Source: an uncultured Candidatus Rokubacteria bacterium (GTDB taxonomy: Bacteria; Methylomirabilota; Methylomirabilia; Rokubacteriales; DASRDR01). Taken from it: 64,000 bases of DNA. Location of the stretch: assembly GCA_963708025.1 (NCBI GenBank), contig CAVPSB010000018.1, positions 384,001-448,000 on the forward strand. The letters run 5' to 3'. Every line of letters starts with the position of its first letter. The stretch's first letter is position 1. Shown here in pieces: positions 1 to 64,000 of the stretch. A model generated the notes under the pieces. It ran no database searches. It was not told the DNA's origin and saw only the letters and a program-made list of their open reading frames with translations. Both the position numbers and the translations under genes were made by a program.

Positions 1-564
1 AGCCCGGGCCTGACGGTCCCGGAGGACGATCTGTCGGACCTGTGCGAGCGGGAGCTCGGGCACTTCAAGGCGCCGACGCGCATTCACGTCATCGAGCGTC
101 TGCCGCGGGGGCCATCCGGCAAGGTGGACCGGCTCCGGCTGATCGAGGATGCGGGCCGGCGGAGCGCGGCGGCCGCCGGTGCGCGTCGGTCCCGGCCGCG
201 GCCGCCCGCTGGATACCTCGCCCCGCGGACGCCGGTGGAGCGCATCATCGCGAAGAGCTGGAGCGCGATGCTGGGCCGGGAGCGAATCGGGGTTCACGAC
301 GACTTTCTCGAGCTGGGTGGGGGCTCGCTGCTGGCGGTGCGCATCCTGGCGCGGCTCGACCGGCTGCTGCCGGTAAGCCTCTCGCTCGGCAGCTTCCTCG
401 ACCACCCGACGATCGCCGAGCAAGCGGCGCTCATCGACCGGGAGCTGCTGAGCGGCGACGAGGCGACACGCCTCCTGGCCGAGGTCGAGGCGCTGCCGGA
501 CGAGGAGGTGACGCGCCGGTTGTCCGACGGGAGCGGCGAACCCGCCGGCGACCGAGCCGAGTGA
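1..564 (+). CDS. 3' end of an acyl-CoA ligase/adenylation enzyme fused to a carrier (PCP/ACP) domain; runs off the window start
   Basis: Frame 1 is open from base 1: ...GHFKAPTRIHVIERLPRGPSGKVDR (A10 lysine motif), then YLAPRTPVER...DDFLELGGGSLLA (phosphopantetheine Ser) and an acidic tail LLAEVEALPDEEV. The stop overlaps the next GTG (GTGA). Confidence 0.85.
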   Translation, partial: SPGLTVPEDDLSDLCERELGHFKAPTRIHVIERLPRGPSGKVDRLRLIEDAGRRSAAAAGARRSRPRPPAGYLAPRTPVERIIAKSWSAMLGRERIGVHDDFLELGGGSLLAVRILARLDRLLPVSLSLGSFLDHPTIAEQAALIDRELLSGDEATRLLAEVEALPDEEVTRRLSDGSGEPAGDRAE

Positions 565-3500
565 CCGACCACCTCTGGTCCCGCCTCGAACGGCTCTCCC
601 AGGAGAAGCGGGCGCTGCTGGAGCGGCTGCTCCTGGGGCGACCGCGGGCATCCGCGACCCCCGCCGGGATCCCGCCGCGCGACCGATCCCGCCCGTGCCC
701 CCTGTCACCCCTCCAGGAGCGGATCTGGTTCCTCGAGCAGCTCCATCCGGGCCTGCCCACCTACCACGAGCCGTCGGCCGTGCGCCTGCGGGGTCCGCTC
801 GATCTCGGCGCCCTGGAGGCCGCGCTCGACGCCGTCGTGGCCCGGCACGAGGTCTTGCGGCTGGCGATCCAGGTGGTCGACGGGACCCCGACCCAGGTGT
901 TCCATCCGAGCCGGCCCGTGCGGATCAGCGCGGTCGATCTGTCCGACCGGGCCGGGGAGGCGCGGGAGTCCGCCATCCGCGATGTGCTGCGCGAGGAAGC
1001 GCGCCGGCCCTTCGACCTCGAGACGGATCCACTCCTGCGGGCGGTGGTCCTCCGCCTGGGCGAGGCCGAGCACGTGTTCGCGCTCACGCTGCATCACCTG
1101 GTGTGCGACCGCCCGTCGCTGGGCGTGCTGTTCCGGGAGCTCGAGCGGCTGTACGCCGCGGCGGTCCCGGGAACCCCCGTCAGGCTCCCGCCGCCGCCCC
1201 TTCAGTTCGGGGACGTCGCCGCCTGGCAGCGCGAGCGCGTCGAGAAGGCATCGCTGGAAGCCGACCTCGCCTACTGGACGGCGCAGCTCCGGTCCGTCCC
1301 CGCGGTTCTCGACCTCCCCGCCGATCGGCCACGACCGCCCGAGATGTCCCATCGGGGCGCAACGCGCGCCGTCCGGCTCGGCGCCTCGCTGTCCGGTCGG
1401 CTGCGGGAGATGAGCCGATCCGAAGGGGTCACCCTCTTCACCCTGCTGCTGGCGGCCTTCGCCACGCTCCTCTCCCGCCTCACGGGCCGCGAGGACATCG
1501 TGCTCGGGATCCCGATCGCGAGCCGCGACCGGCCGGAGCTGGAGCCGCTCATCGGACCGCTGGTCGGCACCGTGCCGCTTTGGCTGGACCTCTCGGGAGC
1601 GCCCTCCTTCCGCGAGCTGCTCGGACGCGTCCGGACGGTCGTGGCGGACGCCCACGCCCACCGGGCGGTGCCGTTCGAGCGGCTCGTCGATCTCCTGCGG
1701 CCGGTCCGGGCCCTCGACCACACGCCGGTGTTCCAGGTGATGCTGACGTGGCGTGAGCCGGAGAACCTGATGGCGGCGCTGCGACTTCCCGGGCTGTCGG
1801 TGTCGCCGCTCGACGTCGACCGGGGGGCGTCGAAGCTCGACCTGACCCTGTTCCTCACCGAGGCCGCGGGGGAGATCGTCTGCGAGGCCGAGTACGCCAC
1901 GGATCTCTACGACGCCGGCACCATCGACCGGACGCTGGGCCACTTCCGGGCGGTGCTCGACGGGGCTGCCCGGAGCCCCGAGGAGCGGCTCTCGCGGCTG
2001 CCCGTGCTGACGCCGGACGAGCGCCGCCGGCTTCTGGTCGAGTGGAACGACACCGCGATCGACTACCCGCGGGACGTCTCCATTCCCGACCTCGTTCGGG
2101 AGCAGTGCCGGCGGACCCCCGGGGCCATCGCGGTCGAGCACGGCGACGAGCGGCTGACCTACGGGGAGCTGGAGGAGCGCGCCGCCCGGCTGGCCGGCCG
2201 CCTGAGGCGCCACGGGGTCCGGCCGGAGGTGGTGGTCGGCATCTGCCTCGAGCGCTCGATCGAGATGGTCGTCGGGCTCCTCGGCATCCTCGAGGCCGGC
2301 GGCGCGTACCTGCCGCTCGATCCCCGCGATCCGCCGGACCGCCTGGCGTTCCTGGTGCGCGACGCCGGCGCGCCCGTGATCCTGACGCGGCGATCGTGGC
2401 GGGCGCGACTGGAGAGGTCAGGCGCCCGGCTGCTCTGCGTGGACGAGGCCGAAGCGCCGGCCTCGCGCGACACCGTGGACGGCACCGGCGCCGGCGCCGG
2501 AGGCGACAGCCTCGCCTACGTCGTGTACACGTCCGGCTCGACCGGCCGGCCCAAGGGCGTGGAGATCCCGCACCGGGCCGTGGTCCGGCTGCTCTTCGGG
2601 GTGGACTACGTCCGGCTCGGCCCCGGGGAGAAGATCCTCCAGCTCGGCCCGCTCGGCTTCGACGCGTCGACCTTCGAGGTCTGGGCCGCCCTCCTACACG
2701 GGGGGTGCTGCGTGCTCTACCCGGAGTGCGTGCCCAGCGCCGAGCGCCTCGGCGAGATCGTCGAGCGGCACGGGGTGACGACGCTCTTCCTCACGACGGC
2801 CCTGTTCAACCACGTGGTGGACGAGCTTCCGTCCGGCCTGGCCGGCGTCAGCCAGCTCCTGACGGGAGGCGAGACCGTGTCGGTCGAGCACATGGCGCGC
2901 GCGGTGGCCCGGCTGCCGGCGACCCGGATCGTCCACTGCTACGGACCGACCGAGGCCACCACCTTCACGACGTGCTACCCGGTTCCCCGGTCACTGGCGG
3001 CGACCGCGAGCACGGTCCCGATCGGACGGCCGATCGCCAACACCCGCGTCTACATCCTCGACCGGCACGGCGAGCCGGTGCCGGTCGGCGTCCCCGGAGA
3101 GATCTTCATCGGAGGGGACGGGCTGGCCCGCGGCTACCGCCAGCGCCCCGAGCTGACCCGCGAGCGGTTCGGGCCGGACCCGTTCCCGGGCGGCGGCGGC
3201 GGTCGGCTGTACCGCACCGGCGATCTGGCCCGCTACCGCGCCGACGGCGCCATCGAGTTCCTGGGCAGGGCTGACGACCAGGTCAAGCTGCGGGGCTTCC
3301 GCATCGAGCCGGCAGAAGTCGAAGCCGCGCTGGCCTCGCATCCGGGAGTGACCCGGGCGGTCGTGGTCGTTCGCCGGGACGGGCCAGGCGATCGGCGCCT
3401 GGTGGCCTACGTGGTTCCCGAGGGGAGCCCGGCGCCCGCCGCGGCCGAGCTGCGAGCCCACCTCGGGGCGATGCTGCCGGAGCACATGATCCCCACGGCA

Positions 3501-5846
3501 TTCGTCTCGATCACGCGACTCCCGCTCACCGCCAGCGGGAAGGTCGATCGCGCCGCGCTGCCGCCGCCCGAGACCGATCCCGGTCGCCCCGGCGCCCGGG
3601 AGTTGGCCCGGACCCCCGTGGAGGAGCTCGTCGCCGGCATCTGGGCCGACGTCCTGAGCGTCCCGAGCGTCGGCCGCCACGAGGACTTCTTCGAGCTGGG
3701 GGGGCACTCCCTTCTGGCGGCCCAGGCGATGGCTCGGCTGCGCCAGGTCCTGGGGCTGGACCTTCCGGTCCGGGTGCTCTTCGAGGCGCCGACGGTGGCG
3801 CGGCTCGGCGCCCACGTCGACGGATCCCGCTTCGGCGGGGCGGCGCCGGCGCCCGTCCGCCTCGCCCGGCGCGAGAGTCCGCTGCCCCTCGCGCCGCTGC
3901 AGGAGCGGATCTGGCGCCACTGCCAGATGCCTAACGGCGCCGGGTACACGCTGGTGCGGGCCTTCCATGTGCGAGGGGCGCTCGACGTCGGCGCGCTGGA
4001 GCGGAGCCTCGCCGAGATGGTGCGCCGCCACGAGATCCTCCGGACGACCTACGTCCTGGTCGGCCGGGAGCCCCGGCAGGTCATCGGTCCGTCCGGAGCG
4101 ACGCCGGTGCCCGTTCTCGATCTCCGGGGCCGGCCGCACGAGGCGGAGCGGATCACCCGGGAAGAGATGACGCGCGGCCTGGATCTCACGCGCAGCCCCC
4201 TGCTCCGCGCGGTCGTCCTGCGCCTCGACGAGACGGAGTACCGGCTGCTCCTGCTGATGCACCACATCACGTACGACGCCGAGTCCATCGAGATCTTCTT
4301 CCGCGAGCTGCGCGCGCTCTACGAAGGGTTCGCGCGGCGGCGGTCCCCGCGGCTGCCCGAGCCCCGGCTGCAGTACGCGGACTACGCGGCGTGGCAGCGC
4401 CAGCGGATGCGTCCCGGCGGGGATGTCCACCGCCGCCAGCTCGCCGACTGGATGGATCGGCTGGGAACGGGCGGGAGACGCCTGGAGCTGCCGTTCCGGA
4501 GGCCGATCCCCGTGGCGGCGAGCCTCGACGAGGCCGAGCAGACGGTCCCGTTCACCGACGACCTGCGCGGCCGCGTGGAGGCGCTGAGCCGGCGCGAGCG
4601 GGTGACGCCGTTCATGACCATGCTGGCCGCCTTCGAGGTGCTGCTCTTCCACTACACGGGACGCCGTGACCTCCTGGTCGGCACCTACGCGGCGAACCGC
4701 GGCCGTGGGGAGCTCGACGACGTGATGGGATGCTTCGTCAACCTCCTGGTGCTGCGGGTCAACCTCCACGGGGGCCTGTCGTTCCGGGACGTGCTGCACC
4801 GGGTTCGCGCGGTCGTGCTGCGGGCCTTCGCGAGCCCGGACGTGCTGTACGAGGAGGTCGGGGTCGCGCTGCGGGCCGCGGGGCGGCCCGTCCCCGAGGT
4901 CGAGGTGATCTTCAACACCGTGCGCCGGCGCCCCGATGCCTCGCTGACACTTCCCGGCCTGGACGTGAGCATGCTCACGCTACCCCCGCCGCGGATGCCG
5001 TGGGGGCTGACCCTCTTCGTCAACGAGAGGCTCGGCCGCCTCGCCTGCCCGTTCGACGCCGGGCTCTACGACCCGGCCGGCGTGCGCCGGATGCTTGCCG
5101 GGTTCACGGCGGTGCTCGAGCGCGTGACGGCCGACCCGATGCTCGGCGTCCCGGACCTGGCGCCGGACGCCTCGATCTGCGCGGCCATCCACCCGCGTGG
5201 CTCACGCGTAGCTGTCAGGAAGGCGGTCGAGGTTCCGTTCCTGACCCGAGGTGTGCGCCGCCGTCGGGCGGTCACGATCATCCCCACGCCGCTCGCCGTC
5301 GCCGCTCGCACCGGCCCGGACTGCGTACGGCCGGGCGTACCGCCGCGCTTGACAGCGCCATGGCCTACACTCCCGAGCCACCAGTCGTCGTCCGGCCCCG
5401 GGAGGCCGCGATGCCCACCGCCCTGCACCGCTTCACCCGATGGAGGGACCGCCATGCCGAAGACCACCCAGCTCGTCCTGTCCCTGGCCTCGAAGCCGGG
5501 TGTCCTCGCCGAGATCGGCTCGACGCTGGCCCAGGCCGGCGTGAACATCACCGCGATCTGCGCCGGCGAGGCCAGCGGCGGTCGCGGGAAGGTCCGCCTC
5601 CTGGTGGACAACCCCGCCCGCGCGACGGAAGCCCTCAAGGCGGCCAAGCTCCGGGTCGCCCAGGAGGACGCTCTCTCGCTGACCCTCGACAACCGGCCCG
5701 GCGCCCTGGCCGACGTGGCCCGAAAGCTGGCCCGCGCGAAGGTGAACGTGAAGTGCGCGTACGCGACGACGAGCGGGAGCGGGCCGGCCCAGGTGGTCCT
5801 GACGGTGTCGAACGTGGCGAAGGCGGAGGCCGCCCTGGGCGCTTAG
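561..5846 (+). CDS. Non-ribosomal peptide synthetase C-A-PCP-C; homology ends near 5170 and the frame runs on into an ACT-domain protein
   Basis: GTG at 561. C domain HHLVCD; A-domain motifs YTSGSTGRPKG, YGPTE, YRTGDL, LPLTASGKVDR; PCP FFELGGHSL; second C domain HHITYD; no thioesterase. No stop before 5846. Confidence 0.9.
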   Translation: MTDHLWSRLERLSQEKRALLERLLLGRPRASATPAGIPPRDRSRPCPLSPLQERIWFLEQLHPGLPTYHEPSAVRLRGPLDLGALEAALDAVVARHEVLRLAIQVVDGTPTQVFHPSRPVRISAVDLSDRAGEARESAIRDVLREEARRPFDLETDPLLRAVVLRLGEAEHVFALTLHHLVCDRPSLGVLFRELERLYAAAVPGTPVRLPPPPLQFGDVAAWQRERVEKASLEADLAYWTAQLRSVPAVLDLPADRPRPPEMSHRGATRAVRLGASLSGRLREMSRSEGVTLFTLLLAAFATLLSRLTGREDIVLGIPIASRDRPELEPLIGPLVGTVPLWLDLSGAPSFRELLGRVRTVVADAHAHRAVPFERLVDLLRPVRALDHTPVFQVMLTWREPENLMAALRLPGLSVSPLDVDRGASKLDLTLFLTEAAGEIVCEAEYATDLYDAGTIDRTLGHFRAVLDGAARSPEERLSRLPVLTPDERRRLLVEWNDTAIDYPRDVSIPDLVREQCRRTPGAIAVEHGDERLTYGELEERAARLAGRLRRHGVRPEVVVGICLERSIEMVVGLLGILEAGGAYLPLDPRDPPDRLAFLVRDAGAPVILTRRSWRARLERSGARLLCVDEAEAPASRDTVDGTGAGAGGDSLAYVVYTSGSTGRPKGVEIPHRAVVRLLFGVDYVRLGPGEKILQLGPLGFDASTFEVWAALLHGGCCVLYPECVPSAERLGEIVERHGVTTLFLTTALFNHVVDELPSGLAGVSQLLTGGETVSVEHMARAVARLPATRIVHCYGPTEATTFTTCYPVPRSLAATASTVPIGRPIANTRVYILDRHGEPVPVGVPGEIFIGGDGLARGYRQRPELTRERFGPDPFPGGGGGRLYRTGDLARYRADGAIEFLGRADDQVKLRGFRIEPAEVEAALASHPGVTRAVVVVRRDGPGDRRLVAYVVPEGSPAPAAAELRAHLGAMLPEHMIPTAFVSITRLPLTASGKVDRAALPPPETDPGRPGARELARTPVEELVAGIWADVLSVPSVGRHEDFFELGGHSLLAAQAMARLRQVLGLDLPVRVLFEAPTVARLGAHVDGSRFGGAAPAPVRLARRESPLPLAPLQERIWRHCQMPNGAGYTLVRAFHVRGALDVGALERSLAEMVRRHEILRTTYVLVGREPRQVIGPSGATPVPVLDLRGRPHEAERITREEMTRGLDLTRSPLLRAVVLRLDETEYRLLLLMHHITYDAESIEIFFRELRALYEGFARRRSPRLPEPRLQYADYAAWQRQRMRPGGDVHRRQLADWMDRLGTGGRRLELPFRRPIPVAASLDEAEQTVPFTDDLRGRVEALSRRERVTPFMTMLAAFEVLLFHYTGRRDLLVGTYAANRGRGELDDVMGCFVNLLVLRVNLHGGLSFRDVLHRVRAVVLRAFASPDVLYEEVGVALRAAGRPVPEVEVIFNTVRRRPDASLTLPGLDVSMLTLPPPRMPWGLTLFVNERLGRLACPFDAGLYDPAGVRRMLAGFTAVLERVTADPMLGVPDLAPDASICAAIHPRGSRVAVRKAVEVPFLTRGVRRRRAVTIIPTPLAVAARTGPDCVRPGVPPRLTAPWPTLPSHQSSSGPGRPRCPPPCTASPDGGTAMPKTTQLVLSLASKPGVLAEIGSTLAQAGVNITAICAGEASGGRGKVRLLVDNPARATEALKAAKLRVAQEDALSLTLDNRPGALADVARKLARAKVNVKCAYATTSGSGPAQVVLTVSNVAKAEAALGA
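5454..5846 (+). CDS. ACT-domain protein (tandem ACT), probably initiated independently
   Basis: GGAGGG RBS before ATG 5454. MPKTTQLVLSLASKPGVLAEIG...LDNRPGALADVARKLARAKVNV gives two ACT repeats. In frame with the NRPS. Confidence 0.85.
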   Translation: MPKTTQLVLSLASKPGVLAEIGSTLAQAGVNITAICAGEASGGRGKVRLLVDNPARATEALKAAKLRVAQEDALSLTLDNRPGALADVARKLARAKVNVKCAYATTSGSGPAQVVLTVSNVAKAEAALGA

Positions 5847-6355
5847 CCCGATCGCCGGCGGGTCAGGCGCCCGGCGGCCCCGAGGTGCGCGTCGCGCCGG
5901 GCCTGGAGCCCGGTGTCCACGTAGCTCATCAGGTCGGGCCGGGCCCGGCCGAGCATCACCTGGATGTAGGCGGGCTCGAGGCCGACGTTCTCGAAGCCGT
6001 GGATGACCCCCGCCGGCGCCGAGACGCAGTCCCAGCGCCCGAGCACCGTCTCGACCCGGCGCCCGGCGTCGTCGTCGAAGAAGACCCGGACCTTCCCGTC
6101 GAGGACGAAGAAGACCTCCTCGACCTCGTGGGTGTGGGGCGCGTTCCCCTGGCCGGGCGGCACGAACATCACGCTGAGCGTGAAGTGCTCGGCCGCGATC
6201 GCGCGGGGATCGGCCTTCCCGGACGCCCCGGCGCCGATGTAGCGATGCTGGGCGCGCCGGTAGCCCTCGACCCGGGCGTCGGCGAAGGCGTCCCAGTCGG
6301 CCACCCGGTCCACGAACCGCGCCACCCGGCTGCCCAGCAGCTCCTCGTGCGTCAT
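5843..6355 (-). CDS. Cupin-domain protein
   Basis: PPGQGNAPHTHEVEEVFFVLDG and PAGVIHGFEN cupin motifs; ATG at 6355. Confidence 0.85.
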   Translation of the reverse strand: MTHEELLGSRVARFVDRVADWDAFADARVEGYRRAQHRYIGAGASGKADPRAIAAEHFTLSVMFVPPGQGNAPHTHEVEEVFFVLDGKVRVFFDDDAGRRVETVLGRWDCVSAPAGVIHGFENVGLEPAYIQVMLGRARPDLMSYVDTGLQARRDAHLGAAGRLTRRRSG

Positions 6356-6408
6356 CGCAGGATCCTCCGTCCGACATGCTTGCATCGGGGGTAGAGGTCA
6401 TCGACGAA

Positions 6409-6477
6409 GCCCACGATCAGGTTCAGCGGTGGCGCCGAGCAACGCGAAGTGCCGACCGCTGCAAGCTGCAATCAGAC
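6409..6477 (-). repeat. Degenerate attC-like imperfect palindrome 1
   Basis: Minus strand GTCTGAT-TGCAGCTTGCAGCGGTCGGCAC...GCGCCACCGCTGAAC-CTGATCGTGGGC. The toxin stop codon falls in the R''-like box. Shares GAGCAACGCGA and CCGCTGCA with element 2. Confidence 0.55.
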
Positions 6478-6778
6478 GTCACCACGGAGACGAGGACGTA
6501 TCCCCCGAGGGTCTCGCCTGCCGTGAACGCATGCGAGGACAACCACCAATGTCTCGAGCGGCCGGTACCAAAGGACGTAGGGGAAACGTCGGAGCAGGGC
6601 TCGACGGGCCCCTCGGTAACGCTCTGGATACGCGAGTGGGTTGTCGGCGATGCGAGCGATAACGATGTTGACGGCTTCGCGGGTCGCCGCCGAGACCTCG
6701 CCGCTGACTTTCGTACCAGTCCTCGATCGCCTCCAGGTCGAGCTCCGCAGCTCGACGAAGCAGGACAGGTACCGTCAA
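6472..6778 (-). pseudogene. RelE/ParE-family toxin, frameshifted near 6682
   Basis: MTVPVLLRRAAELDLEAIEDWYESQRRGLGGD, then after a frame change REAVNIVIARIADNPLAYPERYRGARRALLRRFPYVLWYR...VLACVHGRRDP. Overlaps the antitoxin stop. Confidence 0.85.
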
Positions 6779-6993
6779 CGACGCCGCTGCTCGAGGCGGG
6801 CTCTAACTTCTGGCCAGGGGCTTTGGTCTTTCGGATTGGCCTCGAGATCCGCAAGCCGAGCGTCGAGAAGGGCACGTTCCTCGGACGTGACAGGAATGTC
6901 ATCATCCGAGAGCGTGTCCCACAGAGCCTCGATCAGCCGTAGCCGCTCACTCGGGTCGAGCCTCAAGGCTTCTGCCAGCAGATCCGCGTTCAT
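6775..6993 (-). CDS. Addiction-module antitoxin component
   Basis: LDPSERLRLIEALWDTL...LDARLADLEANP...WPEVRARL; directly upstream of the ParE-like toxin. Confidence 0.85.
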   Translation of the reverse strand: MNADLLAEALRLDPSERLRLIEALWDTLSDDDIPVTSEERALLDARLADLEANPKDQSPWPEVRARLEQRRR

Positions 6994-7027
6994 GGCACGA
7001 GTATACCGCTATCCCGCCCGAAATGAG

Positions 7028-7106
7028 CCCGGACGGCAGCGCGTGCACTGAGCGGCCGGTAGGCGAGCAACGCGAGCCGTCGGCCCGCTGCACTGCAAGG
7101 TTCGAC
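7028..7106 (-). repeat. Degenerate attC-like imperfect palindrome 2
   Basis: Minus strand GTCGAAC-CTTGCAGTGCAGCGGGCCGACGG...CCGGCCGCTCAGTGCAC...GTCCGGG; related to element 1. Confidence 0.55.
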
Positions 7107-7211
7107 GGTTTTCGCCGCGTCACTCAACGACCTTTGGTACCGAGGGCCGGACGTCAATGAAGATCTCGGCGACGTATCGCGGCATCCGCCCGCGCACCAG
7201 TCTCGCCGCCG

Positions 7212-7643
7212 TCATGGCAGCAGCTCGAGCGCCCGCGTGAGACGCGGGCCGACACGGATGGCGGCGAAATCACGGCGATCCGTCGTCAGCACCCGGTAGA
7301 TGCGCCGTCGCTCAGCTACAGCGACGACTGTTCCGTCGACGAGCCCCAGGTTGAGCTTCGCGAATCTGGCGTCGAGTTCGAGGGCACGAACAATGTCGGA
7401 GGGTAGCGGCAGCTCATACTCGTACCGTGTCGCCGGATCGAAAATCTCAGCGACGAGTGTCCGCATCGCGACCCTGTTCTCCCGGAGAAAGTAGTCCACC
7501 TCGGCTAGAACGAGTCCGGGCACGATAACCAGACTCGCGGATGTCAGGATCTTCTCGTACTCAGGAAAACTCGGCTTGCCGTCTCTCGTGCTGGCGAGGC
7601 CGCGGAGGAGCCCGCCGGTGTCTGCGACGATCGGCGGACTCAA
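7212..7643 (-). CDS. PIN-domain (VapC-like) toxin
   Basis: IVADTGGL...VLAEVDY...LGLVDGTVVAVAE...VLTTDRRDF: conserved PIN acidic residues. Confidence 0.85.
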   Translation of the reverse strand: MSPPIVADTGGLLRGLASTRDGKPSFPEYEKILTSASLVIVPGLVLAEVDYFLRENRVAMRTLVAEIFDPATRYEYELPLPSDIVRALELDARFAKLNLGLVDGTVVAVAERRRIYRVLTTDRRDFAAIRVGPRLTRALELLP

Positions 7644-7794
7644 GCCTCGAGATCTCGGAAGAGTTCGGATTCATCGCCGAGTTTGTTGTCCGTCAACTCG
7701 AAGAGGCGTGTAGAGGGCGGGCGGCGGCCGGTGTAGTAGCGGGACGCCACCACCCGCAGACCCTTGCGAATGAGGGCCGAGGCATGGGCACCGG
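7640..7794 (-). pseudogene. 5'-truncated antitoxin remnant
   Basis: ASALIRKGLRVVASRYYTGRRPPSTRLFELTDNKLGDESELFRDLEA* overlaps the PIN start (TTGA). No in-frame start for the ASALIRKGL part before the tctA-like stop at 7795. Confidence 0.55.
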
Positions 7795-9819
7795 TCAGCC
7801 GCCGTAGCCGAGCCAGGCGAAGAGGTGGCCGGGCGGGAAGGGGACGCCGAGGGCCTTCTCGAAGAAGCCGTAGACGAAGACGAAGTTGAACGCGGTGAGC
7901 GCCACCGTGATCGGCCAGCGCTCCCGGGCCCCGAGCCGGAGACAGGCGAGCGTCATCACCGTGGTCCCGATCGCGAAGCCGAGCAGCCAGATCGCTGCGA
8001 AGAACCCGAGGATCCACGCGCAGACCCGGAGCCCGCGGCGCCACGCCTCTCCCGGCGCCAGGTCGGCGGTGCCGCCGGCCGCGTCGAGCGCGACGCCGCT
8101 CCGCCGGCCGGTGAGGTCGCGCGCGAGCTGCACGATCGCCAGGGCCAGGGTGGGCACGACGATTGCCCAGGGGAAGAGCCCGGCCCGGGGGCCGAACCCG
8201 CGGCTCTGCCAGAGCGCCCAGGCGAAGAGGAGCACGATCCCCAGGCCGAACGCGGTGGTGGCGTCGAGCCGCGGTCCCGGGCGCGCGAGGGCCGGCGGCC
8301 CTGCCGCGTCCGGCGCGGTGCGGGGCGCCCTCCGCCGGCGCCGGCGCTCGTTCCAGAAGGGGACGACCAAGCCGGCCGCGATCACCGCCATGAGGGCCAG
8401 CACGCCCGGACGGACGAGCCAGGCGGCGCCGTAGTTGTCGGTGGAGAGGAAGAGCTTGTTCTCGGCCAGCGGCCCCAGCACCAGGCCGAGCAGGAGCGGG
8501 GGCCGGGGCCAGCCGAGCCGCGCCATCACCCAGCCCAGCCCGCCGAACAGCAGGACCACCGCCAGGTCCTGGAAGACGTTCTTTTCGGCGAAGGCGCCGA
8601 CGTAGATCAGCGTCAGGATGAACGGCGTCAGCAGTGTCCCCCGGATCTGCGTGACCCGCGCGAGCTGGTTCATGAAGGCCAGGCAGATGGCGACGGTGAT
8701 GACGTTCGAGACCACGATCGTCCACACCATCGAGAAGGTCACCGCCAGGTGGCCCTTGGGAGCCGGCGTGAGCATCGCGGGCCCCGGGACGAGACCCTGG
8801 ATCAGGAAGGCGCCCATCAGGATCGCGGTGCCGACGCTGGCCGGCACGCCGAACGCGACCGTGGTGACGAGGCTGCCGCCCAGGGTCGAGTTGTTGGCGG
8901 CGCCGGGCCCGAGCACGCCCTCCACCCGCCCCCGGCCGAATTGCTCCCGGTTGGGTGAGCTCTGGACGGCGTGCGCGTAGGCCAGCCACTGGGTCGTCGC
9001 GGCCCCCATCCCCGGGATGATCGCGATGAACGTGCCGAGGGCGCTGCACCGGAGGACCAGCCACCAGTGGACGAACGTGTCGCGGACCCCCTGCCAGACG
9101 CCACCGAGCTTGCCGACCTCGAGCCGGGCGATGCTCGAGCCCTGGACGGCCAGGTCGATGACCTCGGGGATGGCGTAGAAGCCGATGGTGACCGGGACCA
9201 GCCCGATCCCGTCCCAGAGGAAGAGCTGACCGAAGGTGTAGCGCTGGATGCCCGAGACCGGGTCGAGGCCGATCGTCGCCAGCCACAGCCCGAGCCCGCC
9301 GGCCACCAGCCCCCGGAGGAGGGCCTCGCCGCTGAGCGAGGCGACGAACGTGATGCCGACCACGGCCAGCATGAAGAACTCCGGCGAGCCGAAGGTGAGG
9401 ACCAGCGGGCGCACGACCGGGATCGCCAGGCCGAGAACGAGGGCGCCGAAGACGGCGCCGACCAGCGAGCTCATCATCGCCGCCCCCAGCGCCCGGCCGG
9501 CCTCGCCGTTCTTGGCCATGGCGTGGCCGTCGACGATGGTGGCGGCCGAGGTCGGCTCGCCGGGAATGCCGAAGAGGATGGAGGTGATGTCGCCGGTCGT
9601 GTTGGTGACCGCGAACATGCCGAGCAGGAACGCGAACGCCTCGACGGGGTTCATCTTGAAGACGAAGGGCAGCATGAGGGCGAGCGTGGTGGGGCCACCC
9701 AGGCCGGGCAGAATCCCGACCGCGAAGCCGATGGCGATCCCGACCAGCATCAGGCCGAAGGTGGGCCAGGCGAAGACCTGGACCAGCCCCGACCAGCTGG
9801 CCTGGGCGAACTCGACTAT
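7795..9819 (-). CDS. Tripartite tricarboxylate transporter permease TctA fused to a C-terminal TctB-like domain; start 9750 (ATG) or 9819 (ATA)
   Basis: GILPGLG, ILFGIPGEPTSAATIVDGHAMAKNG, AANNS, FGVPAS, LGLVLGPLAE, followed by an extra ~150-aa multi-TM TctB-like part ending LGVPFPPG. Confidence 0.9.
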   Translation of the reverse strand: MVEFAQASWSGLVQVFAWPTFGLMLVGIAIGFAVGILPGLGGPTTLALMLPFVFKMNPVEAFAFLLGMFAVTNTTGDITSILFGIPGEPTSAATIVDGHAMAKNGEAGRALGAAMMSSLVGAVFGALVLGLAIPVVRPLVLTFGSPEFFMLAVVGITFVASLSGEALLRGLVAGGLGLWLATIGLDPVSGIQRYTFGQLFLWDGIGLVPVTIGFYAIPEVIDLAVQGSSIARLEVGKLGGVWQGVRDTFVHWWLVLRCSALGTFIAIIPGMGAATTQWLAYAHAVQSSPNREQFGRGRVEGVLGPGAANNSTLGGSLVTTVAFGVPASVGTAILMGAFLIQGLVPGPAMLTPAPKGHLAVTFSMVWTIVVSNVITVAICLAFMNQLARVTQIRGTLLTPFILTLIYVGAFAEKNVFQDLAVVLLFGGLGWVMARLGWPRPPLLLGLVLGPLAENKLFLSTDNYGAAWLVRPGVLALMAVIAAGLVVPFWNERRRRRRAPRTAPDAAGPPALARPGPRLDATTAFGLGIVLLFAWALWQSRGFGPRAGLFPWAIVVPTLALAIVQLARDLTGRRSGVALDAAGGTADLAPGEAWRRGLRVCAWILGFFAAIWLLGFAIGTTVMTLACLRLGARERWPITVALTAFNFVFVYGFFEKALGVPFPPGHLFAWLGYGG

Positions 9820-10838
9820 CGGAGGAGCCCCTTGAGCTTGGCGGCCACGGCCGGGTCGAGGCGGAACAGCTCCTCGACCAGACGCTCCAGCTCCTCCCCG
9901 CCGACCGGGTCAACGTCCAGCTTGGCCTGCCGGGCGTCGGCGAGGAACTCGGGGTCGCGCAGCGTCTCGATGAAGGCGGTCCGGAGCACCTGCACCCGGT
10001 CGGGCGGGGTGCCGGGCGGGAGCGCGTAGAGGCGGCTGATCGTGGTGGGGACGATGACCGCCGCCCGCAGGAGCTGCCGGGCCTCCTCGGTCCGGACCAG
10101 GTCGAGCGCCAGCGGGACCCGGGGCAGGTCGGGCAGCGGCTTCTCGGTGACCTGGAGCACGATGGTGATCTCGCCGGCGTCCAGCGCCTTGCGCCAGGTG
10201 ACCTTGACCGACTCCCACTGCCAGCAGCCGCCAGAGACCTCGCCGGACTCGGCGGCCAGCCGGATCTCGGCGGTGCCCTTGTATCCCCGCACGAGCTGGA
10301 TGGGCAGGCCGGCGGCCTGGAGGACGCGCGCGGTGTCGTGCGTGGTGTCTCCCGGGCCGACCCCGCCGAGCTTCACCGGCGTCTTGGCCGCCATCCACTG
10401 CTCGGCCGTCGCGATCCCGCTCGCCCGGGTCAGGGCGCAGACCGTGTTGTCTCGCACCGGGATGCCGAGCCACTGGAACTTCCGGGCGTCGAACTCGATC
10501 CCGTCGCGCCCGAGGAGCTGGCCGACGAGCTGGTTGCCGTGGAAGTTGACGATGGTGAGGCCGTCGGGCCGGGCGACCTTGAAGGCGTGGTTGGCGGCGA
10601 TCAGGCTGGCCGCCCCCGGCATGTTCTCCACGACGACGGCGGGCCGGCCGGCGACGTGCTTGGCGAGGTGCCGGCCGATGGTCCGGGAGTAGGTGTCGAA
10701 GCCGCCGCCGGCCGTGAACCCGACGACGATGCGAATGGTCTTGCCCTCGAAGAAGCTGGGCTGGGGCTCGGCCGGCCGGACGGCGGCGAGGGCGGCGAGC
10801 AGCGCGACGACGGCGGTGGCGCGAGCGGGCCTAGTCAT
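9816..10838 (-). CDS. TctC/Bug periplasmic substrate-binding protein
   Basis: Signal peptide; IVVGFTAGGGFD, VENMPGA, PDGLTI, GYKGTAE, PPGTP. Confidence 0.9.
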   Translation of the reverse strand: MTRPARATAVVALLAALAAVRPAEPQPSFFEGKTIRIVVGFTAGGGFDTYSRTIGRHLAKHVAGRPAVVVENMPGAASLIAANHAFKVARPDGLTIVNFHGNQLVGQLLGRDGIEFDARKFQWLGIPVRDNTVCALTRASGIATAEQWMAAKTPVKLGGVGPGDTTHDTARVLQAAGLPIQLVRGYKGTAEIRLAAESGEVSGGCWQWESVKVTWRKALDAGEITIVLQVTEKPLPDLPRVPLALDLVRTEEARQLLRAAVIVPTTISRLYALPPGTPPDRVQVLRTAFIETLRDPEFLADARQAKLDVDPVGGEELERLVEELFRLDPAVAAKLKGLLR

Positions 10839-11862
10839 AGAGGATCGTCCTCAGCCGGGCGATGACCGGCGCTTCCAGGGTGAACAGCCGCTGAACGACG
10901 CGCTCGAGCTCGTCTCCCGGCACCGGCTCGATCTCGAGCTTGGCCTTCTCGGCCTCGGCGAGGAAGGCCGGGTCCCGGAGGGTGGCGGCGAACGCCTGGC
11001 GCACGAGCTGCACGCGGTCCTTCGGCGTCCCCGGCGGCAGGGTGAGCGAGCGGACGATCGCGCTGTCGGTGTGGACCGCGACCTCCAGGGTGCGGCGCGC
11101 CTCGTCGGTCTTCGCGAGGTCGATGGCGAGCGGGACGCCGGTCAGCTCGGGATGACTTTTTGGCGCGACCTGCAGCACCACCGCCACCTCGCCGGTGTCC
11201 AGCGCCTTCCGCCAGGTGGCGCGGATCGAGCCCCAGTTGAAGCACACGCCGGCCAGCTCGCCGGACTCGATGGCGAGCCGGATGTCGGCGGTGCCCTTGT
11301 AGCCGGTGACGAGCTGGATCGGCAGCCCGAGGGCGGCCTTGACCGCGCGCGTCCCGTTGTCGGGCGTGCTGGCGCCCGGCGCGACCCCGCCCATCTTGAC
11401 CGGGGTCGGCGCCGCCATCCACTTGTCCACGCTCGTGATCCCGCTGGCCTTCGCCATCGCGCACACGACGTGGTCGAAGGCGGGGGCGCCGACGAACTCG
11501 AACTTCCGGGCGTCGAACTCGATCCCCTTCTGGCCCAGGACCTGACCGAGGAACAGGCCGCCGATGAAGTGGCCGATGGTCAGCCCGTCGGGCTTCGCCA
11601 CCTTGTAGAGGTGGTTGGCCGCGATGAGGCTGCCGGCGCCCGGCATGTTCTCGACGATGACGGTGGGGGCGCCGGGGAGATGCCGGCCGAGGTGGCGGCC
11701 GAGCGTGCGCGCGAACGCGTCGAAGCCGCCGCCGGCCGAGAAGCCGACGATGATCCGGACCGTCTTGCCGCGGTAGAAGTCGTCCTGGGCGAGCGCGGCG
11801 CCCGGGGCGACGCCGAGCGTCAGGATCAGGAGCCGCAGCCATCCGAGCCCTCGTCTCCTCAT
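10831..11862 (-). CDS. TctC/Bug periplasmic substrate-binding protein (paralogue)
   Basis: ATG at 11862 overlaps the upstream stop; IIVGFSAGGGFD, VENMPGAGS, GYKGTAD. Confidence 0.9.
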   Translation of the reverse strand: MRRRGLGWLRLLILTLGVAPGAALAQDDFYRGKTVRIIVGFSAGGGFDAFARTLGRHLGRHLPGAPTVIVENMPGAGSLIAANHLYKVAKPDGLTIGHFIGGLFLGQVLGQKGIEFDARKFEFVGAPAFDHVVCAMAKASGITSVDKWMAAPTPVKMGGVAPGASTPDNGTRAVKAALGLPIQLVTGYKGTADIRLAIESGELAGVCFNWGSIRATWRKALDTGEVAVVLQVAPKSHPELTGVPLAIDLAKTDEARRTLEVAVHTDSAIVRSLTLPPGTPKDRVQLVRQAFAATLRDPAFLAEAEKAKLEIEPVPGDELERVVQRLFTLEAPVIARLRTILYD

Positions 11863-14138
11863 CGGATCTCTCCCTTCGCGGCCTGGATCGCCCGCCACAC
11901 CCGCTCGGCCGTGAGCGGCAGGTCCGTGACCCGCACGCCCACCGCCCGGGTGACCGCGTTGGCGATGGCCGGGGCGGTGGGGAGCAGGCCGCTCTCCCCG
12001 ATGCCCTTGGCGCCATACGGCCCCGGCCCGTCGCCGTTCTCGATCAGGATGCTCCGGTACTCCGCCGGCAGGTCCCCCATGACCGGCACCCGGTAGTCGA
12101 TGAGCGAGGGGTTCAGGAGCTGGCCGTCCTCGTACACCATCTGCTCGTAGAAGGTGTGGCCGAGCCCCATCATCGCCCCCCCCTCCTCCTGGGCGTGGCA
12201 CTCGCGCGGGTTGATGGCCCGGCCGATGTCCGCCACCGAGACGTAGCGCAGCACCGTCACCACCCCCGTCGCCTCGTCCACCTCGACCTCGGCCGCCGCC
12301 ATCCCGACCTCCCAGAACGGTGCCTCGCCGCCGAGCGGCGCGTGCCCCCGCTCGCCGCGGTAGGTCCCGCGCCCGATCAGCTCGCCGCCCGGCATGCCGA
12401 AGTGTCCGGCCAGCGCCTGGGCGTACGCCAGCTCGCCGGCCGCGCCGACGATCCGCCCGTCGAGGAGCGCCAGCGCCGCCCGGTCGCTCCCGAGCTGGCG
12501 CGCGCCCAGGGCCAGGAGCTGGTCCCGCACGTCGCGGGCAGCGGCGAGGACGGCGAGGCCCATCAAGGTCGTCGAGCGGCTCGCGCTCGTCGCCTGATCG
12601 TAGGGGCTCATGCCCAGCTCCGAGGCGGCGACGCGCACCCAGCCGAGCGGGAGCGCCAGCTCCTCGGCCACGATCTGGGAGAGGACGGTGCGGCCGCCCT
12701 GGCCGCACTCCACGGTGCCGGTGAGGAGCGTCGCGCTCCCGTCGGCGTGGAGCCGCACCATCGCGCTCGACACCGAGGGGGCCAGCGGCGCCTTGATGAC
12801 GCAGGCGAGTCCCTTGCCGCGGCCGGGCGCCGGGGCGGGGTCGTGCCAGCCGACGGCGGCGGCGGCTGTACGGAGGCCTTCCGCGAAGTCGCAGTCGATC
12901 GGGAGGTCGCCCGCGATGAACGTCTCGCCGCGCCCGAGGAGGTTCCGGAGGCGCAGCTCGAGCGGGTCGAGGCCGAGCCGCTCGGCGATCACGTCCATCT
13001 GCGACTCGTAGGCCCAGGCGAGCTGGGGGACGCCGTAGCCGCGGAAGGCCACGCTGACCACCGTGTTGGTGTAGACGCCGTAGGCGGTGATGCGGACGTG
13101 GGGGATGCGGTAGGGGCCGGTCGCGGTGTAGGCCGACTTCTGCACGACGCGGGGACCGACGTCGGCGTAGGCGCCGAGCTGGTAGTGGATCTCGGCCTCG
13201 CGCGCCACCAGCCGGCCGTCGCGCCGGACGCCGGTCCGGAGCCGGTAGCGGACGGCGGCCCGCCGGACCGACTTGAACGCCTCCTCCGCGGTGAGGGCCA
13301 GCCGCACCGGCCGCTTGACGGCGGTGGCGAGGGCGATCACCAGCGGCTCGATCTTGGTGTAGGACTTGTTGCCGTAGGCGGCCCCCAGGTACGGCACGAT
13401 GATCTGGAGGCGTGCCAGCGGCAGCCCGAACATCTCCGCCAGCTCCTTCCGGACGGGGAACGGGTGCTGGGTGGAGGCCCACAGGGTGACCCCCTGGCTG
13501 TCGACGCGCGCGATCGCGCAGTGGGGCTCCAGCGAGACGTGGTGGGCCATCGGGAAGGTGTAGGTCTGCTCCACCACCAGGTCGGCCTCGGCGAAGGCCC
13601 GGTCCGGCTCCCCGCGCTCGTAGCGGTAGTGGTGGCAGACGTTGGTCCCCGCGATGGGGCGGAGGGCCCCGAGGTCCCGGAAATGCCCGGCCGGCCGGGG
13701 CCGCTCGTGGAGCAGGGGCGCGCCGGGGGCGAGTGCCTCGTCGAGGGTGGTCACGGAGGGCAGCTCCGCGTACCGGACGTCGATCAGCCCGAGCGCCGCC
13801 TCGGCGGCCGCCGCGGTGTCGGCCACGACGGCGACGACCGGCTCGCCCGCGTAGCGGATCACGCCGTCGGCCAGGAGCGGCTGGTCCTTGAACGCGGGAC
13901 CGTAGTAGAGGTCCCGGACGGGCAGGTCGGCCGCGGCCAGGACCGCGAGGACGCCGGGGGCGCGGGCCGCGCGGGTCGGGTCCACGCCGAGGAGCCGCGC
14001 GTGGGGCACGGGGCTCCGCCACAGCTTGGCGTGGACCATGCCCGGCACCGCCAGGTCGGTGATGAAGCGCGCGCGCCCGGTGGCCTTGGCCGGGGTGTCA
14101 ACGCGCGGGGCGTCGGTGCCGACGGTCCCGAGGCTCAC
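11859..14138 (-). CDS. Xanthine dehydrogenase-family molybdopterin-binding large subunit
   Basis: RSPVPHA, LEPH, GAAYGNK, AFRGYGVPQ, ECGQG, TSASRST, AKGIGE. Confidence 0.92.
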   Translation of the reverse strand: MSLGTVGTDAPRVDTPAKATGRARFITDLAVPGMVHAKLWRSPVPHARLLGVDPTRAARAPGVLAVLAAADLPVRDLYYGPAFKDQPLLADGVIRYAGEPVVAVVADTAAAAEAALGLIDVRYAELPSVTTLDEALAPGAPLLHERPRPAGHFRDLGALRPIAGTNVCHHYRYERGEPDRAFAEADLVVEQTYTFPMAHHVSLEPHCAIARVDSQGVTLWASTQHPFPVRKELAEMFGLPLARLQIIVPYLGAAYGNKSYTKIEPLVIALATAVKRPVRLALTAEEAFKSVRRAAVRYRLRTGVRRDGRLVAREAEIHYQLGAYADVGPRVVQKSAYTATGPYRIPHVRITAYGVYTNTVVSVAFRGYGVPQLAWAYESQMDVIAERLGLDPLELRLRNLLGRGETFIAGDLPIDCDFAEGLRTAAAAVGWHDPAPAPGRGKGLACVIKAPLAPSVSSAMVRLHADGSATLLTGTVECGQGGRTVLSQIVAEELALPLGWVRVAASELGMSPYDQATSASRSTTLMGLAVLAAARDVRDQLLALGARQLGSDRAALALLDGRIVGAAGELAYAQALAGHFGMPGGELIGRGTYRGERGHAPLGGEAPFWEVGMAAAEVEVDEATGVVTVLRYVSVADIGRAINPRECHAQEEGGAMMGLGHTFYEQMVYEDGQLLNPSLIDYRVPVMGDLPAEYRSILIENGDGPGPYGAKGIGESGLLPTAPAIANAVTRAVGVRVTDLPLTAERVWRAIQAAKGEIR

Positions 14139-16528
14139 GGCGGCGGCGCTCCTCGGCGTGCTTCCCGCAGGGCGCGCCAGACCCGCTCCGGTGTCATCGG
14201 CAGCTCAGTGAGGCGCACGCCCGTCGCGTGGGCGATCGCGTTGCCGATGGCGGGCGCGACGCAGAAGGTCCCGCTCTCCCCGACGCCCTTGGCGCCGAAG
14301 GGGCCGGGCCCGTCGGCGTTCTCGACCAGGATCGTCTCGAAGGCGTCCGGCAGGTCGGCGAAGGTCGGGAGCCGGTAGTCGATCAGGCCGGGGTTCAGGA
14401 GCTGGCCCTGCTCGCCGGCGCGCGCCTCGAAGAGGGCGGGGCCGAGCCCCATGATCGCCGCGCCCTCGTCCTGGGCCGCGCACTCGCGGGGGTTGATGGC
14501 CTGCCCCACGTCGGCCGCCGACACGTAGCGGCGGACCCGGACCGTCCCGGTCTCCGGATCGACCTCGACCTCCGCGGCGCCCATGCCGGTCTCCCAGAAG
14601 GCGGTGGCGCCGCCCAGGCTCCCCGACCACCGGGTCGGCACGAACGACCCGACCCCGGTCACCTCGCCGCCGACCAGGCCGAAGTGGCCGCGGATCACCT
14701 CGGCCACCGTGAGCGCGCCGACCCGGCCCTCGCGAAGGTCGAGGCCAGCGGGGTCCGTCCCGAGCAGCCCGGCCGCCAGCCCCAGGAGCTGCCCGCGCGC
14801 GTCGCGGGCGGCGGCCTGGACGGCCAGCCCCATCAGGGTCGTCGAGCGGCTCGCGCTCGTGCCGTGGTCGAACGGCGTGAGGGAGGTGTCGGGGGCCCCG
14901 ACGACGACGGCCTCGAACGGGACGCCGAGCGTCTCGGCGGCGATCTGGGCCAGCGCGGTCCGCGCCCCCTGGCCCACCTCCACGGTCCCGGCCAGGAGGC
15001 TCACGCTGCCGTCGGCGTGGACGCGGACGATGGCGGTCGAGACCGTGTGCGTCCCGCCGCCGTCCTTCATCGCGCACGCCAGCCCCCGGCCGCGCCCGGG
15101 GGCGCCTGTCGCGCCCCGGTCGAGCGCGCGCGCCACCGCCAGGAGGCCCTCGGCCATGTCGCCGTCCATCGGGGTGTCGCCGGCCACGTACTCCTCGCCG
15201 CGCTCGAGGAGGTTCCGGAGGCGCAGCTCGAGCGGATCGAGGCCGAGCCGCTCGGCGATCGCGTCCATCTGCGACTCCGAGGCCCAGGTCACCTGGGGGA
15301 CGCCGTACCCGCGGTAGGCGCCGGCCGGCACGTTGTTGGTGTAGACGCATCGGGCGCCGATGCGGAGCCCGGGGATGCGGTACGGCCCGAGGGCGCGGGA
15401 GCCGGCCTTGGTGGCCACGCGGGGCCCGATGTCCGCGTAGGCGCCGGTGTCGAGGACGACGTCGGACTCGCGCCCGAGGAGCGTCCCGTCCCGCCGGACG
15501 GCGGTCCGGAGCCGCACCGTCACCGCGTGGCGGCTGATCGTCCGGGCGCTCTCCTCCAGGGAGAGCGCGAGCCGCACGGGCCGCTGGACGCGCGCGGCGA
15601 GCGCGGCGGCGAGCGGCTCGATCTTGGTGTAGCACTTCCCTCCGAAGGCGCCGCCGATCAGCGGGACCACCACCTGGACGTGAGAGAGCGGCAGCCCGAA
15701 GACCTCCGCCAGCTCCTTCCGGACCGGGAACGGGTGCTGGGTCCCAGCCCAGACCGTGACGCCGTCCGCGTCCACCCGCGCGAGGGCGCAGTGGGGCTCG
15801 AGGGCGTGGTGCGACAGCGCCGGGTAGCGGTAGACGTCCTCCACGACGAGGTCGGCCTCGGCGAACGCCCGCACCAGGTCGCCGCGCTCGTACTGGTAGT
15901 ACTGGCAGACGTTGGTGCCGGGGACGGGCCGGAGCCCGGACAGGTCGCGGAAGTGGCCGGCGCGGTCCAGCGTGGGATGGATCAGCGGGGCGTCCGCCGC
16001 CAGCGCCGCCTCCGCGGTCGTCGCGGCCGGCAGCTCCCGGTACCGGACGTCGAGCACCCCCAGCGCGGCCGCGGCGCGGGCCTCCGTCTCGGCGACGACG
16101 GCGACCACCGGCTCGCCGGCGTAGCGGATCACCTCGTGGGCGAGGATCGGCTGGTCCTTGAAGGCGGGCCCGTAGTGAAGGCGCGTCACGGGCAGGTCGG
16201 CCGCCGTGCAGACGGCTACCACGCCGGGCATCGCGGCCGCGCGGGCGGCGTCGACGCCGAGGAGCCGGGCGTGCGGCACGGGGCTCCGCCAGAGGCGGGC
16301 GTGGACCATCCCGGGCAGCGCGAGGTCGGTGACGTAGCGGGCGGCGCCCGTCACCTTGTCGCCGGCGTCGAGCCGGGGGACCGAGCGCCCGACGATCGAG
16401 ACCCCCCCGACTCTTCGACGGCCTTCGGCCTTTGGCGGCCCCTCCCCACCGGTCGACGGCCTCCGGCCTTTGGCCGGGGGGAGGGGCGGCGTGCTTGCCG
16501 CCGACTGACGGCCAGGCGATAGCGTCAC
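14135..16528 (-). CDS. Xanthine dehydrogenase-family molybdopterin-binding large subunit (paralogue); start uncertain, N-terminus carries a repeat element
   Basis: GGAFGGK, AYRGYGVPQ, EVGQG, AKGVGE. Homology begins near 16400 (SIVGRSVPRLD); the nearest upstream in-frame start is GTG 16528. Confidence 0.9.
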   Translation of the reverse strand: MTLSPGRQSAASTPPLPPAKGRRPSTGGEGPPKAEGRRRVGGVSIVGRSVPRLDAGDKVTGAARYVTDLALPGMVHARLWRSPVPHARLLGVDAARAAAMPGVVAVCTAADLPVTRLHYGPAFKDQPILAHEVIRYAGEPVVAVVAETEARAAAALGVLDVRYRELPAATTAEAALAADAPLIHPTLDRAGHFRDLSGLRPVPGTNVCQYYQYERGDLVRAFAEADLVVEDVYRYPALSHHALEPHCALARVDADGVTVWAGTQHPFPVRKELAEVFGLPLSHVQVVVPLIGGAFGGKCYTKIEPLAAALAARVQRPVRLALSLEESARTISRHAVTVRLRTAVRRDGTLLGRESDVVLDTGAYADIGPRVATKAGSRALGPYRIPGLRIGARCVYTNNVPAGAYRGYGVPQVTWASESQMDAIAERLGLDPLELRLRNLLERGEEYVAGDTPMDGDMAEGLLAVARALDRGATGAPGRGRGLACAMKDGGGTHTVSTAIVRVHADGSVSLLAGTVEVGQGARTALAQIAAETLGVPFEAVVVGAPDTSLTPFDHGTSASRSTTLMGLAVQAAARDARGQLLGLAAGLLGTDPAGLDLREGRVGALTVAEVIRGHFGLVGGEVTGVGSFVPTRWSGSLGGATAFWETGMGAAEVEVDPETGTVRVRRYVSAADVGQAINPRECAAQDEGAAIMGLGPALFEARAGEQGQLLNPGLIDYRLPTFADLPDAFETILVENADGPGPFGAKGVGESGTFCVAPAIGNAIAHATGVRLTELPMTPERVWRALREARRGAPPP
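16402..16486. repeat. Dispersed GC-rich repeat (GACGGCCTTCGGCC hairpin module, two copies)
   Basis: Modules at 16417 and 16455; highly similar to 17940-18015. Confidence 0.8.
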
Positions 16529-16534
16529 TTGCGT

Positions 16535-17032
16535 TCAGCCGCCATCGCCTGTCCCCGCGCCGGGTGCCAGGCGCCGGGAGGCGGCCAGGATCGCGTCCAG
16601 GATGCGCTGGTAGCCGGTGCACCGGCAGATGTTGCCGCGCATGTAGTGCTTGACCTCGGCCGGGGTCGGCGCCGGGATCTCGCCGAGCAGGGCGACGGTG
16701 GCCATGATCATGCCCGGCGTGCAGAAGCCGCACTGGAGCGCGCCGTGCTCGACGAACGCCTCCTGGATGGGGTGGAGCTCCTCGCCGCGGGCCAGGCCCT
16801 CGACGGTGCGGACGTGCTTCCCCCGCGCCTCGAAGGCCAGGGTCGTGCAGGCGCTCACCGGCTGATCGTCGAGGAGCACGGTGCAGGCGCCGCAGACCTG
16901 GACGTCGCACGACTTCTTCACACCCAGGAGTCCGAGGCGATCGCGGAGACACTCGATCAGCGTCTCCCAGGCCGGCACGGTCAGCTCGTGCCGCTCCCCG
17001 TTGACCGTCACCGTCATCGCCACCTCTCTCAT
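16535..17032 (-). CDS. (2Fe-2S)-binding small subunit, CoxS/XdhC-like
   Basis: [14 protein letters not shown]...[18 protein letters not shown]. Confidence 0.93.
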
Positions 17033-17910
17033 CGGGACTCTTCGCGGACGCCGAGCCCGGCCAGGGCCTGGTGGAACGCGCGCGCCAGGAGGACGCCGAC
17101 CAGGTGCGCCTTGTACTCCGCCGAGCCGTGGAGGTCGGTGACGGCGTCGGCCGCGCGACCGGCGACCCGGCCCGCCTCGGCGAGGGCCGCCCGGCTCTCG
17201 CCGAGGGCCTTGCCCTCGAGGAGCGCCTCGGCCTCGCGCATCCGGCGCGGCACCGGACCGACGCAGCCCACCGCGATCCGGACGCCGGCGACGCGCCCGT
17301 CGTCGACCGTCACGGCGACCGCGACCCCGACCGAGGGCCGCTCGAGGATGCCGAGCTTGAGGTAGGCGGCGGCCGACCGCGGCGGGGGCGGCGGCACCAC
17401 GACCTCGGTCAGGATCTCGTCACCCTCCAGGCAGGTCTCGAAGGGGCCGACGAAGAGGGCTTCCAGCGGGATCGTCCGCTCGCCGCCGGCCCGCTCGATG
17501 CGCGCCGTCGCGTCGAAGACCTCCAGCAGGGTCCCGGGGTCCGCGTGCGGCTCGGCGAAGCAGAGGTTGCCGGCCAGCGTCCCCATGGTGCGCACCCGGA
17601 CGTTGGCCACGTCCCCTTCCATCCGGGCGAGGGCCGGGAAGTGCTCGCGCACGATCGGGTCCCGCTCGATGGCGCGATGGGTGGTGGCGCCGCCGATCCG
17701 GAGGCTGCCGTCGGGGCCGAGGCGAAGGCCGGCCAGGCCGGCGATGGTCTTCACGTTGACGAGGTAGTCGTAGTGAGCCAGCCCTTCCTTCATCACCAGG
17801 AGCAGCTCGGTGCCCCCCGCGTAGAGCCGGGCGGCGTCGCCGTGCCGCGCCAGCAGCTCCGAGGCCTCGGCCACCGAGGCCGGCTCGACCAGATCGAACG
17901 GTCTCAGCAT
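17029..17910 (-). CDS. FAD-binding medium subunit, CoxM/CutM-like
   Basis: AGGTEL, IGGATT, VRTMGTLAGN, DLHGSAEYK. Confidence 0.93.
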   Translation of the reverse strand: MLRPFDLVEPASVAEASELLARHGDAARLYAGGTELLLVMKEGLAHYDYLVNVKTIAGLAGLRLGPDGSLRIGGATTHRAIERDPIVREHFPALARMEGDVANVRVRTMGTLAGNLCFAEPHADPGTLLEVFDATARIERAGGERTIPLEALFVGPFETCLEGDEILTEVVVPPPPPRSAAAYLKLGILERPSVGVAVAVTVDDGRVAGVRIAVGCVGPVPRRMREAEALLEGKALGESRAALAEAGRVAGRAADAVTDLHGSAEYKAHLVGVLLARAFHQALAGLGVREESR

Positions 17911-17914
17911 GTTG

Positions 17915-18030
17915 TTCGGGACCTCCCGCCTACCCGATCCTTCGACGGCCTTCGGCCTCTGGCCCCCCTCCCCCGACCGTTGGACGGCCTTCGGCCTGTG
18001 GCGGGGGGGAGGGGGGTGCCGGAGAGACCG
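17915..18030. repeat. Dispersed modular repeat, full-length copy
   Basis: TTCGGGACCTCCCGCC end plus two GACGGCCTTCGGCC modules (17944, 17983) and a G-rich end; overlaps the last codons of the CoxG domain. Confidence 0.8.
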
Positions 18031-20023
18031 ATTCCTTTACGGGCTGTCTGTCCTGGCCTTCGAGCTGCGACCGCATCGCCGCTGCGAAGCGGTCCACGAT
18101 CTCCGCCCCCTTGCGCACGATGACGCTATGCCCGAGCGTCCCCAGCTTTCCCAGCACGGCGATCTCGGCGGCCAGTCGCAGCACGGTCCCGCCCTCGGCG
18201 GCGTCGAGCGATACGTCGAGGTCGACCTTGACGATGCCGTCGACGCTGGCGTCGCGGCCGCCGGCCCGCGCGCGCAGGCGCTCCGGCGGCTGGACGTCCA
18301 GGACCTCGATCTCCAGCGGGAACTGGACCTTGAACGGCCCCACCCGCTCGGCGACGACGGCGGCGTAGCGCTTCCCGTCCTCGAGGACGCGCACCTCCCG
18401 CGCCCCCGGGAGGCACGCCGCCAGCCGCGGCACGTCCCAGAGAAACGCCCAGACCGCCTCCCGCGGCGCTCCGATCCGGATCTCGCGCTCGACCTTCACG
18501 GCTTCCCGGGACTCCGGGAGCGGCGCCGGGCGGAAGACGAGCGACTTGATCACCACGGGGACGATGCCCGAGACCGGCAGGGGCTCGCCGACGTCGATGT
18601 AGTCGAAGGTGGAGAGGTCCAGCTCGTCCACGGCCACCAGGTCCGGGCCGGCGCCCAGCTCCTCGACCAGGAGCCGCCCCACGAGGCGGGCGATGTCCCG
18701 GTCGAAGGCGAGCACGAGCGGCGCCGCCCGGCGCCCCAGCGCCGCCACCAGGCCCTCGCCGAGCGCCCGCAGCTCCTCGTAGCTCACCCCGAACCCCCAC
18801 CGGATCGCCAGCGCGATCGGGCCCTCGAGCCGCTCGGGGTCGTGGCCGTCCATCGCCGCCCGCACCGCCGCGGCGACCCCGGCCGCGCTCAGCGGGTCGC
18901 CCAGGCGGACCGGGAAGACCGGCAGGTTCCGGAGCTCGAGGCGGCCCGGTCCCGGGTGGAAGATCGTGCTGCCGCTGACCTGGACCGTGTACTGCGCGGC
19001 CCCGATGACCGTGGCGCGGATCCCCTCGTCGGGCTGGACCACGAGCGTGCCGAGCGAGTGCCCGTCGAGGCGCCGCCGGATCGCCTCGCCGAGCGGCCGG
19101 CCCAGGTCGCCGAAGCCGGCGCGCTCCCGGCCGTAGACGTACTCGGCGACGCCGCCGGAGAACATCAGGGCGGCGCTCGCCGCCGGGCCGGAGAGCGGCT
19201 CGGTGTGCATGAGGCGCCGGGTCAGGGGCGAGAGCGGGCGGCCCTCGATCACCTCGAAGAGGCAGTCGACCATCCGGGCGACCATGCCCTGGGCGAGCGG
19301 CGGGTCGACGCGGCCACCGACCGCGAGACGCCCGCCGGCGGCCTCGGCCAGCCAGGCGCCGGCCTCCTCGAGGCGGGCGACGCGGCCGTCCTCGTGGGCG
19401 AGGAGGCGGCCGCCCACGTTGAGCACGGCCGTGTCGACGACCTCCCCGCCCCGGCAGACCGCCAGCTTGGTCGTTCCCCCGCCGACGTCAACGTTGAGCA
19501 CGGTGCCGCCCTCCCGCGAGCGGGCGACGGCGCCGGAGCCGTGGGCGGCCATGATGGCCTCCAGCCGGGGGCCGGCGGCCGCGCACACGAACCGGCCGCC
19601 GTCCCGCGCGAAGAGCCGGAGGATCGCCTCGGCGTTCGTCTTCTTCGCCGCCTCCCCGGTGACGATCACGGCGCCGGTGTCCACCGCCTCGCGGGCGAGA
19701 CCGGCCTCCCGGTACGTCGCGTCGATGAACGCGCCCAGCCCCTCGGCGTCGATGGTGAGGGGATCGCGGTAGGGGGTCAGGAGGATCGGCGACTGGTGGA
19801 CGACCTCGCGCTCGACGACGCGGAACCGGCTGGAGAGGCTCATCCCCAGCCGGCGGAGGACGAGGCGCGAGAAGGTGAGGTGCGAGGTCGAGGAGCCGAT
19901 GTCGATACCGACGCTCGAGAGCTCGATCCGCTCCGCCGCCCAGACCGGATCCGACTCGTCCGGCAGCCCGTGGGGATCGCCCTCGTGGTCCCCGTGCTCG
20001 TGGGGATGGGGGAAGTCGTGCAT
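17930..20023 (-). CDS. EutA-like (ethanolamine ammonia-lyase reactivase family, ASKHA ATPase) protein in frame with a C-terminal CoxG/SRPBCC domain
   Basis: SVGIDIGSSTSHLTFSRL, SPILLTPY, TGAVIVTGEA, NVDVGGGTTK, FSGGVAE, IRATVIGA, VPVVIKSLVF, then with no stop VKVEREIRIGAPREAVWAFLWD...CLPGA (CoxG, GTG near 18499). Confidence 0.85.
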   Translation of the reverse strand: MHDFPHPHEHGDHEGDPHGLPDESDPVWAAERIELSSVGIDIGSSTSHLTFSRLVLRRLGMSLSSRFRVVEREVVHQSPILLTPYRDPLTIDAEGLGAFIDATYREAGLAREAVDTGAVIVTGEAAKKTNAEAILRLFARDGGRFVCAAAGPRLEAIMAAHGSGAVARSREGGTVLNVDVGGGTTKLAVCRGGEVVDTAVLNVGGRLLAHEDGRVARLEEAGAWLAEAAGGRLAVGGRVDPPLAQGMVARMVDCLFEVIEGRPLSPLTRRLMHTEPLSGPAASAALMFSGGVAEYVYGRERAGFGDLGRPLGEAIRRRLDGHSLGTLVVQPDEGIRATVIGAAQYTVQVSGSTIFHPGPGRLELRNLPVFPVRLGDPLSAAGVAAAVRAAMDGHDPERLEGPIALAIRWGFGVSYEELRALGEGLVAALGRRAAPLVLAFDRDIARLVGRLLVEELGAGPDLVAVDELDLSTFDYIDVGEPLPVSGIVPVVIKSLVFRPAPLPESREAVKVEREIRIGAPREAVWAFLWDVPRLAACLPGAREVRVLEDGKRYAAVVAERVGPFKVQFPLEIEVLDVQPPERLRARAGGRDASVDGIVKVDLDVSLDAAEGGTVLRLAAEIAVLGKLGTLGHSVIVRKGAEIVDRFAAAMRSQLEGQDRQPVKESVSPAPPSPPPQAEGRPTVGGGGPEAEGRRRIG

Positions 20024-21087
20024 CAGCGACGCGCGACGGCCGGCATGCGGCTCTTCACCCCCACCTTGCCGAGCTCGGTCTCGAACAGCTCGCGGACCGC
20101 CGGGTCCTCGTCCTCGTACTCGATCTGGTTGCCGCCGGTGGCCCGGTCCTGGGCGAGCGTGTCGTGCTTGTCGTCCATCTTGTGCTTGACGCTCCCCCAG
20201 CGGATCGCCAGGTAGCGGGCAGGGGCGGCCCCGGCGTTGAAGTGCTGGTGCCACCAGTAGTCGGGCGGCACGAAGACGCTCCCCTCGTGCCAGTCCACCT
20301 TCGTCCACCGGGCACCGTCCGGCCAGAGCAGGGAATAGCCGGTGCCGCTCAGGGTGATCACGTTGGCCCCCGGCCCGTGGCGGTGCGCCTTCTTGTAGGT
20401 CCCGACCGGGAACTCCGAGATGTGGGCGATCAGCGTGTTGTTGGCCAGCTCGAACATGACGTTGCTGCCGCCGGCGCCGCGCTCCTTCCACTCCATCAGC
20501 TGGAACCGCGCGACGTCGGGGATGAAGTTCGCCTCCCAGATCCGGCTGGCCAGGAACGTGCCCTTGCCGCTGAACGTCTCGGCCTCTCCGGTGAAGCGGT
20601 CGCGGAAGACGAAGGGGTTGTCGAAGACGAACTCCTGGTTGTGGAAGAGGTTCATGACCAGCGGCGCCGTGGTCACCGCGTAGTAGCGGGCGGCCTCCGC
20701 TCCCGAGGCGTTGAAGTGCTGGTAGAACGCGTTCAGGGGGATCGCGAAGAGGCTGCCGGCCTGCCACTCGAAGGTGACCCGGGGGCCATTCTCGATCCAC
20801 ACCGCGGTGGCGCCCCGCCCGGCCAGGACGTAGACGACCTCTTCGTAGAGGTGGCGCTGCGGCGCCAGCTTGCCGCCGGGGGGGATCTCGCACACGTAGG
20901 CGGCGTTGGTCCCCCCGGTGCCCTCCATGTCGATGAAGGCCGCGCGTCCGCCGGTGCGCGCCCACGGCTGGACCTTCACCGTGCGGAGGTCCTCGACGTG
21001 GAAGCCGCTCACCACCGGCAGCCCTTCGGCAGCCTGCCACTGCTGATAGCTGGTGCGCATCGTGGCCGGGCTGTTCGAGATCGGCAT
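20023..21087 (-). CDS. Bicupin protein, distantly gentisate 1,2-dioxygenase-like
   Basis: Two cupin repeats: PQRHLYEEVVYVLAGRG...YQHFN and KKAHRHGPGA...WWHQHFN. Stop overlaps the EutA-like ATG. Confidence 0.85.
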   Translation of the reverse strand: MPISNSPATMRTSYQQWQAAEGLPVVSGFHVEDLRTVKVQPWARTGGRAAFIDMEGTGGTNAAYVCEIPPGGKLAPQRHLYEEVVYVLAGRGATAVWIENGPRVTFEWQAGSLFAIPLNAFYQHFNASGAEAARYYAVTTAPLVMNLFHNQEFVFDNPFVFRDRFTGEAETFSGKGTFLASRIWEANFIPDVARFQLMEWKERGAGGSNVMFELANNTLIAHISEFPVGTYKKAHRHGPGANVITLSGTGYSLLWPDGARWTKVDWHEGSVFVPPDYWWHQHFNAGAAPARYLAIRWGSVKHKMDDKHDTLAQDRATGGNQIEYEDEDPAVRELFETELGKVGVKSRMPAVARR

Positions 21088-21127
21088 GCACGCCTCCCGA
21101 GGCTGACTGGTCGGAGCCGAGCGCTTT

Positions 21128-21157
21128 ATGGTAGGGTACTGCGCGCGAAAGCGTCAA
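21128..21157 (-). promoter_or_regulatory. Sigma70-like promoter for the cupin/EutA/Mo-hydroxylase operon
   Basis: TTGACG-N18-TACCAT on the minus strand, 40 nt upstream of ATG 21087, which has a GGAGG RBS. Confidence 0.55.
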
Positions 21158-21171
21158 GGCGACCCCGACCC

Positions 21172-22140
21172 ATGGCGACACTCCATCTGACGCTGGCCTG
21201 TGGCGACTACGACCGCGCGCTCGCGCTCAAGACCGGCGCCGTGCGGCCGGACGGCGTCGAGCTCGAGGTGCTGAATCTCACCCCGGAAGAGACGTTCTAT
21301 CGCATGGGTCGGTTCCGCGAGTTCGACGTCTCGGAGTTCTCGCTGTCCACCTACACCGTGCTCCGGGGTCGTGGCGAACCCATCGTCGCCATCCCGGTGT
21401 TCCCGTCGTTCATGTTCCGCCACGGCGCCGTCTTCGTGCGCGACGACGCGGGCATCCGGGAGCCCGGCGACCTCCGCGGCAAGCGCGTCGGCGTGCCGAA
21501 GTACCACATGACCGCCGCGGTGTGGGTGCGGGGCATCCTCGAGGACGAGTACGGGCTGGCGCCCAGGGACTGCCTCTGGTTCGAGGGCGGCGAGGGAACG
21601 AAGGTCAAGGAGGTGGACGTGACGCTGCCGCCGGAGATCCGGCGGGAGACGGTGGCTGGCGACCGGAACCTCGGGGACATGGTGGCCGCGGGCGAGCTGG
21701 ACGCCTTCATCGGCGCCCGCCGGCCCGCCGCCTTCGGCACCGGGCGCGTCCGCCGGCTCTTCCCCGATTTTCGGCGGGCCGAGCGGGCGTACTACGAGAA
21801 GACCAGGATCTTTCCGATCATGCACACCGTCGTGCTGCGGGAGGAGCTGGCCCGGGAGCATCCGTGGCTCCCCCAGAGCCTCTACCGCGCCTTCGTCGAG
21901 GCCAAGCTCCGCGCCTACCGGCGCCTGGACGAGTCGGCCGCCCTGCCGTACGCGGTGCCGTGGCTCATGGCCGAGGTCGAGGAAACGCGGGCGCTCATGG
22001 GCGACGACCCGTTCCCCTACGGCGTCGCCCGGAACCGCAAGACCCTGGAGACGCTGGCCGGCTACACCTTCCGCCAGGGGCTCGCCCCGCGCCGCCTGAC
22101 GATCGAGGAGATGTTCTCGGAGTCGACCCTCGGCACCTAA
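21172..22140 (+). CDS. 4,5-dihydroxyphthalate decarboxylase-like protein (periplasmic-binding-protein fold)
   Basis: LTLACGDYDR, FDVSEFSLS, IPVFPSFMFRH, LRGKRVGVPKYHMTAAVWVRGIL, IFPIMH, PYGVARNR. Confidence 0.85.
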   Translation: MATLHLTLACGDYDRALALKTGAVRPDGVELEVLNLTPEETFYRMGRFREFDVSEFSLSTYTVLRGRGEPIVAIPVFPSFMFRHGAVFVRDDAGIREPGDLRGKRVGVPKYHMTAAVWVRGILEDEYGLAPRDCLWFEGGEGTKVKEVDVTLPPEIRRETVAGDRNLGDMVAAGELDAFIGARRPAAFGTGRVRRLFPDFRRAERAYYEKTRIFPIMHTVVLREELAREHPWLPQSLYRAFVEAKLRAYRRLDESAALPYAVPWLMAEVEETRALMGDDPFPYGVARNRKTLETLAGYTFRQGLAPRRLTIEEMFSESTLGT

Positions 22141-22263
22141 GATCCGGCGTCCCAGTGCCGGCGCCTCCGATTCCCCCGCCGGTCGGTTTCTCGCAACCCT
22201 CTGGCTCTGGTCGCGCGGCCCTGGTGTTCCGCTTCGAGCCGCGGCTTCGCCGCGGCCTCCGAG

Positions 22264-22305
22264 GGGGGGGCATCGGGGGGGTCTTCCGAGACCCCTCCGA
22301 AGGTC
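22264..22305. repeat. Short hairpin repeat; second copy at 48999-49040
   Basis: GGGGGGCATCGGGGGGGTCTTCCGAGACCCCTCCGAAG, abutting a minus-strand stop codon. Confidence 0.7.
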
Positions 22306-23136
22306 TCAGCCGCTCAGCGACTCGATCGCCCGGACCTCGTCGTCGGAGAGCGTCAGCTCGTGGCTGGCCAGGTCCTGCTGCATGTGCTCGGCGTCGGTGG
22401 TGCCGGTCAGCGGCAGCATCCCGACCGCCTGCGCGAAGCGGAACACGACCTGGGCCCGCGTGGCCCGGCCTCGCGCGGCGATGCCGCCGACCAGCGGGTG
22501 GCCCAGCACCTCCGGGTTGGCGGTGAGCAGCGAGAAGCCCTGGTAGACGATCTGCCGATCCTCGCAGAACGATCGAACGTCGCGGTCCCAGCCGAGGCGG
22601 GCGAAGCAGCGGTTCTGCACGAAGGTGGGGGCCTCGGCGCCGGTCCGCGCCATCTGCTCGAGGTGTCGCAGGGAGACGTTGCTCACGCCGAGGAACCTCG
22701 TGCGCCCGGCGTCGCGCTCCCGTAGCATCGCCTTCCAGACCTGCCCGTCGTCCTCGGTCCAGCCGCGTCCGGACGCGGGCCCATGCAGCACGTAGCTGTC
22801 GACGTGGTCGGTTCCGAGGTGCTCCAGCGAGCTGGCCATCGACTGGGCGACCTGGGTGGCGAGGTCGGCCGCGGGATCGTAGGGCAGCCGGTGGTCCTGG
22901 CCGGCCTGATAGGTGAATTTCGATTGCAGGAAGAGATCCGCGCGCGTGACGACGCCGGCGCGGTACGCCGCGGCCAGCCCCTGGCCGACGCCGGCCTCGA
23001 AGTAGTGTCGCCGCTGATTCGCGGTGTCGATGCCCCGGAAGCCCGTCCGGAGCGCGAGCTCGGTCAGCGCCGGGGTCCGGTCCTCCTTCCACGCGGTGCC
23101 GTAGAGGAAACGGACGGCAGGTGGGGTCGGAGCCAT
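22306..23136 (-). CDS. Aldo/keto reductase
   Basis: YGTAWK, GFRGIDTAN, LFLQSKF, SLEHLGTDHVDSYVLHGP, LGVSN. Confidence 0.9.
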   Translation of the reverse strand: MAPTPPAVRFLYGTAWKEDRTPALTELALRTGFRGIDTANQRRHYFEAGVGQGLAAAYRAGVVTRADLFLQSKFTYQAGQDHRLPYDPAADLATQVAQSMASSLEHLGTDHVDSYVLHGPASGRGWTEDDGQVWKAMLRERDAGRTRFLGVSNVSLRHLEQMARTGAEAPTFVQNRCFARLGWDRDVRSFCEDRQIVYQGFSLLTANPEVLGHPLVGGIAARGRATRAQVVFRFAQAVGMLPLTGTTDAEHMQQDLASHELTLSDDEVRAIESLSG

Positions 23137-23228
23137 GGCTGCAGATCCTAGCAGCAGCGCGGAGGTGACACCAGGGCCCTCGGCCGGCCCCCCTCGGCGG
23201 CTATAATCGCCGCGGGACTGGGTCAGGA

Positions 23229-24221
23229 ATGGCCGAGCGCGTGCGCGTTGACATCCGTGTCCCGGTGGGCTTGCCGATGGGGCCGCTCGCCGACTTCATC
23301 GCGCGCTGCGAGGACGCCGGCTTCGACGGGGTGGGCGTCCACGATCACCCCCACAGCGGCCGCGACGCCTACGTGACCCTGGCACTCGCCGCCGCCCGGA
23401 CCCGGCGGCTCCGGCTCTATCCGGCGACCTCGAGCCCCGTCGTGCGCCACCCGGTGCTGCTCGCGTCCCTGGTCCAGAGTCTCGACGAGATCGCGCCCGG
23501 GCGGATCTGCCTGACGCTCGCGCCGGGCTTCCTTTCGGCGCGCAGCGTCGGCCGGCCGCGCGCCACGCTGGCGACGATGCGCGAGGCCGTCCTGTCGGTC
23601 CGCCGGCTCCTGGCCGGGGAGGCGATGTCGATCGGCGCCTCCGCGACCCGGCTCCGGAACGTTCCCTCCCGGCCCGTTCCCGTGTACCTGCTGGCCGCGG
23701 GCCCACGCATGGTCGAGCTGGCGGGAGAGGTCGCCGACGGCGCGTTGATCCTGGCCGGCGTTCACGCCGGCGCGGTCCGGGCGGCGCGGGAGCACCTCCA
23801 GGAAGGGGCGCGACGGGCGGGACGCTCGCTGACCGGGTTTCCGCTCGTCTTCATCGTTCCCATCGCCCTGGAGGCGACGGTCGAGGCGGCCCGTCAGTGG
23901 CCGCGCCGGTGGTTCGCCCCGGGACACCCGTGGCTGACCTACCCGAGCGCGTCCAACCTGTACTGGCTGCGCCGCGCCGGGCTCGAGCTCCCGGCCGCGC
24001 CGGAGCCCGAGGCGATCTCCGAGGACCTCGCCGCCCGCGTCGCCGACGCCTTCGGGCTCTTCGGCCCGCCCGAGCACTGCCGCGAGCGGCTCTTGCGGGC
24101 CCGGGAGGAGGCGGGGATCGAGCACGTCTTCCTCTTCCCGGCCCACACCCTGGAGGGGGGCTACGACATGCCCGCCCGCGAGGTCGAGGCGTTCCAGCGC
24201 GTGATCCGGCCGGGGCTCTAG
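23229..24221 (+). CDS. LLM-class flavin/F420-dependent oxidoreductase
   Basis: EDAGFDGVGVHD, RHPVLLAS, APGR, PVYLLAAGPRMVELAGEVADG; TATAAT at 23202. Confidence 0.88.
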   Translation: MAERVRVDIRVPVGLPMGPLADFIARCEDAGFDGVGVHDHPHSGRDAYVTLALAAARTRRLRLYPATSSPVVRHPVLLASLVQSLDEIAPGRICLTLAPGFLSARSVGRPRATLATMREAVLSVRRLLAGEAMSIGASATRLRNVPSRPVPVYLLAAGPRMVELAGEVADGALILAGVHAGAVRAAREHLQEGARRAGRSLTGFPLVFIVPIALEATVEAARQWPRRWFAPGHPWLTYPSASNLYWLRRAGLELPAAPEPEAISEDLAARVADAFGLFGPPEHCRERLLRAREEAGIEHVFLFPAHTLEGGYDMPAREVEAFQRVIRPGL

Positions 24222-24292
24222 CTGCCCGCTCGGCCAGGACGCCGCCCGTCCGATCTTCCGGGCGCTGCTCCCGGCCGACGGACGCGCGGGGC

Positions 24293-24859
24293 CTATTCCG
24301 TGGCTCTCACCTCTCCGAGGCGCTGGCGCAGAGGCTCCGGGAGCTGGGCTTCTAGCTCCTTCGTGATGAGCCCGACGGCATCCAGGTCCTGGACGTGGAC
24401 GCGGTCCTTCAGACGATAGCTCGTGAGCTTCATTCGAACGAGGTCCGCCACGGGTGCGAGGAGAACGCCTTCCCGGGTCCGGACGGGCGGCGAGAAGCCA
24501 GGGACCGGCTCGAGGTAGTCGGGACGCACTTTCTCGCGCACGAAGACCAGGTGCACGGCGCTCCGCGCACTCGGCTCCCTGGCGTCGACGAGCATGTCCA
24601 CGCCGGCGGCGTGACGATACGCGAAGCCGGAGGGCCGGACAGCCTCGATGATCGCTCCGAGTTGCGCACGGTCGACGGCGACGTCGACGTCCCGGGTCGA
24701 CCGCGCGGCGAGGGGGTCGCGATCGGACACGTGGAAGAAGACCGCCAGGCCGCCGATCAGCCGATATTCGATCCGCGCCTGGTCCAAGGCCCGGGCCAGG
24801 CGTCGTACGGTGTCGAAGAGTTGCTCCACGTGTCGATCGTAAGCGGCGATTGTCGGCAC
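24293..24859 (-). CDS. Nucleotidyltransferase-fold hypothetical protein
   Basis: YRLIGGLAV...STRDVDV...DLVRMKLTSYRLKDRVHVQDL; codon usage less GC-biased than neighbours. Confidence 0.7.
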   Translation of the reverse strand: MPTIAAYDRHVEQLFDTVRRLARALDQARIEYRLIGGLAVFFHVSDRDPLAARSTRDVDVAVDRAQLGAIIEAVRPSGFAYRHAAGVDMLVDAREPSARSAVHLVFVREKVRPDYLEPVPGFSPPVRTREGVLLAPVADLVRMKLTSYRLKDRVHVQDLDAVGLITKELEAQLPEPLRQRLGEVRATE

Positions 24860-24911
24860 GGCGTCAGGGCGATTATCTCATGGTTACGCTGGGCTCCCCG
24901 ACCGAGCAGGG

Positions 24912-25472
24912 TCACTTGTCCAGCCAGACCTCCTGCATGCGGCCGTAGTTGTAGATCGACTGGTGGGGGACCAGGTTCTTCAGCCGGACGCCCACGGCCG
25001 CCAGCGCCTCGAAGTCGTCCTCCACGAGCCCCGGCACCAGGAGGAGGGTGCCGGCGTGCACCCTGACGCCGGACGGGCGGTGGTTGTCCCAGCAGCGCCT
25101 GGCCAGGTGGGCGAGCGCGACGGCCGTGCGGGCGTCGGGCGGCGTCGGCAGCCCGGGCAGGTGGAGCTCGCCCGCCGAGACGAGCGCGGTGACCCCGCCG
25201 TGGAGGTAGTGCGTGATCCAGCCGAGCGCGTTCTGGGCCGGGGTGAAGTCGCCGAACGTCGGATGGGAGTGGGAGTCGATCAGCCCCGGGATGGCGGTGG
25301 TGCCGCGGGCGTCGATGACGACGCCGGCGGTCCGGCTCAGGCTCGATCCGATCTCGCGGATCCGGCCGTCCTCGATGAAGATCGAGTCGGCGCGCCGGAG
25401 GGGGCGGGTGTGGTCCCCCGTCACCAGCGCGCCGATGTTCCGGATCAGGCAGGTGGGGGCGGCCGGGCTCAC
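24912..25472 (-). pseudogene. Truncated enamidase-like amidohydrolase ending in an unrelated C-terminal tail
   Basis: GTG 25472 overlaps the upstream stop; PGLIDSHSHPTFGD, GVTALVSAGELHLPG. Only ~186 aa, ending KNLVPHQSIYNYGRMQEVWLDK. Confidence 0.7.
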
Positions 25473-26479
25473 GACGTGACGGCGCCGGCCGGGCGCAGGA
25501 TCTCCTCGGCGATCATCTGGAGGTACTCGACGCGCGCCTTGACCTCGCGCGGCAGGCTGTAGATCGTGAAGCCGACCCCGTTGACGCCCATGGCCCGGGC
25601 CCGCGCCAGCGTCTCCACGCAGTCGGCCGGGGTCCCAGCGACGGTCCAGCTCTCGAGCGGGACGTCGAAGCCGAGCTGGAGCTCCATCATCGTCGGCTCC
25701 TGCATCTCCCACGCGCGGTACATGGCGAAGGTCTTCTCGAGGTAGGCCCGGGCGGTGGCCGCCGCCGCCTCCCGGCTCGGGCCGACGATCAGGGCGCGGG
25801 ACGCGCACACGGTCCCCGGCGTCGCCGCGCCCGCGGCCTGCCGCGCCTCGCGGAAGACCGGGGTCAGCGTGGCGACCGCGTCCCAGGCGAGCTGGGGGCC
25901 GAAGAAGACGCCGTCGGTCAGCCGCGCCGCGCGGCGGGTGGCGCCGACGCTCTGGGCGCCCATCTCGAGCGGCGGGTGGGGACGCTGGCAGGGCGTGAAG
26001 CCGAGCCGCCCGGCGGTCACGCGGGTGTACCGGCCCTCGAACGTCACCTCCTCGCCCGCCCAGAGCCGCTTCATCAGCCCGAGCGATTCCTCGAGCTTCG
26101 GCACCCGGTCCTTGCGGTCGAGCCCGGCGGCCTCCAGCTCCTTCTCGCGGTAGCCGATGGCCACGCCCACGTCCAGCCGCCCGTGGGTGATGTGGTCGAG
26201 GGTGACGATGTTCTCCGCGGCCTCCACCGGGTTCACGAGCGGCAGCAGGAGCATCGAGGTCTTCAGGCGCATCCGGCCCGTCTCCGGCGCCAGCCGCGCC
26301 AGCACCGGGAACGGCTGCGGCCACACGGTCGGATGCGAGAGGGCGTGGTGGCCGATCGAGACCCAGGCGAAGCCCATCGGGGCCGCGGCGGCGACGACCT
26401 CGATCGCCTCGTCGATGATCCGGGTGGGGTGACGGTCGGTCGGGCTCCAGAACGGCGTGAGGTGGAAGCCGATGCGCAT
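25469..26479 (-). CDS. LLM-class flavin-dependent oxidoreductase
   Basis: NPVEAAENIVTLDHITHGRLDVGVAIGYREKE, QRPHPP, RRAARLTDG. Confidence 0.9.
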   Translation of the reverse strand: MRIGFHLTPFWSPTDRHPTRIIDEAIEVVAAAAPMGFAWVSIGHHALSHPTVWPQPFPVLARLAPETGRMRLKTSMLLLPLVNPVEAAENIVTLDHITHGRLDVGVAIGYREKELEAAGLDRKDRVPKLEESLGLMKRLWAGEEVTFEGRYTRVTAGRLGFTPCQRPHPPLEMGAQSVGATRRAARLTDGVFFGPQLAWDAVATLTPVFREARQAAGAATPGTVCASRALIVGPSREAAAATARAYLEKTFAMYRAWEMQEPTMMELQLGFDVPLESWTVAGTPADCVETLARARAMGVNGVGFTIYSLPREVKARVEYLQMIAEEILRPAGAVTS

Positions 26480-26495
26480 CGACTTCCCGAAGACG

Positions 26496-27725
26496 CTAGT
26501 AATCCTGGCGGGGGCCGTCGGCGCCCTTCGGGTCGAGCGAGACGCGCCGGAGCTGGTCGAGGACGTAGTCGCGGAGCGTCCGGGGCGGCGGCAGGTCGCG
26601 GACCAGCCGTCCCTGCGCGATCAGCGGCTTGAGGAGGCTCTCGTACTCGCCCCCGCACCCGCAGCGCGTCCGCGGCTGGTGGGCGGGCACCACGACCGTG
26701 CGCCAGCACGCCCGGCACCGGTAGACGAGCTTGGAGCCGGAGCGCTTCCCGCGCTTGGCCATGGGCCGCCCGTCGATCTCCATGATGTCGAGCGCGAAGT
26801 TCAGCACCGGCGCGTTGGCGATGGCGGTGCCCACCCCGTAGGCGTCCACGAGCGGGTTCAGGCGCGGCATCAGGTACTCGTCGATCCCGCCGGAGGCGAT
26901 CAGCTTCACGTGCCCGAACCCCCGGTAGTCCAGCTCCCAGCGCACCTCCTCGAGGATCCGGTAGAAGTCGCCGCGACGGGAGGACGGCGTGTCGAGGCGG
27001 ACCGCGTAGAGGTCGCGACCAAGGGCCTCGGCCACCCGGATGGCCTCGAACTTCTCGTCCTGGAGCGTGTCGATGAGGGCCACCCGGCGCACCTTCGGGT
27101 CGACCACCTCGTGGAAGGCGCGGAGGGCCTCCACCGTGTCCCCGATCATGAGGACCAGCGAGTGGGGGATCGTTCCCATCGGATCGGCCTCGATCAGCTC
27201 GGCGGCCTTCGTCACCGCCACCCCGTCGCAGCCGCCGACGAAGGCGTTGCGCTCGATCATGGGCGCGATCCCCGGGTGCATCCGGCGGGCGCCGAAGCTG
27301 ATCACCTGCCGGTCACCCGCCGCCTTCTTGCAGCGGGCGGCCTTGGTCGCGATGCCCGAGGCCTGGCAGACGAGCCCCAGCAGGGCGGTCTCGTACTCGG
27401 CCCAGTCGACGTACACGCCCTCGATCGTCAGGACGGGCTCGTAGGCGCCGAAGACGGTGCCCTCCTCCATCGTGGTGACGTCGACCGGCAGGCCCTGGAG
27501 GAGGCGGGCCACCTCCTCGATGCCGGCCAGGATGCCCCAGCTCCAGTCGTCGGGGAGGCTCTTGAGCCGGACCTCGGCCTTGACGCGCGTCCGGACGCCG
27601 CGTGCGCGCAGGATCTGGACGGTACGGTTGAAGTAGACGTCGGTGACGGCGCCGCTCTTGATCTCCTCCGGGCTGGCCAGGTGGAAGAGGGGCTTGGGCG
27701 GGTCCCCTCCGGGGCGGGCCGTCAT
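26496..27725 (-). CDS. pncB: Nicotinate phosphoribosyltransferase with a C-terminal Cys-rich insert
   Basis: TDVYF, SFGARR, GTIPHSL, LIDT, VRLDTP, ASGGIDE, YGVGT, AKRGKRSG. Confidence 0.88.
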   Translation of the reverse strand: MTARPGGDPPKPLFHLASPEEIKSGAVTDVYFNRTVQILRARGVRTRVKAEVRLKSLPDDWSWGILAGIEEVARLLQGLPVDVTTMEEGTVFGAYEPVLTIEGVYVDWAEYETALLGLVCQASGIATKAARCKKAAGDRQVISFGARRMHPGIAPMIERNAFVGGCDGVAVTKAAELIEADPMGTIPHSLVLMIGDTVEALRAFHEVVDPKVRRVALIDTLQDEKFEAIRVAEALGRDLYAVRLDTPSSRRGDFYRILEEVRWELDYRGFGHVKLIASGGIDEYLMPRLNPLVDAYGVGTAIANAPVLNFALDIMEIDGRPMAKRGKRSGSKLVYRCRACWRTVVVPAHQPRTRCGCGGEYESLLKPLIAQGRLVRDLPPPRTLRDYVLDQLRRVSLDPKGADGPRQDY

Positions 27726-27874
27726 GGGCGCGCCCTGGGCAGGGGAACGGTGAGCATCGAGGAGCCGGGGGAGGTGGCGAAGAGATTCACGCGATGCTCA
27801 CGGTGCTCAGGGTGACAAGTAGACGGATTGTAGCAGAGGCTCCCCGACGCCAGCAAGCGCGCGCCCACGTTCGA

Positions 27875-28753
27875 TCAGCGGGCGCTCTTCGGCTCGAGCA
27901 CCGATTTCAGGTAGGCGCCGAAGGCCTCGGCCAGGTCGGGCCGGGCCAGCGCCATCTCCACCGTGGCCTTCAGGAATCCGAGCTTCTCGCCGGTGTCGTA
28001 GCGCCGCCCCGTGAACCGCACCGCGTAAAGCGGCCGACGCTCCCGGAGCCGGCGGAGGGCGTCGGTGACCTGGATCTCGCCGCGGTGATCGGGCGCCGTC
28101 TCGGCCAGGATGGGAAAGATGTCGGGTGTCAGCACGTAGCGCCCGATGATGGCGAGGTCGGACGGCGCCGCCTCGGCGGCCGGCTTCTCGACCAGGTCCT
28201 CGACCAGGTAGACGTTCTCGCTCACCGCCGAGCCCCGGATCACGCCGTAGCGTGACAGCTCCTCCCGCGGCACCCGCTCCACCGCCAGGACCGGGTCGCC
28301 GTACTGCGCGTGGACGGCGAGGAGCTGGGAGATGCAGGGCGGTTCCGCGACGATGATGTCGTCGCCCAGGAAGACCGCGAAGGGCTCCTCCCCCACCAGC
28401 GGCCAGGCGCACAGGATGGCGTGGCCGAGCCCGAGCGGCTCCTTCTGGCGGATGTAGGCGATCGGCGCCAGGTCCGAGATCGTCTTGATCTGGGCCAGCT
28501 CCTCCCACTTGCCGCGCTCCTGCAGGTAGAACTCGAGCTCCACCGATGCGTCGAAGTGGTCCTCGATCGCGCGCTTGCCCCGGCCGGTCACGATGATCAG
28601 CCGGTCCAGCCCGGCCTGGACCGCCTCCTCGACCACGTACTGGATCATCGGCTTGTCGACGAGCGGCAGCATCTCCTTCGGCTGGGCCTTGGTGGCCGGG
28701 AGGAAGCGCGTGCCCAGGCCGGCGGCGGGGAAGACGGCGGTGCGGACTGTCAT
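27875..28753 (-). CDS. galU: UTP-glucose-1-phosphate uridylyltransferase
   Basis: AVFPAAGLGTRFLPATKAQPKEMLPLVDKP, RQKEPLGLGHA, VEKP. Confidence 0.96.
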   Translation of the reverse strand: MTVRTAVFPAAGLGTRFLPATKAQPKEMLPLVDKPMIQYVVEEAVQAGLDRLIIVTGRGKRAIEDHFDASVELEFYLQERGKWEELAQIKTISDLAPIAYIRQKEPLGLGHAILCAWPLVGEEPFAVFLGDDIIVAEPPCISQLLAVHAQYGDPVLAVERVPREELSRYGVIRGSAVSENVYLVEDLVEKPAAEAAPSDLAIIGRYVLTPDIFPILAETAPDHRGEIQVTDALRRLRERRPLYAVRFTGRRYDTGEKLGFLKATVEMALARPDLAEAFGAYLKSVLEPKSAR

Positions 28754-29622
28754 GCTGGTGACTCCTTCCTGCGCTGGACGGTCCAGATTCCGGCGGCCTC
28801 GAGCGTCTCCTTGACGCGGCGGCGGAGCTCCAGCTCCAGGCTCTCCTTCGCCGGCGCGTCGACGCGCGCGTGCAGCCGCAACACCATGTCGTTGTCCCCG
28901 AAGGTGACGATGCCCTCCGCCACCGGCGGCTCCAGGACCCGGTCCCGGTGCGCCTCGCGGAACGCGCGGCCGGCCGCTTCCAGCACCTGGAGCGCGTACT
29001 CCGCGTCCTGATCCCGCGGGATCTTCACCTCCACCACGGCCCGGGCCCAGCCGGCGGTATGGTGGCCGAACGCGGTCAGGTCGCTGTTGGGGACGATCCG
29101 CAGCTCCCCGGTGAACTTCCGGATCTTCGTGATCCGGAGCCCCACCGACTCGACGACACCGACGTGGGGACCCACCTCGACGACGTCGCCGACGACCACC
29201 AGGCCCTCGAAGAGGAGGAAGAACCCGGTCAGGACGTCCTTGATGAGTCCCTGAGCCCCGAGGCTGATGGCCAGACCCACCACGCCGGCCGAGACGACCA
29301 GGGCGCGCACGTCGATCCCCAGCTCCTGGAGGACGACGACGCCGGCGATGAACGCCACCACGTACTTGGTGATGTTGGTCATCAGGGGATCGAGGGTCCG
29401 GGCCCGCTGGACGCGCGCGGTATAGTCGGTGGCGCCCTCCTGCGGCCGGAGGCCCCGGTGGATCAGCCCGGCCACCAGGCGGTAGGCGACCCAGGCCAGG
29501 AGCAGGGTGACCACGATCGTCACCAGCCGGGCCAGCGCGGCCGCGCCCTCGGGGCCCAGCCCCACCGCCCGGGCCACCAGTCGGGCCAGCTCGTCGAGGA
29601 GGGACTCGAAGCGCGGGATCAC
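28750..29622 (-). CDS. Small-conductance mechanosensitive channel (MscS family)
   Basis: SAGVVGLAISLGAQGLIKDVLTGFF, VGDVVEVG..GVVESVGLRIT, VPN. Confidence 0.9.
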   Translation of the reverse strand: MIPRFESLLDELARLVARAVGLGPEGAAALARLVTIVVTLLLAWVAYRLVAGLIHRGLRPQEGATDYTARVQRARTLDPLMTNITKYVVAFIAGVVVLQELGIDVRALVVSAGVVGLAISLGAQGLIKDVLTGFFLLFEGLVVVGDVVEVGPHVGVVESVGLRITKIRKFTGELRIVPNSDLTAFGHHTAGWARAVVEVKIPRDQDAEYALQVLEAAGRAFREAHRDRVLEPPVAEGIVTFGDNDMVLRLHARVDAPAKESLELELRRRVKETLEAAGIWTVQRRKESPA

Positions 29623-30182
29623 AGCCCCGGCTCCTGCGATGCCGGCGCCTCGCCCCGGGGGTTGGCGGACGGCTGCGAGAGGTGGCGCAGGCGGCGAACC
29701 TCCCGGATCGCCCCCAGGGCCAGGACGTACGTCGCCACGCCCGCCAGCGTGCCGACGATGGTGGTGCCCACGAAGAGCGGCCTGGACGCCACGAACAGCG
29801 TGTTCCAGATCATCTGTCCCAGGTTGCCGGCGTGCTCCCGGGCGCTGGTCTGGAGCAGGACGCCGGCGGCGTCGGCCAGCTCGCCGACGCTCCAGACGAG
29901 CCCGACATTGCCGCTCAGGACCGCTTCCCCCAGCGCGAGGCAGAAGGCGTACACGAACGGCGCGAACCAGGGCAGGTTGATCCAGGCGCCGGTGATCGTG
30001 GCCACCATGTTCAGGCGGAAGACCAGGGCGACGATGATCGCCAGGAGCGTGTGGAGAAAGAAGAACGGCGTGGTGCCGATGAAGACGCCGACCGCGATGC
30101 TGGCCGCCAGTCGCGACGGGCTCCCGTCGTGATGGAGCACCGCCGTGACGCGTTCACGAAATCGACGCCAGGAGAGGACCAC
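29619..30182 (-). CDS. DUF2062-family membrane protein
   Basis: SPSRLAASIAVGVFIGTTPFFFLHT...GAWINLPWFAPFVY; start approximate. Confidence 0.8.
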   Translation of the reverse strand: MVLSWRRFRERVTAVLHHDGSPSRLAASIAVGVFIGTTPFFFLHTLLAIIVALVFRLNMVATITGAWINLPWFAPFVYAFCLALGEAVLSGNVGLVWSVGELADAAGVLLQTSAREHAGNLGQMIWNTLFVASRPLFVGTTIVGTLAGVATYVLALGAIREVRRLRHLSQPSANPRGEAPASQEPGL

Positions 30183-30208
30183 GTACCGCGGTTTCTCGGC
30201 CGCTCCCG

Positions 30209-31375
30209 CTACGACGGCGGCTGGCGCTCGGTGGGCGCTTCCGCGATCGTGACTGGCACGGAGACCTCCTTGCCGCCCCGGAGCACGCGGAGGGTGACGG
30301 CCTGATCGACCGGCGCGTCGAGGACGAGCCGCTGGAGGTGCTGGAGATCCTCGACCGGGACGTCGCCGAATTTCAGAATCACGTCGTTCGGCTGCAGCCC
30401 GCCCTTCTCGGCCGGGCCGCCCGGGAGGACGCGGGCGACCACCGCCCCCTTCTCCCCGGCGGCGCCCAGCGACTGGGCCAGCTCCTTGCTCAGCGGCTGG
30501 AGGGAGACGCCGAGCCAGCCTCGGACCACCTTGCCCTTGGAGACGAGAGTCGCCGCCACCCGCTGGGCGACGTTGATCGGGATGGCGAAGCCGATCCCCT
30601 GGCCAGTGGAGACGATGGCGGTGTTGATCCCGATGACCTCGCCCCGGAAGTTGAGCAGGGGGCCGCCCGAGTTGCCCGGGTTGATCGAGGCGTCGGTCTG
30701 GACGAAGTTCTCGTACGGCACGATCCCGACCTCGGACCGGCCGGTGGCGCTGATCACCCCGACGGTGACCGTCTGCTCGAGTCCGAACGGGCTCCCGATG
30801 GCGATTGCCCACTCGCCCACCTGGAGCTTGTCCGAGTCGCCGAGCGGCGCCGCGACGATCCCCTCGGAGGGGATCCGGATGACGGCCAGGTCGGTCTTGG
30901 CGTCGGTGCCGACGATCTTGCCGCGCACCTCGCGCTTGGGATAGAGCCGCACCATGATCTCGTCGGCACCCTTGATGACGTGGAGGTTGGTCAGGATGTG
31001 CCCCTGGTTGTCGATGATCACGCCCGAGCCCACGCCGGCCGACTCGCGGCCGGACGGCGCCGGCATCTGGCCGAAGTAGCGGTCATAGTAGTCCTTGAAG
31101 GAGGGGTCCCCGGAGAACGGGTCGGTGCCGGGCGGCCGCTGGCGCCGCAGGAAGTGCGAGGTCGCGATCGACACGACGGCCGGGCGCACGTGGTCGGCGA
31201 CCCGGATGAAGGCGCGCTGCATCTCCTCGGCGCTCGGCACCGCCGCTGCGCCCTGACCGCCGCGGCTCAGCCCGGGGAGCCGGAGCCCGCCGAGCTGCAC
31301 CCCGATTCCCAGGCCCACGCCGACGGCCACCGCCAGGAGGAGTCCGGCCCCCAAACGGGCGAAAAGACGGGTCAT
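30209..31375 (-). CDS. HtrA/DegP-family serine protease with one PDZ domain
   Basis: GSGVII, LTNLHV, TDLAV, QTDASINPGNSGGPL, GIGFAIP. Confidence 0.95.
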   Translation of the reverse strand: MTRLFARLGAGLLLAVAVGVGLGIGVQLGGLRLPGLSRGGQGAAAVPSAEEMQRAFIRVADHVRPAVVSIATSHFLRRQRPPGTDPFSGDPSFKDYYDRYFGQMPAPSGRESAGVGSGVIIDNQGHILTNLHVIKGADEIMVRLYPKREVRGKIVGTDAKTDLAVIRIPSEGIVAAPLGDSDKLQVGEWAIAIGSPFGLEQTVTVGVISATGRSEVGIVPYENFVQTDASINPGNSGGPLLNFRGEVIGINTAIVSTGQGIGFAIPINVAQRVAATLVSKGKVVRGWLGVSLQPLSKELAQSLGAAGEKGAVVARVLPGGPAEKGGLQPNDVILKFGDVPVEDLQHLQRLVLDAPVDQAVTLRVLRGGKEVSVPVTIAEAPTERQPPS

Positions 31376-31444
31376 TGCGAGCGCCGCTCGAAAATAACCT
31401 TGACTTCCCGATCGGGCCGGCTATACATCGAGGCTGAGTCTGTC

Positions 31445-32185
31445 ATGCGGAGGCTGGGTACCCGATATACCCACGTGCCCCTCGGGCTCGTGAGCGTGCT
31501 GCTCGTGGTGACAATCATCGCGTGGCTCCTCGAGCGCCAGGTGGAGGTGTGGGATCCGGCCTTCCGGATCGCCGCGCCGGTGCCGGCCGCGGTGACCCTG
31601 GCCGCCGGGCCCTCGCCGGCCGCCGCCGCGCTGCCGGAGCCCGTCCCGGTCCCCGAGGCCGCCCCTCCAGCGCCTTCGTCCCCGCCCCCCGCTCTCGACG
31701 TCGCGCCCGTCGCCCCGCCCCCGCCGGCCCCGGCGGCGCCGGCCGAGCGCTACGCGCTCGAGAGCGGGCCGTTCGTCTCGGCGGAGGCGGCCGATCGGAT
31801 CGAGGATCAGCTCAATCACCTCGGCTACGCGACGGTCCGCTTCCGGAAACAGGAGGTGCGGCGTCTCTACGTGGTGAGCGTGGTGGGCCTGGGCTCGGCG
31901 CGGGACGCCCGGCGCGCCGCCGGCGAGATCGGCCGCGGCACCGTCGTGGAGGGTGAAGAGGGGGTGGTGATCCAGGTGGATCGGCTGCCCTCCCTGGGGG
32001 AGGCGGTGGTCGCCGCCCGCACGGTGCGGGCCCGCGGCTTCGAGGTCCGGGTGGACGAGGATCTCGGCCCGGCGGTGATCTATCACGTGCGGTACGGTCA
32101 GTTCCCCAGCCAGATCGAGGCCGAGGCCCGCGGAGAGGAGCTGGCCCTCTTCGGGCTGACGGGCCGGGTCGTCAAGGTGAAGTAG
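31445..32185 (+). CDS. SPOR-domain membrane-anchored protein
   Basis: N-terminal TM, Pro/Ala linker, SPOR-like repeats YALESGPFVSAEAA and YHVRYGQFPSQIEAEA. Confidence 0.7.
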   Translation: MRRLGTRYTHVPLGLVSVLLVVTIIAWLLERQVEVWDPAFRIAAPVPAAVTLAAGPSPAAAALPEPVPVPEAAPPAPSSPPPALDVAPVAPPPPAPAAPAERYALESGPFVSAEAADRIEDQLNHLGYATVRFRKQEVRRLYVVSVVGLGSARDARRAAGEIGRGTVVEGEEGVVIQVDRLPSLGEAVVAARTVRARGFEVRVDEDLGPAVIYHVRYGQFPSQIEAEARGEELALFGLTGRVVKVK

Positions 32186-32207
32186 CGCGGCTTGCCGGTC
32201 GGTCGCT

Positions 32208-33035
32208 TCACGCGACGAACGGCGGGATGGGGGGAACCTCGAGGAGCTGGGACTTCACGTCCACCACGCCGGGAACCGATCGCGCCACCTCCGTTGCCCT
32301 CTCCAGGGCGGCGGTGCCCTCCAGCTGGATCACCCCGCGGTTCGCCTCGACGTTGATCCGATACTTGCGGGTCTCCGCGTTGGCCGCGAGGGCGGTCCGC
32401 ACCCGGGAGGCGAGGGCTCGGTCGCGCACCACCTGGCGTGACGTCTCGGTGGCGGCCACCTCGGGACGGTGCAGGAGGCCGATGATCAGGTCGATCCCGG
32501 CCTGCGTCGTCAGCTTCTCGGTGTTGACGACGACGTCGTAGAGCGACGGATCGCTCCAGTCCACGTCGTAGAGGTAGCGCATCCGGCCGAACTTCTCGTG
32601 GTCGTTCCGCCGCACCATCTCGGCGGTCGTGCGGACGTCCACCGACTCGCCCATCTGCCCGGCCATCTTCTTCATGACGCGCTTGACCCGCATGTCGAAC
32701 GGGGCCATGACGCGGACCCGCAGCACGTGGACGATGTTCCGGAGGAGCACCTGGCCGCCCCGTCCCATGATGACGACGTCGTCCTGCTCGGCGACGTCGA
32801 GGAGCGCGGACTGGAGCACCGTGATGTACTGGCGGGTCTCGACGTCGAAGCGCTCGAACAGCGAGGGTTTGGTCTCGTCCAGCTGGGTCAGCTTCTCCTC
32901 GCCGACCCCGTACTGCCGGGCCGCCTGGCCGATCATGTCCTGGTCGACGTAGCGGTAACCGAGCCGCTCGGCCAGTGCCGCGCCGATCTCGGCGCCGCCT
33001 GACCCCATCTCGTGGGACATTGTCACGATGGCCAT
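32208..33035 (-). CDS. Cytidylate kinase-like family protein with a C-terminal BON domain
   Basis: IVTMSHEMGSGGAEIG, VIMGRGG, YDVVVNT; BON-like DRALASRVRTAL...GVIQLEG...VPGVVDV. Confidence 0.88.
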   Translation of the reverse strand: MAIVTMSHEMGSGGAEIGAALAERLGYRYVDQDMIGQAARQYGVGEEKLTQLDETKPSLFERFDVETRQYITVLQSALLDVAEQDDVVIMGRGGQVLLRNIVHVLRVRVMAPFDMRVKRVMKKMAGQMGESVDVRTTAEMVRRNDHEKFGRMRYLYDVDWSDPSLYDVVVNTEKLTTQAGIDLIIGLLHRPEVAATETSRQVVRDRALASRVRTALAANAETRKYRINVEANRGVIQLEGTAALERATEVARSVPGVVDVKSQLLEVPPIPPFVA

Positions 33036-33061
33036 GGGTCACCTCCCGACCTGACGGAGGG

Positions 33062-33202
33062 TCAGTCCTCCTCCACCACCTCGAACTCCTCCCCCGGCGC
33101 CCCGCACGCGGGGCAACGGTCGGGAGGGATCATTCCCGGGTGGACGTGACCGCAGCGTAGACACCGACAGACGAGCTGCACGGAGTCACCGGTGAAGTTC
33201 AC
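33062..33202 (-). CDS. Small rubredoxin-like metal-binding protein (~46 aa), absent from the ORF track
   Basis: Manual translation: MNFTGDSVQLVCRCLRCGHVHPGMIPPDRCPACGAPGEEFEVVEED*, with CxxC-x12-CxxC. Alternative ATG at 33208. Confidence 0.8.
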   Translation of the reverse strand: MNFTGDSVQLVCRCLRCGHVHPGMIPPDRCPACGAPGEEFEVVEED

Positions 33203-33405
33203 CCCCATTCTAGCCGAAGACGAACGACGTCAACAGCCCAGATTGGATGACCGGGTCGGCGTCCTCCGTCGAACCAGCCATCGCCCGGCCTGCGCCGACC
33301 TCGAGACGGCGGCCGTGGTGCGACGACCGGTTCGGGGGTAGCCTGGAGGTCAGACGATCGGGGAGAACTCCCGGCGGTCCCCGGCCGACCTGGATGGAGG
33401 GAGCC

Positions 33406-33606
33406 ATGAGACGCCGACTATTGCTCCGGGGCCTCCTGCTGAGCGTCGTCGCGACGGCGCTCGCCGGCTGTTTCGTCGTGCCGGCCCCTCCGCCGCCGGG
33501 GCCGGGGGTGGCCCCTCCGCCGCCGCCCCATGTTCTCGCCACGCCGCAGTGCCGGTGGCAGTACGGTGTGGGGTGGTTCGGCTGGGGCTGGTACGGCTCG
33601 TGTTAG
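33406..33606 (+). CDS. Small proline-rich lipoprotein
   Basis: GGAGG RBS, lipobox LAGC, PPPP-rich linker, Trp/Gly-rich tail with two Cys. Confidence 0.7.
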   Translation: MRRRLLLRGLLLSVVATALAGCFVVPAPPPPGPGVAPPPPPHVLATPQCRWQYGVGWFGWGWYGSC

Positions 33607-33684
33607 ACCCCCGAGCACGGCCGGCCGCAGCCGTTCCGATACTTCGACGGGCTGCTAGACTAGTCTAGAGGCGGACGCGGCGAC

Positions 33685-34296
33685 TCACGGCCGATCGACT
33701 AGGCCCCGCCGGGACCGGCGCCACGTGGTCAGCGCGAGGGTGAGGGCGACCGCCACGATGGCGAGCATCGCGAGCCAGCCCTCGACCCGCCGGACATCGG
33801 CCAGCACCTGTTCGAGCTGGTCGGTGAAGAAGTAGGCCAGCCCGAAGACGACCGGGACGCCCACGGCCGCGGCGGCGGCGTCGATCAGGAGAAAGAGCGC
33901 GAACGGAACGTGCGCGATGCCCGCGGTGAGGAACGCCGCCGCCCGGAGACCCATCACGTGGCGGGCGGTGACGATCGTCTTCACGGCGTGCTTCCGGTAC
34001 GCAGCCTTCAGGCGCTCTTCCCGCTCCGGCGTCAGGACGAGACGGACCGGCCCCCAGTTCAGGACCCGCTCGCCCCAGTGCCGGCCGACCCAGTAGAGCA
34101 CGATGTCCCCGGAGAGGACGCCCACCAGGCACACGACGAGCGCCAGCCACCAGCGGGCCAGTCCTTCGTGGGCCAGCACCGCCGCCGCGATGATCGGCAT
34201 CTCCTCGGGGATCGGGATGCCGAGGCTCGCGAGCAGGAGCACGGCGAACACCCCCAGGTACGTGAACTGCTCGACGAACCCCTGGAGCGTGTGCAC
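33685..34296 (-). CDS. DedA-family membrane protein
   Basis: GIPIPEE, GDIVLYWVGR, ARHVMGLR. Confidence 0.9.
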   Translation of the reverse strand: MHTLQGFVEQFTYLGVFAVLLLASLGIPIPEEMPIIAAAVLAHEGLARWWLALVVCLVGVLSGDIVLYWVGRHWGERVLNWGPVRLVLTPEREERLKAAYRKHAVKTIVTARHVMGLRAAAFLTAGIAHVPFALFLLIDAAAAAVGVPVVFGLAYFFTDQLEQVLADVRRVEGWLAMLAIVAVALTLALTTWRRSRRGLVDRP

Positions 34297-34412
34297 CAGG
34301 GCACCATGCCACGAGCCGGTCGCGCCGGCAACCTCCGGGGGGCCGCCCCGGCGAGGACTTGACCGGAGCGTTGTCGCGATGGCATAGATGGCGCGATGAG
34401 GGGGAGCCGTCG

Positions 34413-34616
34413 GTGACCACGCTGCGCCTCGCCTACGCGGCTCTTGCCGTCGGCCTCCTGGTCTACGGCGGGGTCCTCGTGCGGCTCGGGCTCCGCCGCC
34501 CGGCGCGCCCGGCCGGCCGGGGGCTCCGGGCCGTCATGGTCCTCGCGGTCCTGGCGGCGGTGGCCGGCACCGCGGCCGCGGTGCTCCTGGAAGCGAGAGC
34601 GTCCCAGCCCTGGTAG
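34413..34616 (+). CDS. Small two-TM hypothetical protein
   Basis: GGGGAG RBS before GTG; two hydrophobic helices. Confidence 0.5.
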   Translation: MTTLRLAYAALAVGLLVYGGVLVRLGLRRPARPAGRGLRAVMVLAVLAAVAGTAAAVLLEARASQPW

Positions 34617-34624
34617 GCTTCGAG

Positions 34625-36058
34625 CTACCGCCGCTTGGCGGCTGACCGCGGCGCGCGCCGGGGGGCGGGCTCGGGGGCGGCCCCGGGGGCGGGAGTGAGG
34701 GCGCCGTCGGTGACGCCGGCCAGCGCGATGCCGGCATCGGCGAGCGGCTTGGCGATGCGGTCGCGGATCCAGTGCTCGTCCCACCACTCGAGCGGGTTCA
34801 CGTAGTAGCCGTTGACGAGCATCGCGAAGTGGAGGTGGTCTCCCCCGGCCATCCCCGTCTCGCCGCTTCGTCCCAGCGCCTCTCCCCGGCCGACGCTCTG
34901 CTCGGCCTTGACCGCGATCTCCGAGAGGTGCGCGTAGAGGGAGTACAGGCCGAGCCCGTGGTCGAGGAGGACCATGTTCCCGTAAATCCCGTTGGGGCCG
35001 ATGAACGCGACCCGGCCCGCGTTGGCGGCCTCGACCGGGGATTGCTTGCGGGAAGCGAGGTCGATGCCCAGGTGCCACTGGGTGTCCACCGTCCGCCCGT
35101 CGAACACGTAGGTCCGCTCCTCGGGGAAGTTGGCGAACACCTTCGTGTTGGACTGCTGGCGGAAGACCCCCTGCCAGACCGGCTTGGGCGAGCTGGCGCC
35201 CTGCGCGACCGCGCGGATCTTGGCCTCGTTCGCCTTCCGGCCCTCCCGGTTCACCTTGAGGAAGGCGTCCAGGAGTTGCGCGGTGCCGGCGTTACCCGCC
35301 GTCTGGGGGGCCAGCTCCGGCACCTTGCGCTGGAGGAACGGCTCGGTCAGCTTGATCGTGTCCTTCGGGAACCGGGTGGGGAGGTAGGTCACGGACACGC
35401 TGAGCACGCGCTGGTTGCCGGCCTCGTCCTCGGCGAAGATCGTGGGCGACGCCTGGGGCCCGTCGTACGGAATCGCGAACAGGGCCACCTGAACCGCGGC
35501 GTCGGGCGCGAGCCCGGATACGCCCGGGAAGAAGGCCGAGCCCACCTGGACTCCCGAGCGCGCCGCGCCCGCCACGCGGTAGACGGCGATCCCGGCCCCC
35601 GCGTGCTTGATGTAACCCGTCGCCGCCTTCAGCTCGATGGTGGGCGGCGTGAGGTCGACCGTGAACCGATGGACGAGCCGCGGAGCCGGATCGGGCCGGG
35701 GCCGCCACAGCGCGTCGCGGGCCAGGACCACCAGCTCGGCCGGCCCCTCCTTCAGCCCGAGCGCCGCCGCCTCGAGCGTCAGCGGTCGATCGGCCTCGCG
35801 GGGCGCGCCGGCCGGGAACTCCTCCGTCAACACGGTCCGCGAGCTCCCGCTCTGGACGACCCGGGCCTCCAGCGACTTGAGCGGCCCGGCCGGAGCCTGG
35901 AGCCGGAGGGTGATCGTCCGCTTCGGGTGGCCAAGGGCGGCGAGCGCGGGCTCGAGGGTGACGAGGACACCCGGCTGGCGCTGCCGCCACACGACGTAGC
36001 CACCTGCGGCGAGGAGGAGCACGAGGAGGGCGAGCAGGACCTTCCAGGCGCGGAACAT
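34625..36058 (-). CDS. M23-family metallopeptidase
   Basis: HLGIDLA, YGNMVLLDHG, YAHL, DHLHF. Confidence 0.92.
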   Translation of the reverse strand: MFRAWKVLLALLVLLLAAGGYVVWRQRQPGVLVTLEPALAALGHPKRTITLRLQAPAGPLKSLEARVVQSGSSRTVLTEEFPAGAPREADRPLTLEAAALGLKEGPAELVVLARDALWRPRPDPAPRLVHRFTVDLTPPTIELKAATGYIKHAGAGIAVYRVAGAARSGVQVGSAFFPGVSGLAPDAAVQVALFAIPYDGPQASPTIFAEDEAGNQRVLSVSVTYLPTRFPKDTIKLTEPFLQRKVPELAPQTAGNAGTAQLLDAFLKVNREGRKANEAKIRAVAQGASSPKPVWQGVFRQQSNTKVFANFPEERTYVFDGRTVDTQWHLGIDLASRKQSPVEAANAGRVAFIGPNGIYGNMVLLDHGLGLYSLYAHLSEIAVKAEQSVGRGEALGRSGETGMAGGDHLHFAMLVNGYYVNPLEWWDEHWIRDRIAKPLADAGIALAGVTDGALTPAPGAAPEPAPRRAPRSAAKRR

Positions 36059-36142
36059 CTCCGAGGCATCCTACACAGACGACTCGCCGCCGTCAAACTT
36101 TGAGCGCTGCTTCATCGGCGGCGCGAGGCGCCCCGGCGCGCT

Positions 36143-37108
36143 TCACGACAGCCACGGCGTGACGCGGTCGGCTCGGTCCGCGACCCGCGCGAAGTGCCGG
36201 GCGGCGTAGTCGGCGAAGTCGAAGGGGAGCCGCGAGACGCCGATCTGGACCAACCCCCACATGGCCTCCCGGAGATCGGACGCGAGCCGCATCACCCCGA
36301 GCCGCGCCAGCGCCCGCGGCGTCGCGTCCTCGCCGTACAGCTCGAGGAGCCGCCGCTCCTCGGCCGGTCCCAACTCGCCATTGGCAGCCAGGTTGCCGAG
36401 GTCGAAGTAGCCGTCGCCCATCGCCGCGTACTCCCAGTCGAGGATGCGGATGCGGGCGCCGTCGTCGATGAAGTTGGCGGGCAGGAGGTCGTTGTGGCAC
36501 GGGACGGCCGGATCGGGGGGCGCGGCCGCTTCGATGCGGCGGACGAGCTCGAGCCACGCGGGAAGGGCCGGCGGGAGGGCGACCCCGTGGGCGAGGGCGA
36601 CGTCGCGGTAGCTCTCCACGGTCCGGAACGCCGAGAACCGGCCCGGGATCGACGGCCCCCGATGGACGCGCCGGATGGCCTCGACGATGCGACCCAGGGT
36701 GGCCGGGTCGTGGACGTCGGCCGCCTCCAGGCCGCGGCCGTCGATGAATCGCGTGACCAGGACCGCCGCTTCGGGGAGAGCGAACACCAGCTCGGGGCCG
36801 ACGCCGAGGCCGGCGGCCACGGCGGTCGCTGCCTGCTCCCGCGCGCGGTCGATCCCCAGGAGGCCGGTGCCCTCGCCGCCGATCCGGACGACGAACGTCC
36901 GGCCGTCCACGTCCACCCGGTAGTTCTCGTTCGTGATGCCGCCCGCCAGGGGCGTGATGCGGCACGTCGCGGCGGCGGCCCAGCCCGGAACCCGGGCCAC
37001 GACCTCCTCGACGGATATTCGGGGCCTCCCGCCCTCCCTCCCGCCCCCTCCCCCACCCACCGGGGGGGAGGGGGAGCCGGAGGACCGGATTCCTTCCGAC
37101 GCTCTCAA
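36143..37108 (-). CDS. Choline/ethanolamine kinase-like phosphotransferase
   Basis: GGITNENY, CHNDLLPANF, LDWEYAAMGD; first ~30 codons are repeat-derived. Confidence 0.88.
   Translation of the reverse strand: MRASEGIRSSGSPSPPVGGGGGGREGGRPRISVEEVVARVPGWAAAATCRITPLAGGITNENYRVDVDGRTFVVRIGGEGTGLLGIDRAREQAATAVAAGLGVGPELVFALPEAAVLVTRFIDGRGLEAADVHDPATLGRIVEAIRRVHRGPSIPGRFSAFRTVESYRDVALAHGVALPPALPAWLELVRRIEAAAPPDPAVPCHNDLLPANFIDDGARIRILDWEYAAMGDGYFDLGNLAANGELGPAEERRLLELYGEDATPRALARLGVMRLASDLREAMWGLVQIGVSRLPFDFADYAARHFARVADRADRVTPWLS
37018..37088. repeat. Dispersed modular repeat, short copy inside the kinase 5' end
   Basis: Minus strand GGTCCTCCGGCTCCCCCTCCCC...GGGCGGGAGGCCCCGAA matches both ends of the 42094-42224 copy. 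Confidence 0.75.
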
Positions 37109-38082
37109 TGGGTGCGCCAGGCGTCGGGGTTGACGAGGTTCGGCGGCCGCTGGCCGGCGAGCGCGGCGACGCAGTTCTCGGCGGCCCGCGTTGCCATGGC
37201 GAGCCGCGTCGCCCGGGAGGCCGAGCCGACGTGGGGCGTGAGGACGACCTGGTCCAGCTCGACGAGCCCCGGATGCACCCGCGGCTCGTCCTCGAAGACG
37301 TCGATCCCGGCCCCGGCGAGCCGGTGCTCCTGGAGAGCGCGGACCAGCGCCGCCTCGTCGACGACCGGGCCGCGGGCGACGTTGACGAGGTAGGCGCTTG
37401 GCTTCATCAGGGCCAGCTCGGCATCTCCGATCAGCCGGCGGGTCTCGGGCGTGAGGGGGACGGACAGGACGACGAAGTCCGCCTCGCGGAGGAGGTCGGT
37501 CTTGGACCGGTAGGCGGCGCCCAGACCTTCGGCCTCGGGATCGGGCCGCCGGGTGTGGTAGAGCACCCGCATGCCGAAGCCCGAGGCGCGTCGGGCGATG
37601 GCCTTCCCAATCCGGCCGAGGCCGATGATCCCGAGCGTGGCGCCCTGGACGTCGCGCCCCAGCATCAGACTCCAGGTCACGCCCTTCCAGCGCCCGGCCC
37701 GGACGAACCGGTCGCCCTCGGCCACCCGGCGCGCCGTGGCCAGCATGAGCGCCCAGGCCATGTCGGCCGTCGTCTCGGTGAGGACGCCCGGCGTGTTCGT
37801 GACGAGGATCCCCCGCCGGGTGGCGGCGGCGACGTCGATGAGGTTGTACCCCACCGCGGCCACCGCGATGACGCGAAGGCGCGGGGCGGCCTCGATGACC
37901 GCCGTCGAGACCGGATGGGAGCCCATCGGGATCACCGCCTCGACCGTGGCGACCCGATGGCGCAGCTCGGCCTCGGGCAGCTCCTCCTCGACCGGGCTCG
38001 TCTCGACGGTCCCCGCCTGCTCGAGGATCGCGCGGGGCTCGGGCTCCATCGGCCAGGTGACGAAGATCCGCGGATCGGGCAT
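37105..38082 (-). CDS. D-glycerate dehydrogenase/glyoxylate reductase
   Basis: NTPGVLTETTAD, GIIGLGRIG, NVARG, DVFEDEP, PHVGSA. Confidence 0.92.
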   Translation of the reverse strand: MPDPRIFVTWPMEPEPRAILEQAGTVETSPVEEELPEAELRHRVATVEAVIPMGSHPVSTAVIEAAPRLRVIAVAAVGYNLIDVAAATRRGILVTNTPGVLTETTADMAWALMLATARRVAEGDRFVRAGRWKGVTWSLMLGRDVQGATLGIIGLGRIGKAIARRASGFGMRVLYHTRRPDPEAEGLGAAYRSKTDLLREADFVVLSVPLTPETRRLIGDAELALMKPSAYLVNVARGPVVDEAALVRALQEHRLAGAGIDVFEDEPRVHPGLVELDQVVLTPHVGSASRATRLAMATRAAENCVAALAGQRPPNLVNPDAWRTH

Positions 38083-38165
38083 GACGCGGCGAGCCTAGCG
38101 GCGGCCCGCCGGCGGTGTCAAGCGCTCTGCGGCCGAGCTCTGCGACTGAGGGTCATCGGAGGCAA

Positions 38166-38294
38166 TCGGTCCTTCCGGCCCCCCTCCCTCCGGTGGCCAC
38201 CGGAGGGACGGGACGTCACGAGGGCCGCAGGCCCGAGCCGTCCCGGCGATCCGTCAAACGCAGGGGGGTTGGGGGGAGGGCGGGAGGTCCCGAA
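38166..38294. repeat. Dispersed modular repeat
   Basis: Near-identical to 42094-42224 (GGAGGGACGGGACGTC.CGAGGGCCG.AGGCCCGAGCCGTCCCGGCGATCC...GGGCGGGAGGTCCCGAA). Confidence 0.85.
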
Positions 38295-38681
38295 TCAAGC
38301 AGGCGACGATGTCGGCCGCCGCGGTGGGGCGCGCCAGCCGCCGGGCGCCTCGCCGGAGGGCGTCGAGCCGCCCTGGATCATCGAGGAGCCGGTCGATCTT
38401 GTAGGCCAGGACCGGCAGGTTGTTGCAGCGGATGGCGGCGCCCTCCTCCAGCAGGTGGTCCGCGTTGCGCTCTTCCTGGCCGGGGATGGGGTTCACGATC
38501 ACGATCGGGAGACCGCGGGCCAGCGCCTCGGAGGTGGTGAGGCCGCCCGGCTTGCCGACGAGCAGATCGGCCGCGGCCATGTACTCGTCCATCTCGGTGG
38601 TGTAGCGCGCTCGAGAGCCTGGGCCGCGCGCACGTGACCGGCGCCGGCCGATGCCGAGAGCAGCAGCACCCGGTCAAGCAT
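38254..38681 (-). pseudogene. MGDG synthase/UgtP-like glycosyltransferase with a large internal deletion
   Basis: N-terminal motif LSASAGAGHVRAAQAL is joined out of frame near 38605 to C-terminal TTEMDEYMAAADLLVGKPGGLTTSEALARGLP...PGQEERNA. Confidence 0.85.
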
Positions 38682-39576
38682 CGGGCGGGCGCCCGGCCCG
38701 GACGCGGAGGGCGCCGGGGTGGACCCGGGCGGTCAGGACGGAACCGCCGGCGGCCGGCTCGCCGTCCACGTGGAAGAGGAGCGGCTCGGCGGCCGCCACC
38801 TCGAGCCGCGTGAAGGGCCGCATGGCGACGCCCGGCGCTTCGCCGATGGAGCCGGTGAACACCCGGCGCGCGTCCCACAAGGTTCGGAGCGGGCCGCGCG
38901 GCGCCACCACGACCAGGTCCAGGCGGCCGTCGTCGAGCCGGGCCCGGGGCGCGATGAGCACGTCGCCGCCGTACCGGCGGGAGTTGGCGCAGACGAGGAG
39001 GAGCGCGCGGCAGCACGACGTCTCGCCGTCCACCGAGAGTCGGTACTCCGCCGGCCGGTACCGGAAGACCTCCCGGATGCCGATCAGGAAGTAGGGGACC
39101 GGGCCCCGCCGCCCCCGGGCGCGAGTGTTGAACCGCGCGGCGACGCGCGCGTCGAAGCCGATCCCGGCGACGTTGAAGAACAGCCGGTCGCCGAGCTCCC
39201 CGGCGTCGATGAGCCGCTCCGGCGCCGAGAGCCCCGCCCGGAGCGCGGCCGCCGGGTCACGCGGCACGCCGAGCTCGCGCGCGAGGCCGTTGCCCGAGCC
39301 CGCCGGCACCACGGCCAGCGCGGCCGGCCCGAAGGCCAGGGCGCGGCCTACCTCGTTCACCGTGCCGTCGCCCCCCCAGGCGAAGACCACGGAGGCGCCG
39401 CGTCCGACGGCGTCCCGGGCCAGCTCGAACGCGTGACCGGAGGCGCCGGTCACGTGGACCTCGGCCGCGACGCCGGCGGCAGTGAGGACGGCGGTCGCCA
39501 GCTCGGCCCGGCGGCGTCCGGCATCCGGACGCCCGTGGGCCCCGGAGATGGGGTTGACGATGACGGCGGCGCGCAT
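38674..39576 (-). CDS. Diacylglycerol kinase-family lipid kinase
   Basis: IVNPISG, GGDGTVNEV, PAGSGNGLAREL, AGIGFDA, VDGE. Confidence 0.92.
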   Translation of the reverse strand: MRAAVIVNPISGAHGRPDAGRRRAELATAVLTAAGVAAEVHVTGASGHAFELARDAVGRGASVVFAWGGDGTVNEVGRALAFGPAALAVVPAGSGNGLARELGVPRDPAAALRAGLSAPERLIDAGELGDRLFFNVAGIGFDARVAARFNTRARGRRGPVPYFLIGIREVFRYRPAEYRLSVDGETSCCRALLLVCANSRRYGGDVLIAPRARLDDGRLDLVVVAPRGPLRTLWDARRVFTGSIGEAPGVAMRPFTRLEVAAAEPLLFHVDGEPAAGGSVLTARVHPGALRVRAGRPPDA

Positions 39577-39745
39577 CCGCTAGTCGCGACCTCTCGCATC
39601 GAGTGAAGCACGAAAGCGGGCCCCGGGGCCGCTCGATTTCCAGCCGGCGCTCCGGCGGAATGGCCGGCCGGCTGGCTGTTGCCCCGAGACCTTTTCCCGT
39701 AGAATGGGCCCGTTTCGTCTCCCACACTTCACCATGGAGGTCCGC

Positions 39746-40042
39746 ATGGGTCAGATGAAGGAGTTCGCCGGCGTCTATTACCGGGAGGGGGCCCTCGACC
39801 CCAAGACGATGCAGCTGGTGGCGCTGGCCGCGATGGCGGCGGCTGGCTGCACGTCCTGAGTGCCCGGACGCTTCGCGGCTGCGAAGCAGGCCGGCGCCAC
39901 CGAGGACGAGATCAGCGAGGCCCTGATGTACGCGATGCGGGGCCGGGCCCGCGCCGCCTGGAGCACGATCAAGCACATCGAGGGCATCGAGGACCTGAAC
40001 AAGGCGTGGAAGACGAAGTACGAGCGAGAGAACGGGAAGTAG
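39746..40042 (+). CDS. AhpD/carboxymuconolactone decarboxylase-like selenoprotein (CxxU)
   Basis: GGAGG RBS. GALDPKTMQLVALAAMAAAGCTS-UGA(39857)-VPGRFAAAKQAGATEDEISEAL is continuous CMD-family sequence across the UGA, followed by hairpin GCTTCGC-GGCT-GCGAAGC. Confidence 0.85.
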
Positions 40043-40123
40043 CCGACGCTGCTCCGTGACCGCCGCGGACCCGTCAGGGCCGCGGCGGTCGATGACCCTT
40101 CACCGGCACGCCGGGAGCCACCC

Positions 40124-41050
40124 ATGCCCTACTGTCGGACCGATGACCGGGTGCGCATCTACTACGAGGAGCATGGACCCGCCGGGAGCGGCGCACCAGA
40201 GGTCGGAGGCCGTCCGGACGACGCCGCGGGCCGCCGGCGCCGCGACCAGGCAAGTGGCACACCGCTGGTCCTCGCCTACGGCATCGGCGGCAACACCGAC
40301 ATGTGGGACACCAACACGGCGGCCCTGGCCGCCCGCCACCGGCTGATCCTGTGGGAGCCTCGCGGGCACGCGCGCTCGGATAGCCCCGCGGACCCGGCGA
40401 AGTACTCGTTCGCGCGCTGGGCCCTCGACCTGCGTGATCTCCTCGACCACCTCGGGCTCCGGACGGCGCACGTGGGCGGGCTCTCCCTCGGCGGCGGCAT
40501 CGCCACCCGGTTCGCCCTCCGCTTCCCCGGGCGGGTCCGCTCGCTGCTCGTGACCAACTCCTCCTCGGCCTCGGGGCTGCCGCTGTCCGTGGAGAATCTG
40601 GTCATGCGGGCCCGGAGCGTCGAGATCACGCTGACCCAGGGCATGGACGCGATGGCCGAGTACGCGATGGCGACGAACCCCAACCTGATCGCGCGGCTCG
40701 CCCTGAACCCCGACGCCAAGGCCGAGTTCTACGAGGAGTATCGCCGGCTCAGCCCGATCGGCTATGCGAACTCGTGCCGGGCGCTGATCGCCATGGATCA
40801 CATCACCGCCGAGCTGCCCCGGCTGGCCGAGCGGAAGATCCCGGTGCTGCTGATCGGCGGCGACCGCGATCCGTCGCTGGCCCCCATGCGGGTGATGCAC
40901 CGGAAGATCCGCGGCTCGAAGCTCGTCGTCCTCTCGTCCGCGTCGCACTTCGCCAACCGCGATCAGCCCGAGGCATGGAACCACACGGCGCTCGACTTCC
41001 TGGCGCGGTGCGACGGGCGGAGCGCCCGCCCGCGCGGCAGAGCGGCTTGA
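40124..41050 (+). CDS. Alpha/beta hydrolase with an N-terminal insertion
   Basis: RGHARS, GLSLGG nucleophile elbow, GDRD, HFAN. Confidence 0.9.
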   Translation: MPYCRTDDRVRIYYEEHGPAGSGAPEVGGRPDDAAGRRRRDQASGTPLVLAYGIGGNTDMWDTNTAALAARHRLILWEPRGHARSDSPADPAKYSFARWALDLRDLLDHLGLRTAHVGGLSLGGGIATRFALRFPGRVRSLLVTNSSSASGLPLSVENLVMRARSVEITLTQGMDAMAEYAMATNPNLIARLALNPDAKAEFYEEYRRLSPIGYANSCRALIAMDHITAELPRLAERKIPVLLIGGDRDPSLAPMRVMHRKIRGSKLVVLSSASHFANRDQPEAWNHTALDFLARCDGRSARPRGRAA

Positions 41051-41051
41051 C

Positions 41052-41990
41052 GTGACGCCACCGGCCCGTCCGGGCGCCGTCGGGGTCATCGGCAACGGGC
41101 TCATCGGCCACGGCGTGGCCCAGATCTTCGCCACCGCCGGCACGCCGGTCCGGCTCATCGGACGCCGGGCGGCCAGCCTGGAGGCGGCCCTCGGCCGGAT
41201 CCGCGAGAGCCTCGGCCGGTTCCGGGCCCACGGGCTCCTGACGCCGGAGGCCGCCGGGGCGGCCCTGGCGCGGATCGCCACGACGACCGATCTCGACGCG
41301 GCGGCCGGCGTCGATCTGGTGATCGAGGCGGTGACCGAGGACATCCCGCTCAAGCACGGGATCTTCGAGCGGCTCGACCGGGTCTGTCCGCCGCCGGCCG
41401 TGCTCGCCTCGTCGAGCGGCCAGCCGGCGAGCCGGCTGGTCGCCCGGGTCCGTCACCGCGAGCGAGTGGTCGCCGCCCACTTCTGGAACCCGCCCCAGCT
41501 GATCCCGCTCGTCGAGGTCTGCGCCGGGCCCGAGACCGCCCCCGACGTCGTGCCGTGGATCTGCGCGGTGCTCCGCGCGGTCGGCAAGCAGCCCGTCGTG
41601 CTCGAGCGCGAGATCGACGGGTTCATCGGCAACCGGCTCCAGTTCGCGCTCCTCCGCGAGGCGCTGGCCCTGTGGGCGGCCGGCGTGGCGTCGGCGGAGG
41701 CGATCGACCTCGCGGTCAAGACGAGCTTCGGCCGGCGGCTGGCGGTGACCGGGCCCCTGGAGTCGGCCGACCTCGGCGGGCTCGATACGTTCCGCGCCTT
41801 CTCCGCGTTCCTGTTCCCCGGCCTCGACCGGAGCGCCGAGCCGCCCCCGGCGATGGCCGAGCTGGTCGGCCAGGGGCATCGCGGGCTGTCGAGCGGCCGC
41901 GGGTTCTACGACTGGTCGGCGCGCGACGGCGACGAGCTCGTCGCCCGGCGCGTCGAGGAGCTGTTCCGCCATCTGACCCGAGAGGTGTGA
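41052..41990 (+). CDS. 3-hydroxyacyl-CoA dehydrogenase-family protein
   Basis: GNGLIGHG, EAVTED, HFWNPP, GFIGNRLQ, GRGFYDW. Confidence 0.92.
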   Translation: MTPPARPGAVGVIGNGLIGHGVAQIFATAGTPVRLIGRRAASLEAALGRIRESLGRFRAHGLLTPEAAGAALARIATTTDLDAAAGVDLVIEAVTEDIPLKHGIFERLDRVCPPPAVLASSSGQPASRLVARVRHRERVVAAHFWNPPQLIPLVEVCAGPETAPDVVPWICAVLRAVGKQPVVLEREIDGFIGNRLQFALLREALALWAAGVASAEAIDLAVKTSFGRRLAVTGPLESADLGGLDTFRAFSAFLFPGLDRSAEPPPAMAELVGQGHRGLSSGRGFYDWSARDGDELVARRVEELFRHLTREV

Positions 41991-42093
41991 ACCAGGTCCC
42001 GATCATCATCGCCAGCCACGTCGTGATCGCGACGCGACTCTCGCGGAGCCGCCGGGACGCGGCTCGGCCGTTCTGAGAGGGTGTGAAGCAATG

Positions 42094-42224
42094 GGTCCTC
42101 CGGCTCCCCCCTCCCCCCGGTGCCCGCCGGAGGGACGGGACGTCGCGAGGGCCGTAGGCCCGAGCCGTCCCGGCGATCCGGTCAATCGGGAGGGGGGTTG
42201 GGGGGGTGGGCGGGAGGTCCCGAA
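42094..42224. repeat. Dispersed modular repeat
   Basis: Near-identical to 38166-38294; lies between convergent genes. Confidence 0.85.
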
Positions 42225-42252
42225 CTGACAACATCGCGATTCGGCGCCGGCG

Positions 42253-42981
42253 TCACGGACGTTCCCGATAGTCCCCGCGCCGGCCGGCGGTCCAGAGCTG
42301 CGCCAGCTCGACGAGCATGCCGAGCGAGTCGGTAACGAGCCGAAGGTGGGTCTGGGGGTCGTTCCGCCACACGATGGGCACCTCGATCACCCGGTAGCCG
42401 AGGCGCCGGGCCAGCCACAGGACCTCGACGTCGAACGCGTAGCCGTCCAGCCGCTGGCGCGCGAACAGAGCCGTCGCCGCCGGCCGGCGGAACGCCTTGA
42501 AGCCGCACTGGCTGTCGTGGATCCCGGGCAGGAAGCAGAGCGACACGAGCCGGCTGAAGCCGCGGCCCGCGAGATCGCGCAGCCAGGGTTGGCGCACCTG
42601 GACATCGGACCCATCGAGACGGCGGGAGCCGATGGCGACGTCGTACCCCTCGGCCAGCCCGGCACGGAGCTTGGCGATCTCCTCGAGCGGTGCCGAAAGG
42701 TCGGCGTCGGTGACCACCACCTCGTCCTCGCGCGCCGCCAGCACCCCGCGTCGCACGCTCGCACCTTTGCCCCGGTTGACGCCGCCCCGCAGCACGGAGA
42801 CCCGGAGGGGGCCGCGCGCCATCTCGGCCGCGATCTCGGCGGTGCCGTCCGTGCTGCCGTCGTCGACGACGATGACCTCGGAGGAATCGCCGAGCGTGGC
42901 GACATAGTCCAGGACGCGCGGCAGGGTGGTGCCGAGCCGGCGCGCCTCGTTGTAGGCGGGGATGACGATGGAAAGGCCCAC
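42253..42981 (-). CDS. GT2 glycosyltransferase, dolichyl-phosphate glucosyltransferase-like
   Basis: IPAYNE, VDDGSTDGT, NRGKG, DAD, DSQCGFK, FDVE. Confidence 0.92.
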   Translation of the reverse strand: MGLSIVIPAYNEARRLGTTLPRVLDYVATLGDSSEVIVVDDGSTDGTAEIAAEMARGPLRVSVLRGGVNRGKGASVRRGVLAAREDEVVVTDADLSAPLEEIAKLRAGLAEGYDVAIGSRRLDGSDVQVRQPWLRDLAGRGFSRLVSLCFLPGIHDSQCGFKAFRRPAATALFARQRLDGYAFDVEVLWLARRLGYRVIEVPIVWRNDPQTHLRLVTDSLGMLVELAQLWTAGRRGDYRERP

Positions 42982-43074
42982 CGGCGGCTACCCGGCTGAG
43001 GGGCGGGGCGGCGTCCTAGCCTTCGGTCAGGTCGATGACGGGGAGATCCTCGACCGGGGCGCCCATGGTGCCCG

Positions 43075-43120
43075 AGTATAGGAAGGGGGTCTGCCGGGGG
43101 TCAAGGCGGAAGGCTACAAT
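43075..43120. promoter_or_regulatory. Divergent promoter region
   Basis: Minus strand TTGACC-N18-TATACT (43104-43075); plus strand TACAAT (43115) 6 nt before GTG 43127. Confidence 0.5.
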
Positions 43121-43126
43121 ACCTGC

Positions 43127-44464
43127 GTGGGCCTCTCGACCGGCTTCGGCCTGCTGGCCGTCGTCGCGCTGGTGGTGCTGAACGGGTTCTTCGTGGCCAC
43201 GGAGTTCGCGATCGTGGCCGTGCGGCGCTCCCGGCTCGAGCAGCTCGCCGCCCAGGGGGACGCGTCAGCCCAGCGCGCCCGGGAGGTCGTGCAGCACCTG
43301 GACGCCTACATCGCCGCCTGTCAGCTCGGCATCACGATGGCTTCGCTGGCGCTGGGATGGATCGGCGAGCCGGCCCTGGCCGGCCTGGTCGCGGCTCCGC
43401 TGGAGCGGCTCCTCGGCCGCTTCGGGCCCGCCGCCTCGCACGCGGTCGCCATCGGCGTCGCCTTCGCGGCCATCACCGCGCTCCACATCGTTGTCGGCGA
43501 GCTGGCCCCGAAGGGTCTGGCCCTCCAGCGCCCGGAGGCGACCGCCCTGTGGGTCGCCCGGCCGATCCAGCTCTTCTACGTCCTCTTCCGCTGGCCGATC
43601 ACCGCCCTCAACATCGTCGGAAACGCGGTGCTGGGGCTGGTCGGCCTGCGGCCCGCCGCCGGCCACGAGATGGTTCACACCGTGCAGGAGCTGGATCTCC
43701 TGCTGAGGGCCAGCCAGCGGGCGGGCATGGTGGAGGAATCGGAGGCGCGCATCGCGAGCCGGGCGTTCGAGTTCGCCGACCTGACGGCCGGTGCCCTCAT
43801 GACGCCGCGCACCGAGCTGGAGGCAGTGCCGGTGACCATCGGGCTGGAGGAGCTGCTGGAGGCGGTCGCCTCGGGGCGGCACACCCGGGTCCTGGCCTAC
43901 GAGGGCTCGATCGACAACATCCTCGGCGCGCTCCCCGTGCGCGATCTCATCGGGGTGGCCCGGCGCCCGCCCGAGAGGTTCGACCTCCGCGCGCTGCTCC
44001 GCCCGGTGCTCACCGTGCCGGAGAGCCGCCGGGCGGACGACCTCCTCGAGGACATGCGCGCGGCCGGCTGCGACCTGGCCGTGGTCGTGGACGAGTACGG
44101 GGGCACCGCGGGGCTCGTCACCTTGAGAGATCTGCTCCGCGCGCTGGTCGGCCGGATCGACGAGGCGGTGGCCGGGCGGACCAGCCCGGAATCCGGCCTG
44201 CTTCGGCCGGCCCCGGACGGGTCGGTGATGCTGGACGGGCTGACGCGGATCCACGAGCTGGAGGAGCTGATCGGCCAGGACCTCGACGAGGCCGAGACGG
44301 GCGGTGCCGACACGCTCGGCGGCCTGATCATGGCGCGCCTCGACCGGCTCCCCCAGGTCTCGGACGAGGTCACCGTCGCCGGGCGCCGCCTCCGGGTGGA
44401 GGCGCTGCACGGCCGGCGGGTCGGGCTGGCCCGGCTGCTCCCCGGGCCGGCGACCTCGCGGTAG
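43127..44464 (+). CDS. HlyC/CorC (CNNM-CBS-CorC) membrane protein
   Basis: NGFFVATEFA, QLGIT, GELAPK, MTPR, VDEYGGTAG. Confidence 0.93.
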   Translation: MGLSTGFGLLAVVALVVLNGFFVATEFAIVAVRRSRLEQLAAQGDASAQRAREVVQHLDAYIAACQLGITMASLALGWIGEPALAGLVAAPLERLLGRFGPAASHAVAIGVAFAAITALHIVVGELAPKGLALQRPEATALWVARPIQLFYVLFRWPITALNIVGNAVLGLVGLRPAAGHEMVHTVQELDLLLRASQRAGMVEESEARIASRAFEFADLTAGALMTPRTELEAVPVTIGLEELLEAVASGRHTRVLAYEGSIDNILGALPVRDLIGVARRPPERFDLRALLRPVLTVPESRRADDLLEDMRAAGCDLAVVVDEYGGTAGLVTLRDLLRALVGRIDEAVAGRTSPESGLLRPAPDGSVMLDGLTRIHELEELIGQDLDEAETGGADTLGGLIMARLDRLPQVSDEVTVAGRRLRVEALHGRRVGLARLLPGPATSR

Positions 44465-44494
44465 CGCCGGAGCCTGGCCGGGTCGCCGCGCGGA

Positions 44495-45239
44495 TCATGG
44501 CGCCGCCTCGTCCTCGCGCCGAGCCTCGACCACCGGACTCGCCACGCGAAGCCAGGCCAAGATCCGGCCCCGGAGGAGATAGAGCGGCAGGGCGACGATG
44601 GCGACCGCCGCTGTCAGCACGGCCAGCTCGGCGTAGTGCCCGCTGGCCGTCTTCGCGCCCTGCACCGAGAGCACCCAGGTCCCCGGGATGCGACCGACGG
44701 TCGAACAGCGCGGCGAAGACCCAGAAGGAGATCGGAGACACGCCGAACAGGTAGGAGACGATGTCCTTCGGGAAGCCCGGGAGGGCATAGATGACGAGGC
44801 ACAGGATCGCGCCTTCGGTCCTGGCCAGGAACCCGACGCGGGCCCACGTCCGGGACGAGACGACCCGGCGGACGAACGGCGAGCCCAGCCAGCGCCCGAT
44901 GCCGAAGGCCGCCAGGGTCCCGATCGTCAGGCCGATCGTGGAGTACACGAAGCCCAGCGCCTCGGCGAACAGGTAGCCGCCGAGAAAGCCGATGACCTCG
45001 CCGGGGATGGGCGAGATCATGACCTGAAGCGCCTGGATGCCGATGAAGATGAGAGGGGCCCAGATCCCCGACCGCTGGAGGCAGTCCTCCAGGAAATCGC
45101 GGTCCCGGTAGAGCTCCACCACGAGGGCGAAGACCGGGCGGCCGGCGGTGGCCAGCCACCAGCCGAGGCCGACGAGCGCCAGGAGGCAGGCCGCCCCCAG
45201 CCAGGCGGTCCTAGCGGGCGGGGCCGATGAGCGTCGCAA
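44495..45239 (-). pseudogene. TVP38/VTT-family membrane protein with a 1-nt frameshift near 44705 (possibly a sequencing error)
   Basis: IQALQVMISPIPGE...LPGFPKDIVSYLFG, then continues in another frame as STVGRIPGTWVLS. Confidence 0.75.
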
Positions 45240-45277
45240 CGTTCATCTCGGTCGGGACGCGCTCGGCCTGCGTCGAT

Positions 45278-45504
45278 CGGACGGCCTTCGGCCTGGGGGC
45301 GTCCGTCCCGACCTCTGGTCGTCGTTCGGACGGCCTTCGGCCTTTGGGGTCGTCGCCGATCCTCGGCGTACTCGGAGTACGCCTGCGGTCGGCGACTCCC
45401 TGCGTCCATTGGACGGCCTTCGGACTGTGGCGGACGGCCTTCGGCCTGTGGGCGCTGCTCGCTCCTCGGCCCCGCCCCGAGAAGTTGACTGATCGGCCAT
45501 GACT
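45278..45504. repeat. Composite palindromic repeat cluster (BIME-like)
   Basis: Four GACGGCCTTCGG modules (45280, 45329, 45412, 45433) around a GTCGCCGA...GGCGTAC-TCGGA-GTACGCC...TCGGCGAC hairpin. Confidence 0.85.
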
Positions 45505-45569
45505 GTGGCGGTTGTCTAGCACGCGTGGGCGGGGTCTGGCAAGAGCGGGTCGCCGGAGCCGGCGCCCCG

Positions 45570-45836
45570 TCAGTCGTTGATCCAGGACTCCGCGAGCGGG
45601 ATCTCGGGCGCTGGGCGGCGCGCGGGCTGGGGGTCACCGGCCGCTCCGGCGCTCGGCGCCAGCCTCAGCAGCTCGGCCACCTCGTCCCGCCGGTAGAGGC
45701 GCTGCCGCTTGATGCCCTGGCGGTAGCTTCTCAGGATGCCCCGGCTGACGTAGGCATAGAGGGTCGCGGGCTTGATCCCGAGGAGGCCAGCCGCCTCCTC
45801 CACCGTCAGGTACGCCTCGCCGTCCAGGATGACCAT
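45570..45836 (-). CDS. Excisionase/MerR-like helix-turn-helix protein
   Basis: YLTVEEAAGLLGIKPATLYAYVSRG. Confidence 0.88.
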   Translation of the reverse strand: MVILDGEAYLTVEEAAGLLGIKPATLYAYVSRGILRSYRQGIKRQRLYRRDEVAELLRLAPSAGAAGDPQPARRPAPEIPLAESWIND

Positions 45837-45908
45837 CCCGTTTTCCCCCGTTCTCCTGCGAGGTTACATGGACACGCGGCCGCTGTCCAGTCGAGATCTG
45901 TCGTGTCG

Positions 45909-45930
45909 AGTCAAATCAAGTATAATCAAG
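45909..45930. promoter_or_regulatory. AATCAAG direct repeat overlapping a TATAAT box
   Basis: AGTCA-AATCAAG-TAT-AATCAAG between the divergent HTH gene and citrate synthase. Confidence 0.6.
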
Positions 45931-45973
45931 CCCAACACGGCCGAGGCGCTTCACCCTGGACCGGAGGACAGCG

Positions 45974-47368
45974 ATGGACACGGGATGGAAGGCCGGACTC
46001 GAGGACGTCATCGCGGCGCGCTCCGCCGTCTGCGCCATCGACGGCGAGGCCGGCCGCCTCTACTACCGCGGCTACGAGATCGGCGAGCTGGCCGGCGCGG
46101 TGAGCTTCGAGGAGGTCACCCACCTGCTCTGGTTCGGCGAGCTGCCACATCCGGACGAGGGCGAGGCGTTCGCCGGCCGCCTCCGCGCGGCGCGGGGACT
46201 GCCGGCGCCGGTCCTGGCGATGCTGGCGGGCCTGCCGCGCGACTGCCACCCGCTGGACGCCCTCCGGACGGCCGTCTCGCTGGCCGCCGCCTCCGATCCC
46301 GACGCCCGCGCCGGGGATCGGGAGGCCAATCTCCGCAAGGCGTGCCGCCTCATGGCCCTGGTGCCGGAGACGGTCGCGGCCTGGCACCGGATCCGGCGCG
46401 GCCTCGCCGCCGTCCCGGCGCGCGCGGACGGCGGCCACGCCGCCTCGTTCCTCCAGCTGCTGGAGGGCCGGGAGCCGGCGCCCGAGGTCGGCCGCGTGCT
46501 CGACGTCGTGCTCACGCTCCACGCCGACCACGAGTTCAACGCCTCCACGTTCGCTGCCCGGGTCGCCGTCGCGACCCTGGCCGATCTCCACGCCGCCGTC
46601 GTCTCGGCGATCGCCACGCTCAAGGGACCGCGCCACGGCGGGGCCAACGAGGACGTCCTCGAGATGCTGCAGGCGATCGGCGACCCGGCCCGGGCCGAGG
46701 CGTTCGTGGAAGCGCGGCTCCAGACGCGGGCGGGGATGTCGCGAGCCGAGCGCGCCGATCCCCGGGCGCGGGTCCCCGGGTTCGGCCACCGCGTCTACAA
46801 GGTGGACGACGCCCGGGCCCGGGTCCTTCGCGGCATGGCGAAGTCGATGGCCGAGGCGACCGGTCGCACGCGGCTCTTCGAGGTCGCCGAGCGCGTCTAC
46901 GAGGCGGTGAAGGCGCGGACCGGCCTCCCGGTCAACGTCAACTTCTTCTCGGCGGTGGTCTACGACGCCCTCGGCATCCCGGCCGACTTCTGCACGTCGA
47001 TCTTCGCGACCGGGCGGATCGCCGGCTGGTGCGCGCACACCCTGGAGCAGTACGCCGACAACCGCCTCATCCGGCCACGGGCCGAGTACGTCGGGGTCGC
47101 GCCGCGCCCGGTCCCGGCCCGTCCGAGTCCTGAAGACCACGCCTACGAGTGGCGAAAGCGCGGCGCCTCCTTGGCGAAGAAGGCGCGGACGCCTTCGCGG
47201 CAATCGTCGGTCCGGAACACGGCCTCGCTCAGCCGGAGCGTGCGGGCCAGGGCCTCGTCCTCGGCGGCGTCGAGACCGAGGTCGATCGCCTGCTTGCAGA
47301 GCTCGAGCGCCCGGGCCGGGCGGGTGGCCAGCACCGCGGCCAGCTCCCGGGCCGTGGTGAGCGCCTGA
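45974..47368 (+). CDS. Citrate/2-methylcitrate synthase; homology ends near 47110 and the tail overlaps the convergent gene
   Basis: GLEDVIA, LYYRGY, HADHEFNASTF, LKGPRHGGANE, GFGHRVYK, PVNVNFF, LIRPRAEY. Confidence 0.92.
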   Translation: MDTGWKAGLEDVIAARSAVCAIDGEAGRLYYRGYEIGELAGAVSFEEVTHLLWFGELPHPDEGEAFAGRLRAARGLPAPVLAMLAGLPRDCHPLDALRTAVSLAAASDPDARAGDREANLRKACRLMALVPETVAAWHRIRRGLAAVPARADGGHAASFLQLLEGREPAPEVGRVLDVVLTLHADHEFNASTFAARVAVATLADLHAAVVSAIATLKGPRHGGANEDVLEMLQAIGDPARAEAFVEARLQTRAGMSRAERADPRARVPGFGHRVYKVDDARARVLRGMAKSMAEATGRTRLFEVAERVYEAVKARTGLPVNVNFFSAVVYDALGIPADFCTSIFATGRIAGWCAHTLEQYADNRLIRPRAEYVGVAPRPVPARPSPEDHAYEWRKRGASLAKKARTPSRQSSVRNTASLSRSVRARASSSAASRPRSIACLQSSSARAGRVASTAASSRAVVSA

Positions 47369-47922
47369 CCGGCGGGGACCACCCGGTTCACCAGCCCCCA
47401 GCCGCGCGCCGTCTGCGCATCGATCGGCTCGCCGAAGAAGGCCAGCTCCTTGGCCCGCCCCTCCCCGACGCGCCGGGGTACCCGCACGGTGCCGCCGGTG
47501 CCGGGAAAGACGCCGAGCTTGATCTCCGGCAGGGCCAGCCGGACGTCGGCGCCGGCGATCAGCAGGTCGCAGCAGACGGCCAGCTCCAGCCCGCCGCCGA
47601 AGGCGAGGCCGTTCAGCGCGGCGATCGTGGGCCGGGGGAAGCCGTCGAGGCGGCTCCAGGCCGCGTTCTCCAGCGCGAGCTTGCGGCCGACCACGTCGTC
47701 GGCCACCGAGGGAAACTCCGCGATGTCCGAGCCGGCGCAGAAGGCACGCGTCCCGGATCCGGTGACGATCAGGACGCGGACCTTGGAATCGGCGGCCAGC
47801 CGGCCGAGCGTCTCGTGGAGGCGCCGGGTGAGCTCCAGGGTGACCAGGTTCAGCGGCGGGTTGTCCAGGGTCAGCTCGGCGATGCCCCCAGCGACATCGA
47901 GACGGACGAGGTCCGGCGTCAC
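47143..47922 (-). CDS. Enoyl-CoA hydratase/isomerase
   Basis: FCAGSDI, AFGGGLELA, PEIKLG, EGVRAF. Confidence 0.93.
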   Translation of the reverse strand: MTPDLVRLDVAGGIAELTLDNPPLNLVTLELTRRLHETLGRLAADSKVRVLIVTGSGTRAFCAGSDIAEFPSVADDVVGRKLALENAAWSRLDGFPRPTIAALNGLAFGGGLELAVCCDLLIAGADVRLALPEIKLGVFPGTGGTVRVPRRVGEGRAKELAFFGEPIDAQTARGWGLVNRVVPAGQALTTARELAAVLATRPARALELCKQAIDLGLDAAEDEALARTLRLSEAVFRTDDCREGVRAFFAKEAPRFRHS

Positions 47923-47954
47923 GCTCAGGCCTCCTTCTCTTCTTGAAGCGCCAA

Positions 47955-48034
47955 AGTCATGACAGATGAGTCAACTTCCCGGGCGGGGTCGAGGAGCGAG
48001 CAGTGCCCCCAGGCCGAAGGCCGTCCGAACGACG
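47955..48034. repeat. Repeat copy, inverted relative to 45432-45504
   Basis: Reverse complement GGACGGCCTTCGGCCTGGGGGCACTGCTCGCTCCTCGACCCCGCCCGGGAAGTTGACTCATCTGTCATGACT aligns with 45432-45504. Confidence 0.85.
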
Positions 48035-48063
48035 ACGCGCTGCGACGCTCATCGCCCCGCCCG

Positions 48064-48903
48064 TTAGCCCTTCAAGCCGCTCATGATTACTCCCCGCACG
48101 ATCCAGCGCTGGAGCGTGAGGAAGATCACCAGGATCGGCAGGATGCTCAGCACGGCGGCGGCGGTGGCCAGGTGGTACTCGATGAAGTACATGTTGGTGA
48201 AGCTCATCAGCCCGATGGTCACCACCCGCATGGTCGGCGAGTTGACGACGATCAGCGGCCAGAAGAACTCGTTCCACGTCCACATGAACTTGATGATGAC
48301 CAGCGTGGCCAGCGCCGGCTTCACCGTGGGCAGGATCACCCGCCAGAAGATGCCGAGCTCGCCGCAGCCGTCGATGCGGGCGGCGTCGATGTAGTCGCTC
48401 GGCACCACCTCGATGGACTGCCGCATCAGGAAGACGCCGAACACGCTCACCAGATCCGGGGCCAGGATGCCGAGGTAGGTGTCGAGCAGCCCGAGGCGGT
48501 TCACCCACAGGTAGAGCGGCACCACCACCGACTGGAACGGCACCATCAGGATCCCGATCACGGCGAAGAACAGGACGTCCCGGCCCGGGAAGCGGAACTT
48601 CGCGAAGCCGTAGCCGGCCAGCGCCGAGAAGACGAGGCTGGAAACGGCCGAGATGGAGGCCACCAGCGCGCTGTTCAGGAGGAACCGGCCGAACGGCTGG
48701 CGCTGGAAGACCTCCCGGTAGTTGTCGAGGTGGCCCCACCGGTCGGGAAGGATCTGGAGGGGAAGGCGCTGGATCTCCGGCGCGGTCTTCAGCGAGGTGA
48801 CCGCCATCCAGAAGAAGGGGAAGAAGACGGCCAGAGCCCCGGCGGCCACCAGCAGGACGGCGAGCCACCGGCCGGCCGCGGCCGGAACGACACGCGTCCG
48901 CAC
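48064..48903 (-). CDS. Carbohydrate ABC transporter permease (start uncertain, up to 49008)
   Basis: AGYGFAK, DAARIDG, WNEFFWPL. Confidence 0.92.
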   Translation of the reverse strand: MRTRVVPAAAGRWLAVLLVAAGALAVFFPFFWMAVTSLKTAPEIQRLPLQILPDRWGHLDNYREVFQRQPFGRFLLNSALVASISAVSSLVFSALAGYGFAKFRFPGRDVLFFAVIGILMVPFQSVVVPLYLWVNRLGLLDTYLGILAPDLVSVFGVFLMRQSIEVVPSDYIDAARIDGCGELGIFWRVILPTVKPALATLVIIKFMWTWNEFFWPLIVVNSPTMRVVTIGLMSFTNMYFIEYHLATAAAVLSILPILVIFLTLQRWIVRGVIMSGLKG

Positions 48904-48998
48904 CTTCGCGGGCACCAGCAGCCGATCGGAAGAAACGCCGGTGCCGGCTTCAGCAGGCAGCGCAGCGCTCCGAGCGCCGGCTTCGCCGGCGCAACGGC

Positions 48999-49040
48999 GG
49001 GGGGGCATCGGGGGGGTGTTCCGACACCCCCCCGAAGTCT
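48999..49040. repeat. Short hairpin repeat; copy of 22264-22305
   Basis: GGGGGGCATCGGGGGGGTGTTCCGACACCCCCCCGAAG, abutting a minus-strand stop codon. Confidence 0.7.
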
Positions 49041-49947
49041 AATATTCGATTGGCTTGCGGAAGAATCGCCATTGCAGGAGCGTCACCAGCAGGAGCGACA
49101 CGAAGACGAAGACCGCCATCACCGAGGCGTCGCCGAGCCGGAAGTACTTGAAGGCCGTGTCGTACAGCAGCATGATCACCGTCTGGCTGGCGCCGGCCGG
49201 TCCCCCCTGGGTGGTCGCGTAGACCTGGTCGAAGATCTTGAAGTTGAAGATCAGCTCCAGGATGCCCACCATCAGGATCTGCGGGTTCAGGAGCGGCAGC
49301 GTGACGTGGCGGAGCTTCTGCCACGCCCCGGCCCCATCGATCTCGGCCGCCTCGTAGTACTCGATCGGGATCGACTGGAGCGCGGCCAGGAAGATCATGG
49401 TGTCGAAGCCGAGGCGCACCCACACGCTCACCGCCGCCAGCGACGGGCGCACCTGGTCCAGGCTCTGGAGCCACTTCTGCGGGGGGAGGCCGACCAGCGC
49501 CAGCAGCCAGTTGAGGAAGCCGTACACCGGGTCGTAGATCCACTGCCAGACCAGCGCGGCCGCGACCAGGGAGACCGAGAACGGCAGGAAGTACATGGCG
49601 GCCCAGACGTTGCGCCACCGCCGGCTCCCGATCCGGTTCAAGGCCAGCGCGACGGCCAGCGCCAGGACCACGGTGGTGGGCACCGACATCACCACCAGGC
49701 TCAACGTGTTGCCGACGCTCCGCCAGAAGTCCGAGTCGGTGAGGACCTTCTCGTAGAGCCGGAGGCCCACGAAGCGGCTCTCGCCGCCGGGCACCGTGCG
49801 ATGGAAGGAGCCGATGACCGACTCGACGAGCGGGATCAGGAACACGAGCGCGAAGTAGAGCACGGCGGGCAGGACGAAGAGGAGGCCCGCCCGCCGCTGG
49901 CGGTCCATGTAGGACCGGGGGAACGCGAGCCGGACGAGGTTACTCAC
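49039..49947 (-). CDS. Carbohydrate ABC transporter permease
   Basis: YEAAEIDGA, VTLPLL, FKIFD, TQGGP. Confidence 0.92.
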   Translation of the reverse strand: MSNLVRLAFPRSYMDRQRRAGLLFVLPAVLYFALVFLIPLVESVIGSFHRTVPGGESRFVGLRLYEKVLTDSDFWRSVGNTLSLVVMSVPTTVVLALAVALALNRIGSRRWRNVWAAMYFLPFSVSLVAAALVWQWIYDPVYGFLNWLLALVGLPPQKWLQSLDQVRPSLAAVSVWVRLGFDTMIFLAALQSIPIEYYEAAEIDGAGAWQKLRHVTLPLLNPQILMVGILELIFNFKIFDQVYATTQGGPAGASQTVIMLLYDTAFKYFRLGDASVMAVFVFVSLLLVTLLQWRFFRKPIEY

Positions 49948-50353
49948 CGGCAGAGGCCGGCCCGCGCCGCTGGACCAGACGGAAGGCGCCCAGCCCCAGC
50001 ACGGTCGCCGCCATCAGCGCGGCGGCGAAGAAGACCGGCGCCGCGGGGCTTCCGGAGCGGTCGCGAATGAGCCCGGCCAGAGGCTGGGTGACGGCCATGC
50101 CGAGATAGCCCATGAGGGCCAGCCCGACCACCACGACCCGCCGGTCGCCGAAGCGCCGGCCGAGGAGCCCGCCCGGCAGGGCGATGGCCGCGCCGGGCAG
50201 CAGGTAGAGCCCCAGGAGCCAGCCGAGCTGGGCGTAGCTCAGCCGGAACTCGTCGATCAGGAAGGGAGCGATCGAGGCGATCGACTGGAGCTGGAAGCCC
50301 ATCGACAGACGCGTGAGGAAGATGACAGCCAGCGCCGTCCAGCGACTCCTCAC
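49940..50353 (-). pseudogene. MFS transporter with an in-frame internal deletion
   Basis: First ~3 TMs and motif A (GLLGRRFGDRR) are joined directly to the last two TMs (GYLGMAVTQPLAGLIRDRSGS); only 137 aa. Confidence 0.75.
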
Positions 50354-50377
50354 GCGCCTGTCCGGGCGTGGACTCCG

Positions 50378-51643
50378 TCAGTCCTTCAGGATCTTGTCCA
50401 TCTTGGCGGCCGCCTCGTCGAGCAATGGCTTCGGCTGGCCCTTGCCGTAGAGGACGCCGACCACCGCCTCGCCGAACGCCGTGGCCAGCTCGTTCGACTT
50501 GGGGTGGAAGTAGGTCGGGGGCACCGGCTGCTTCAGCATCTCCTGGGTGGACTGGTAGTCCGGGCGCGACTTGACGTACGGCGTCTCGAGGTTCGCCGTC
50601 CAGACCGGCAGGAAGCCGGCGACCTGGTGCTGGTCCAGGTCGTCCTTGGCGTTGCTGATGAAGCGCATGAACTCCCAGACGACCTGCTTGTTCGGACTGT
50701 TCTTGTAGACGAGGTTGGTCCACGGGAAGAGGGCGCCGGCCCCCGGGCAGGCCTTCCCGCACGGCAGCGCCGCCACCTTGAAGCTCACGTCCGGCGCGTT
50801 CTTGCGCACCCAGCCGAAGAACCACGACTCCCGGAAGATCACCGCCGCCCGCTTCTGGCCGAACGCTTCCTCGGGGTTGCCGAGGGCGAGGCTGGCCACC
50901 TTGTGCTTGTTGACGAGGTCGCCGTAGAACTGGAGCGCGGCCACCATCTCCGGGCTGTTGGCGTAGCCGGTCGCCTTCTCCAGGTCGGGGGAGAGCATCC
51001 GGGCGCCGAAGGCGTGGGCGAAGGGCAGGAACTTGTCGGCGATCCCGACCGGGTGGCCCTTGTGACGGATGGCGAAGCCCACCTGGTTCGGCTCCACCGT
51101 GAGCTTCTTCATCGCGGCCAGCCAGTCGTCGAGCGTCTTGGGTGGCTTCTCGGGGTCGAGGCCCGCCTTCTTGAAGAGGTCGGCGTCGAGGTACATCTGC
51201 TGGAAGTTCCCGTGCTCCAGCGGGATGCCGTAGCGCGCGCCCTTCCACTTGCCGATGGGCACCATGTACTTCGGCAAGGCCTCGTCCCAGGTCTTCTCGA
51301 GGTCGGCCGGCATCTTGTCGCAGAAGTCGTACTGCCCGCACCACTGATGGGTCATCCCGTTGAAGAAGTCGGGGGCGCCGCTCTTGCCCATGAGCGCCGC
51401 CAGGTACTTCGCCTCGTACCCCTGGTACGGGATGATGACGACCTCGATCTCGACGCCGGTCTTCTTGGCGAACTCCTTGCCCTTGCTCTCGTACCACTTG
51501 TTGAAGTCGGGGTTCTGCTCCCAGTGCGTCCAGTACACGAGCTTCTTGGCCTGGCCCGATGCCCGGTCGGGGTTGACGGCGGCCATTGTCACGGCCACGG
51601 CCACGAGGAGGACGACGAGGGCTAGCCAGCGGGGCGGTCGCAT
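50378..51643 (-). CDS. Carbohydrate ABC transporter substrate-binding protein
   Basis: AAAGGAG RBS, signal peptide, YGIP, DLFKKAGLDPEKPPKTLDD. Confidence 0.9.
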   Translation of the reverse strand: MRPPRWLALVVLLVAVAVTMAAVNPDRASGQAKKLVYWTHWEQNPDFNKWYESKGKEFAKKTGVEIEVVIIPYQGYEAKYLAALMGKSGAPDFFNGMTHQWCGQYDFCDKMPADLEKTWDEALPKYMVPIGKWKGARYGIPLEHGNFQQMYLDADLFKKAGLDPEKPPKTLDDWLAAMKKLTVEPNQVGFAIRHKGHPVGIADKFLPFAHAFGARMLSPDLEKATGYANSPEMVAALQFYGDLVNKHKVASLALGNPEEAFGQKRAAVIFRESWFFGWVRKNAPDVSFKVAALPCGKACPGAGALFPWTNLVYKNSPNKQVVWEFMRFISNAKDDLDQHQVAGFLPVWTANLETPYVKSRPDYQSTQEMLKQPVPPTYFHPKSNELATAFGEAVVGVLYGKGQPKPLLDEAAAKMDKILKD

Positions 51644-51683
51644 GCTGCGCTCCTTTCGGCGGAGATGAAGGGCGCCGGCCGAC

Positions 51684-52639
51684 CTACGAGGTCGGCACTC
51701 GCGCCCGGACGTGGTCGGGGACCGGGTAGCGGCGGGTCCACGTGCCCGCCTTGACGACCTGACCCGGAAGGACGCGGCCGACGATCTCCTGGACTCGCCG
51801 GGAGGCGGCGAGGAGCCGCTCCAGGTCGATGCCGGTCGCGACGCCCATGGCCTCGAGGCAGTGGACGAGGTCCTCGGTGCAGACGTTGCCGGAGGCGCCG
51901 GGCGCGAAGGGGCAGCCGCCGAGCCCGCCGATGGAGGCGTCGAAATGCGTGACGCCGCACTCCATGGCGGCCAGGATGTTGGGGATGGCCATCGCCCGGG
52001 TGTCGTGGGTGTGGAGCGTCCAGACGAGGTGCGGCCATTTCGGGATGAGGTGGGCAAAGGCGCGGGCGACCTGGACGGGGTTGGCCATCCCGGTCGTGTC
52101 GGCGAGGCCGATGCCGCGGACGCCGAGGTCGGCCAGCCGCCCGCACAGCCACTCGATCGCGACCCAGCGGGACCTCGCCCTCGAACGGGCAGCCGAACGA
52201 CGGTCGAGATGCCCGCGACGATCGGGATTGGCTTGCCGGCGCGCCCGGCCACCTCGGCCACCGCCCGCAGCCGGGCCAGCGACTCCTCGACGGTCATGTT
52301 GACGTTGGCGAGGTTGTGGCTCTCGCTGGCCGAGATGACCGTCCGCAGCTCGTCGGCGCCGGCGTCGATCGCCCGGACCGCGCCCTTGTCGTTGGGGACC
52401 AGCGCCGAGTAGACGGTGCCCGGCCGCCGGTGGATGCCGGCCATCACCGCCTCGGCGTCCCGCATCTGCGGCACCACCTTGGGGTGGACGAACGAGGTGA
52501 CCTCGATCTGGGGCAGCCCGGCCTCGGCCAGCCGGTCCACCATCTCGATCTTCAGCTCGGTCGGGATGAAGTCGGGCTCGATCTGGAACCCGTCCCGGGT
52601 CCCCACCTCGCAGATGGTCACCTGCTGCGCCAGTCTCAT
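51684..52639 (-). pseudogene. Hydroxymethylglutaryl-CoA lyase with two 1-nt insertions near 52202 and 52158 (possibly sequencing errors)
   Basis: EVGTRDGFQ, SFVHPKVVPQM; SFGCPFEG is recoverable in a shifted frame; LADTTGMANP, HTHDT, GGLGGCPFAPGASGN. Confidence 0.85.
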
Positions 52640-53206
52640 GACCGAGGCCCCAGCACGTCGTCCACCGAGAGCACCCAGTCAGGAAACGCCTCGCAGCCGA
52701 GCCGCTCTCCGCGCGGTCGCCGCTGCGTCTCGGCGTACCGGCCGGTGGCTGGCTGACGATATACCTCGACGGCCTCGGCGTTGAGGTCGACCAGCCAGAC
52801 CTCGGGGATGCCCGCCCGAGCGTAGAGGAGCGTCTTGACCGCGCGATCGTAACCCAGCGAGGTGTCGGCGACCTCGACGACGAGGAATACATCGCGGGGT
52901 TCAGGATGAGCTCGGGCGTAGAAATCGTGGCTGGGCCGCAGGACCATCAGATCGGGCTGGGGTTCGGAATCGGGAGGGATGGAGGCCGGGTTCTGGACGC
53001 TCACGATCGCCCGTTCGCCCAAGCGCACGGATCAGGAGGTGAGAGAGCCGGGTGACGCACGCCGCGTGGCGGCTGCCGATCGGCGTCATCTCCACGATCT
53101 CCCCGTCGATCAGCTCGACGCGGTCGTCCTCCCGGAGAATGCCCGCCTCCCCCATCCGGTGGTACTCGTTGACCGTGAACCGCCGCCGCGCGATCTCGAC
53201 CGCCAT
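52636..53206 (-). pseudogene. Uma2-family endonuclease with a 1-nt insertion near 53019
   Basis: RRFTVNEYHRMGEAGIL..RVELIDGEI, then shifted to SEPQPDL, VEVADTS, YARAGIPEVW. Confidence 0.85.
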
Positions 53207-53213
53207 GCGCGCC

Positions 53214-54380
53214 TCAGTACGACCGGGGGAGGCCGAGCACGTGCTCGCCGACGTAGGCCAGCACCAGGTTCTGGTTGATGGGCGCCGTCTTGTAGAGCCG
53301 CGCCTCCCGGAACTTCCGCTCCACGTCGTACTCCTCGGCGTAGCCGTAGCCACCGTGGCAGTCGATGCAGGCGTTGGCGGCCTCCCAGGCGGCCTCGGCG
53401 GCCAGGTACTTGGCCATGTTCGCCTCGGGCCCGCACGGCTGACCGGCGTCGAAGAGGGCGGCCGCCTTGCCCCGCATGAGGTCGGCGGCCTCCACCGCCA
53501 TGTGGGCCTTGGCGATGGGGAACTGCACGCCCTGGTTGGCGCCGATCGGGCGCCCGAAGACGACCCGCTGGTTCGCGTAGGCGACGGCCTTCTCGATGAA
53601 CCAGCGGCCGTCCCCCAGCGAGTCGGAGGCCACCAGGATCCGCTCGGCGTTCATGCCGTCCAGGATGTACGCGAAGCCGCGGCCCTCCTCGCCGATCAGG
53701 CTGTCGGCCGGGATCGCCATGTTGTCGAAGAAGAGGGCGTTGGTGGAGTGGTTCATCATCATCCGGAGCGGGCGGATCTCGAGGCCGTTCGCGTGGCGGA
53801 TGTCGACGAGGAACACCGAGAGCCCGTCGGTCTTGCGCTTGACCTGGTCGAGGGGCGTGGTCCGGGCCAGGAGCAGCATGAGGTCGGACTGGAGTACCCG
53901 CGAGATGAAGATCTTCTGGCCGTTCACCACGTAGCGGTCGCCCTGGCGGACGGCGGTGGTCTGGAGCCGGGTGGTGTCGGAGCCGGAGTTGGGCTCGGTG
54001 ACCCCGAACGCCTGGAGCCGCAGCTCGCCGGTGGCGATCTTCGGCAGGTGCGCCTGCTTCTGGGCGGCGCTGCCGTGCCGGAGGAGGGTGCCCATGATGT
54101 ACATCTGGGCGTGACAGGCGGCCGCGTTCCCGCCGCAGGCGTTGATCGTCTCCAGGATGAGGCCGCCCTCGAAGATGCCGAGACCGGCGCCGCCGTACTC
54201 CTGGGGGATCAGCGCGGCCAGGTAGCCGGCCCGGGTCAGCTCGGCGACGAAGGCTTCGGGGTACTCCCGCCTGGCGTCCAGCTCGCGCCAGTACTCGCCG
54301 GGGTACTTCTTGCAGATCTCCGCCACCCCGGCCTTGAGCGCGCGCTGCTCGTCGGTGAGGGTGATGCGCACCGTGGTCAT
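53214..54380 (-). CDS. Acyl-CoA dehydrogenase
   Basis: VTEPNSGSD, NGQKIFIS, R.VFGRPIG, HGGYGYAEEYDVER. Confidence 0.94.
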   Translation of the reverse strand: MTTVRITLTDEQRALKAGVAEICKKYPGEYWRELDARREYPEAFVAELTRAGYLAALIPQEYGGAGLGIFEGGLILETINACGGNAAACHAQMYIMGTLLRHGSAAQKQAHLPKIATGELRLQAFGVTEPNSGSDTTRLQTTAVRQGDRYVVNGQKIFISRVLQSDLMLLLARTTPLDQVKRKTDGLSVFLVDIRHANGLEIRPLRMMMNHSTNALFFDNMAIPADSLIGEEGRGFAYILDGMNAERILVASDSLGDGRWFIEKAVAYANQRVVFGRPIGANQGVQFPIAKAHMAVEAADLMRGKAAALFDAGQPCGPEANMAKYLAAEAAWEAANACIDCHGGYGYAEEYDVERKFREARLYKTAPINQNLVLAYVGEHVLGLPRSY

Positions 54381-54482
54381 GGGTGTGTCCCTCGGGTCCC
54401 GCCGCGATTCACCGGACCTGCCGAGGAGACCGTAGCAGAAGCGCTCGGGCCGCGCAACGGCCGCTGCCGTCGAATCGCCGCC

Positions 54483-55831
54483 TCAGGTGGACTCGAGGCG
54501 GTCGAGCCGGGAGCGGCGCACCTGGGCCCTGACGTCGGTCACCGTGTCGCCCTCGACGTCGATCTGCACCTCGTGGTGCTCGACGTCCCAGCGGCTCACG
54601 GCGGTCAGCCAGCCGAAGCTCCGCCGCCGCTGGGGAACCACCCGCCGGCCACGGTAGACCAGCGTGCGAGCCCCGGGTGACCCGAGCTTCTCGAGCACCT
54701 CGACGTCCGCTCCGCCGAGTCGCAGGGCCTCGTCGTGCGTGGTGATGCCGGGGGCGATCCGGGCCAGGGTGTCGCGCGAGAGGATCACGCCGGTCTGCCG
54801 GGCGCCGGGGCCGGGTCGGCCGAACTGCAGGCGCCCCGCCAGCTGCCGGCCCACCCGGCCGGCCAGGCTCCGCACGATGACGGCGGCGAGGTTGCCCAGC
54901 ACGAAGAAGAGCGTGGGAATGAGCACCGGGGCCCAGGACTGGAGGCCCGAGAAGTAGGCGAACTGGACGGTGAGGACCTGGGGCGTGATGCCCTCCGAGG
55001 GGTCGAGGAAGTGGGAGACCACCTCCGTGTTCTCCAGTGACTCGCTCAGCCGCCGGCTGCTCGCGGGCGGCGAGACCTCGTCGATCTTGAGCCGGTCGGC
55101 GCCCGCGAAGTTGACGAGGAGCTGGGACGGCTCGTCGGCCAGCCGGATGAGGCGGTCCCGCTGGTCGAAGTAGATGGGGAAGAGCGCCTCGCTCCGGACG
55201 TCGTTGAAGCTGATGGACAGCAGGTGCCGCCGGCCCTGGACGACGTTCTCGACCCAGCTGGCCTTCTTCGGCCTCAGGAGGTCCGTGACCGTGAGGCGCA
55301 GGGTCATCAGCCAGTCGCGGGTGGTGAGTCGCGGAGTCCACGGGATGCGGACGTAGGTCGCCGGCGCGGTCAGGCCGAACGGCCCACCCGGGCGGACGAA
55401 GGTGACGAAGGGCGCCCCTCCGGCCAGCGGCTCACGCTGGGGCTGGCCACCCGTGGACTGGACCCGCTCGGCGGCCAGCGGCAGCCGGCCCTCGTCGGTG
55501 ACGCCGAGCCCGCGCGCCTCCACGAACCGGGCGAGGGCGGGATCCGGCTTGCCCAGGCTCGCCTCCCCGGTCACCGCGCCGGGCCAGAGGAGATAGAGGT
55601 CCTGACCATCGGGGGCGGCGCCCGGTGGCCAGACGAGGCTCCAGTGGACGTCGATGGTGACGGGCCCGAGCCCGGATCGACGGCCGCGCGGACGAACACC
55701 GGCCCGATGGTGAAACGCGGCTGGGGAGCAGACGCGAGGAAGACCTGGGCGGCGGCGGCGACGGGGACGGTGGCCACGGCCAAGAGGACGAGCGCCGCTG
55801 GGGCGGCGGTGCGGCAGACGGACCGGTGCAC
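54483..55831 (-). pseudogene. Exported/membrane hypothetical protein with a 1-nt frameshift near 55672
   Basis: Signal peptide and QVFLASAPQPRFTIGPVFVRAAVDPG continue in another frame as LGPVTIDVHWSL...; one TM near the C-terminus. Confidence 0.65.
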
Positions 55832-55855
55832 CCGCGCTCCCGCCTGCTGCGCTCG

Positions 55856-56110
55856 TTAGAGCTTCTTCAGCGTGATCCCGAGCACCTTGGCCGCCTCGTC
55901 GGCCTTGCCGATCGAGTCGACGTGCCGGCCCTCGGCGTGGAGCTTCCGGGCCTGCTCGACCAGCGCCCGGGCGTTCTTGACCTTCGCGTCGTCGGGGCTC
56001 ATCGTGGCCATGGCGTCGGTGAGCTGCTTGATGAGGAGGGGACACTGGGAGGCGCCGGCGGACGTCACCAGCAGGCCCAGCACCGCGACCGCGATCGCCA
56101 GCTTCTTCAT
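55856..56110 (-). CDS. Small secreted helical protein
   Basis: GAGGAG RBS; MKKLAIAVAVLGLLVTSAGA signal peptide, then SQCPLLIKQL...HAEGRH. Confidence 0.75.
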   Translation of the reverse strand: MKKLAIAVAVLGLLVTSAGASQCPLLIKQLTDAMATMSPDDAKVKNARALVEQARKLHAEGRHVDSIGKADEAAKVLGITLKKL

Positions 56111-56309
56111 CGGGTATCGCTCCTCTCGGTTCGGGCCGTTCCGCCCGCTGTGGCGACCCGCCCGTCTCGGGTGACCGAGGCTCTTCCAGTAGGAGTGCCT
56201 CCGCCCCCCACGCATTCATAGTACCTCTGGTTGACGTCCCGGGGATCGTCTGGTACCCCGTGGGACGTTGCCTCTGATTGACATCCGGGGTGGACGGGAC
56301 TGGGATTGA

Positions 56310-57377
<1,068 letters not shown>

Positions 57378-57388
57378 GAACATCGGCA

Positions 57389-57477
57389 GGTCCGGCCCCC
57401 CCCTCCCCCCGGCCACAGGCCGAAGGCCGTCGAAAAGTCGGGGAGGGGGGCTGGGGGGGTGGGCGGGAGGTCCCGAA
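57389..57477. repeat. Dispersed modular repeat
   Basis: GGTCCGGCCCCCCCCTCCCC-AGGCCGAAGGCCGTCGAA-GGGCGGGAGGTCCCGAA between convergent genes. Confidence 0.85.
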
Positions 57478-57489
57478 CTATCGCCGCCG

Positions 57490-58689
57490 TCAGTCGCTGC
57501 CGAGCTGCACCACGCCGCGGGCGGCGAGGCGCTCGATCTCGGAGTCGGCCAGGCCGAGCCCCCGGAGCACCTCGCGGGTGTGCTCCCCGAGCCGCGGCGG
57601 CGGCCGGCGCGGCGTCGGGCGGACGCCGTCCCACCGGAGGGGCAGCGCCACCGTGGAGAGCTCGGGGATCGTCGGGTGGGGCGTGGGCATCAGCATCTCG
57701 CTCGCCTTCGTCTGGGGGTCGCTGGCCACCGCGTCCAGGGTCTGGATCGGCGCGCAGGTGACGTCGGCGGCGCGCAGCCGCTCGAGGAGCGCGGCGGTGG
57801 AGAGCCGCCGCGTCTCGGCCTCGAGGGCGGGGAGCAGCGCGTCCCGGTGGCGGACCCGGCCCGGGTTGTCGGCGAACCGTGGATCGGCGGCGAGGTCGGG
57901 CCGGCCGAGGGCGCGGCACAGCCGCCCGAACAGCGCGTCCGTTCCCGCCGCGATCATCAGGTAACCGTCGGCGGTGGCGAAGGCCGAGTACGGGACGATG
58001 ATCGCGGTGCCGGAGCCCTGGGGCCCGGGCACCCGGCCGCTCGCCAGGTAGCCGAGGAGCTGGTAGGGGATCCAGGCGAGCGCGGTGTCGAAGAGGGCGG
58101 TCGTGATCTCGACACCCTGCCCCGTCCGGTCGCGCTCGCGCAGGGCCGCCAGGATGGCGATGGCGGCCCACATCCCGGTCCCCATGTTGACGAGCGAGGT
58201 GCCGGCGCGCGTGGGCGGCTGGCCCGGGTAGCCGGTGAGGCTCATCAGCCCCCCGTAGGCCTGCATCATCGGGTCGTAGCCCGGCAGGTCCCGGAGCGGG
58301 CCCCGGGTGCCGAACGGCGTCACCGCGCAGTAGATGAGCCGGACGTTCGCCGCGCGCGCCGCCGCCGCGTCGAGGCCGAGCGCCTCGGCGCCGCCGGGCC
58401 GGAAGCTCTGGATCAGCACGTCGGCCGCCCCGACCAGCCGGGCCAGGATCGGGCGGACCTCGGACGCCTTGAGGTCGAGCGCCACGCTCCGCTTGTTGCG
58501 GTTCAGCGCGAGGTAGCTGGCGCTCTCCGCCCCCCACATCGGCGGCGCCCACGCCCGGCTCTCGTCCCCGCGCCCGGGGCGCTCGACCTTGATCACGTCG
58601 GCGCCCAGGTCCCCCAGGATCTGCGTGCAGAAGGGGCCCGCGACGTTGAGCGTGAGGTCGAGGACGCTGATCCCCGCCAGCGGCGTCAT
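57490..58689 (-). CDS. CaiB/BaiF family III CoA-transferase
   Basis: AGPFCTQILGDLGADVIKVE, NRNKRS, GYD, PPRLGEHT. Confidence 0.93.
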   Translation of the reverse strand: MTPLAGISVLDLTLNVAGPFCTQILGDLGADVIKVERPGRGDESRAWAPPMWGAESASYLALNRNKRSVALDLKASEVRPILARLVGAADVLIQSFRPGGAEALGLDAAAARAANVRLIYCAVTPFGTRGPLRDLPGYDPMMQAYGGLMSLTGYPGQPPTRAGTSLVNMGTGMWAAIAILAALRERDRTGQGVEITTALFDTALAWIPYQLLGYLASGRVPGPQGSGTAIIVPYSAFATADGYLMIAAGTDALFGRLCRALGRPDLAADPRFADNPGRVRHRDALLPALEAETRRLSTAALLERLRAADVTCAPIQTLDAVASDPQTKASEMLMPTPHPTIPELSTVALPLRWDGVRPTPRRPPPRLGEHTREVLRGLGLADSEIERLAARGVVQLGSD

Positions 58690-58735
58690 GACGCGGCCAG
58701 TATAGCCGCCGGCCCCGGGCCGGTGAAAAGGCGCC

Positions 58736-58779
58736 TTGACCGGCCAGGGCCCGGCGAAGATAATTGGTCGGCCAACCAA
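58736..58779 (+). promoter_or_regulatory. Promoter with a palindromic TetR-type operator
   Basis: TTGACC-N17-GATAAT immediately followed by TTGGTCGGCCAACCAA (16-bp palindrome, one mismatch). Confidence 0.7.
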
Positions 58780-58795
58780 GAAAGGAGAGGTCCCG

Positions 58796-60037
58796 GTGAG
58801 CCCCAAGCGCGGCATGGCGCCGATCCGGCAGGCCGAGATCGTGACCGCTACCATCCGCTGCCTGGCCCGCGACGGCTACGCCGGCCTGACGATGAAGCGG
58901 GTGGCGGCCGAGGCCGGCGTGAGCCCCGGCATCCTGCACTACTACTTCCCCGACAAGCGCGCCATCCTGGCCGCCGCGGCCGCGAAGGTCACCAGCGACC
59001 TCGACCGGCGGGTGGCGGCGGCGGCCCGCGGCGCCCGCGACGCGCGGGGGCGACTGCGCGCGCTGATCCGGACGTGCCTGGAGGTGGCCACCCGGGAGCG
59101 CGAGGTCTGGACCGTCTTCATCGAGTTCTGGGGCGAGGCGCTGCACGACCGGGACCTGGCCGCGCTGAACGCCCGGAGCTACGCCCGCGCGCGGCGGCTC
59201 CTGGTCGCGGGGCTGGCGCCGGGGTACACCGACGGGACCTTCCGGGGCCCGGCGGTCCGGGACGCGAGCGTCGTGGTCCTGGCGCTCCTCGACGGGCTCT
59301 CGCTCCAGCTCACGTTCGATCGGAGCCTGATGCCGGTCGCCCGCGCCGCGCGCCTCGCCGAGGCGGCGCTCCTCGGCTACCTGAACGCCGGCCGGCGTCC
59401 GGCGGCGGCGGGTCGGCCGGCGGCGCGCGTCCCGGCCGCCGGCAGAAACGGGAGGTTCGCGATGAGTCAGGTGGACGTGGCGTCGCCCGAGCGGATCAGG
59501 ATGCTCGAGTACCTGCGCACGCGCGCGGCGGCGCTCGGGCCGGTGGAGCTCCGCGCGCGCTTCCGCGCCGCGGCCGCCGAGTTCGAGGCGACGCTGGCCG
59601 CGGTGCCGGAGGCCGACGCCCGCCGGTCGCCGCGCGAGGGCGAGTGGAGCGTCGCCCACGTCGCCGATCACCTCGCCCAGACGATGATCCGGTCGGCCGA
59701 CGAGCTGCGCCATCTCCTCGCCGGCCGCCGGCCCCCCGCCCCGCCGGTCTACGACGGGCTCGTCTCGGGGGCGGTGACCTGGGTCCCGTGGGCCGAGCTG
59801 GTCGACGGGGTCCGGGCCGCCGACGCGGAGTTCGACCGGCTGCTCCAGGAGGCCGCCGGGGCCGGGCCGGCGGATGGTCTCACGGTCCGGACGATCCTCG
59901 TGGTGAATCGTCCCGACGGCGAGCCGGAGATCTTCGCGGCCGAGCTCCCCTGGAAGGAGTACGTGCTGGTCCAGCGGCTCCACCTGCTCGACCACCGCAA
60001 CCAGGTGCGGGGGCTGCGGGCGGCGACCGGAAGCTGA
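58796..60037 (+). CDS. TetR (BetI-like) regulator in frame with a DinB-like domain
   Basis: AAAGGAG RBS and GTG; HTH TMKRVAAEAGVSPGILHYYF; DinB-like EWSVAHVADHL...HLLDHRNQ from ATG 59462, which has its own GGGAGG RBS; no stop between them. Confidence 0.85.
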   Translation: MSPKRGMAPIRQAEIVTATIRCLARDGYAGLTMKRVAAEAGVSPGILHYYFPDKRAILAAAAAKVTSDLDRRVAAAARGARDARGRLRALIRTCLEVATREREVWTVFIEFWGEALHDRDLAALNARSYARARRLLVAGLAPGYTDGTFRGPAVRDASVVVLALLDGLSLQLTFDRSLMPVARAARLAEAALLGYLNAGRRPAAAGRPAARVPAAGRNGRFAMSQVDVASPERIRMLEYLRTRAAALGPVELRARFRAAAAEFEATLAAVPEADARRSPREGEWSVAHVADHLAQTMIRSADELRHLLAGRRPPAPPVYDGLVSGAVTWVPWAELVDGVRAADAEFDRLLQEAAGAGPADGLTVRTILVVNRPDGEPEIFAAELPWKEYVLVQRLHLLDHRNQVRGLRAATGS

Positions 60038-60086
60038 CCCGGATGGTCGCCCTCGCCCCGGCCGGCGCGGTATCATGGGCCGCGTC

Positions 60087-60719
60087 ATGAGCGAGGCGAC
60101 GGTTGGGGGGGTGGCGGGGCGCGTGCTGGACGACCGGACCATTCCGGCGCGCGGGGAGTGGTCCGGCCCGGTGCGGGCCGGACAGATCCTGCGAATCGTG
60201 GACCTCGAGGGTCGCCAGGCCGTCGACTTCCTGTGCTACAGCGCCGCCGACCCCAGCGAGCGCTACAACGCCGCCGACACGCTGAAGCTGGCCGGCACGC
60301 TCTTCGTCACCACGGGCCACGGGCTCTACTCCGACATGGGCCGCCGGCTCTTCACGATCGTCGCCGACACCTGCGGGCGGCACGACACGATCGGCGGCTG
60401 CTGCAGCGCGGAATCGAACCGGCTCCGCTACGGCGTGGAGGGCACGCCGAACTGCCGGGACAACTTCCTGCGGGCCCTCGCCCGGTTCGGCCTCGGCAAG
60501 AAGGACATCGTTGCCAACGTGAACTTCTTCATGAACGTGCCGGTGGGCCCGGACGGCGCGCTCGCCATCGTCAACGGTCTGTCGCGCCCCGGCGACTACG
60601 TGGACCTGCGGGCCGAGATGGACGTGCTGGTCGCCCTGTCGAACTGCCCCCAGATCTACAACCCGTGCAACGGCGGCCGGCCCACGCCGATCCGCCTCGT
60701 GCTCTACGAGCCGGCCTGA
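60087..60719 (+). CDS. DUF1989 urea carboxylase-associated family protein
   Basis: LRIVDLEGRQAVD, GRHDTIGGCCSAESN, NCRDNF, NFFMNVP, SNCPQIYNPCN. Confidence 0.88.
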   Translation: MSEATVGGVAGRVLDDRTIPARGEWSGPVRAGQILRIVDLEGRQAVDFLCYSAADPSERYNAADTLKLAGTLFVTTGHGLYSDMGRRLFTIVADTCGRHDTIGGCCSAESNRLRYGVEGTPNCRDNFLRALARFGLGKKDIVANVNFFMNVPVGPDGALAIVNGLSRPGDYVDLRAEMDVLVALSNCPQIYNPCNGGRPTPIRLVLYEPA

Positions 60720-61255
60720 CGCGGCGGGAAGCCCGGAGTGGCCTTGACGCGCCGGAGCTGCTCGAGGTGATCGCCGTCGTGCCGGGCTTGCAGCATCCAC
60801 CATTGCCCCAGGTTGAGGTCCCCGAAGGCGAAGTGGCGCCACGTGAGCGGCCGGGGATCGATCCCGCCTAGCCGCTCGATCGACTGGCGGCTCCGCTCGC
60901 GCGCCGCCCGCATGTCGGCCAGCAGCCCGTCGATCGGGCGGCCGGCTTCCGGGCGGACGATCGGGGGCGCCTCGCGGGGACCGGGGGGCCACGGCGGGAT
61001 CGGCGCGAACGCGCCGAGATCGGGGGGGAACGGCCGGAGGGCATCCCCGGCATCCTTCAGCAGCTTGGAGGTGAGCTTCCCGGTCGCGATCTCGGCCAGG
61101 GTGAGGTGGTGGAGGATCTCGCCCACCGACCAGTCCTGCTGACTGGCCCGCCAGTCGGCCTGCGCCTGGGAGAGCCTGGTGACCTCCTGCAGGACTTCGG
61201 CGCGCACGGCTTCGAGCTCGCGCCAGAGGGTCTCGACGGGTGGCGGTAGCGGCAT
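60704..61255 (-). CDS. DinB-family protein
   Basis: WSVGEILHHL, HFAFG, HDGDHLEQ. Confidence 0.85.
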   Translation of the reverse strand: MPLPPPVETLWRELEAVRAEVLQEVTRLSQAQADWRASQQDWSVGEILHHLTLAEIATGKLTSKLLKDAGDALRPFPPDLGAFAPIPPWPPGPREAPPIVRPEAGRPIDGLLADMRAARERSRQSIERLGGIDPRPLTWRHFAFGDLNLGQWWMLQARHDGDHLEQLRRVKATPGFPPRQAGS

Positions 61256-61272
61256 CGGTGTCTCCTTTCCCC

Positions 61273-61806
61273 CTACCGGGTCTCCAGGAGATCGAGGATG
61301 AGCGCCCGGGCCGCCGGGCTCTCCCAGGGGCGCGGCCCGACGATCCGGCCGACGAGCCGGCCCTGCCGGTCGATCAGGTACGAGGTCGGCGTGCCCCAGA
61401 CCCCGTAGGTCTTGCCGGTCACGTCCCCGCTCCGGTCCAGGAGCACCGGGGCCGTGTAGCCCCGCTCCTGGACCGTCCGCTTCACCAGCCCGGGGTCCTC
61501 ACGGAAGCTGACGAGCAGGACCTCGAGCCCCCGGGCCTTCAGGTCGCCGTACAGCCGGTTGACGGAAGGCAACTCCTTCCGGCAGTCCGGTCACCAGGTC
61601 GCCCAGAAGAAGAGCAGGACGACCTTGCCTCGCTGGTCCGCCAGCCGCACGGTCTTCCCGTCCAGGTCCGGCAGCGCGAGCTCCGGCGCCGGCTTCGGGG
61701 AATCGTAGGGCTGGACCTGCAGGGCGGCGAAGTCCGGCGCCGCCTCCAGCGCCACCGTGACGGCGAGGACCGCGACGAGGGCGCTGGCGGCGACGCGTGA
61801 CCTCAT
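61273..61806 (-). CDS. TlpA/ResA-like thiol-disulfide oxidoreductase selenoprotein (UxxC)
   Basis: Signal peptide; GKVVLLFFWATW-UGA(61593-61591)-PDCRKELP...GTPTSYLIDRQG; hairpin CGGAAGG-AGTTG-CCTTCCG after the UGA. Confidence 0.9.
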
Positions 61807-62354
61807 CCGGCCACCTGGCGAAGCGCCTGCAAGACCTCGTCCGGCTTCAGGAGGTCGAGCGCGTTTTCCTGGATCTTCATCCACCGCACCACGCCGTCCT
61901 TGTCCAGGATGAAGTAGGCGCGCCGGCCGTAGCGGAAGATCGGGCTCTTCTCGTCGGTCACCATGGCGCCGTACGCCGGGAGCATCTGGCGACGGAAATC
62001 GGAGAGTACGAGGTGCTTGAGATTCTGCTGCTTGCTGAAGGCATCGAGCGTCGCCGCGTGGTCCGCGCTCACGCCCACGACCTGGGCTCGCAGGGCCTCG
62101 AACTGCGGCAGGGCCGCCTCGAAGCCCATGATCTCCTGGGTTCAGGTGCCGGTGAAGGCCTGGATGAAGGTGTAGATGACCACCGGGCCCTTGCCGGTCA
62201 GGTCGGCGAGCTTCACCTGCTTGCCGCCCGGGGCGGCCAGCGTGAAGTCGGGGGCCTTGTCGCCGACCTGGAGCGCGTGGGCCGGTCCCGTCAGGGCGAG
62301 CACGGCCAGCGTTCCGAGGAGGGCGGCGGTCAGCCGTCGTCGTGGTGAGCGCAT
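61803..62354 (-). CDS. Peroxiredoxin (AhpC/TSA, BCP-like) selenoprotein (TxxU)
   Basis: Signal peptide; LQVGDKAPDFTL...QAFTGT-UGA(62144-62142)-TQEI...VGVSAD...LSDF...RAYFILDKDG; hairpin GGGCTTCGA-G-GCGGC-CCT-GCCGC-AGT-TCGAGGCCC. Confidence 0.9.
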
Positions 62355-62403
62355 GATGCCTCCTTGGTGCGATTGTGTGGCGGGTAGGACGGGTTACGTT
62401 ACC

Positions 62404-63972
62404 ATGAACCCCGACATGGCGCCGGTCACCCTCTATGTCAACGGCCGGATCCTCACGATGGTTCCCGGGGCGCCGGTCGCCGCCGCCCTGGCCGTCCGGG
62501 ACGGCCGGGTCGCGGCCGTGGGGGACGCCGAGGGGGTCCTGGCCCTGCGGGGCCGCGACACGGAGGTCGTGGACCTGGCCGGGCGGACCGTCGTCCCCGG
62601 CTTCGTCGACCCCCACAACCACTTCGCGGCCGGCGCGCTCGAAGCGTTCGCGGCGGACTGCCACACGCCGCCGGTCCGGACGATCTCCGAGATCCAGGCC
62701 GCGCTCCGCGGGGCCGCCGCCTCGACACCCCCCGGCGAGTGGGTGCGGGGCGTGGGCTACCATCACGCCCACCTGGCCGAGCGCCGGCACCCCACGCGCG
62801 GGGAGCTGGACGAGGCGGTGCCCGATCGGCCGGCGCTCCTGCTCCACTTCTCCTATCATCAGGGCGTGGCGAACACCCTGGCCCTGGCGGCCGCCGGCAT
62901 CGGGCGCGGGACGCCGGATCCCCCGGGTGGCGGGATCGGCCGCGACCGGGCCGGGGAGCCGACCGGCCTCCTCTTCGAGCGGGCGATGGCGGTCGCCGAG
63001 CGCGCGTCGCGCGAGGGCCTGGAGCGCCGGTTCGGCGAGGTGGCGGAGGCGGCCAGCCGGCGCTTCGCCGCGGTGGGCCTGACGACGGTGCAGGACGCGG
63101 CGGTGAGCGAGGGGCTGGAGCGCCGGTACGCCGAGGCCGAGCGGGCGGGGCGGCTGGCCATCCGGGTCGAGCGGATGGTGGTCAGCCCGGGCGGCTGGTT
63201 CGAGCCGCCCTGGGCCGAGGCCCGGACGCGGGGCGAGGGTCGCACGCTCAAGGTCTTCGTGGACGGCGGGTACCGCTGCGCGATGCGGCTGCCCCGCGAC
63301 GGCCGCGAGGTCACGAGCGGCTTCCTCTTCTACAGCCGGGAGGAGCTGGCCGAGCTCCTGGTCACGGCGTGGCGGCAGGGCTGGCGGGTCACCTGTCACG
63401 CGCTCGGCAACCTCGGTGTCGAGACCTGCGTGGACGCCATCGAGGACGCCCTCGCTTGCGAGCCGAGCGGGGAGGGACGGGTGCGGATGGACCACGCGAT
63501 GTTCCTCACGCCGGTGCTCATCGGGCGGATCCGCGCTCTCGGCCTGCCCGTCGTGACCCAGCCGTCGTTCCTCCACGACCAGGGCGCGCCAGCCGTCCGG
63601 CTGCTGGACGGTCTCCGGTGTCACGCGTTCGGCAGTCTGCGGGCGGCCGGCATCCCCCAGGCCTTCGCCTCCGATTACCCGTGCGGCAGCGTCGCGCCGC
63701 TGGTCGGGATCCAGGCCGCGGTGACCCGGCGCTCGCGGGAGGGCGAGCTCCTGGATCCCGAGGAGGGCATCCCGGCGGAGGCGGCGCTGGCCGCGTACAC
63801 GCTCGAGGCCGCGCGGGCGTGCGGGCTCGAGGCCGAGTGCGGCAGCCTGGAGGCGGGGAAGCGCGCCGACCTCGTGATCCTCGACGCGAACCCGCTGGAG
63901 GCGCCGGGGGAGGTGCTGGCCGGGATCCGGGTCACCGGCACGCTGGTTGCGGGCCGCCCGGTGTGGCCGTGA
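62404..63972 (+). CDS. Amidohydrolase (YtcJ-like, amidohydro_3)
   Basis: PGFVDPHNH, PTGLLFE, KVFVDG, CHALG, RMDHA, ASDYP, GSLEAGKRADLVIL. Confidence 0.9.
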   Translation: MNPDMAPVTLYVNGRILTMVPGAPVAAALAVRDGRVAAVGDAEGVLALRGRDTEVVDLAGRTVVPGFVDPHNHFAAGALEAFAADCHTPPVRTISEIQAALRGAAASTPPGEWVRGVGYHHAHLAERRHPTRGELDEAVPDRPALLLHFSYHQGVANTLALAAAGIGRGTPDPPGGGIGRDRAGEPTGLLFERAMAVAERASREGLERRFGEVAEAASRRFAAVGLTTVQDAAVSEGLERRYAEAERAGRLAIRVERMVVSPGGWFEPPWAEARTRGEGRTLKVFVDGGYRCAMRLPRDGREVTSGFLFYSREELAELLVTAWRQGWRVTCHALGNLGVETCVDAIEDALACEPSGEGRVRMDHAMFLTPVLIGRIRALGLPVVTQPSFLHDQGAPAVRLLDGLRCHAFGSLRAAGIPQAFASDYPCGSVAPLVGIQAAVTRRSREGELLDPEEGIPAEAALAAYTLEAARACGLEAECGSLEAGKRADLVILDANPLEAPGEVLAGIRVTGTLVAGRPVWP

Positions 63973-64000
63973 GCGCCTCGGGCGGGAACCGGCCCGCTGT

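Follow-up and report, generated by a model that had tools for sequence, protein, structure and literature searches.

A recurrent bicupin/EutA-like ATPase gene pair, predicted to form a complex, in a putative aromatic-carboxylate locus

Using a combination of domain searches, comparison of related loci and structure prediction, we find that the conserved unit of a nine-gene array is a pair of genes, encoding a bicupin and a EutA-like ATPase, whose neighbours point to aromatic (di)carboxylate catabolism. The pair is found across many bacterial phyla, and the open-access literature yielded neither a paper on the pairing nor a characterised member of either family. We propose, at what we judge to be even chances, that a EutA-family chaperone uses ATP to keep a gentisate-dioxygenase-like metal bicupin active in aromatic-carboxylate catabolism. 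Observed directly are the gene content, the lack of eutBC, the conserved and co-occurring pair and the aromatic-acid setting; structure modelling supports physical binding of the two proteins, and the helper function, the reaction and its substrate are inferred with more reserve.

The window is the whole stretch of 64,000 nucleotides analysed here, and its operon is carried by a soil bacterium. A Pfam scan places bicupin, EutA-like (+CoxG), M, S, L1, L2, TctC1, TctC2 and TctA–TctB genes on the minus strand, facing away from a decarboxylase homologue:

20023..21087, minus strand: bicupin, 354 aa (Pfam, AF2 model; weak match to gentisate 1,2-dioxygenase 3bu7)
17930..20023, minus strand: EutA-like + CoxG, one ORF in the assembly (Pfam: EutA domain residues 34–498, CoxG ~514–655)
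18500..20023, minus strand: EutA-like ASKHA ATPase portion (36% identity to E. coli EutA, full length)
17930..18499, minus strand: CoxG (SRPBCC) domain or gene (Pfam; 8uds_D match, E 1.2e-8; own GTG at 18499-18497)
17029..17910, minus strand: M, XDH-family FAD subunit (Pfam FAD_binding_5 + CO_deh_flav_C)
16535..17032, minus strand: S, XDH-family 2x[2Fe-2S] subunit (Pfam Fer2 + Fer2_2)
14135..16528, minus strand: L1, Mo-cofactor large subunit with GGAFGGK motif (Pfam; nearest solved relative 1rm6_A)
11859..14138, minus strand: L2, Mo-cofactor large subunit with altered motif GAAYGNK (Pfam; 62% identity to L1)
10831..11862, minus strand: TctC1, 343 aa, hydrophobic signal-like N-terminus (TctC 34.5 bits against a cut-off of 27)
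9816..10838, minus strand: TctC2 (Pfam TctC 37 bits against a cut-off of 27)
7795..9750, minus strand: TctA–TctB fused membrane component (TctA E 2.5e-120; TctB E 1.6e-11)
21172..22140, plus strand: divergent 4,5-dihydroxyphthalate decarboxylase homologue (9jp7_A, E 6.8e-76)
21128..21157, minus strand: sigma-70-like promoter candidate (TTGACG-18-TACCAT, 9/12 matches)

Pfam, the ORF tables and the 9jp7_A match confirm the array and the divergent 4,5-dihydroxyphthalate decarboxylase-like gene claimed in a preliminary description of this DNA, and the overlapping or near-abutting stops and starts it reported are equally real, with junctions ranging from a ~8-nt overlap to a 65-nt gap. The bicupin stop and EutA-like start share 1 nt (TGATG); M and S overlap by 4 nt, as do L1 and L2, L2 and TctC1 overlap in ATGA, and TctC1 and TctC2 overlap by ~8 nt; gaps of 19, 6 and 65 nt separate the EutA–CoxG ORF from M, S from L1, and TctC2 from TctA–TctB, respectively. 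An ORF at 10835-12016 is a shadow ORF, TctC1 using a different frame. Consistent with the single promoter of that description, the candidate in the 84-bp divergent intergenic region is the one sigma-70-like site found in 7000-22500, where shuffled sequence gives an expectation of 0.2.

The bicupin is supported as the partner of the EutA-like ATPase by several lines of evidence. Of the 85 EutA-like genes in 80 related loci, 49 have a bicupin gene no more than 300 bp away, a further 3 have one elsewhere in the locus and 7 are truncated by a contig end; eutBC genes were found near none. Within a phylum sample of 151 genomes, EutA-like genes occur in 8 and bicupin genes in 7, all 7 of which also carry the ATPase; the two genes are 7–10 kb apart in G007 and G018 and on separate contigs in G022. 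The complex that the preliminary description had suggested modelling scores 0.65 (runs of 0.65, 0.67 and 0.65) versus 0.00 for the best of three controls. Solved complexes reached that mark in 116 of 157 cases and mismatched pairs in 2 of 215, rates that are approximate with the custom alignments used here. The runs share at least 55% of contacts, with partner pLDDT of at least 83, and the predicted interface holds clade-invariant residues of both the ATPase (T353, D443, E455) and the bicupin (G92, E107, F125, N126, G129). It is because of this adjacency, the shared occurrence in the same 7 of 151 genomes, the stop/start overlap and the complex score that we take the coupled bicupin, one of two clients previously suggested, as the probable partner.

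EutA is the reactivase of adenosylcobalamin-dependent ethanolamine ammonia-lyase, and to our knowledge a EutA-type helper is normally known solely from vitamin-B12 ethanolamine metabolism. The window protein gives a full-length match to Pfam PF06277 (the EutA family; E 6.9e-115, 385 bits, profile positions 2–474 of 475), is 36% identical to E. coli EutA (b2451) over the full length (E 5e-71), and has homologues annotated EutA in public records. It could on these grounds be an ordinary EutA for an ethanolamine ammonia-lyase encoded elsewhere, or its place beside the bicupin could be functionally meaningless, but we find either hardly credible. EutB (PF06751) and EutC (PF05985) have no match in its own 8.17-Mb genome, which is 99.67% complete and holds one EutA-family gene above cut-off, nor did tblastn with E. 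coli EutB/EutC find any in the 80 related loci. The protein also reaches none of four NCBIfam EutA equivalog cut-offs (NF007992, 315 bits of 598; NF007993, 271 of 769; NF007991, 218 of 799; NF007994, 198 of 952), and in a tree with E. coli EutA as the single canonical sequence, the 86 clade members all group apart from it and its own branch is very long; against a meaningless adjacency speaks the presence of both proteins in the same 7 genomes. The earlier view of a non-canonical EutA with a different client and no eutBC is thus borne out, now genome-wide. Across the clade, there is no variation in the ATP-binding-type motifs DIGSSTSH, DVGGGT and SGGV, C147 is the only invariant cysteine, and an acidic, His-rich N-terminal extension (residues 1–30) lies outside the E. 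coli EutA alignment.

EutA-like genes do not always sit beside a bicupin, as seen from the 49/85 count and from a clade of 24 EutA-like genes from Binatia and relatives, in which 22 have no bicupin in the flanks examined and 2 are truncated by contig ends. Binatia genomes carry 9–59 bicupin paralogues and 4–10 ATPases: G001–G004 have 9–10 near-full-length bicupin matches and 4 EutA-like genes each, and G005 has 59 bicupin matches versus 10 EutA-like ones; among the latter, two are the halves of a single split gene and four carry one stop codon. In L034 and L050, four tandem bicupins are followed by one ATPase. One ATPase serving many bicupins would explain the stand-alone genes of the Binatia clade, and an excess of bicupins over ATPases is likewise compatible with a catalytic component that the bicupins share.

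An alternative that we hold to be unlikely is a two-component ATP-dependent enzyme. The ASKHA protein, instead of being a chaperone, would be a catalytic subunit with the task of activating the substrate, e.g. through carboxylate or enol phosphorylation, and the bicupin would complete the reaction. Adjacency, co-occurrence and the predicted complex would be the same as for a chaperone, the nucleotide motifs are invariant, and the ASKHA superfamily, in which the fold places the ATPase, has kinases among its members as well as ATP-coupled activators, for instance those of the HgdC type and the benzoyl-CoA-reductase-type ATPase subunit. The nearest characterised relative by sequence is nevertheless a reactivase, E. 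coli EutA, and not a kinase, and the Binatia paralogue ratios and 22 stand-alone ATPases better fit a shared helper. Moreover, the predicted contact on the ATPase lies at its C-terminal domain (residues 412–455) and not at the nucleotide cleft. HgdC-type activators contain a bridging [4Fe-4S] cluster, and the sole invariant cysteine argues against an arrangement of that kind.

The bicupin contains two Cupin_2 stretches (Pfam) and is modelled by AF2 as two beta-barrels (pLDDT 90). Its C-terminal cupin carries a His cluster (H235, H237, H280, H282) that is invariant in 28 of 28 aligned sequences and in 20 of 20 sampled paralogues of G005 (21 of 21 sequences of that alignment); the metal motif of the N-terminal cupin, on which the predicted interface falls, is partly degenerate, and the protein ends in a conserved GGxQIEYEDEDP tail. 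The closest gentisate 1,2-dioxygenase match, 3bu7, spans only ~60 residues (E 2.8e-5), but the His motif aligns with its HRH...WHEH and gives a His-only HxH...H metal site. At the family level, the protein scores 41 bits against the NCBIfam MabB cut-off of 650, and its model matches many bicupins at a TM of ~0.46–0.5. The reaction type is uncertain because the likeness to gentisate dioxygenases is weak in both sequence and fold.

The second client proposed in the preliminary description was the Mo-hydroxylase, on which the ATPase would act in cofactor loading or repair. On such a reading, the EutA–CoxG fusion would count as a Rosetta-stone signal. In the window EutA–CoxG is indeed one ORF directly upstream of M–S–L1–L2, the gene order is kept in L003 (G121) and L096 (G112), and in L007 a large-subunit gene follows the EutA-like gene. 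However, the single ORF hinges on one base, at 18503, a letter missing from contigs of relatives at ~96% identity, of which three soil runs gave one each; without it the EutA stop TGA overlaps the coxG start GTG. In L003 and L096 EutA and coxG are separate genes, so that the claimed fused gene stands for this assembly and is lost in relatives by a 1-nt or 11-nt difference, and at most 73% of the fused query is covered by any of the 120 best homologues listed. XDH-family matches occur in the flanks of 6 of 80 loci (L003, L007, L032, L042, L082 and, weakly, L051), of which only L003 is syntenic; CoxG–M–S–L1–L2 synteny is confined to the two same-family genomes L003 and L096, and the block is absent beside the pair in the close relatives L005 (78% identical) and L004. 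With the block missing there and the fusion reduced to a one-base difference, we regard a molybdoenzyme client as very improbable. Nor is a nine-gene system supported; of the linkage among cupin, EutA and Mo-hydroxylase, the first two recur elsewhere and the third accompanies them in two close relatives only.

The enzyme itself has a complete LMS domain set (Pfam), with hammerhead, MoCoBD_1 and MoCoBD_2 in both L1 and L2, alongside FAD and 2x[2Fe-2S] subunits. Both large subunits retain the glutamate of a C-terminal G-x-G-E motif. The nearest solved relative of L1 is 4-hydroxybenzoyl-CoA reductase alpha (1rm6_A, E 8.4e-99), and none of the NCBIfam equivalogs of known substrate is reached by M, S or L (best, 4-HBCR alpha, 497 versus 995). 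REP-like repeats encode ~40 N-terminal residues of L1 and, in translation, the CoxG tail.

An aromatic-carboxylate context, as first suggested, is supported by the decarboxylase homologue, the neighbours in related loci and a UbiD/UbiX set. The divergent gene aligns with the solved 4,5-dihydroxyphthalate decarboxylase 9jp7_A over residues 3–320 of 322, a family homology with a putative substrate; PhtD-like homologues occur in 16 of 80 related loci, as do parts of the tripartite tricarboxylate transporter (TTT), whose TctA, TctB (fused) and TctC components are all present here (TctC1 and TctC2 are 59% identical). Other neighbours in related loci are MFS and BenE transporters, Amidohydro_2, class II aldolase, aldehyde dehydrogenase and PcaL–PcaH–PcaG. 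In phylum relatives, the pair adjoins GntR–UbiD–(CoA ligase or CoA-transferase III)–UbiX, presumably a set of the phthaloyl-CoA decarboxylase type.

We hypothesize that the core is a two-protein module of a metal-dependent bicupin, with a gentisate-dioxygenase-like HxH...HxH site in its C-terminal barrel, and a EutA-family ASKHA ATPase that would bind it through the ATPase C-terminal domain. The bicupin would act on an aromatic or heteroaromatic carboxylate that has been hydroxylated, ring cleavage being the likeliest reaction, and the ATPase could serve as its ATP-driven activase or reactivase, opening it so that an inactivated metal centre or trapped ligand is loaded or exchanged. This would parallel the action of EutA on its B12-dependent enzyme, with a client that needs no B12. 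The TTT carboxylate importer, the Mo-hydroxylase (CoxG, M, S and two paralogous L), which may be quinone-linked, and the decarboxylase homologue would be lineage-specific additions. By a plausible route, a compound resembling phthalate or a pyridine dicarboxylate would be taken up, hydroxylated, decarboxylated and finally ring-cleaved.

More broadly, though we think it doubtful in so general a form, EutA-family ATPases may not be B12-specific, a large clade of them serving His-cluster bicupins as an ATP-driven activase, or metal-centre reactivase, that is obligatory for these enzymes. If so, the clients would form a very large, unstudied family of thousands of members diversifying aromatic-acid catabolism, with up to ~59 paralogues in a single Binatia genome, and this would be a new way to maintain cupin metalloenzymes. 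More boldly still, the pair could couple ATP to a transformation of aromatics that is not known from any cupin.

Like phthalate catabolic sets, the window has a close homologue of a solved 4,5-dihydroxyphthalate decarboxylase, and its phylum relatives place the pair beside the UbiD set, but general Pfam scans of the window ORFs gave no Rieske-dioxygenase or cis-diol-dehydrogenase match. With XDH-family enzymes that have CoxG (1rm6; Mo-CO dehydrogenase 8uem/8uds) it shares the full M, S, L set and a CoxG that matches 8uds_D; in contrast to them, it has two full-length paralogous L per one M and one S, and it falls below all NCBIfam equivalog cut-offs. The bicupin resembles gentisate 1,2-dioxygenase (3bu7) in its two cupins, in an HRH...WHxH-N that aligns with a metal-binding cupin of that enzyme, and in its aromatic-carboxylate gene neighbours. 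It differs in that its sequence likeness is marginal, the C-terminal barrel houses its conserved His cluster, its acidic tail is conserved, and its fold matches gentisate dioxygenases no better than oxalate decarboxylase, MncA or vicilins (TM ~0.5); we know of no enzyme of this type with an ATPase partner. Finally, the ATPase shares with E. coli EutA full-length homology, the Pfam family and the nucleotide-motif regions DIGxxT, DxGGGT and SGG, and EutA is the model for its proposed role of assisting another enzyme with the aid of ATP. In contrast to EutA, it has no eutBC in its genome or in the related loci, stays below the equivalog cut-offs and carries ~30 extra N-terminal residues; several clade-conserved residues at or near the predicted interface have other counterparts in E. 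coli EutA (A for W409, P for G412 and Q for E455), and where EutA serves a B12 enzyme, the predicted partner here is a bicupin.

The bicupin and the EutA-like ATPase lie on the minus strand of a window with a G+C content of ~73%, in an operon whose genes were placed by Pfam scans.

Genes of the operon and the divergent gene (window positions)
20023-21087, minus strand: bicupin (Pfam scan)
17930-20023, minus strand: EutA-like ATPase and CoxG in a single 697-aa ORF (Pfam EutA domain, E 6.9e-115, then a CoxG domain)
17029-17910, minus strand: M, XDH-family Mo-hydroxylase subunit (Pfam scan)
16535-17032, minus strand: S, XDH-family subunit (Pfam scan)
14135-16528, minus strand: L1, XDH-family subunit (Pfam scan)
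11859-14138, minus strand: L2, XDH-family subunit (Pfam scan)
10831-11862, minus strand: TctC1 of a tripartite tricarboxylate transporter, TTT (TctC match 34.5 bits against a cut-off of 27; 59% identity to TctC2)
7795-9750, minus strand: TctA-TctB fusion (Pfam scan)
21172-22140, divergent: 4,5-dihydroxyphthalate decarboxylase homologue, PhtD-like (full-length match to the solved 9jp7_A, E 6.8e-76)

Two TctC proteins are encoded on the minus strand of the operon according to Pfam scans; the ORF at 10835-12016 was rejected as TctC1, being a wrong-frame shadow ORF with an Arg/Pro-rich nonsense translation and no family match. The operon genes abut or overlap, for example at the bicupin/EutA (TGATG) and L2/TctC1 (ATGA) junctions. 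The gene array named in the preliminary description is thus present, and the single promoter and divergent decarboxylase-like gene that it proposed are likewise borne out, the former by a sigma-70-like candidate in the 84-bp divergent intergenic region that is the sole one in 7000-22500 (1 found against 0.2 expected) and the latter by homology to 9jp7_A over its full length. Directly downstream of the operon lies a PIN-domain ORF (7212-7643, E 2.4e-6), and farther along are an NRPS module (42-5846; condensation, adenylation, carrier and second condensation domains, with ACT-domain matches near the C-terminus) and, after it on the opposite strand, a small single-cupin protein (5843-6385). Past the decarboxylase (22306-27725) follow an aldo/keto reductase, two luciferase-like (F420-type) oxidoreductases and a 409-aa quinolinate-phosphoribosyltransferase-family protein, a family also found near the pair in locus L070.

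The proposal that all nine genes form one system found no support. When one genome per species was scanned, 597 places were confirmed; the best 80, each with up to 10 kb of flanking sequence, were searched with the window proteins by tblastn. The whole operon, with gene order unchanged and ~80-86% protein identity, occurs in two genomes of the same family (L003, from genome G121, and L096, from G112). The Mo block is absent beside the pair in L005, where EutA is 78% identical, and in L004, where a TctC gene directly follows EutA, and any XDH-family match falls within the flanks of only 6 of the 80 loci. The Mo block is therefore a lineage-specific addition, and the conserved unit is the bicupin/EutA-like pair.

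The fused EutA-CoxG reading frame also proves fragile. Every one of the best 120 EutA homologues listed covers at most 73% of the fused query, and in L003 the TGA of EutA overlaps the GTG of coxG at a point where the window is 11 nt shorter. Four soil sequencing runs were matched to the window, as contigs of relatives; in three of them, one contig per run, ~96% identical to the window, lacks one letter at 18503 (depth 9.78 of 9.78 in X1, 8.78 of 8.78 in X7 and 7.29 of 33.9 in X2). Without this letter the in-frame reading becomes '...REP stop', overlapping the coxG start. The fusion is a one-base frame difference that arose either by recent mutation or through an error of assembly; it gives no evidence for a functional link between EutA and the molybdoenzyme. 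The preliminary description had named either the bicupin or the molybdoenzyme as client of the ATPase; with the Mo block lineage-specific and the fusion dependent on frame, the molybdoenzyme is a very improbable client, and adjacency, co-occurrence and a predicted complex favor the bicupin.

Within the Mo block, two full-length paralogous Mo-cofactor large subunits (11859-16528) follow one M and one S, which suggests either one heteromeric enzyme or two isoenzymes with common M and S. L1 and L2 share 62% identity, differ in one motif (GGAFGGK in L1, GAAYGNK in L2), both keep the C-terminal G-x-G-E glutamate and are both present in L003 and L096. The closest solved relative of L1 is the alpha subunit of 4-hydroxybenzoyl-CoA reductase (E 8.4e-99), and the window CoxG, which we take to be a quinone adaptor, matches that of a solved Mo-CO dehydrogenase complex (8uds_D). 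At 16405-16480, 17930-18005 and 57418-57435 lies a GC-rich, REP-like repeat (core GGCCGAAGGCCGTCGAAG; 4 matches against 0.02 expected), which is translated as the CoxG C-terminal tail and as a ~40-residue N-terminal extension of L1. Since summed contig depth over 17941-18022 reaches 1100-2300 in the four soil runs, compared with ~10 in the flanks, it is a high-copy element spread across many contigs.

Our tally of 85 EutA-like genes in the best 80 of the 597 places shows how closely the pair is held together. A bicupin homologue lies less than 300 bp away from 49 of them and farther off in the same locus for 3; another 7 are cut by a contig end and 26 have none. The carriers belong to Methylomirabilota, Chloroflexota, Acidobacteriota, Actinomycetota, Myxococcota and the Alpha-, Beta- and Gammaproteobacteria, among them two cultured Marinobacter, M. 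manganoxydans and M. denitrificans (loci L076 and L078). Among 151 sampled genomes of the phylum, which are related and thus non-independent, the EutA-like gene (E <= 1e-40) occurs in 8 and the bicupin in 7, the same 7 genomes; the match in the eighth is partial, at 42% identity. Because the two genes are non-adjacent in 3 of these 7 genomes (7-10 kb apart in two, on separate contigs in one), their co-occurrence rests on more than adjacency. Clustering of neighboring ORFs across all loci yielded only the decarboxylase, TctC and TctA as recurrent real neighbors besides the bicupin; many of the other clusters were discarded as antisense shadow ORFs or synteny within Binatia.

That the ATPase might simply be an ordinary EutA serving ethanolamine ammonia-lyase is highly improbable, as the preliminary description had argued from the window. 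Its own genome (8.17 Mb, 49 contigs, 99.67% complete) holds one EutA-family gene above cut-off and no match to EutB or EutC, and E. coli EutB and EutC used as tblastn queries gave no match across the 80 related loci. Nor does the protein reach any of the four NCBIfam EutA equivalog cut-offs (315, 271, 218 and 198 bits against 598, 769, 799 and 952). It shares 36% identity with E. coli EutA over full length; that alignment begins only past an acidic, His-rich N-terminal extension that is found throughout the clade and ends in a conserved [DE]E-x-[HD]-P-x-W; one may speculate that this extension binds metal. In the EutA tree that had been proposed, the 86 clade members all group apart from E. 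coli EutA, whose branch is very long; this placement is indicative, E. coli EutA being the sole canonical sequence. A protein search found 7,610 homologues at E <= 0.001 among 8,000 scored candidates, the closest in metagenome bins of Methylomirabilota/Rokubacteria, Binatia, Chloroflexota and 'Deltaproteobacteria'. Within the clade DIGSSTSH, DVGGGT and SGGV are invariant, as is C147 alone among the cysteines. The model (pLDDT 80) adopts an ASKHA fold, and a fold search returned generic ASKHA matches with no close solved relative, the nearest being exopolyphosphatase, HgdC-type activators, the ATPase subunit of a benzoyl-CoA-reductase-type enzyme and MreB. Separately, among 14 named control genomes the EutA family model scores in 5 (4 above cut-off) and EutB in E. 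coli only, so that well-studied bacteria, too, may often carry EutA-family genes in the absence of eutB.

Structure prediction supports binding of the ATPase to the bicupin, in line with the partnership suggested beforehand. The modeled complex scored 0.65 (runs of 0.65, 0.67 and 0.65), compared with 0.00 for the best of three controls. This is a mark that 116 of 157 solved complexes attain, as do 2 of 215 mismatched pairs; these counts are rough here because the test ran on our own alignments (26 rows for the ATPase, 28 for the bicupin). The runs share at least 55% of their contacts, with a partner pLDDT of at least 83. Since no solved complex of this type is known to us, it seems unlikely that the model passed by having memorised one. 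In the models the C-terminal alpha/beta domain of the ATPase (353, 412-419, 442-455) rests on the N-terminal cupin (71-73, 91-95, 103-109, 125-130, 173), and the predicted contacts include the clade-invariant residues T353, D443 and E455 of the ATPase and G92, E107, F125, N126 and G129 of the bicupin.

The bicupin itself belongs to a large family, with 6,949 homologues at E <= 0.001 among 8,000 scored candidates. Its model (pLDDT 90) bears a generic likeness (TM ~0.5) to MncA, oxalate decarboxylase, vicilins and gentisate dioxygenase, the fold search returning generic bicupin folds and no close solved relative and the ESM Atlas nothing beyond 'cupin domain-containing' clusters. The sole notable sequence match is gentisate 1,2-dioxygenase (3bu7, E 2.8e-5), with which the cupin HRH...WHxH-N aligns. 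NCBI names one homologue 'ethanolamine ammonia lyase-activating protein', a name used in no paper of the open-access literature searched.

The EutA-like genes without a bicupin are concentrated in one clade of 24 (Binatia and relatives), which holds 22 of the 26, its other two members being cut by contig ends; their neighbors are unrelated (DUF4175, TPR-peptidase and, at two loci, TauD). We searched five genomes from this clade genome-wide. Among the matches listed, near-full-length bicupins (E <= 1e-56) number 9-10 in each of G001-G004 and 59 in G005, where some form tandem arrays; all bicupin matches, weak single-cupin ones included, number 19, 18, 18, 18 and 90. EutA-like matches number 4, 4, 4, 4 and 10, the ten in G005 including two halves of one split gene and four with one stop codon. 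A bicupin adjoins 3 of the 4 EutA-like genes in G001, and in each of the loci L034 and L050 one ATPase comes after a row of four tandem bicupins. In G005, a 4.5-Mb Binatia genome and the source of L018, tandem arrays of three are seen, e.g. at C1:589433-592849, 153958-159127 and 3562123-3565516. All 20 sampled G005 paralogues (36-56% identity) have H235, H237, H280 and H282; 19 retain H79 and 18 retain E82, and positions 77, 124, 232 and 242 vary. Many bicupins per ATPase, an invariant His cluster and variation elsewhere are what one would expect of a diversifying enzyme family with one shared helper. The ATPase could instead be a catalytic subunit acting together with the bicupin, which we consider unlikely though worth weighing: its nearest characterized relative is a reactivase, bicupins outnumber ATPases many to one, and the predicted contact runs through the ATPase C-terminal domain. 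For the same reasons we prefer a chaperone role for the ATPase.

The surroundings of the pair agree with the aromatic carboxylate pathway first proposed. Decarboxylase homologues occur in 16 of the 80 loci, as do TctC or TctA matches (tblastn), and Pfam scans of 13 loci revealed MFS, TTT or BenE carboxylate transporters alongside Amidohydro_2, class II aldolase, aldehyde dehydrogenase, glyoxalase-type proteins and dienelactone hydrolase. An Acetobacteraceae locus (L057:6106-15156) encodes, in this order, aldehyde dehydrogenase, SDR, TctC, the EutA-like protein, the bicupin, a PcaL-like fused alpha/beta-hydrolase-CMD and the two subunits of protocatechuate 3,4-dioxygenase, beta (PcaH) before alpha (PcaG). 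In Methylomirabilota the pair lies together with GntR-UbiD-CoA ligase-UbiX (L005:1752-9067) or near GntR-UbiD-CoA-transferase III-UbiX with the family-III CoA-transferase doubled (L094, L095), sets that we take to resemble the phthaloyl-CoA decarboxylase systems of anaerobic phthalate degradation. The UbiD-type set and the decarboxylase homologue thus point to aromatic, phthalate-like (di)carboxylates as the substrate class.

From these elements we infer a mechanism in which the TTT system would import an aromatic or N-heteroaromatic dicarboxylate for hydroxylation by the Mo-hydroxylase, perhaps in two rounds or with two different substrates because there are two L subunits, with electrons passing via CoxG to quinone. 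The PhtD-like enzyme would then take off one carboxyl group, leaving a hydroxy-aromatic acid for the bicupin to cleave or convert. The EutA-like ATPase would dock onto the bicupin and spend ATP on loading or restoring the metal centre of that enzyme.

The bicupin/EutA-like pair is widespread and strongly linked, and we found no paper on the pairing in the open-access literature; subscription journals lay outside this scope, so the search is no proof. The expanded bicupin family appears to be tied to the breakdown of aromatic, phthalate-like acids, and the two cultured Marinobacter carriers make the hypothesis directly testable. If true, thousands of 'EutA' and 'ethanolamine ammonia lyase-activating protein' annotations would need correcting, and a handle would be gained on a heavily expanded enzyme family of uncultured soil phyla (Methylomirabilota, Binatia, Chloroflexota). 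EutA-type reactivases are accessories of B12 radical enzymes; what would be new here is a EutA-family helper with a non-B12 bicupin client, and if this clade is indeed wedded to a cupin metalloenzyme, the reactivase-chaperone principle would extend to a new class of client.
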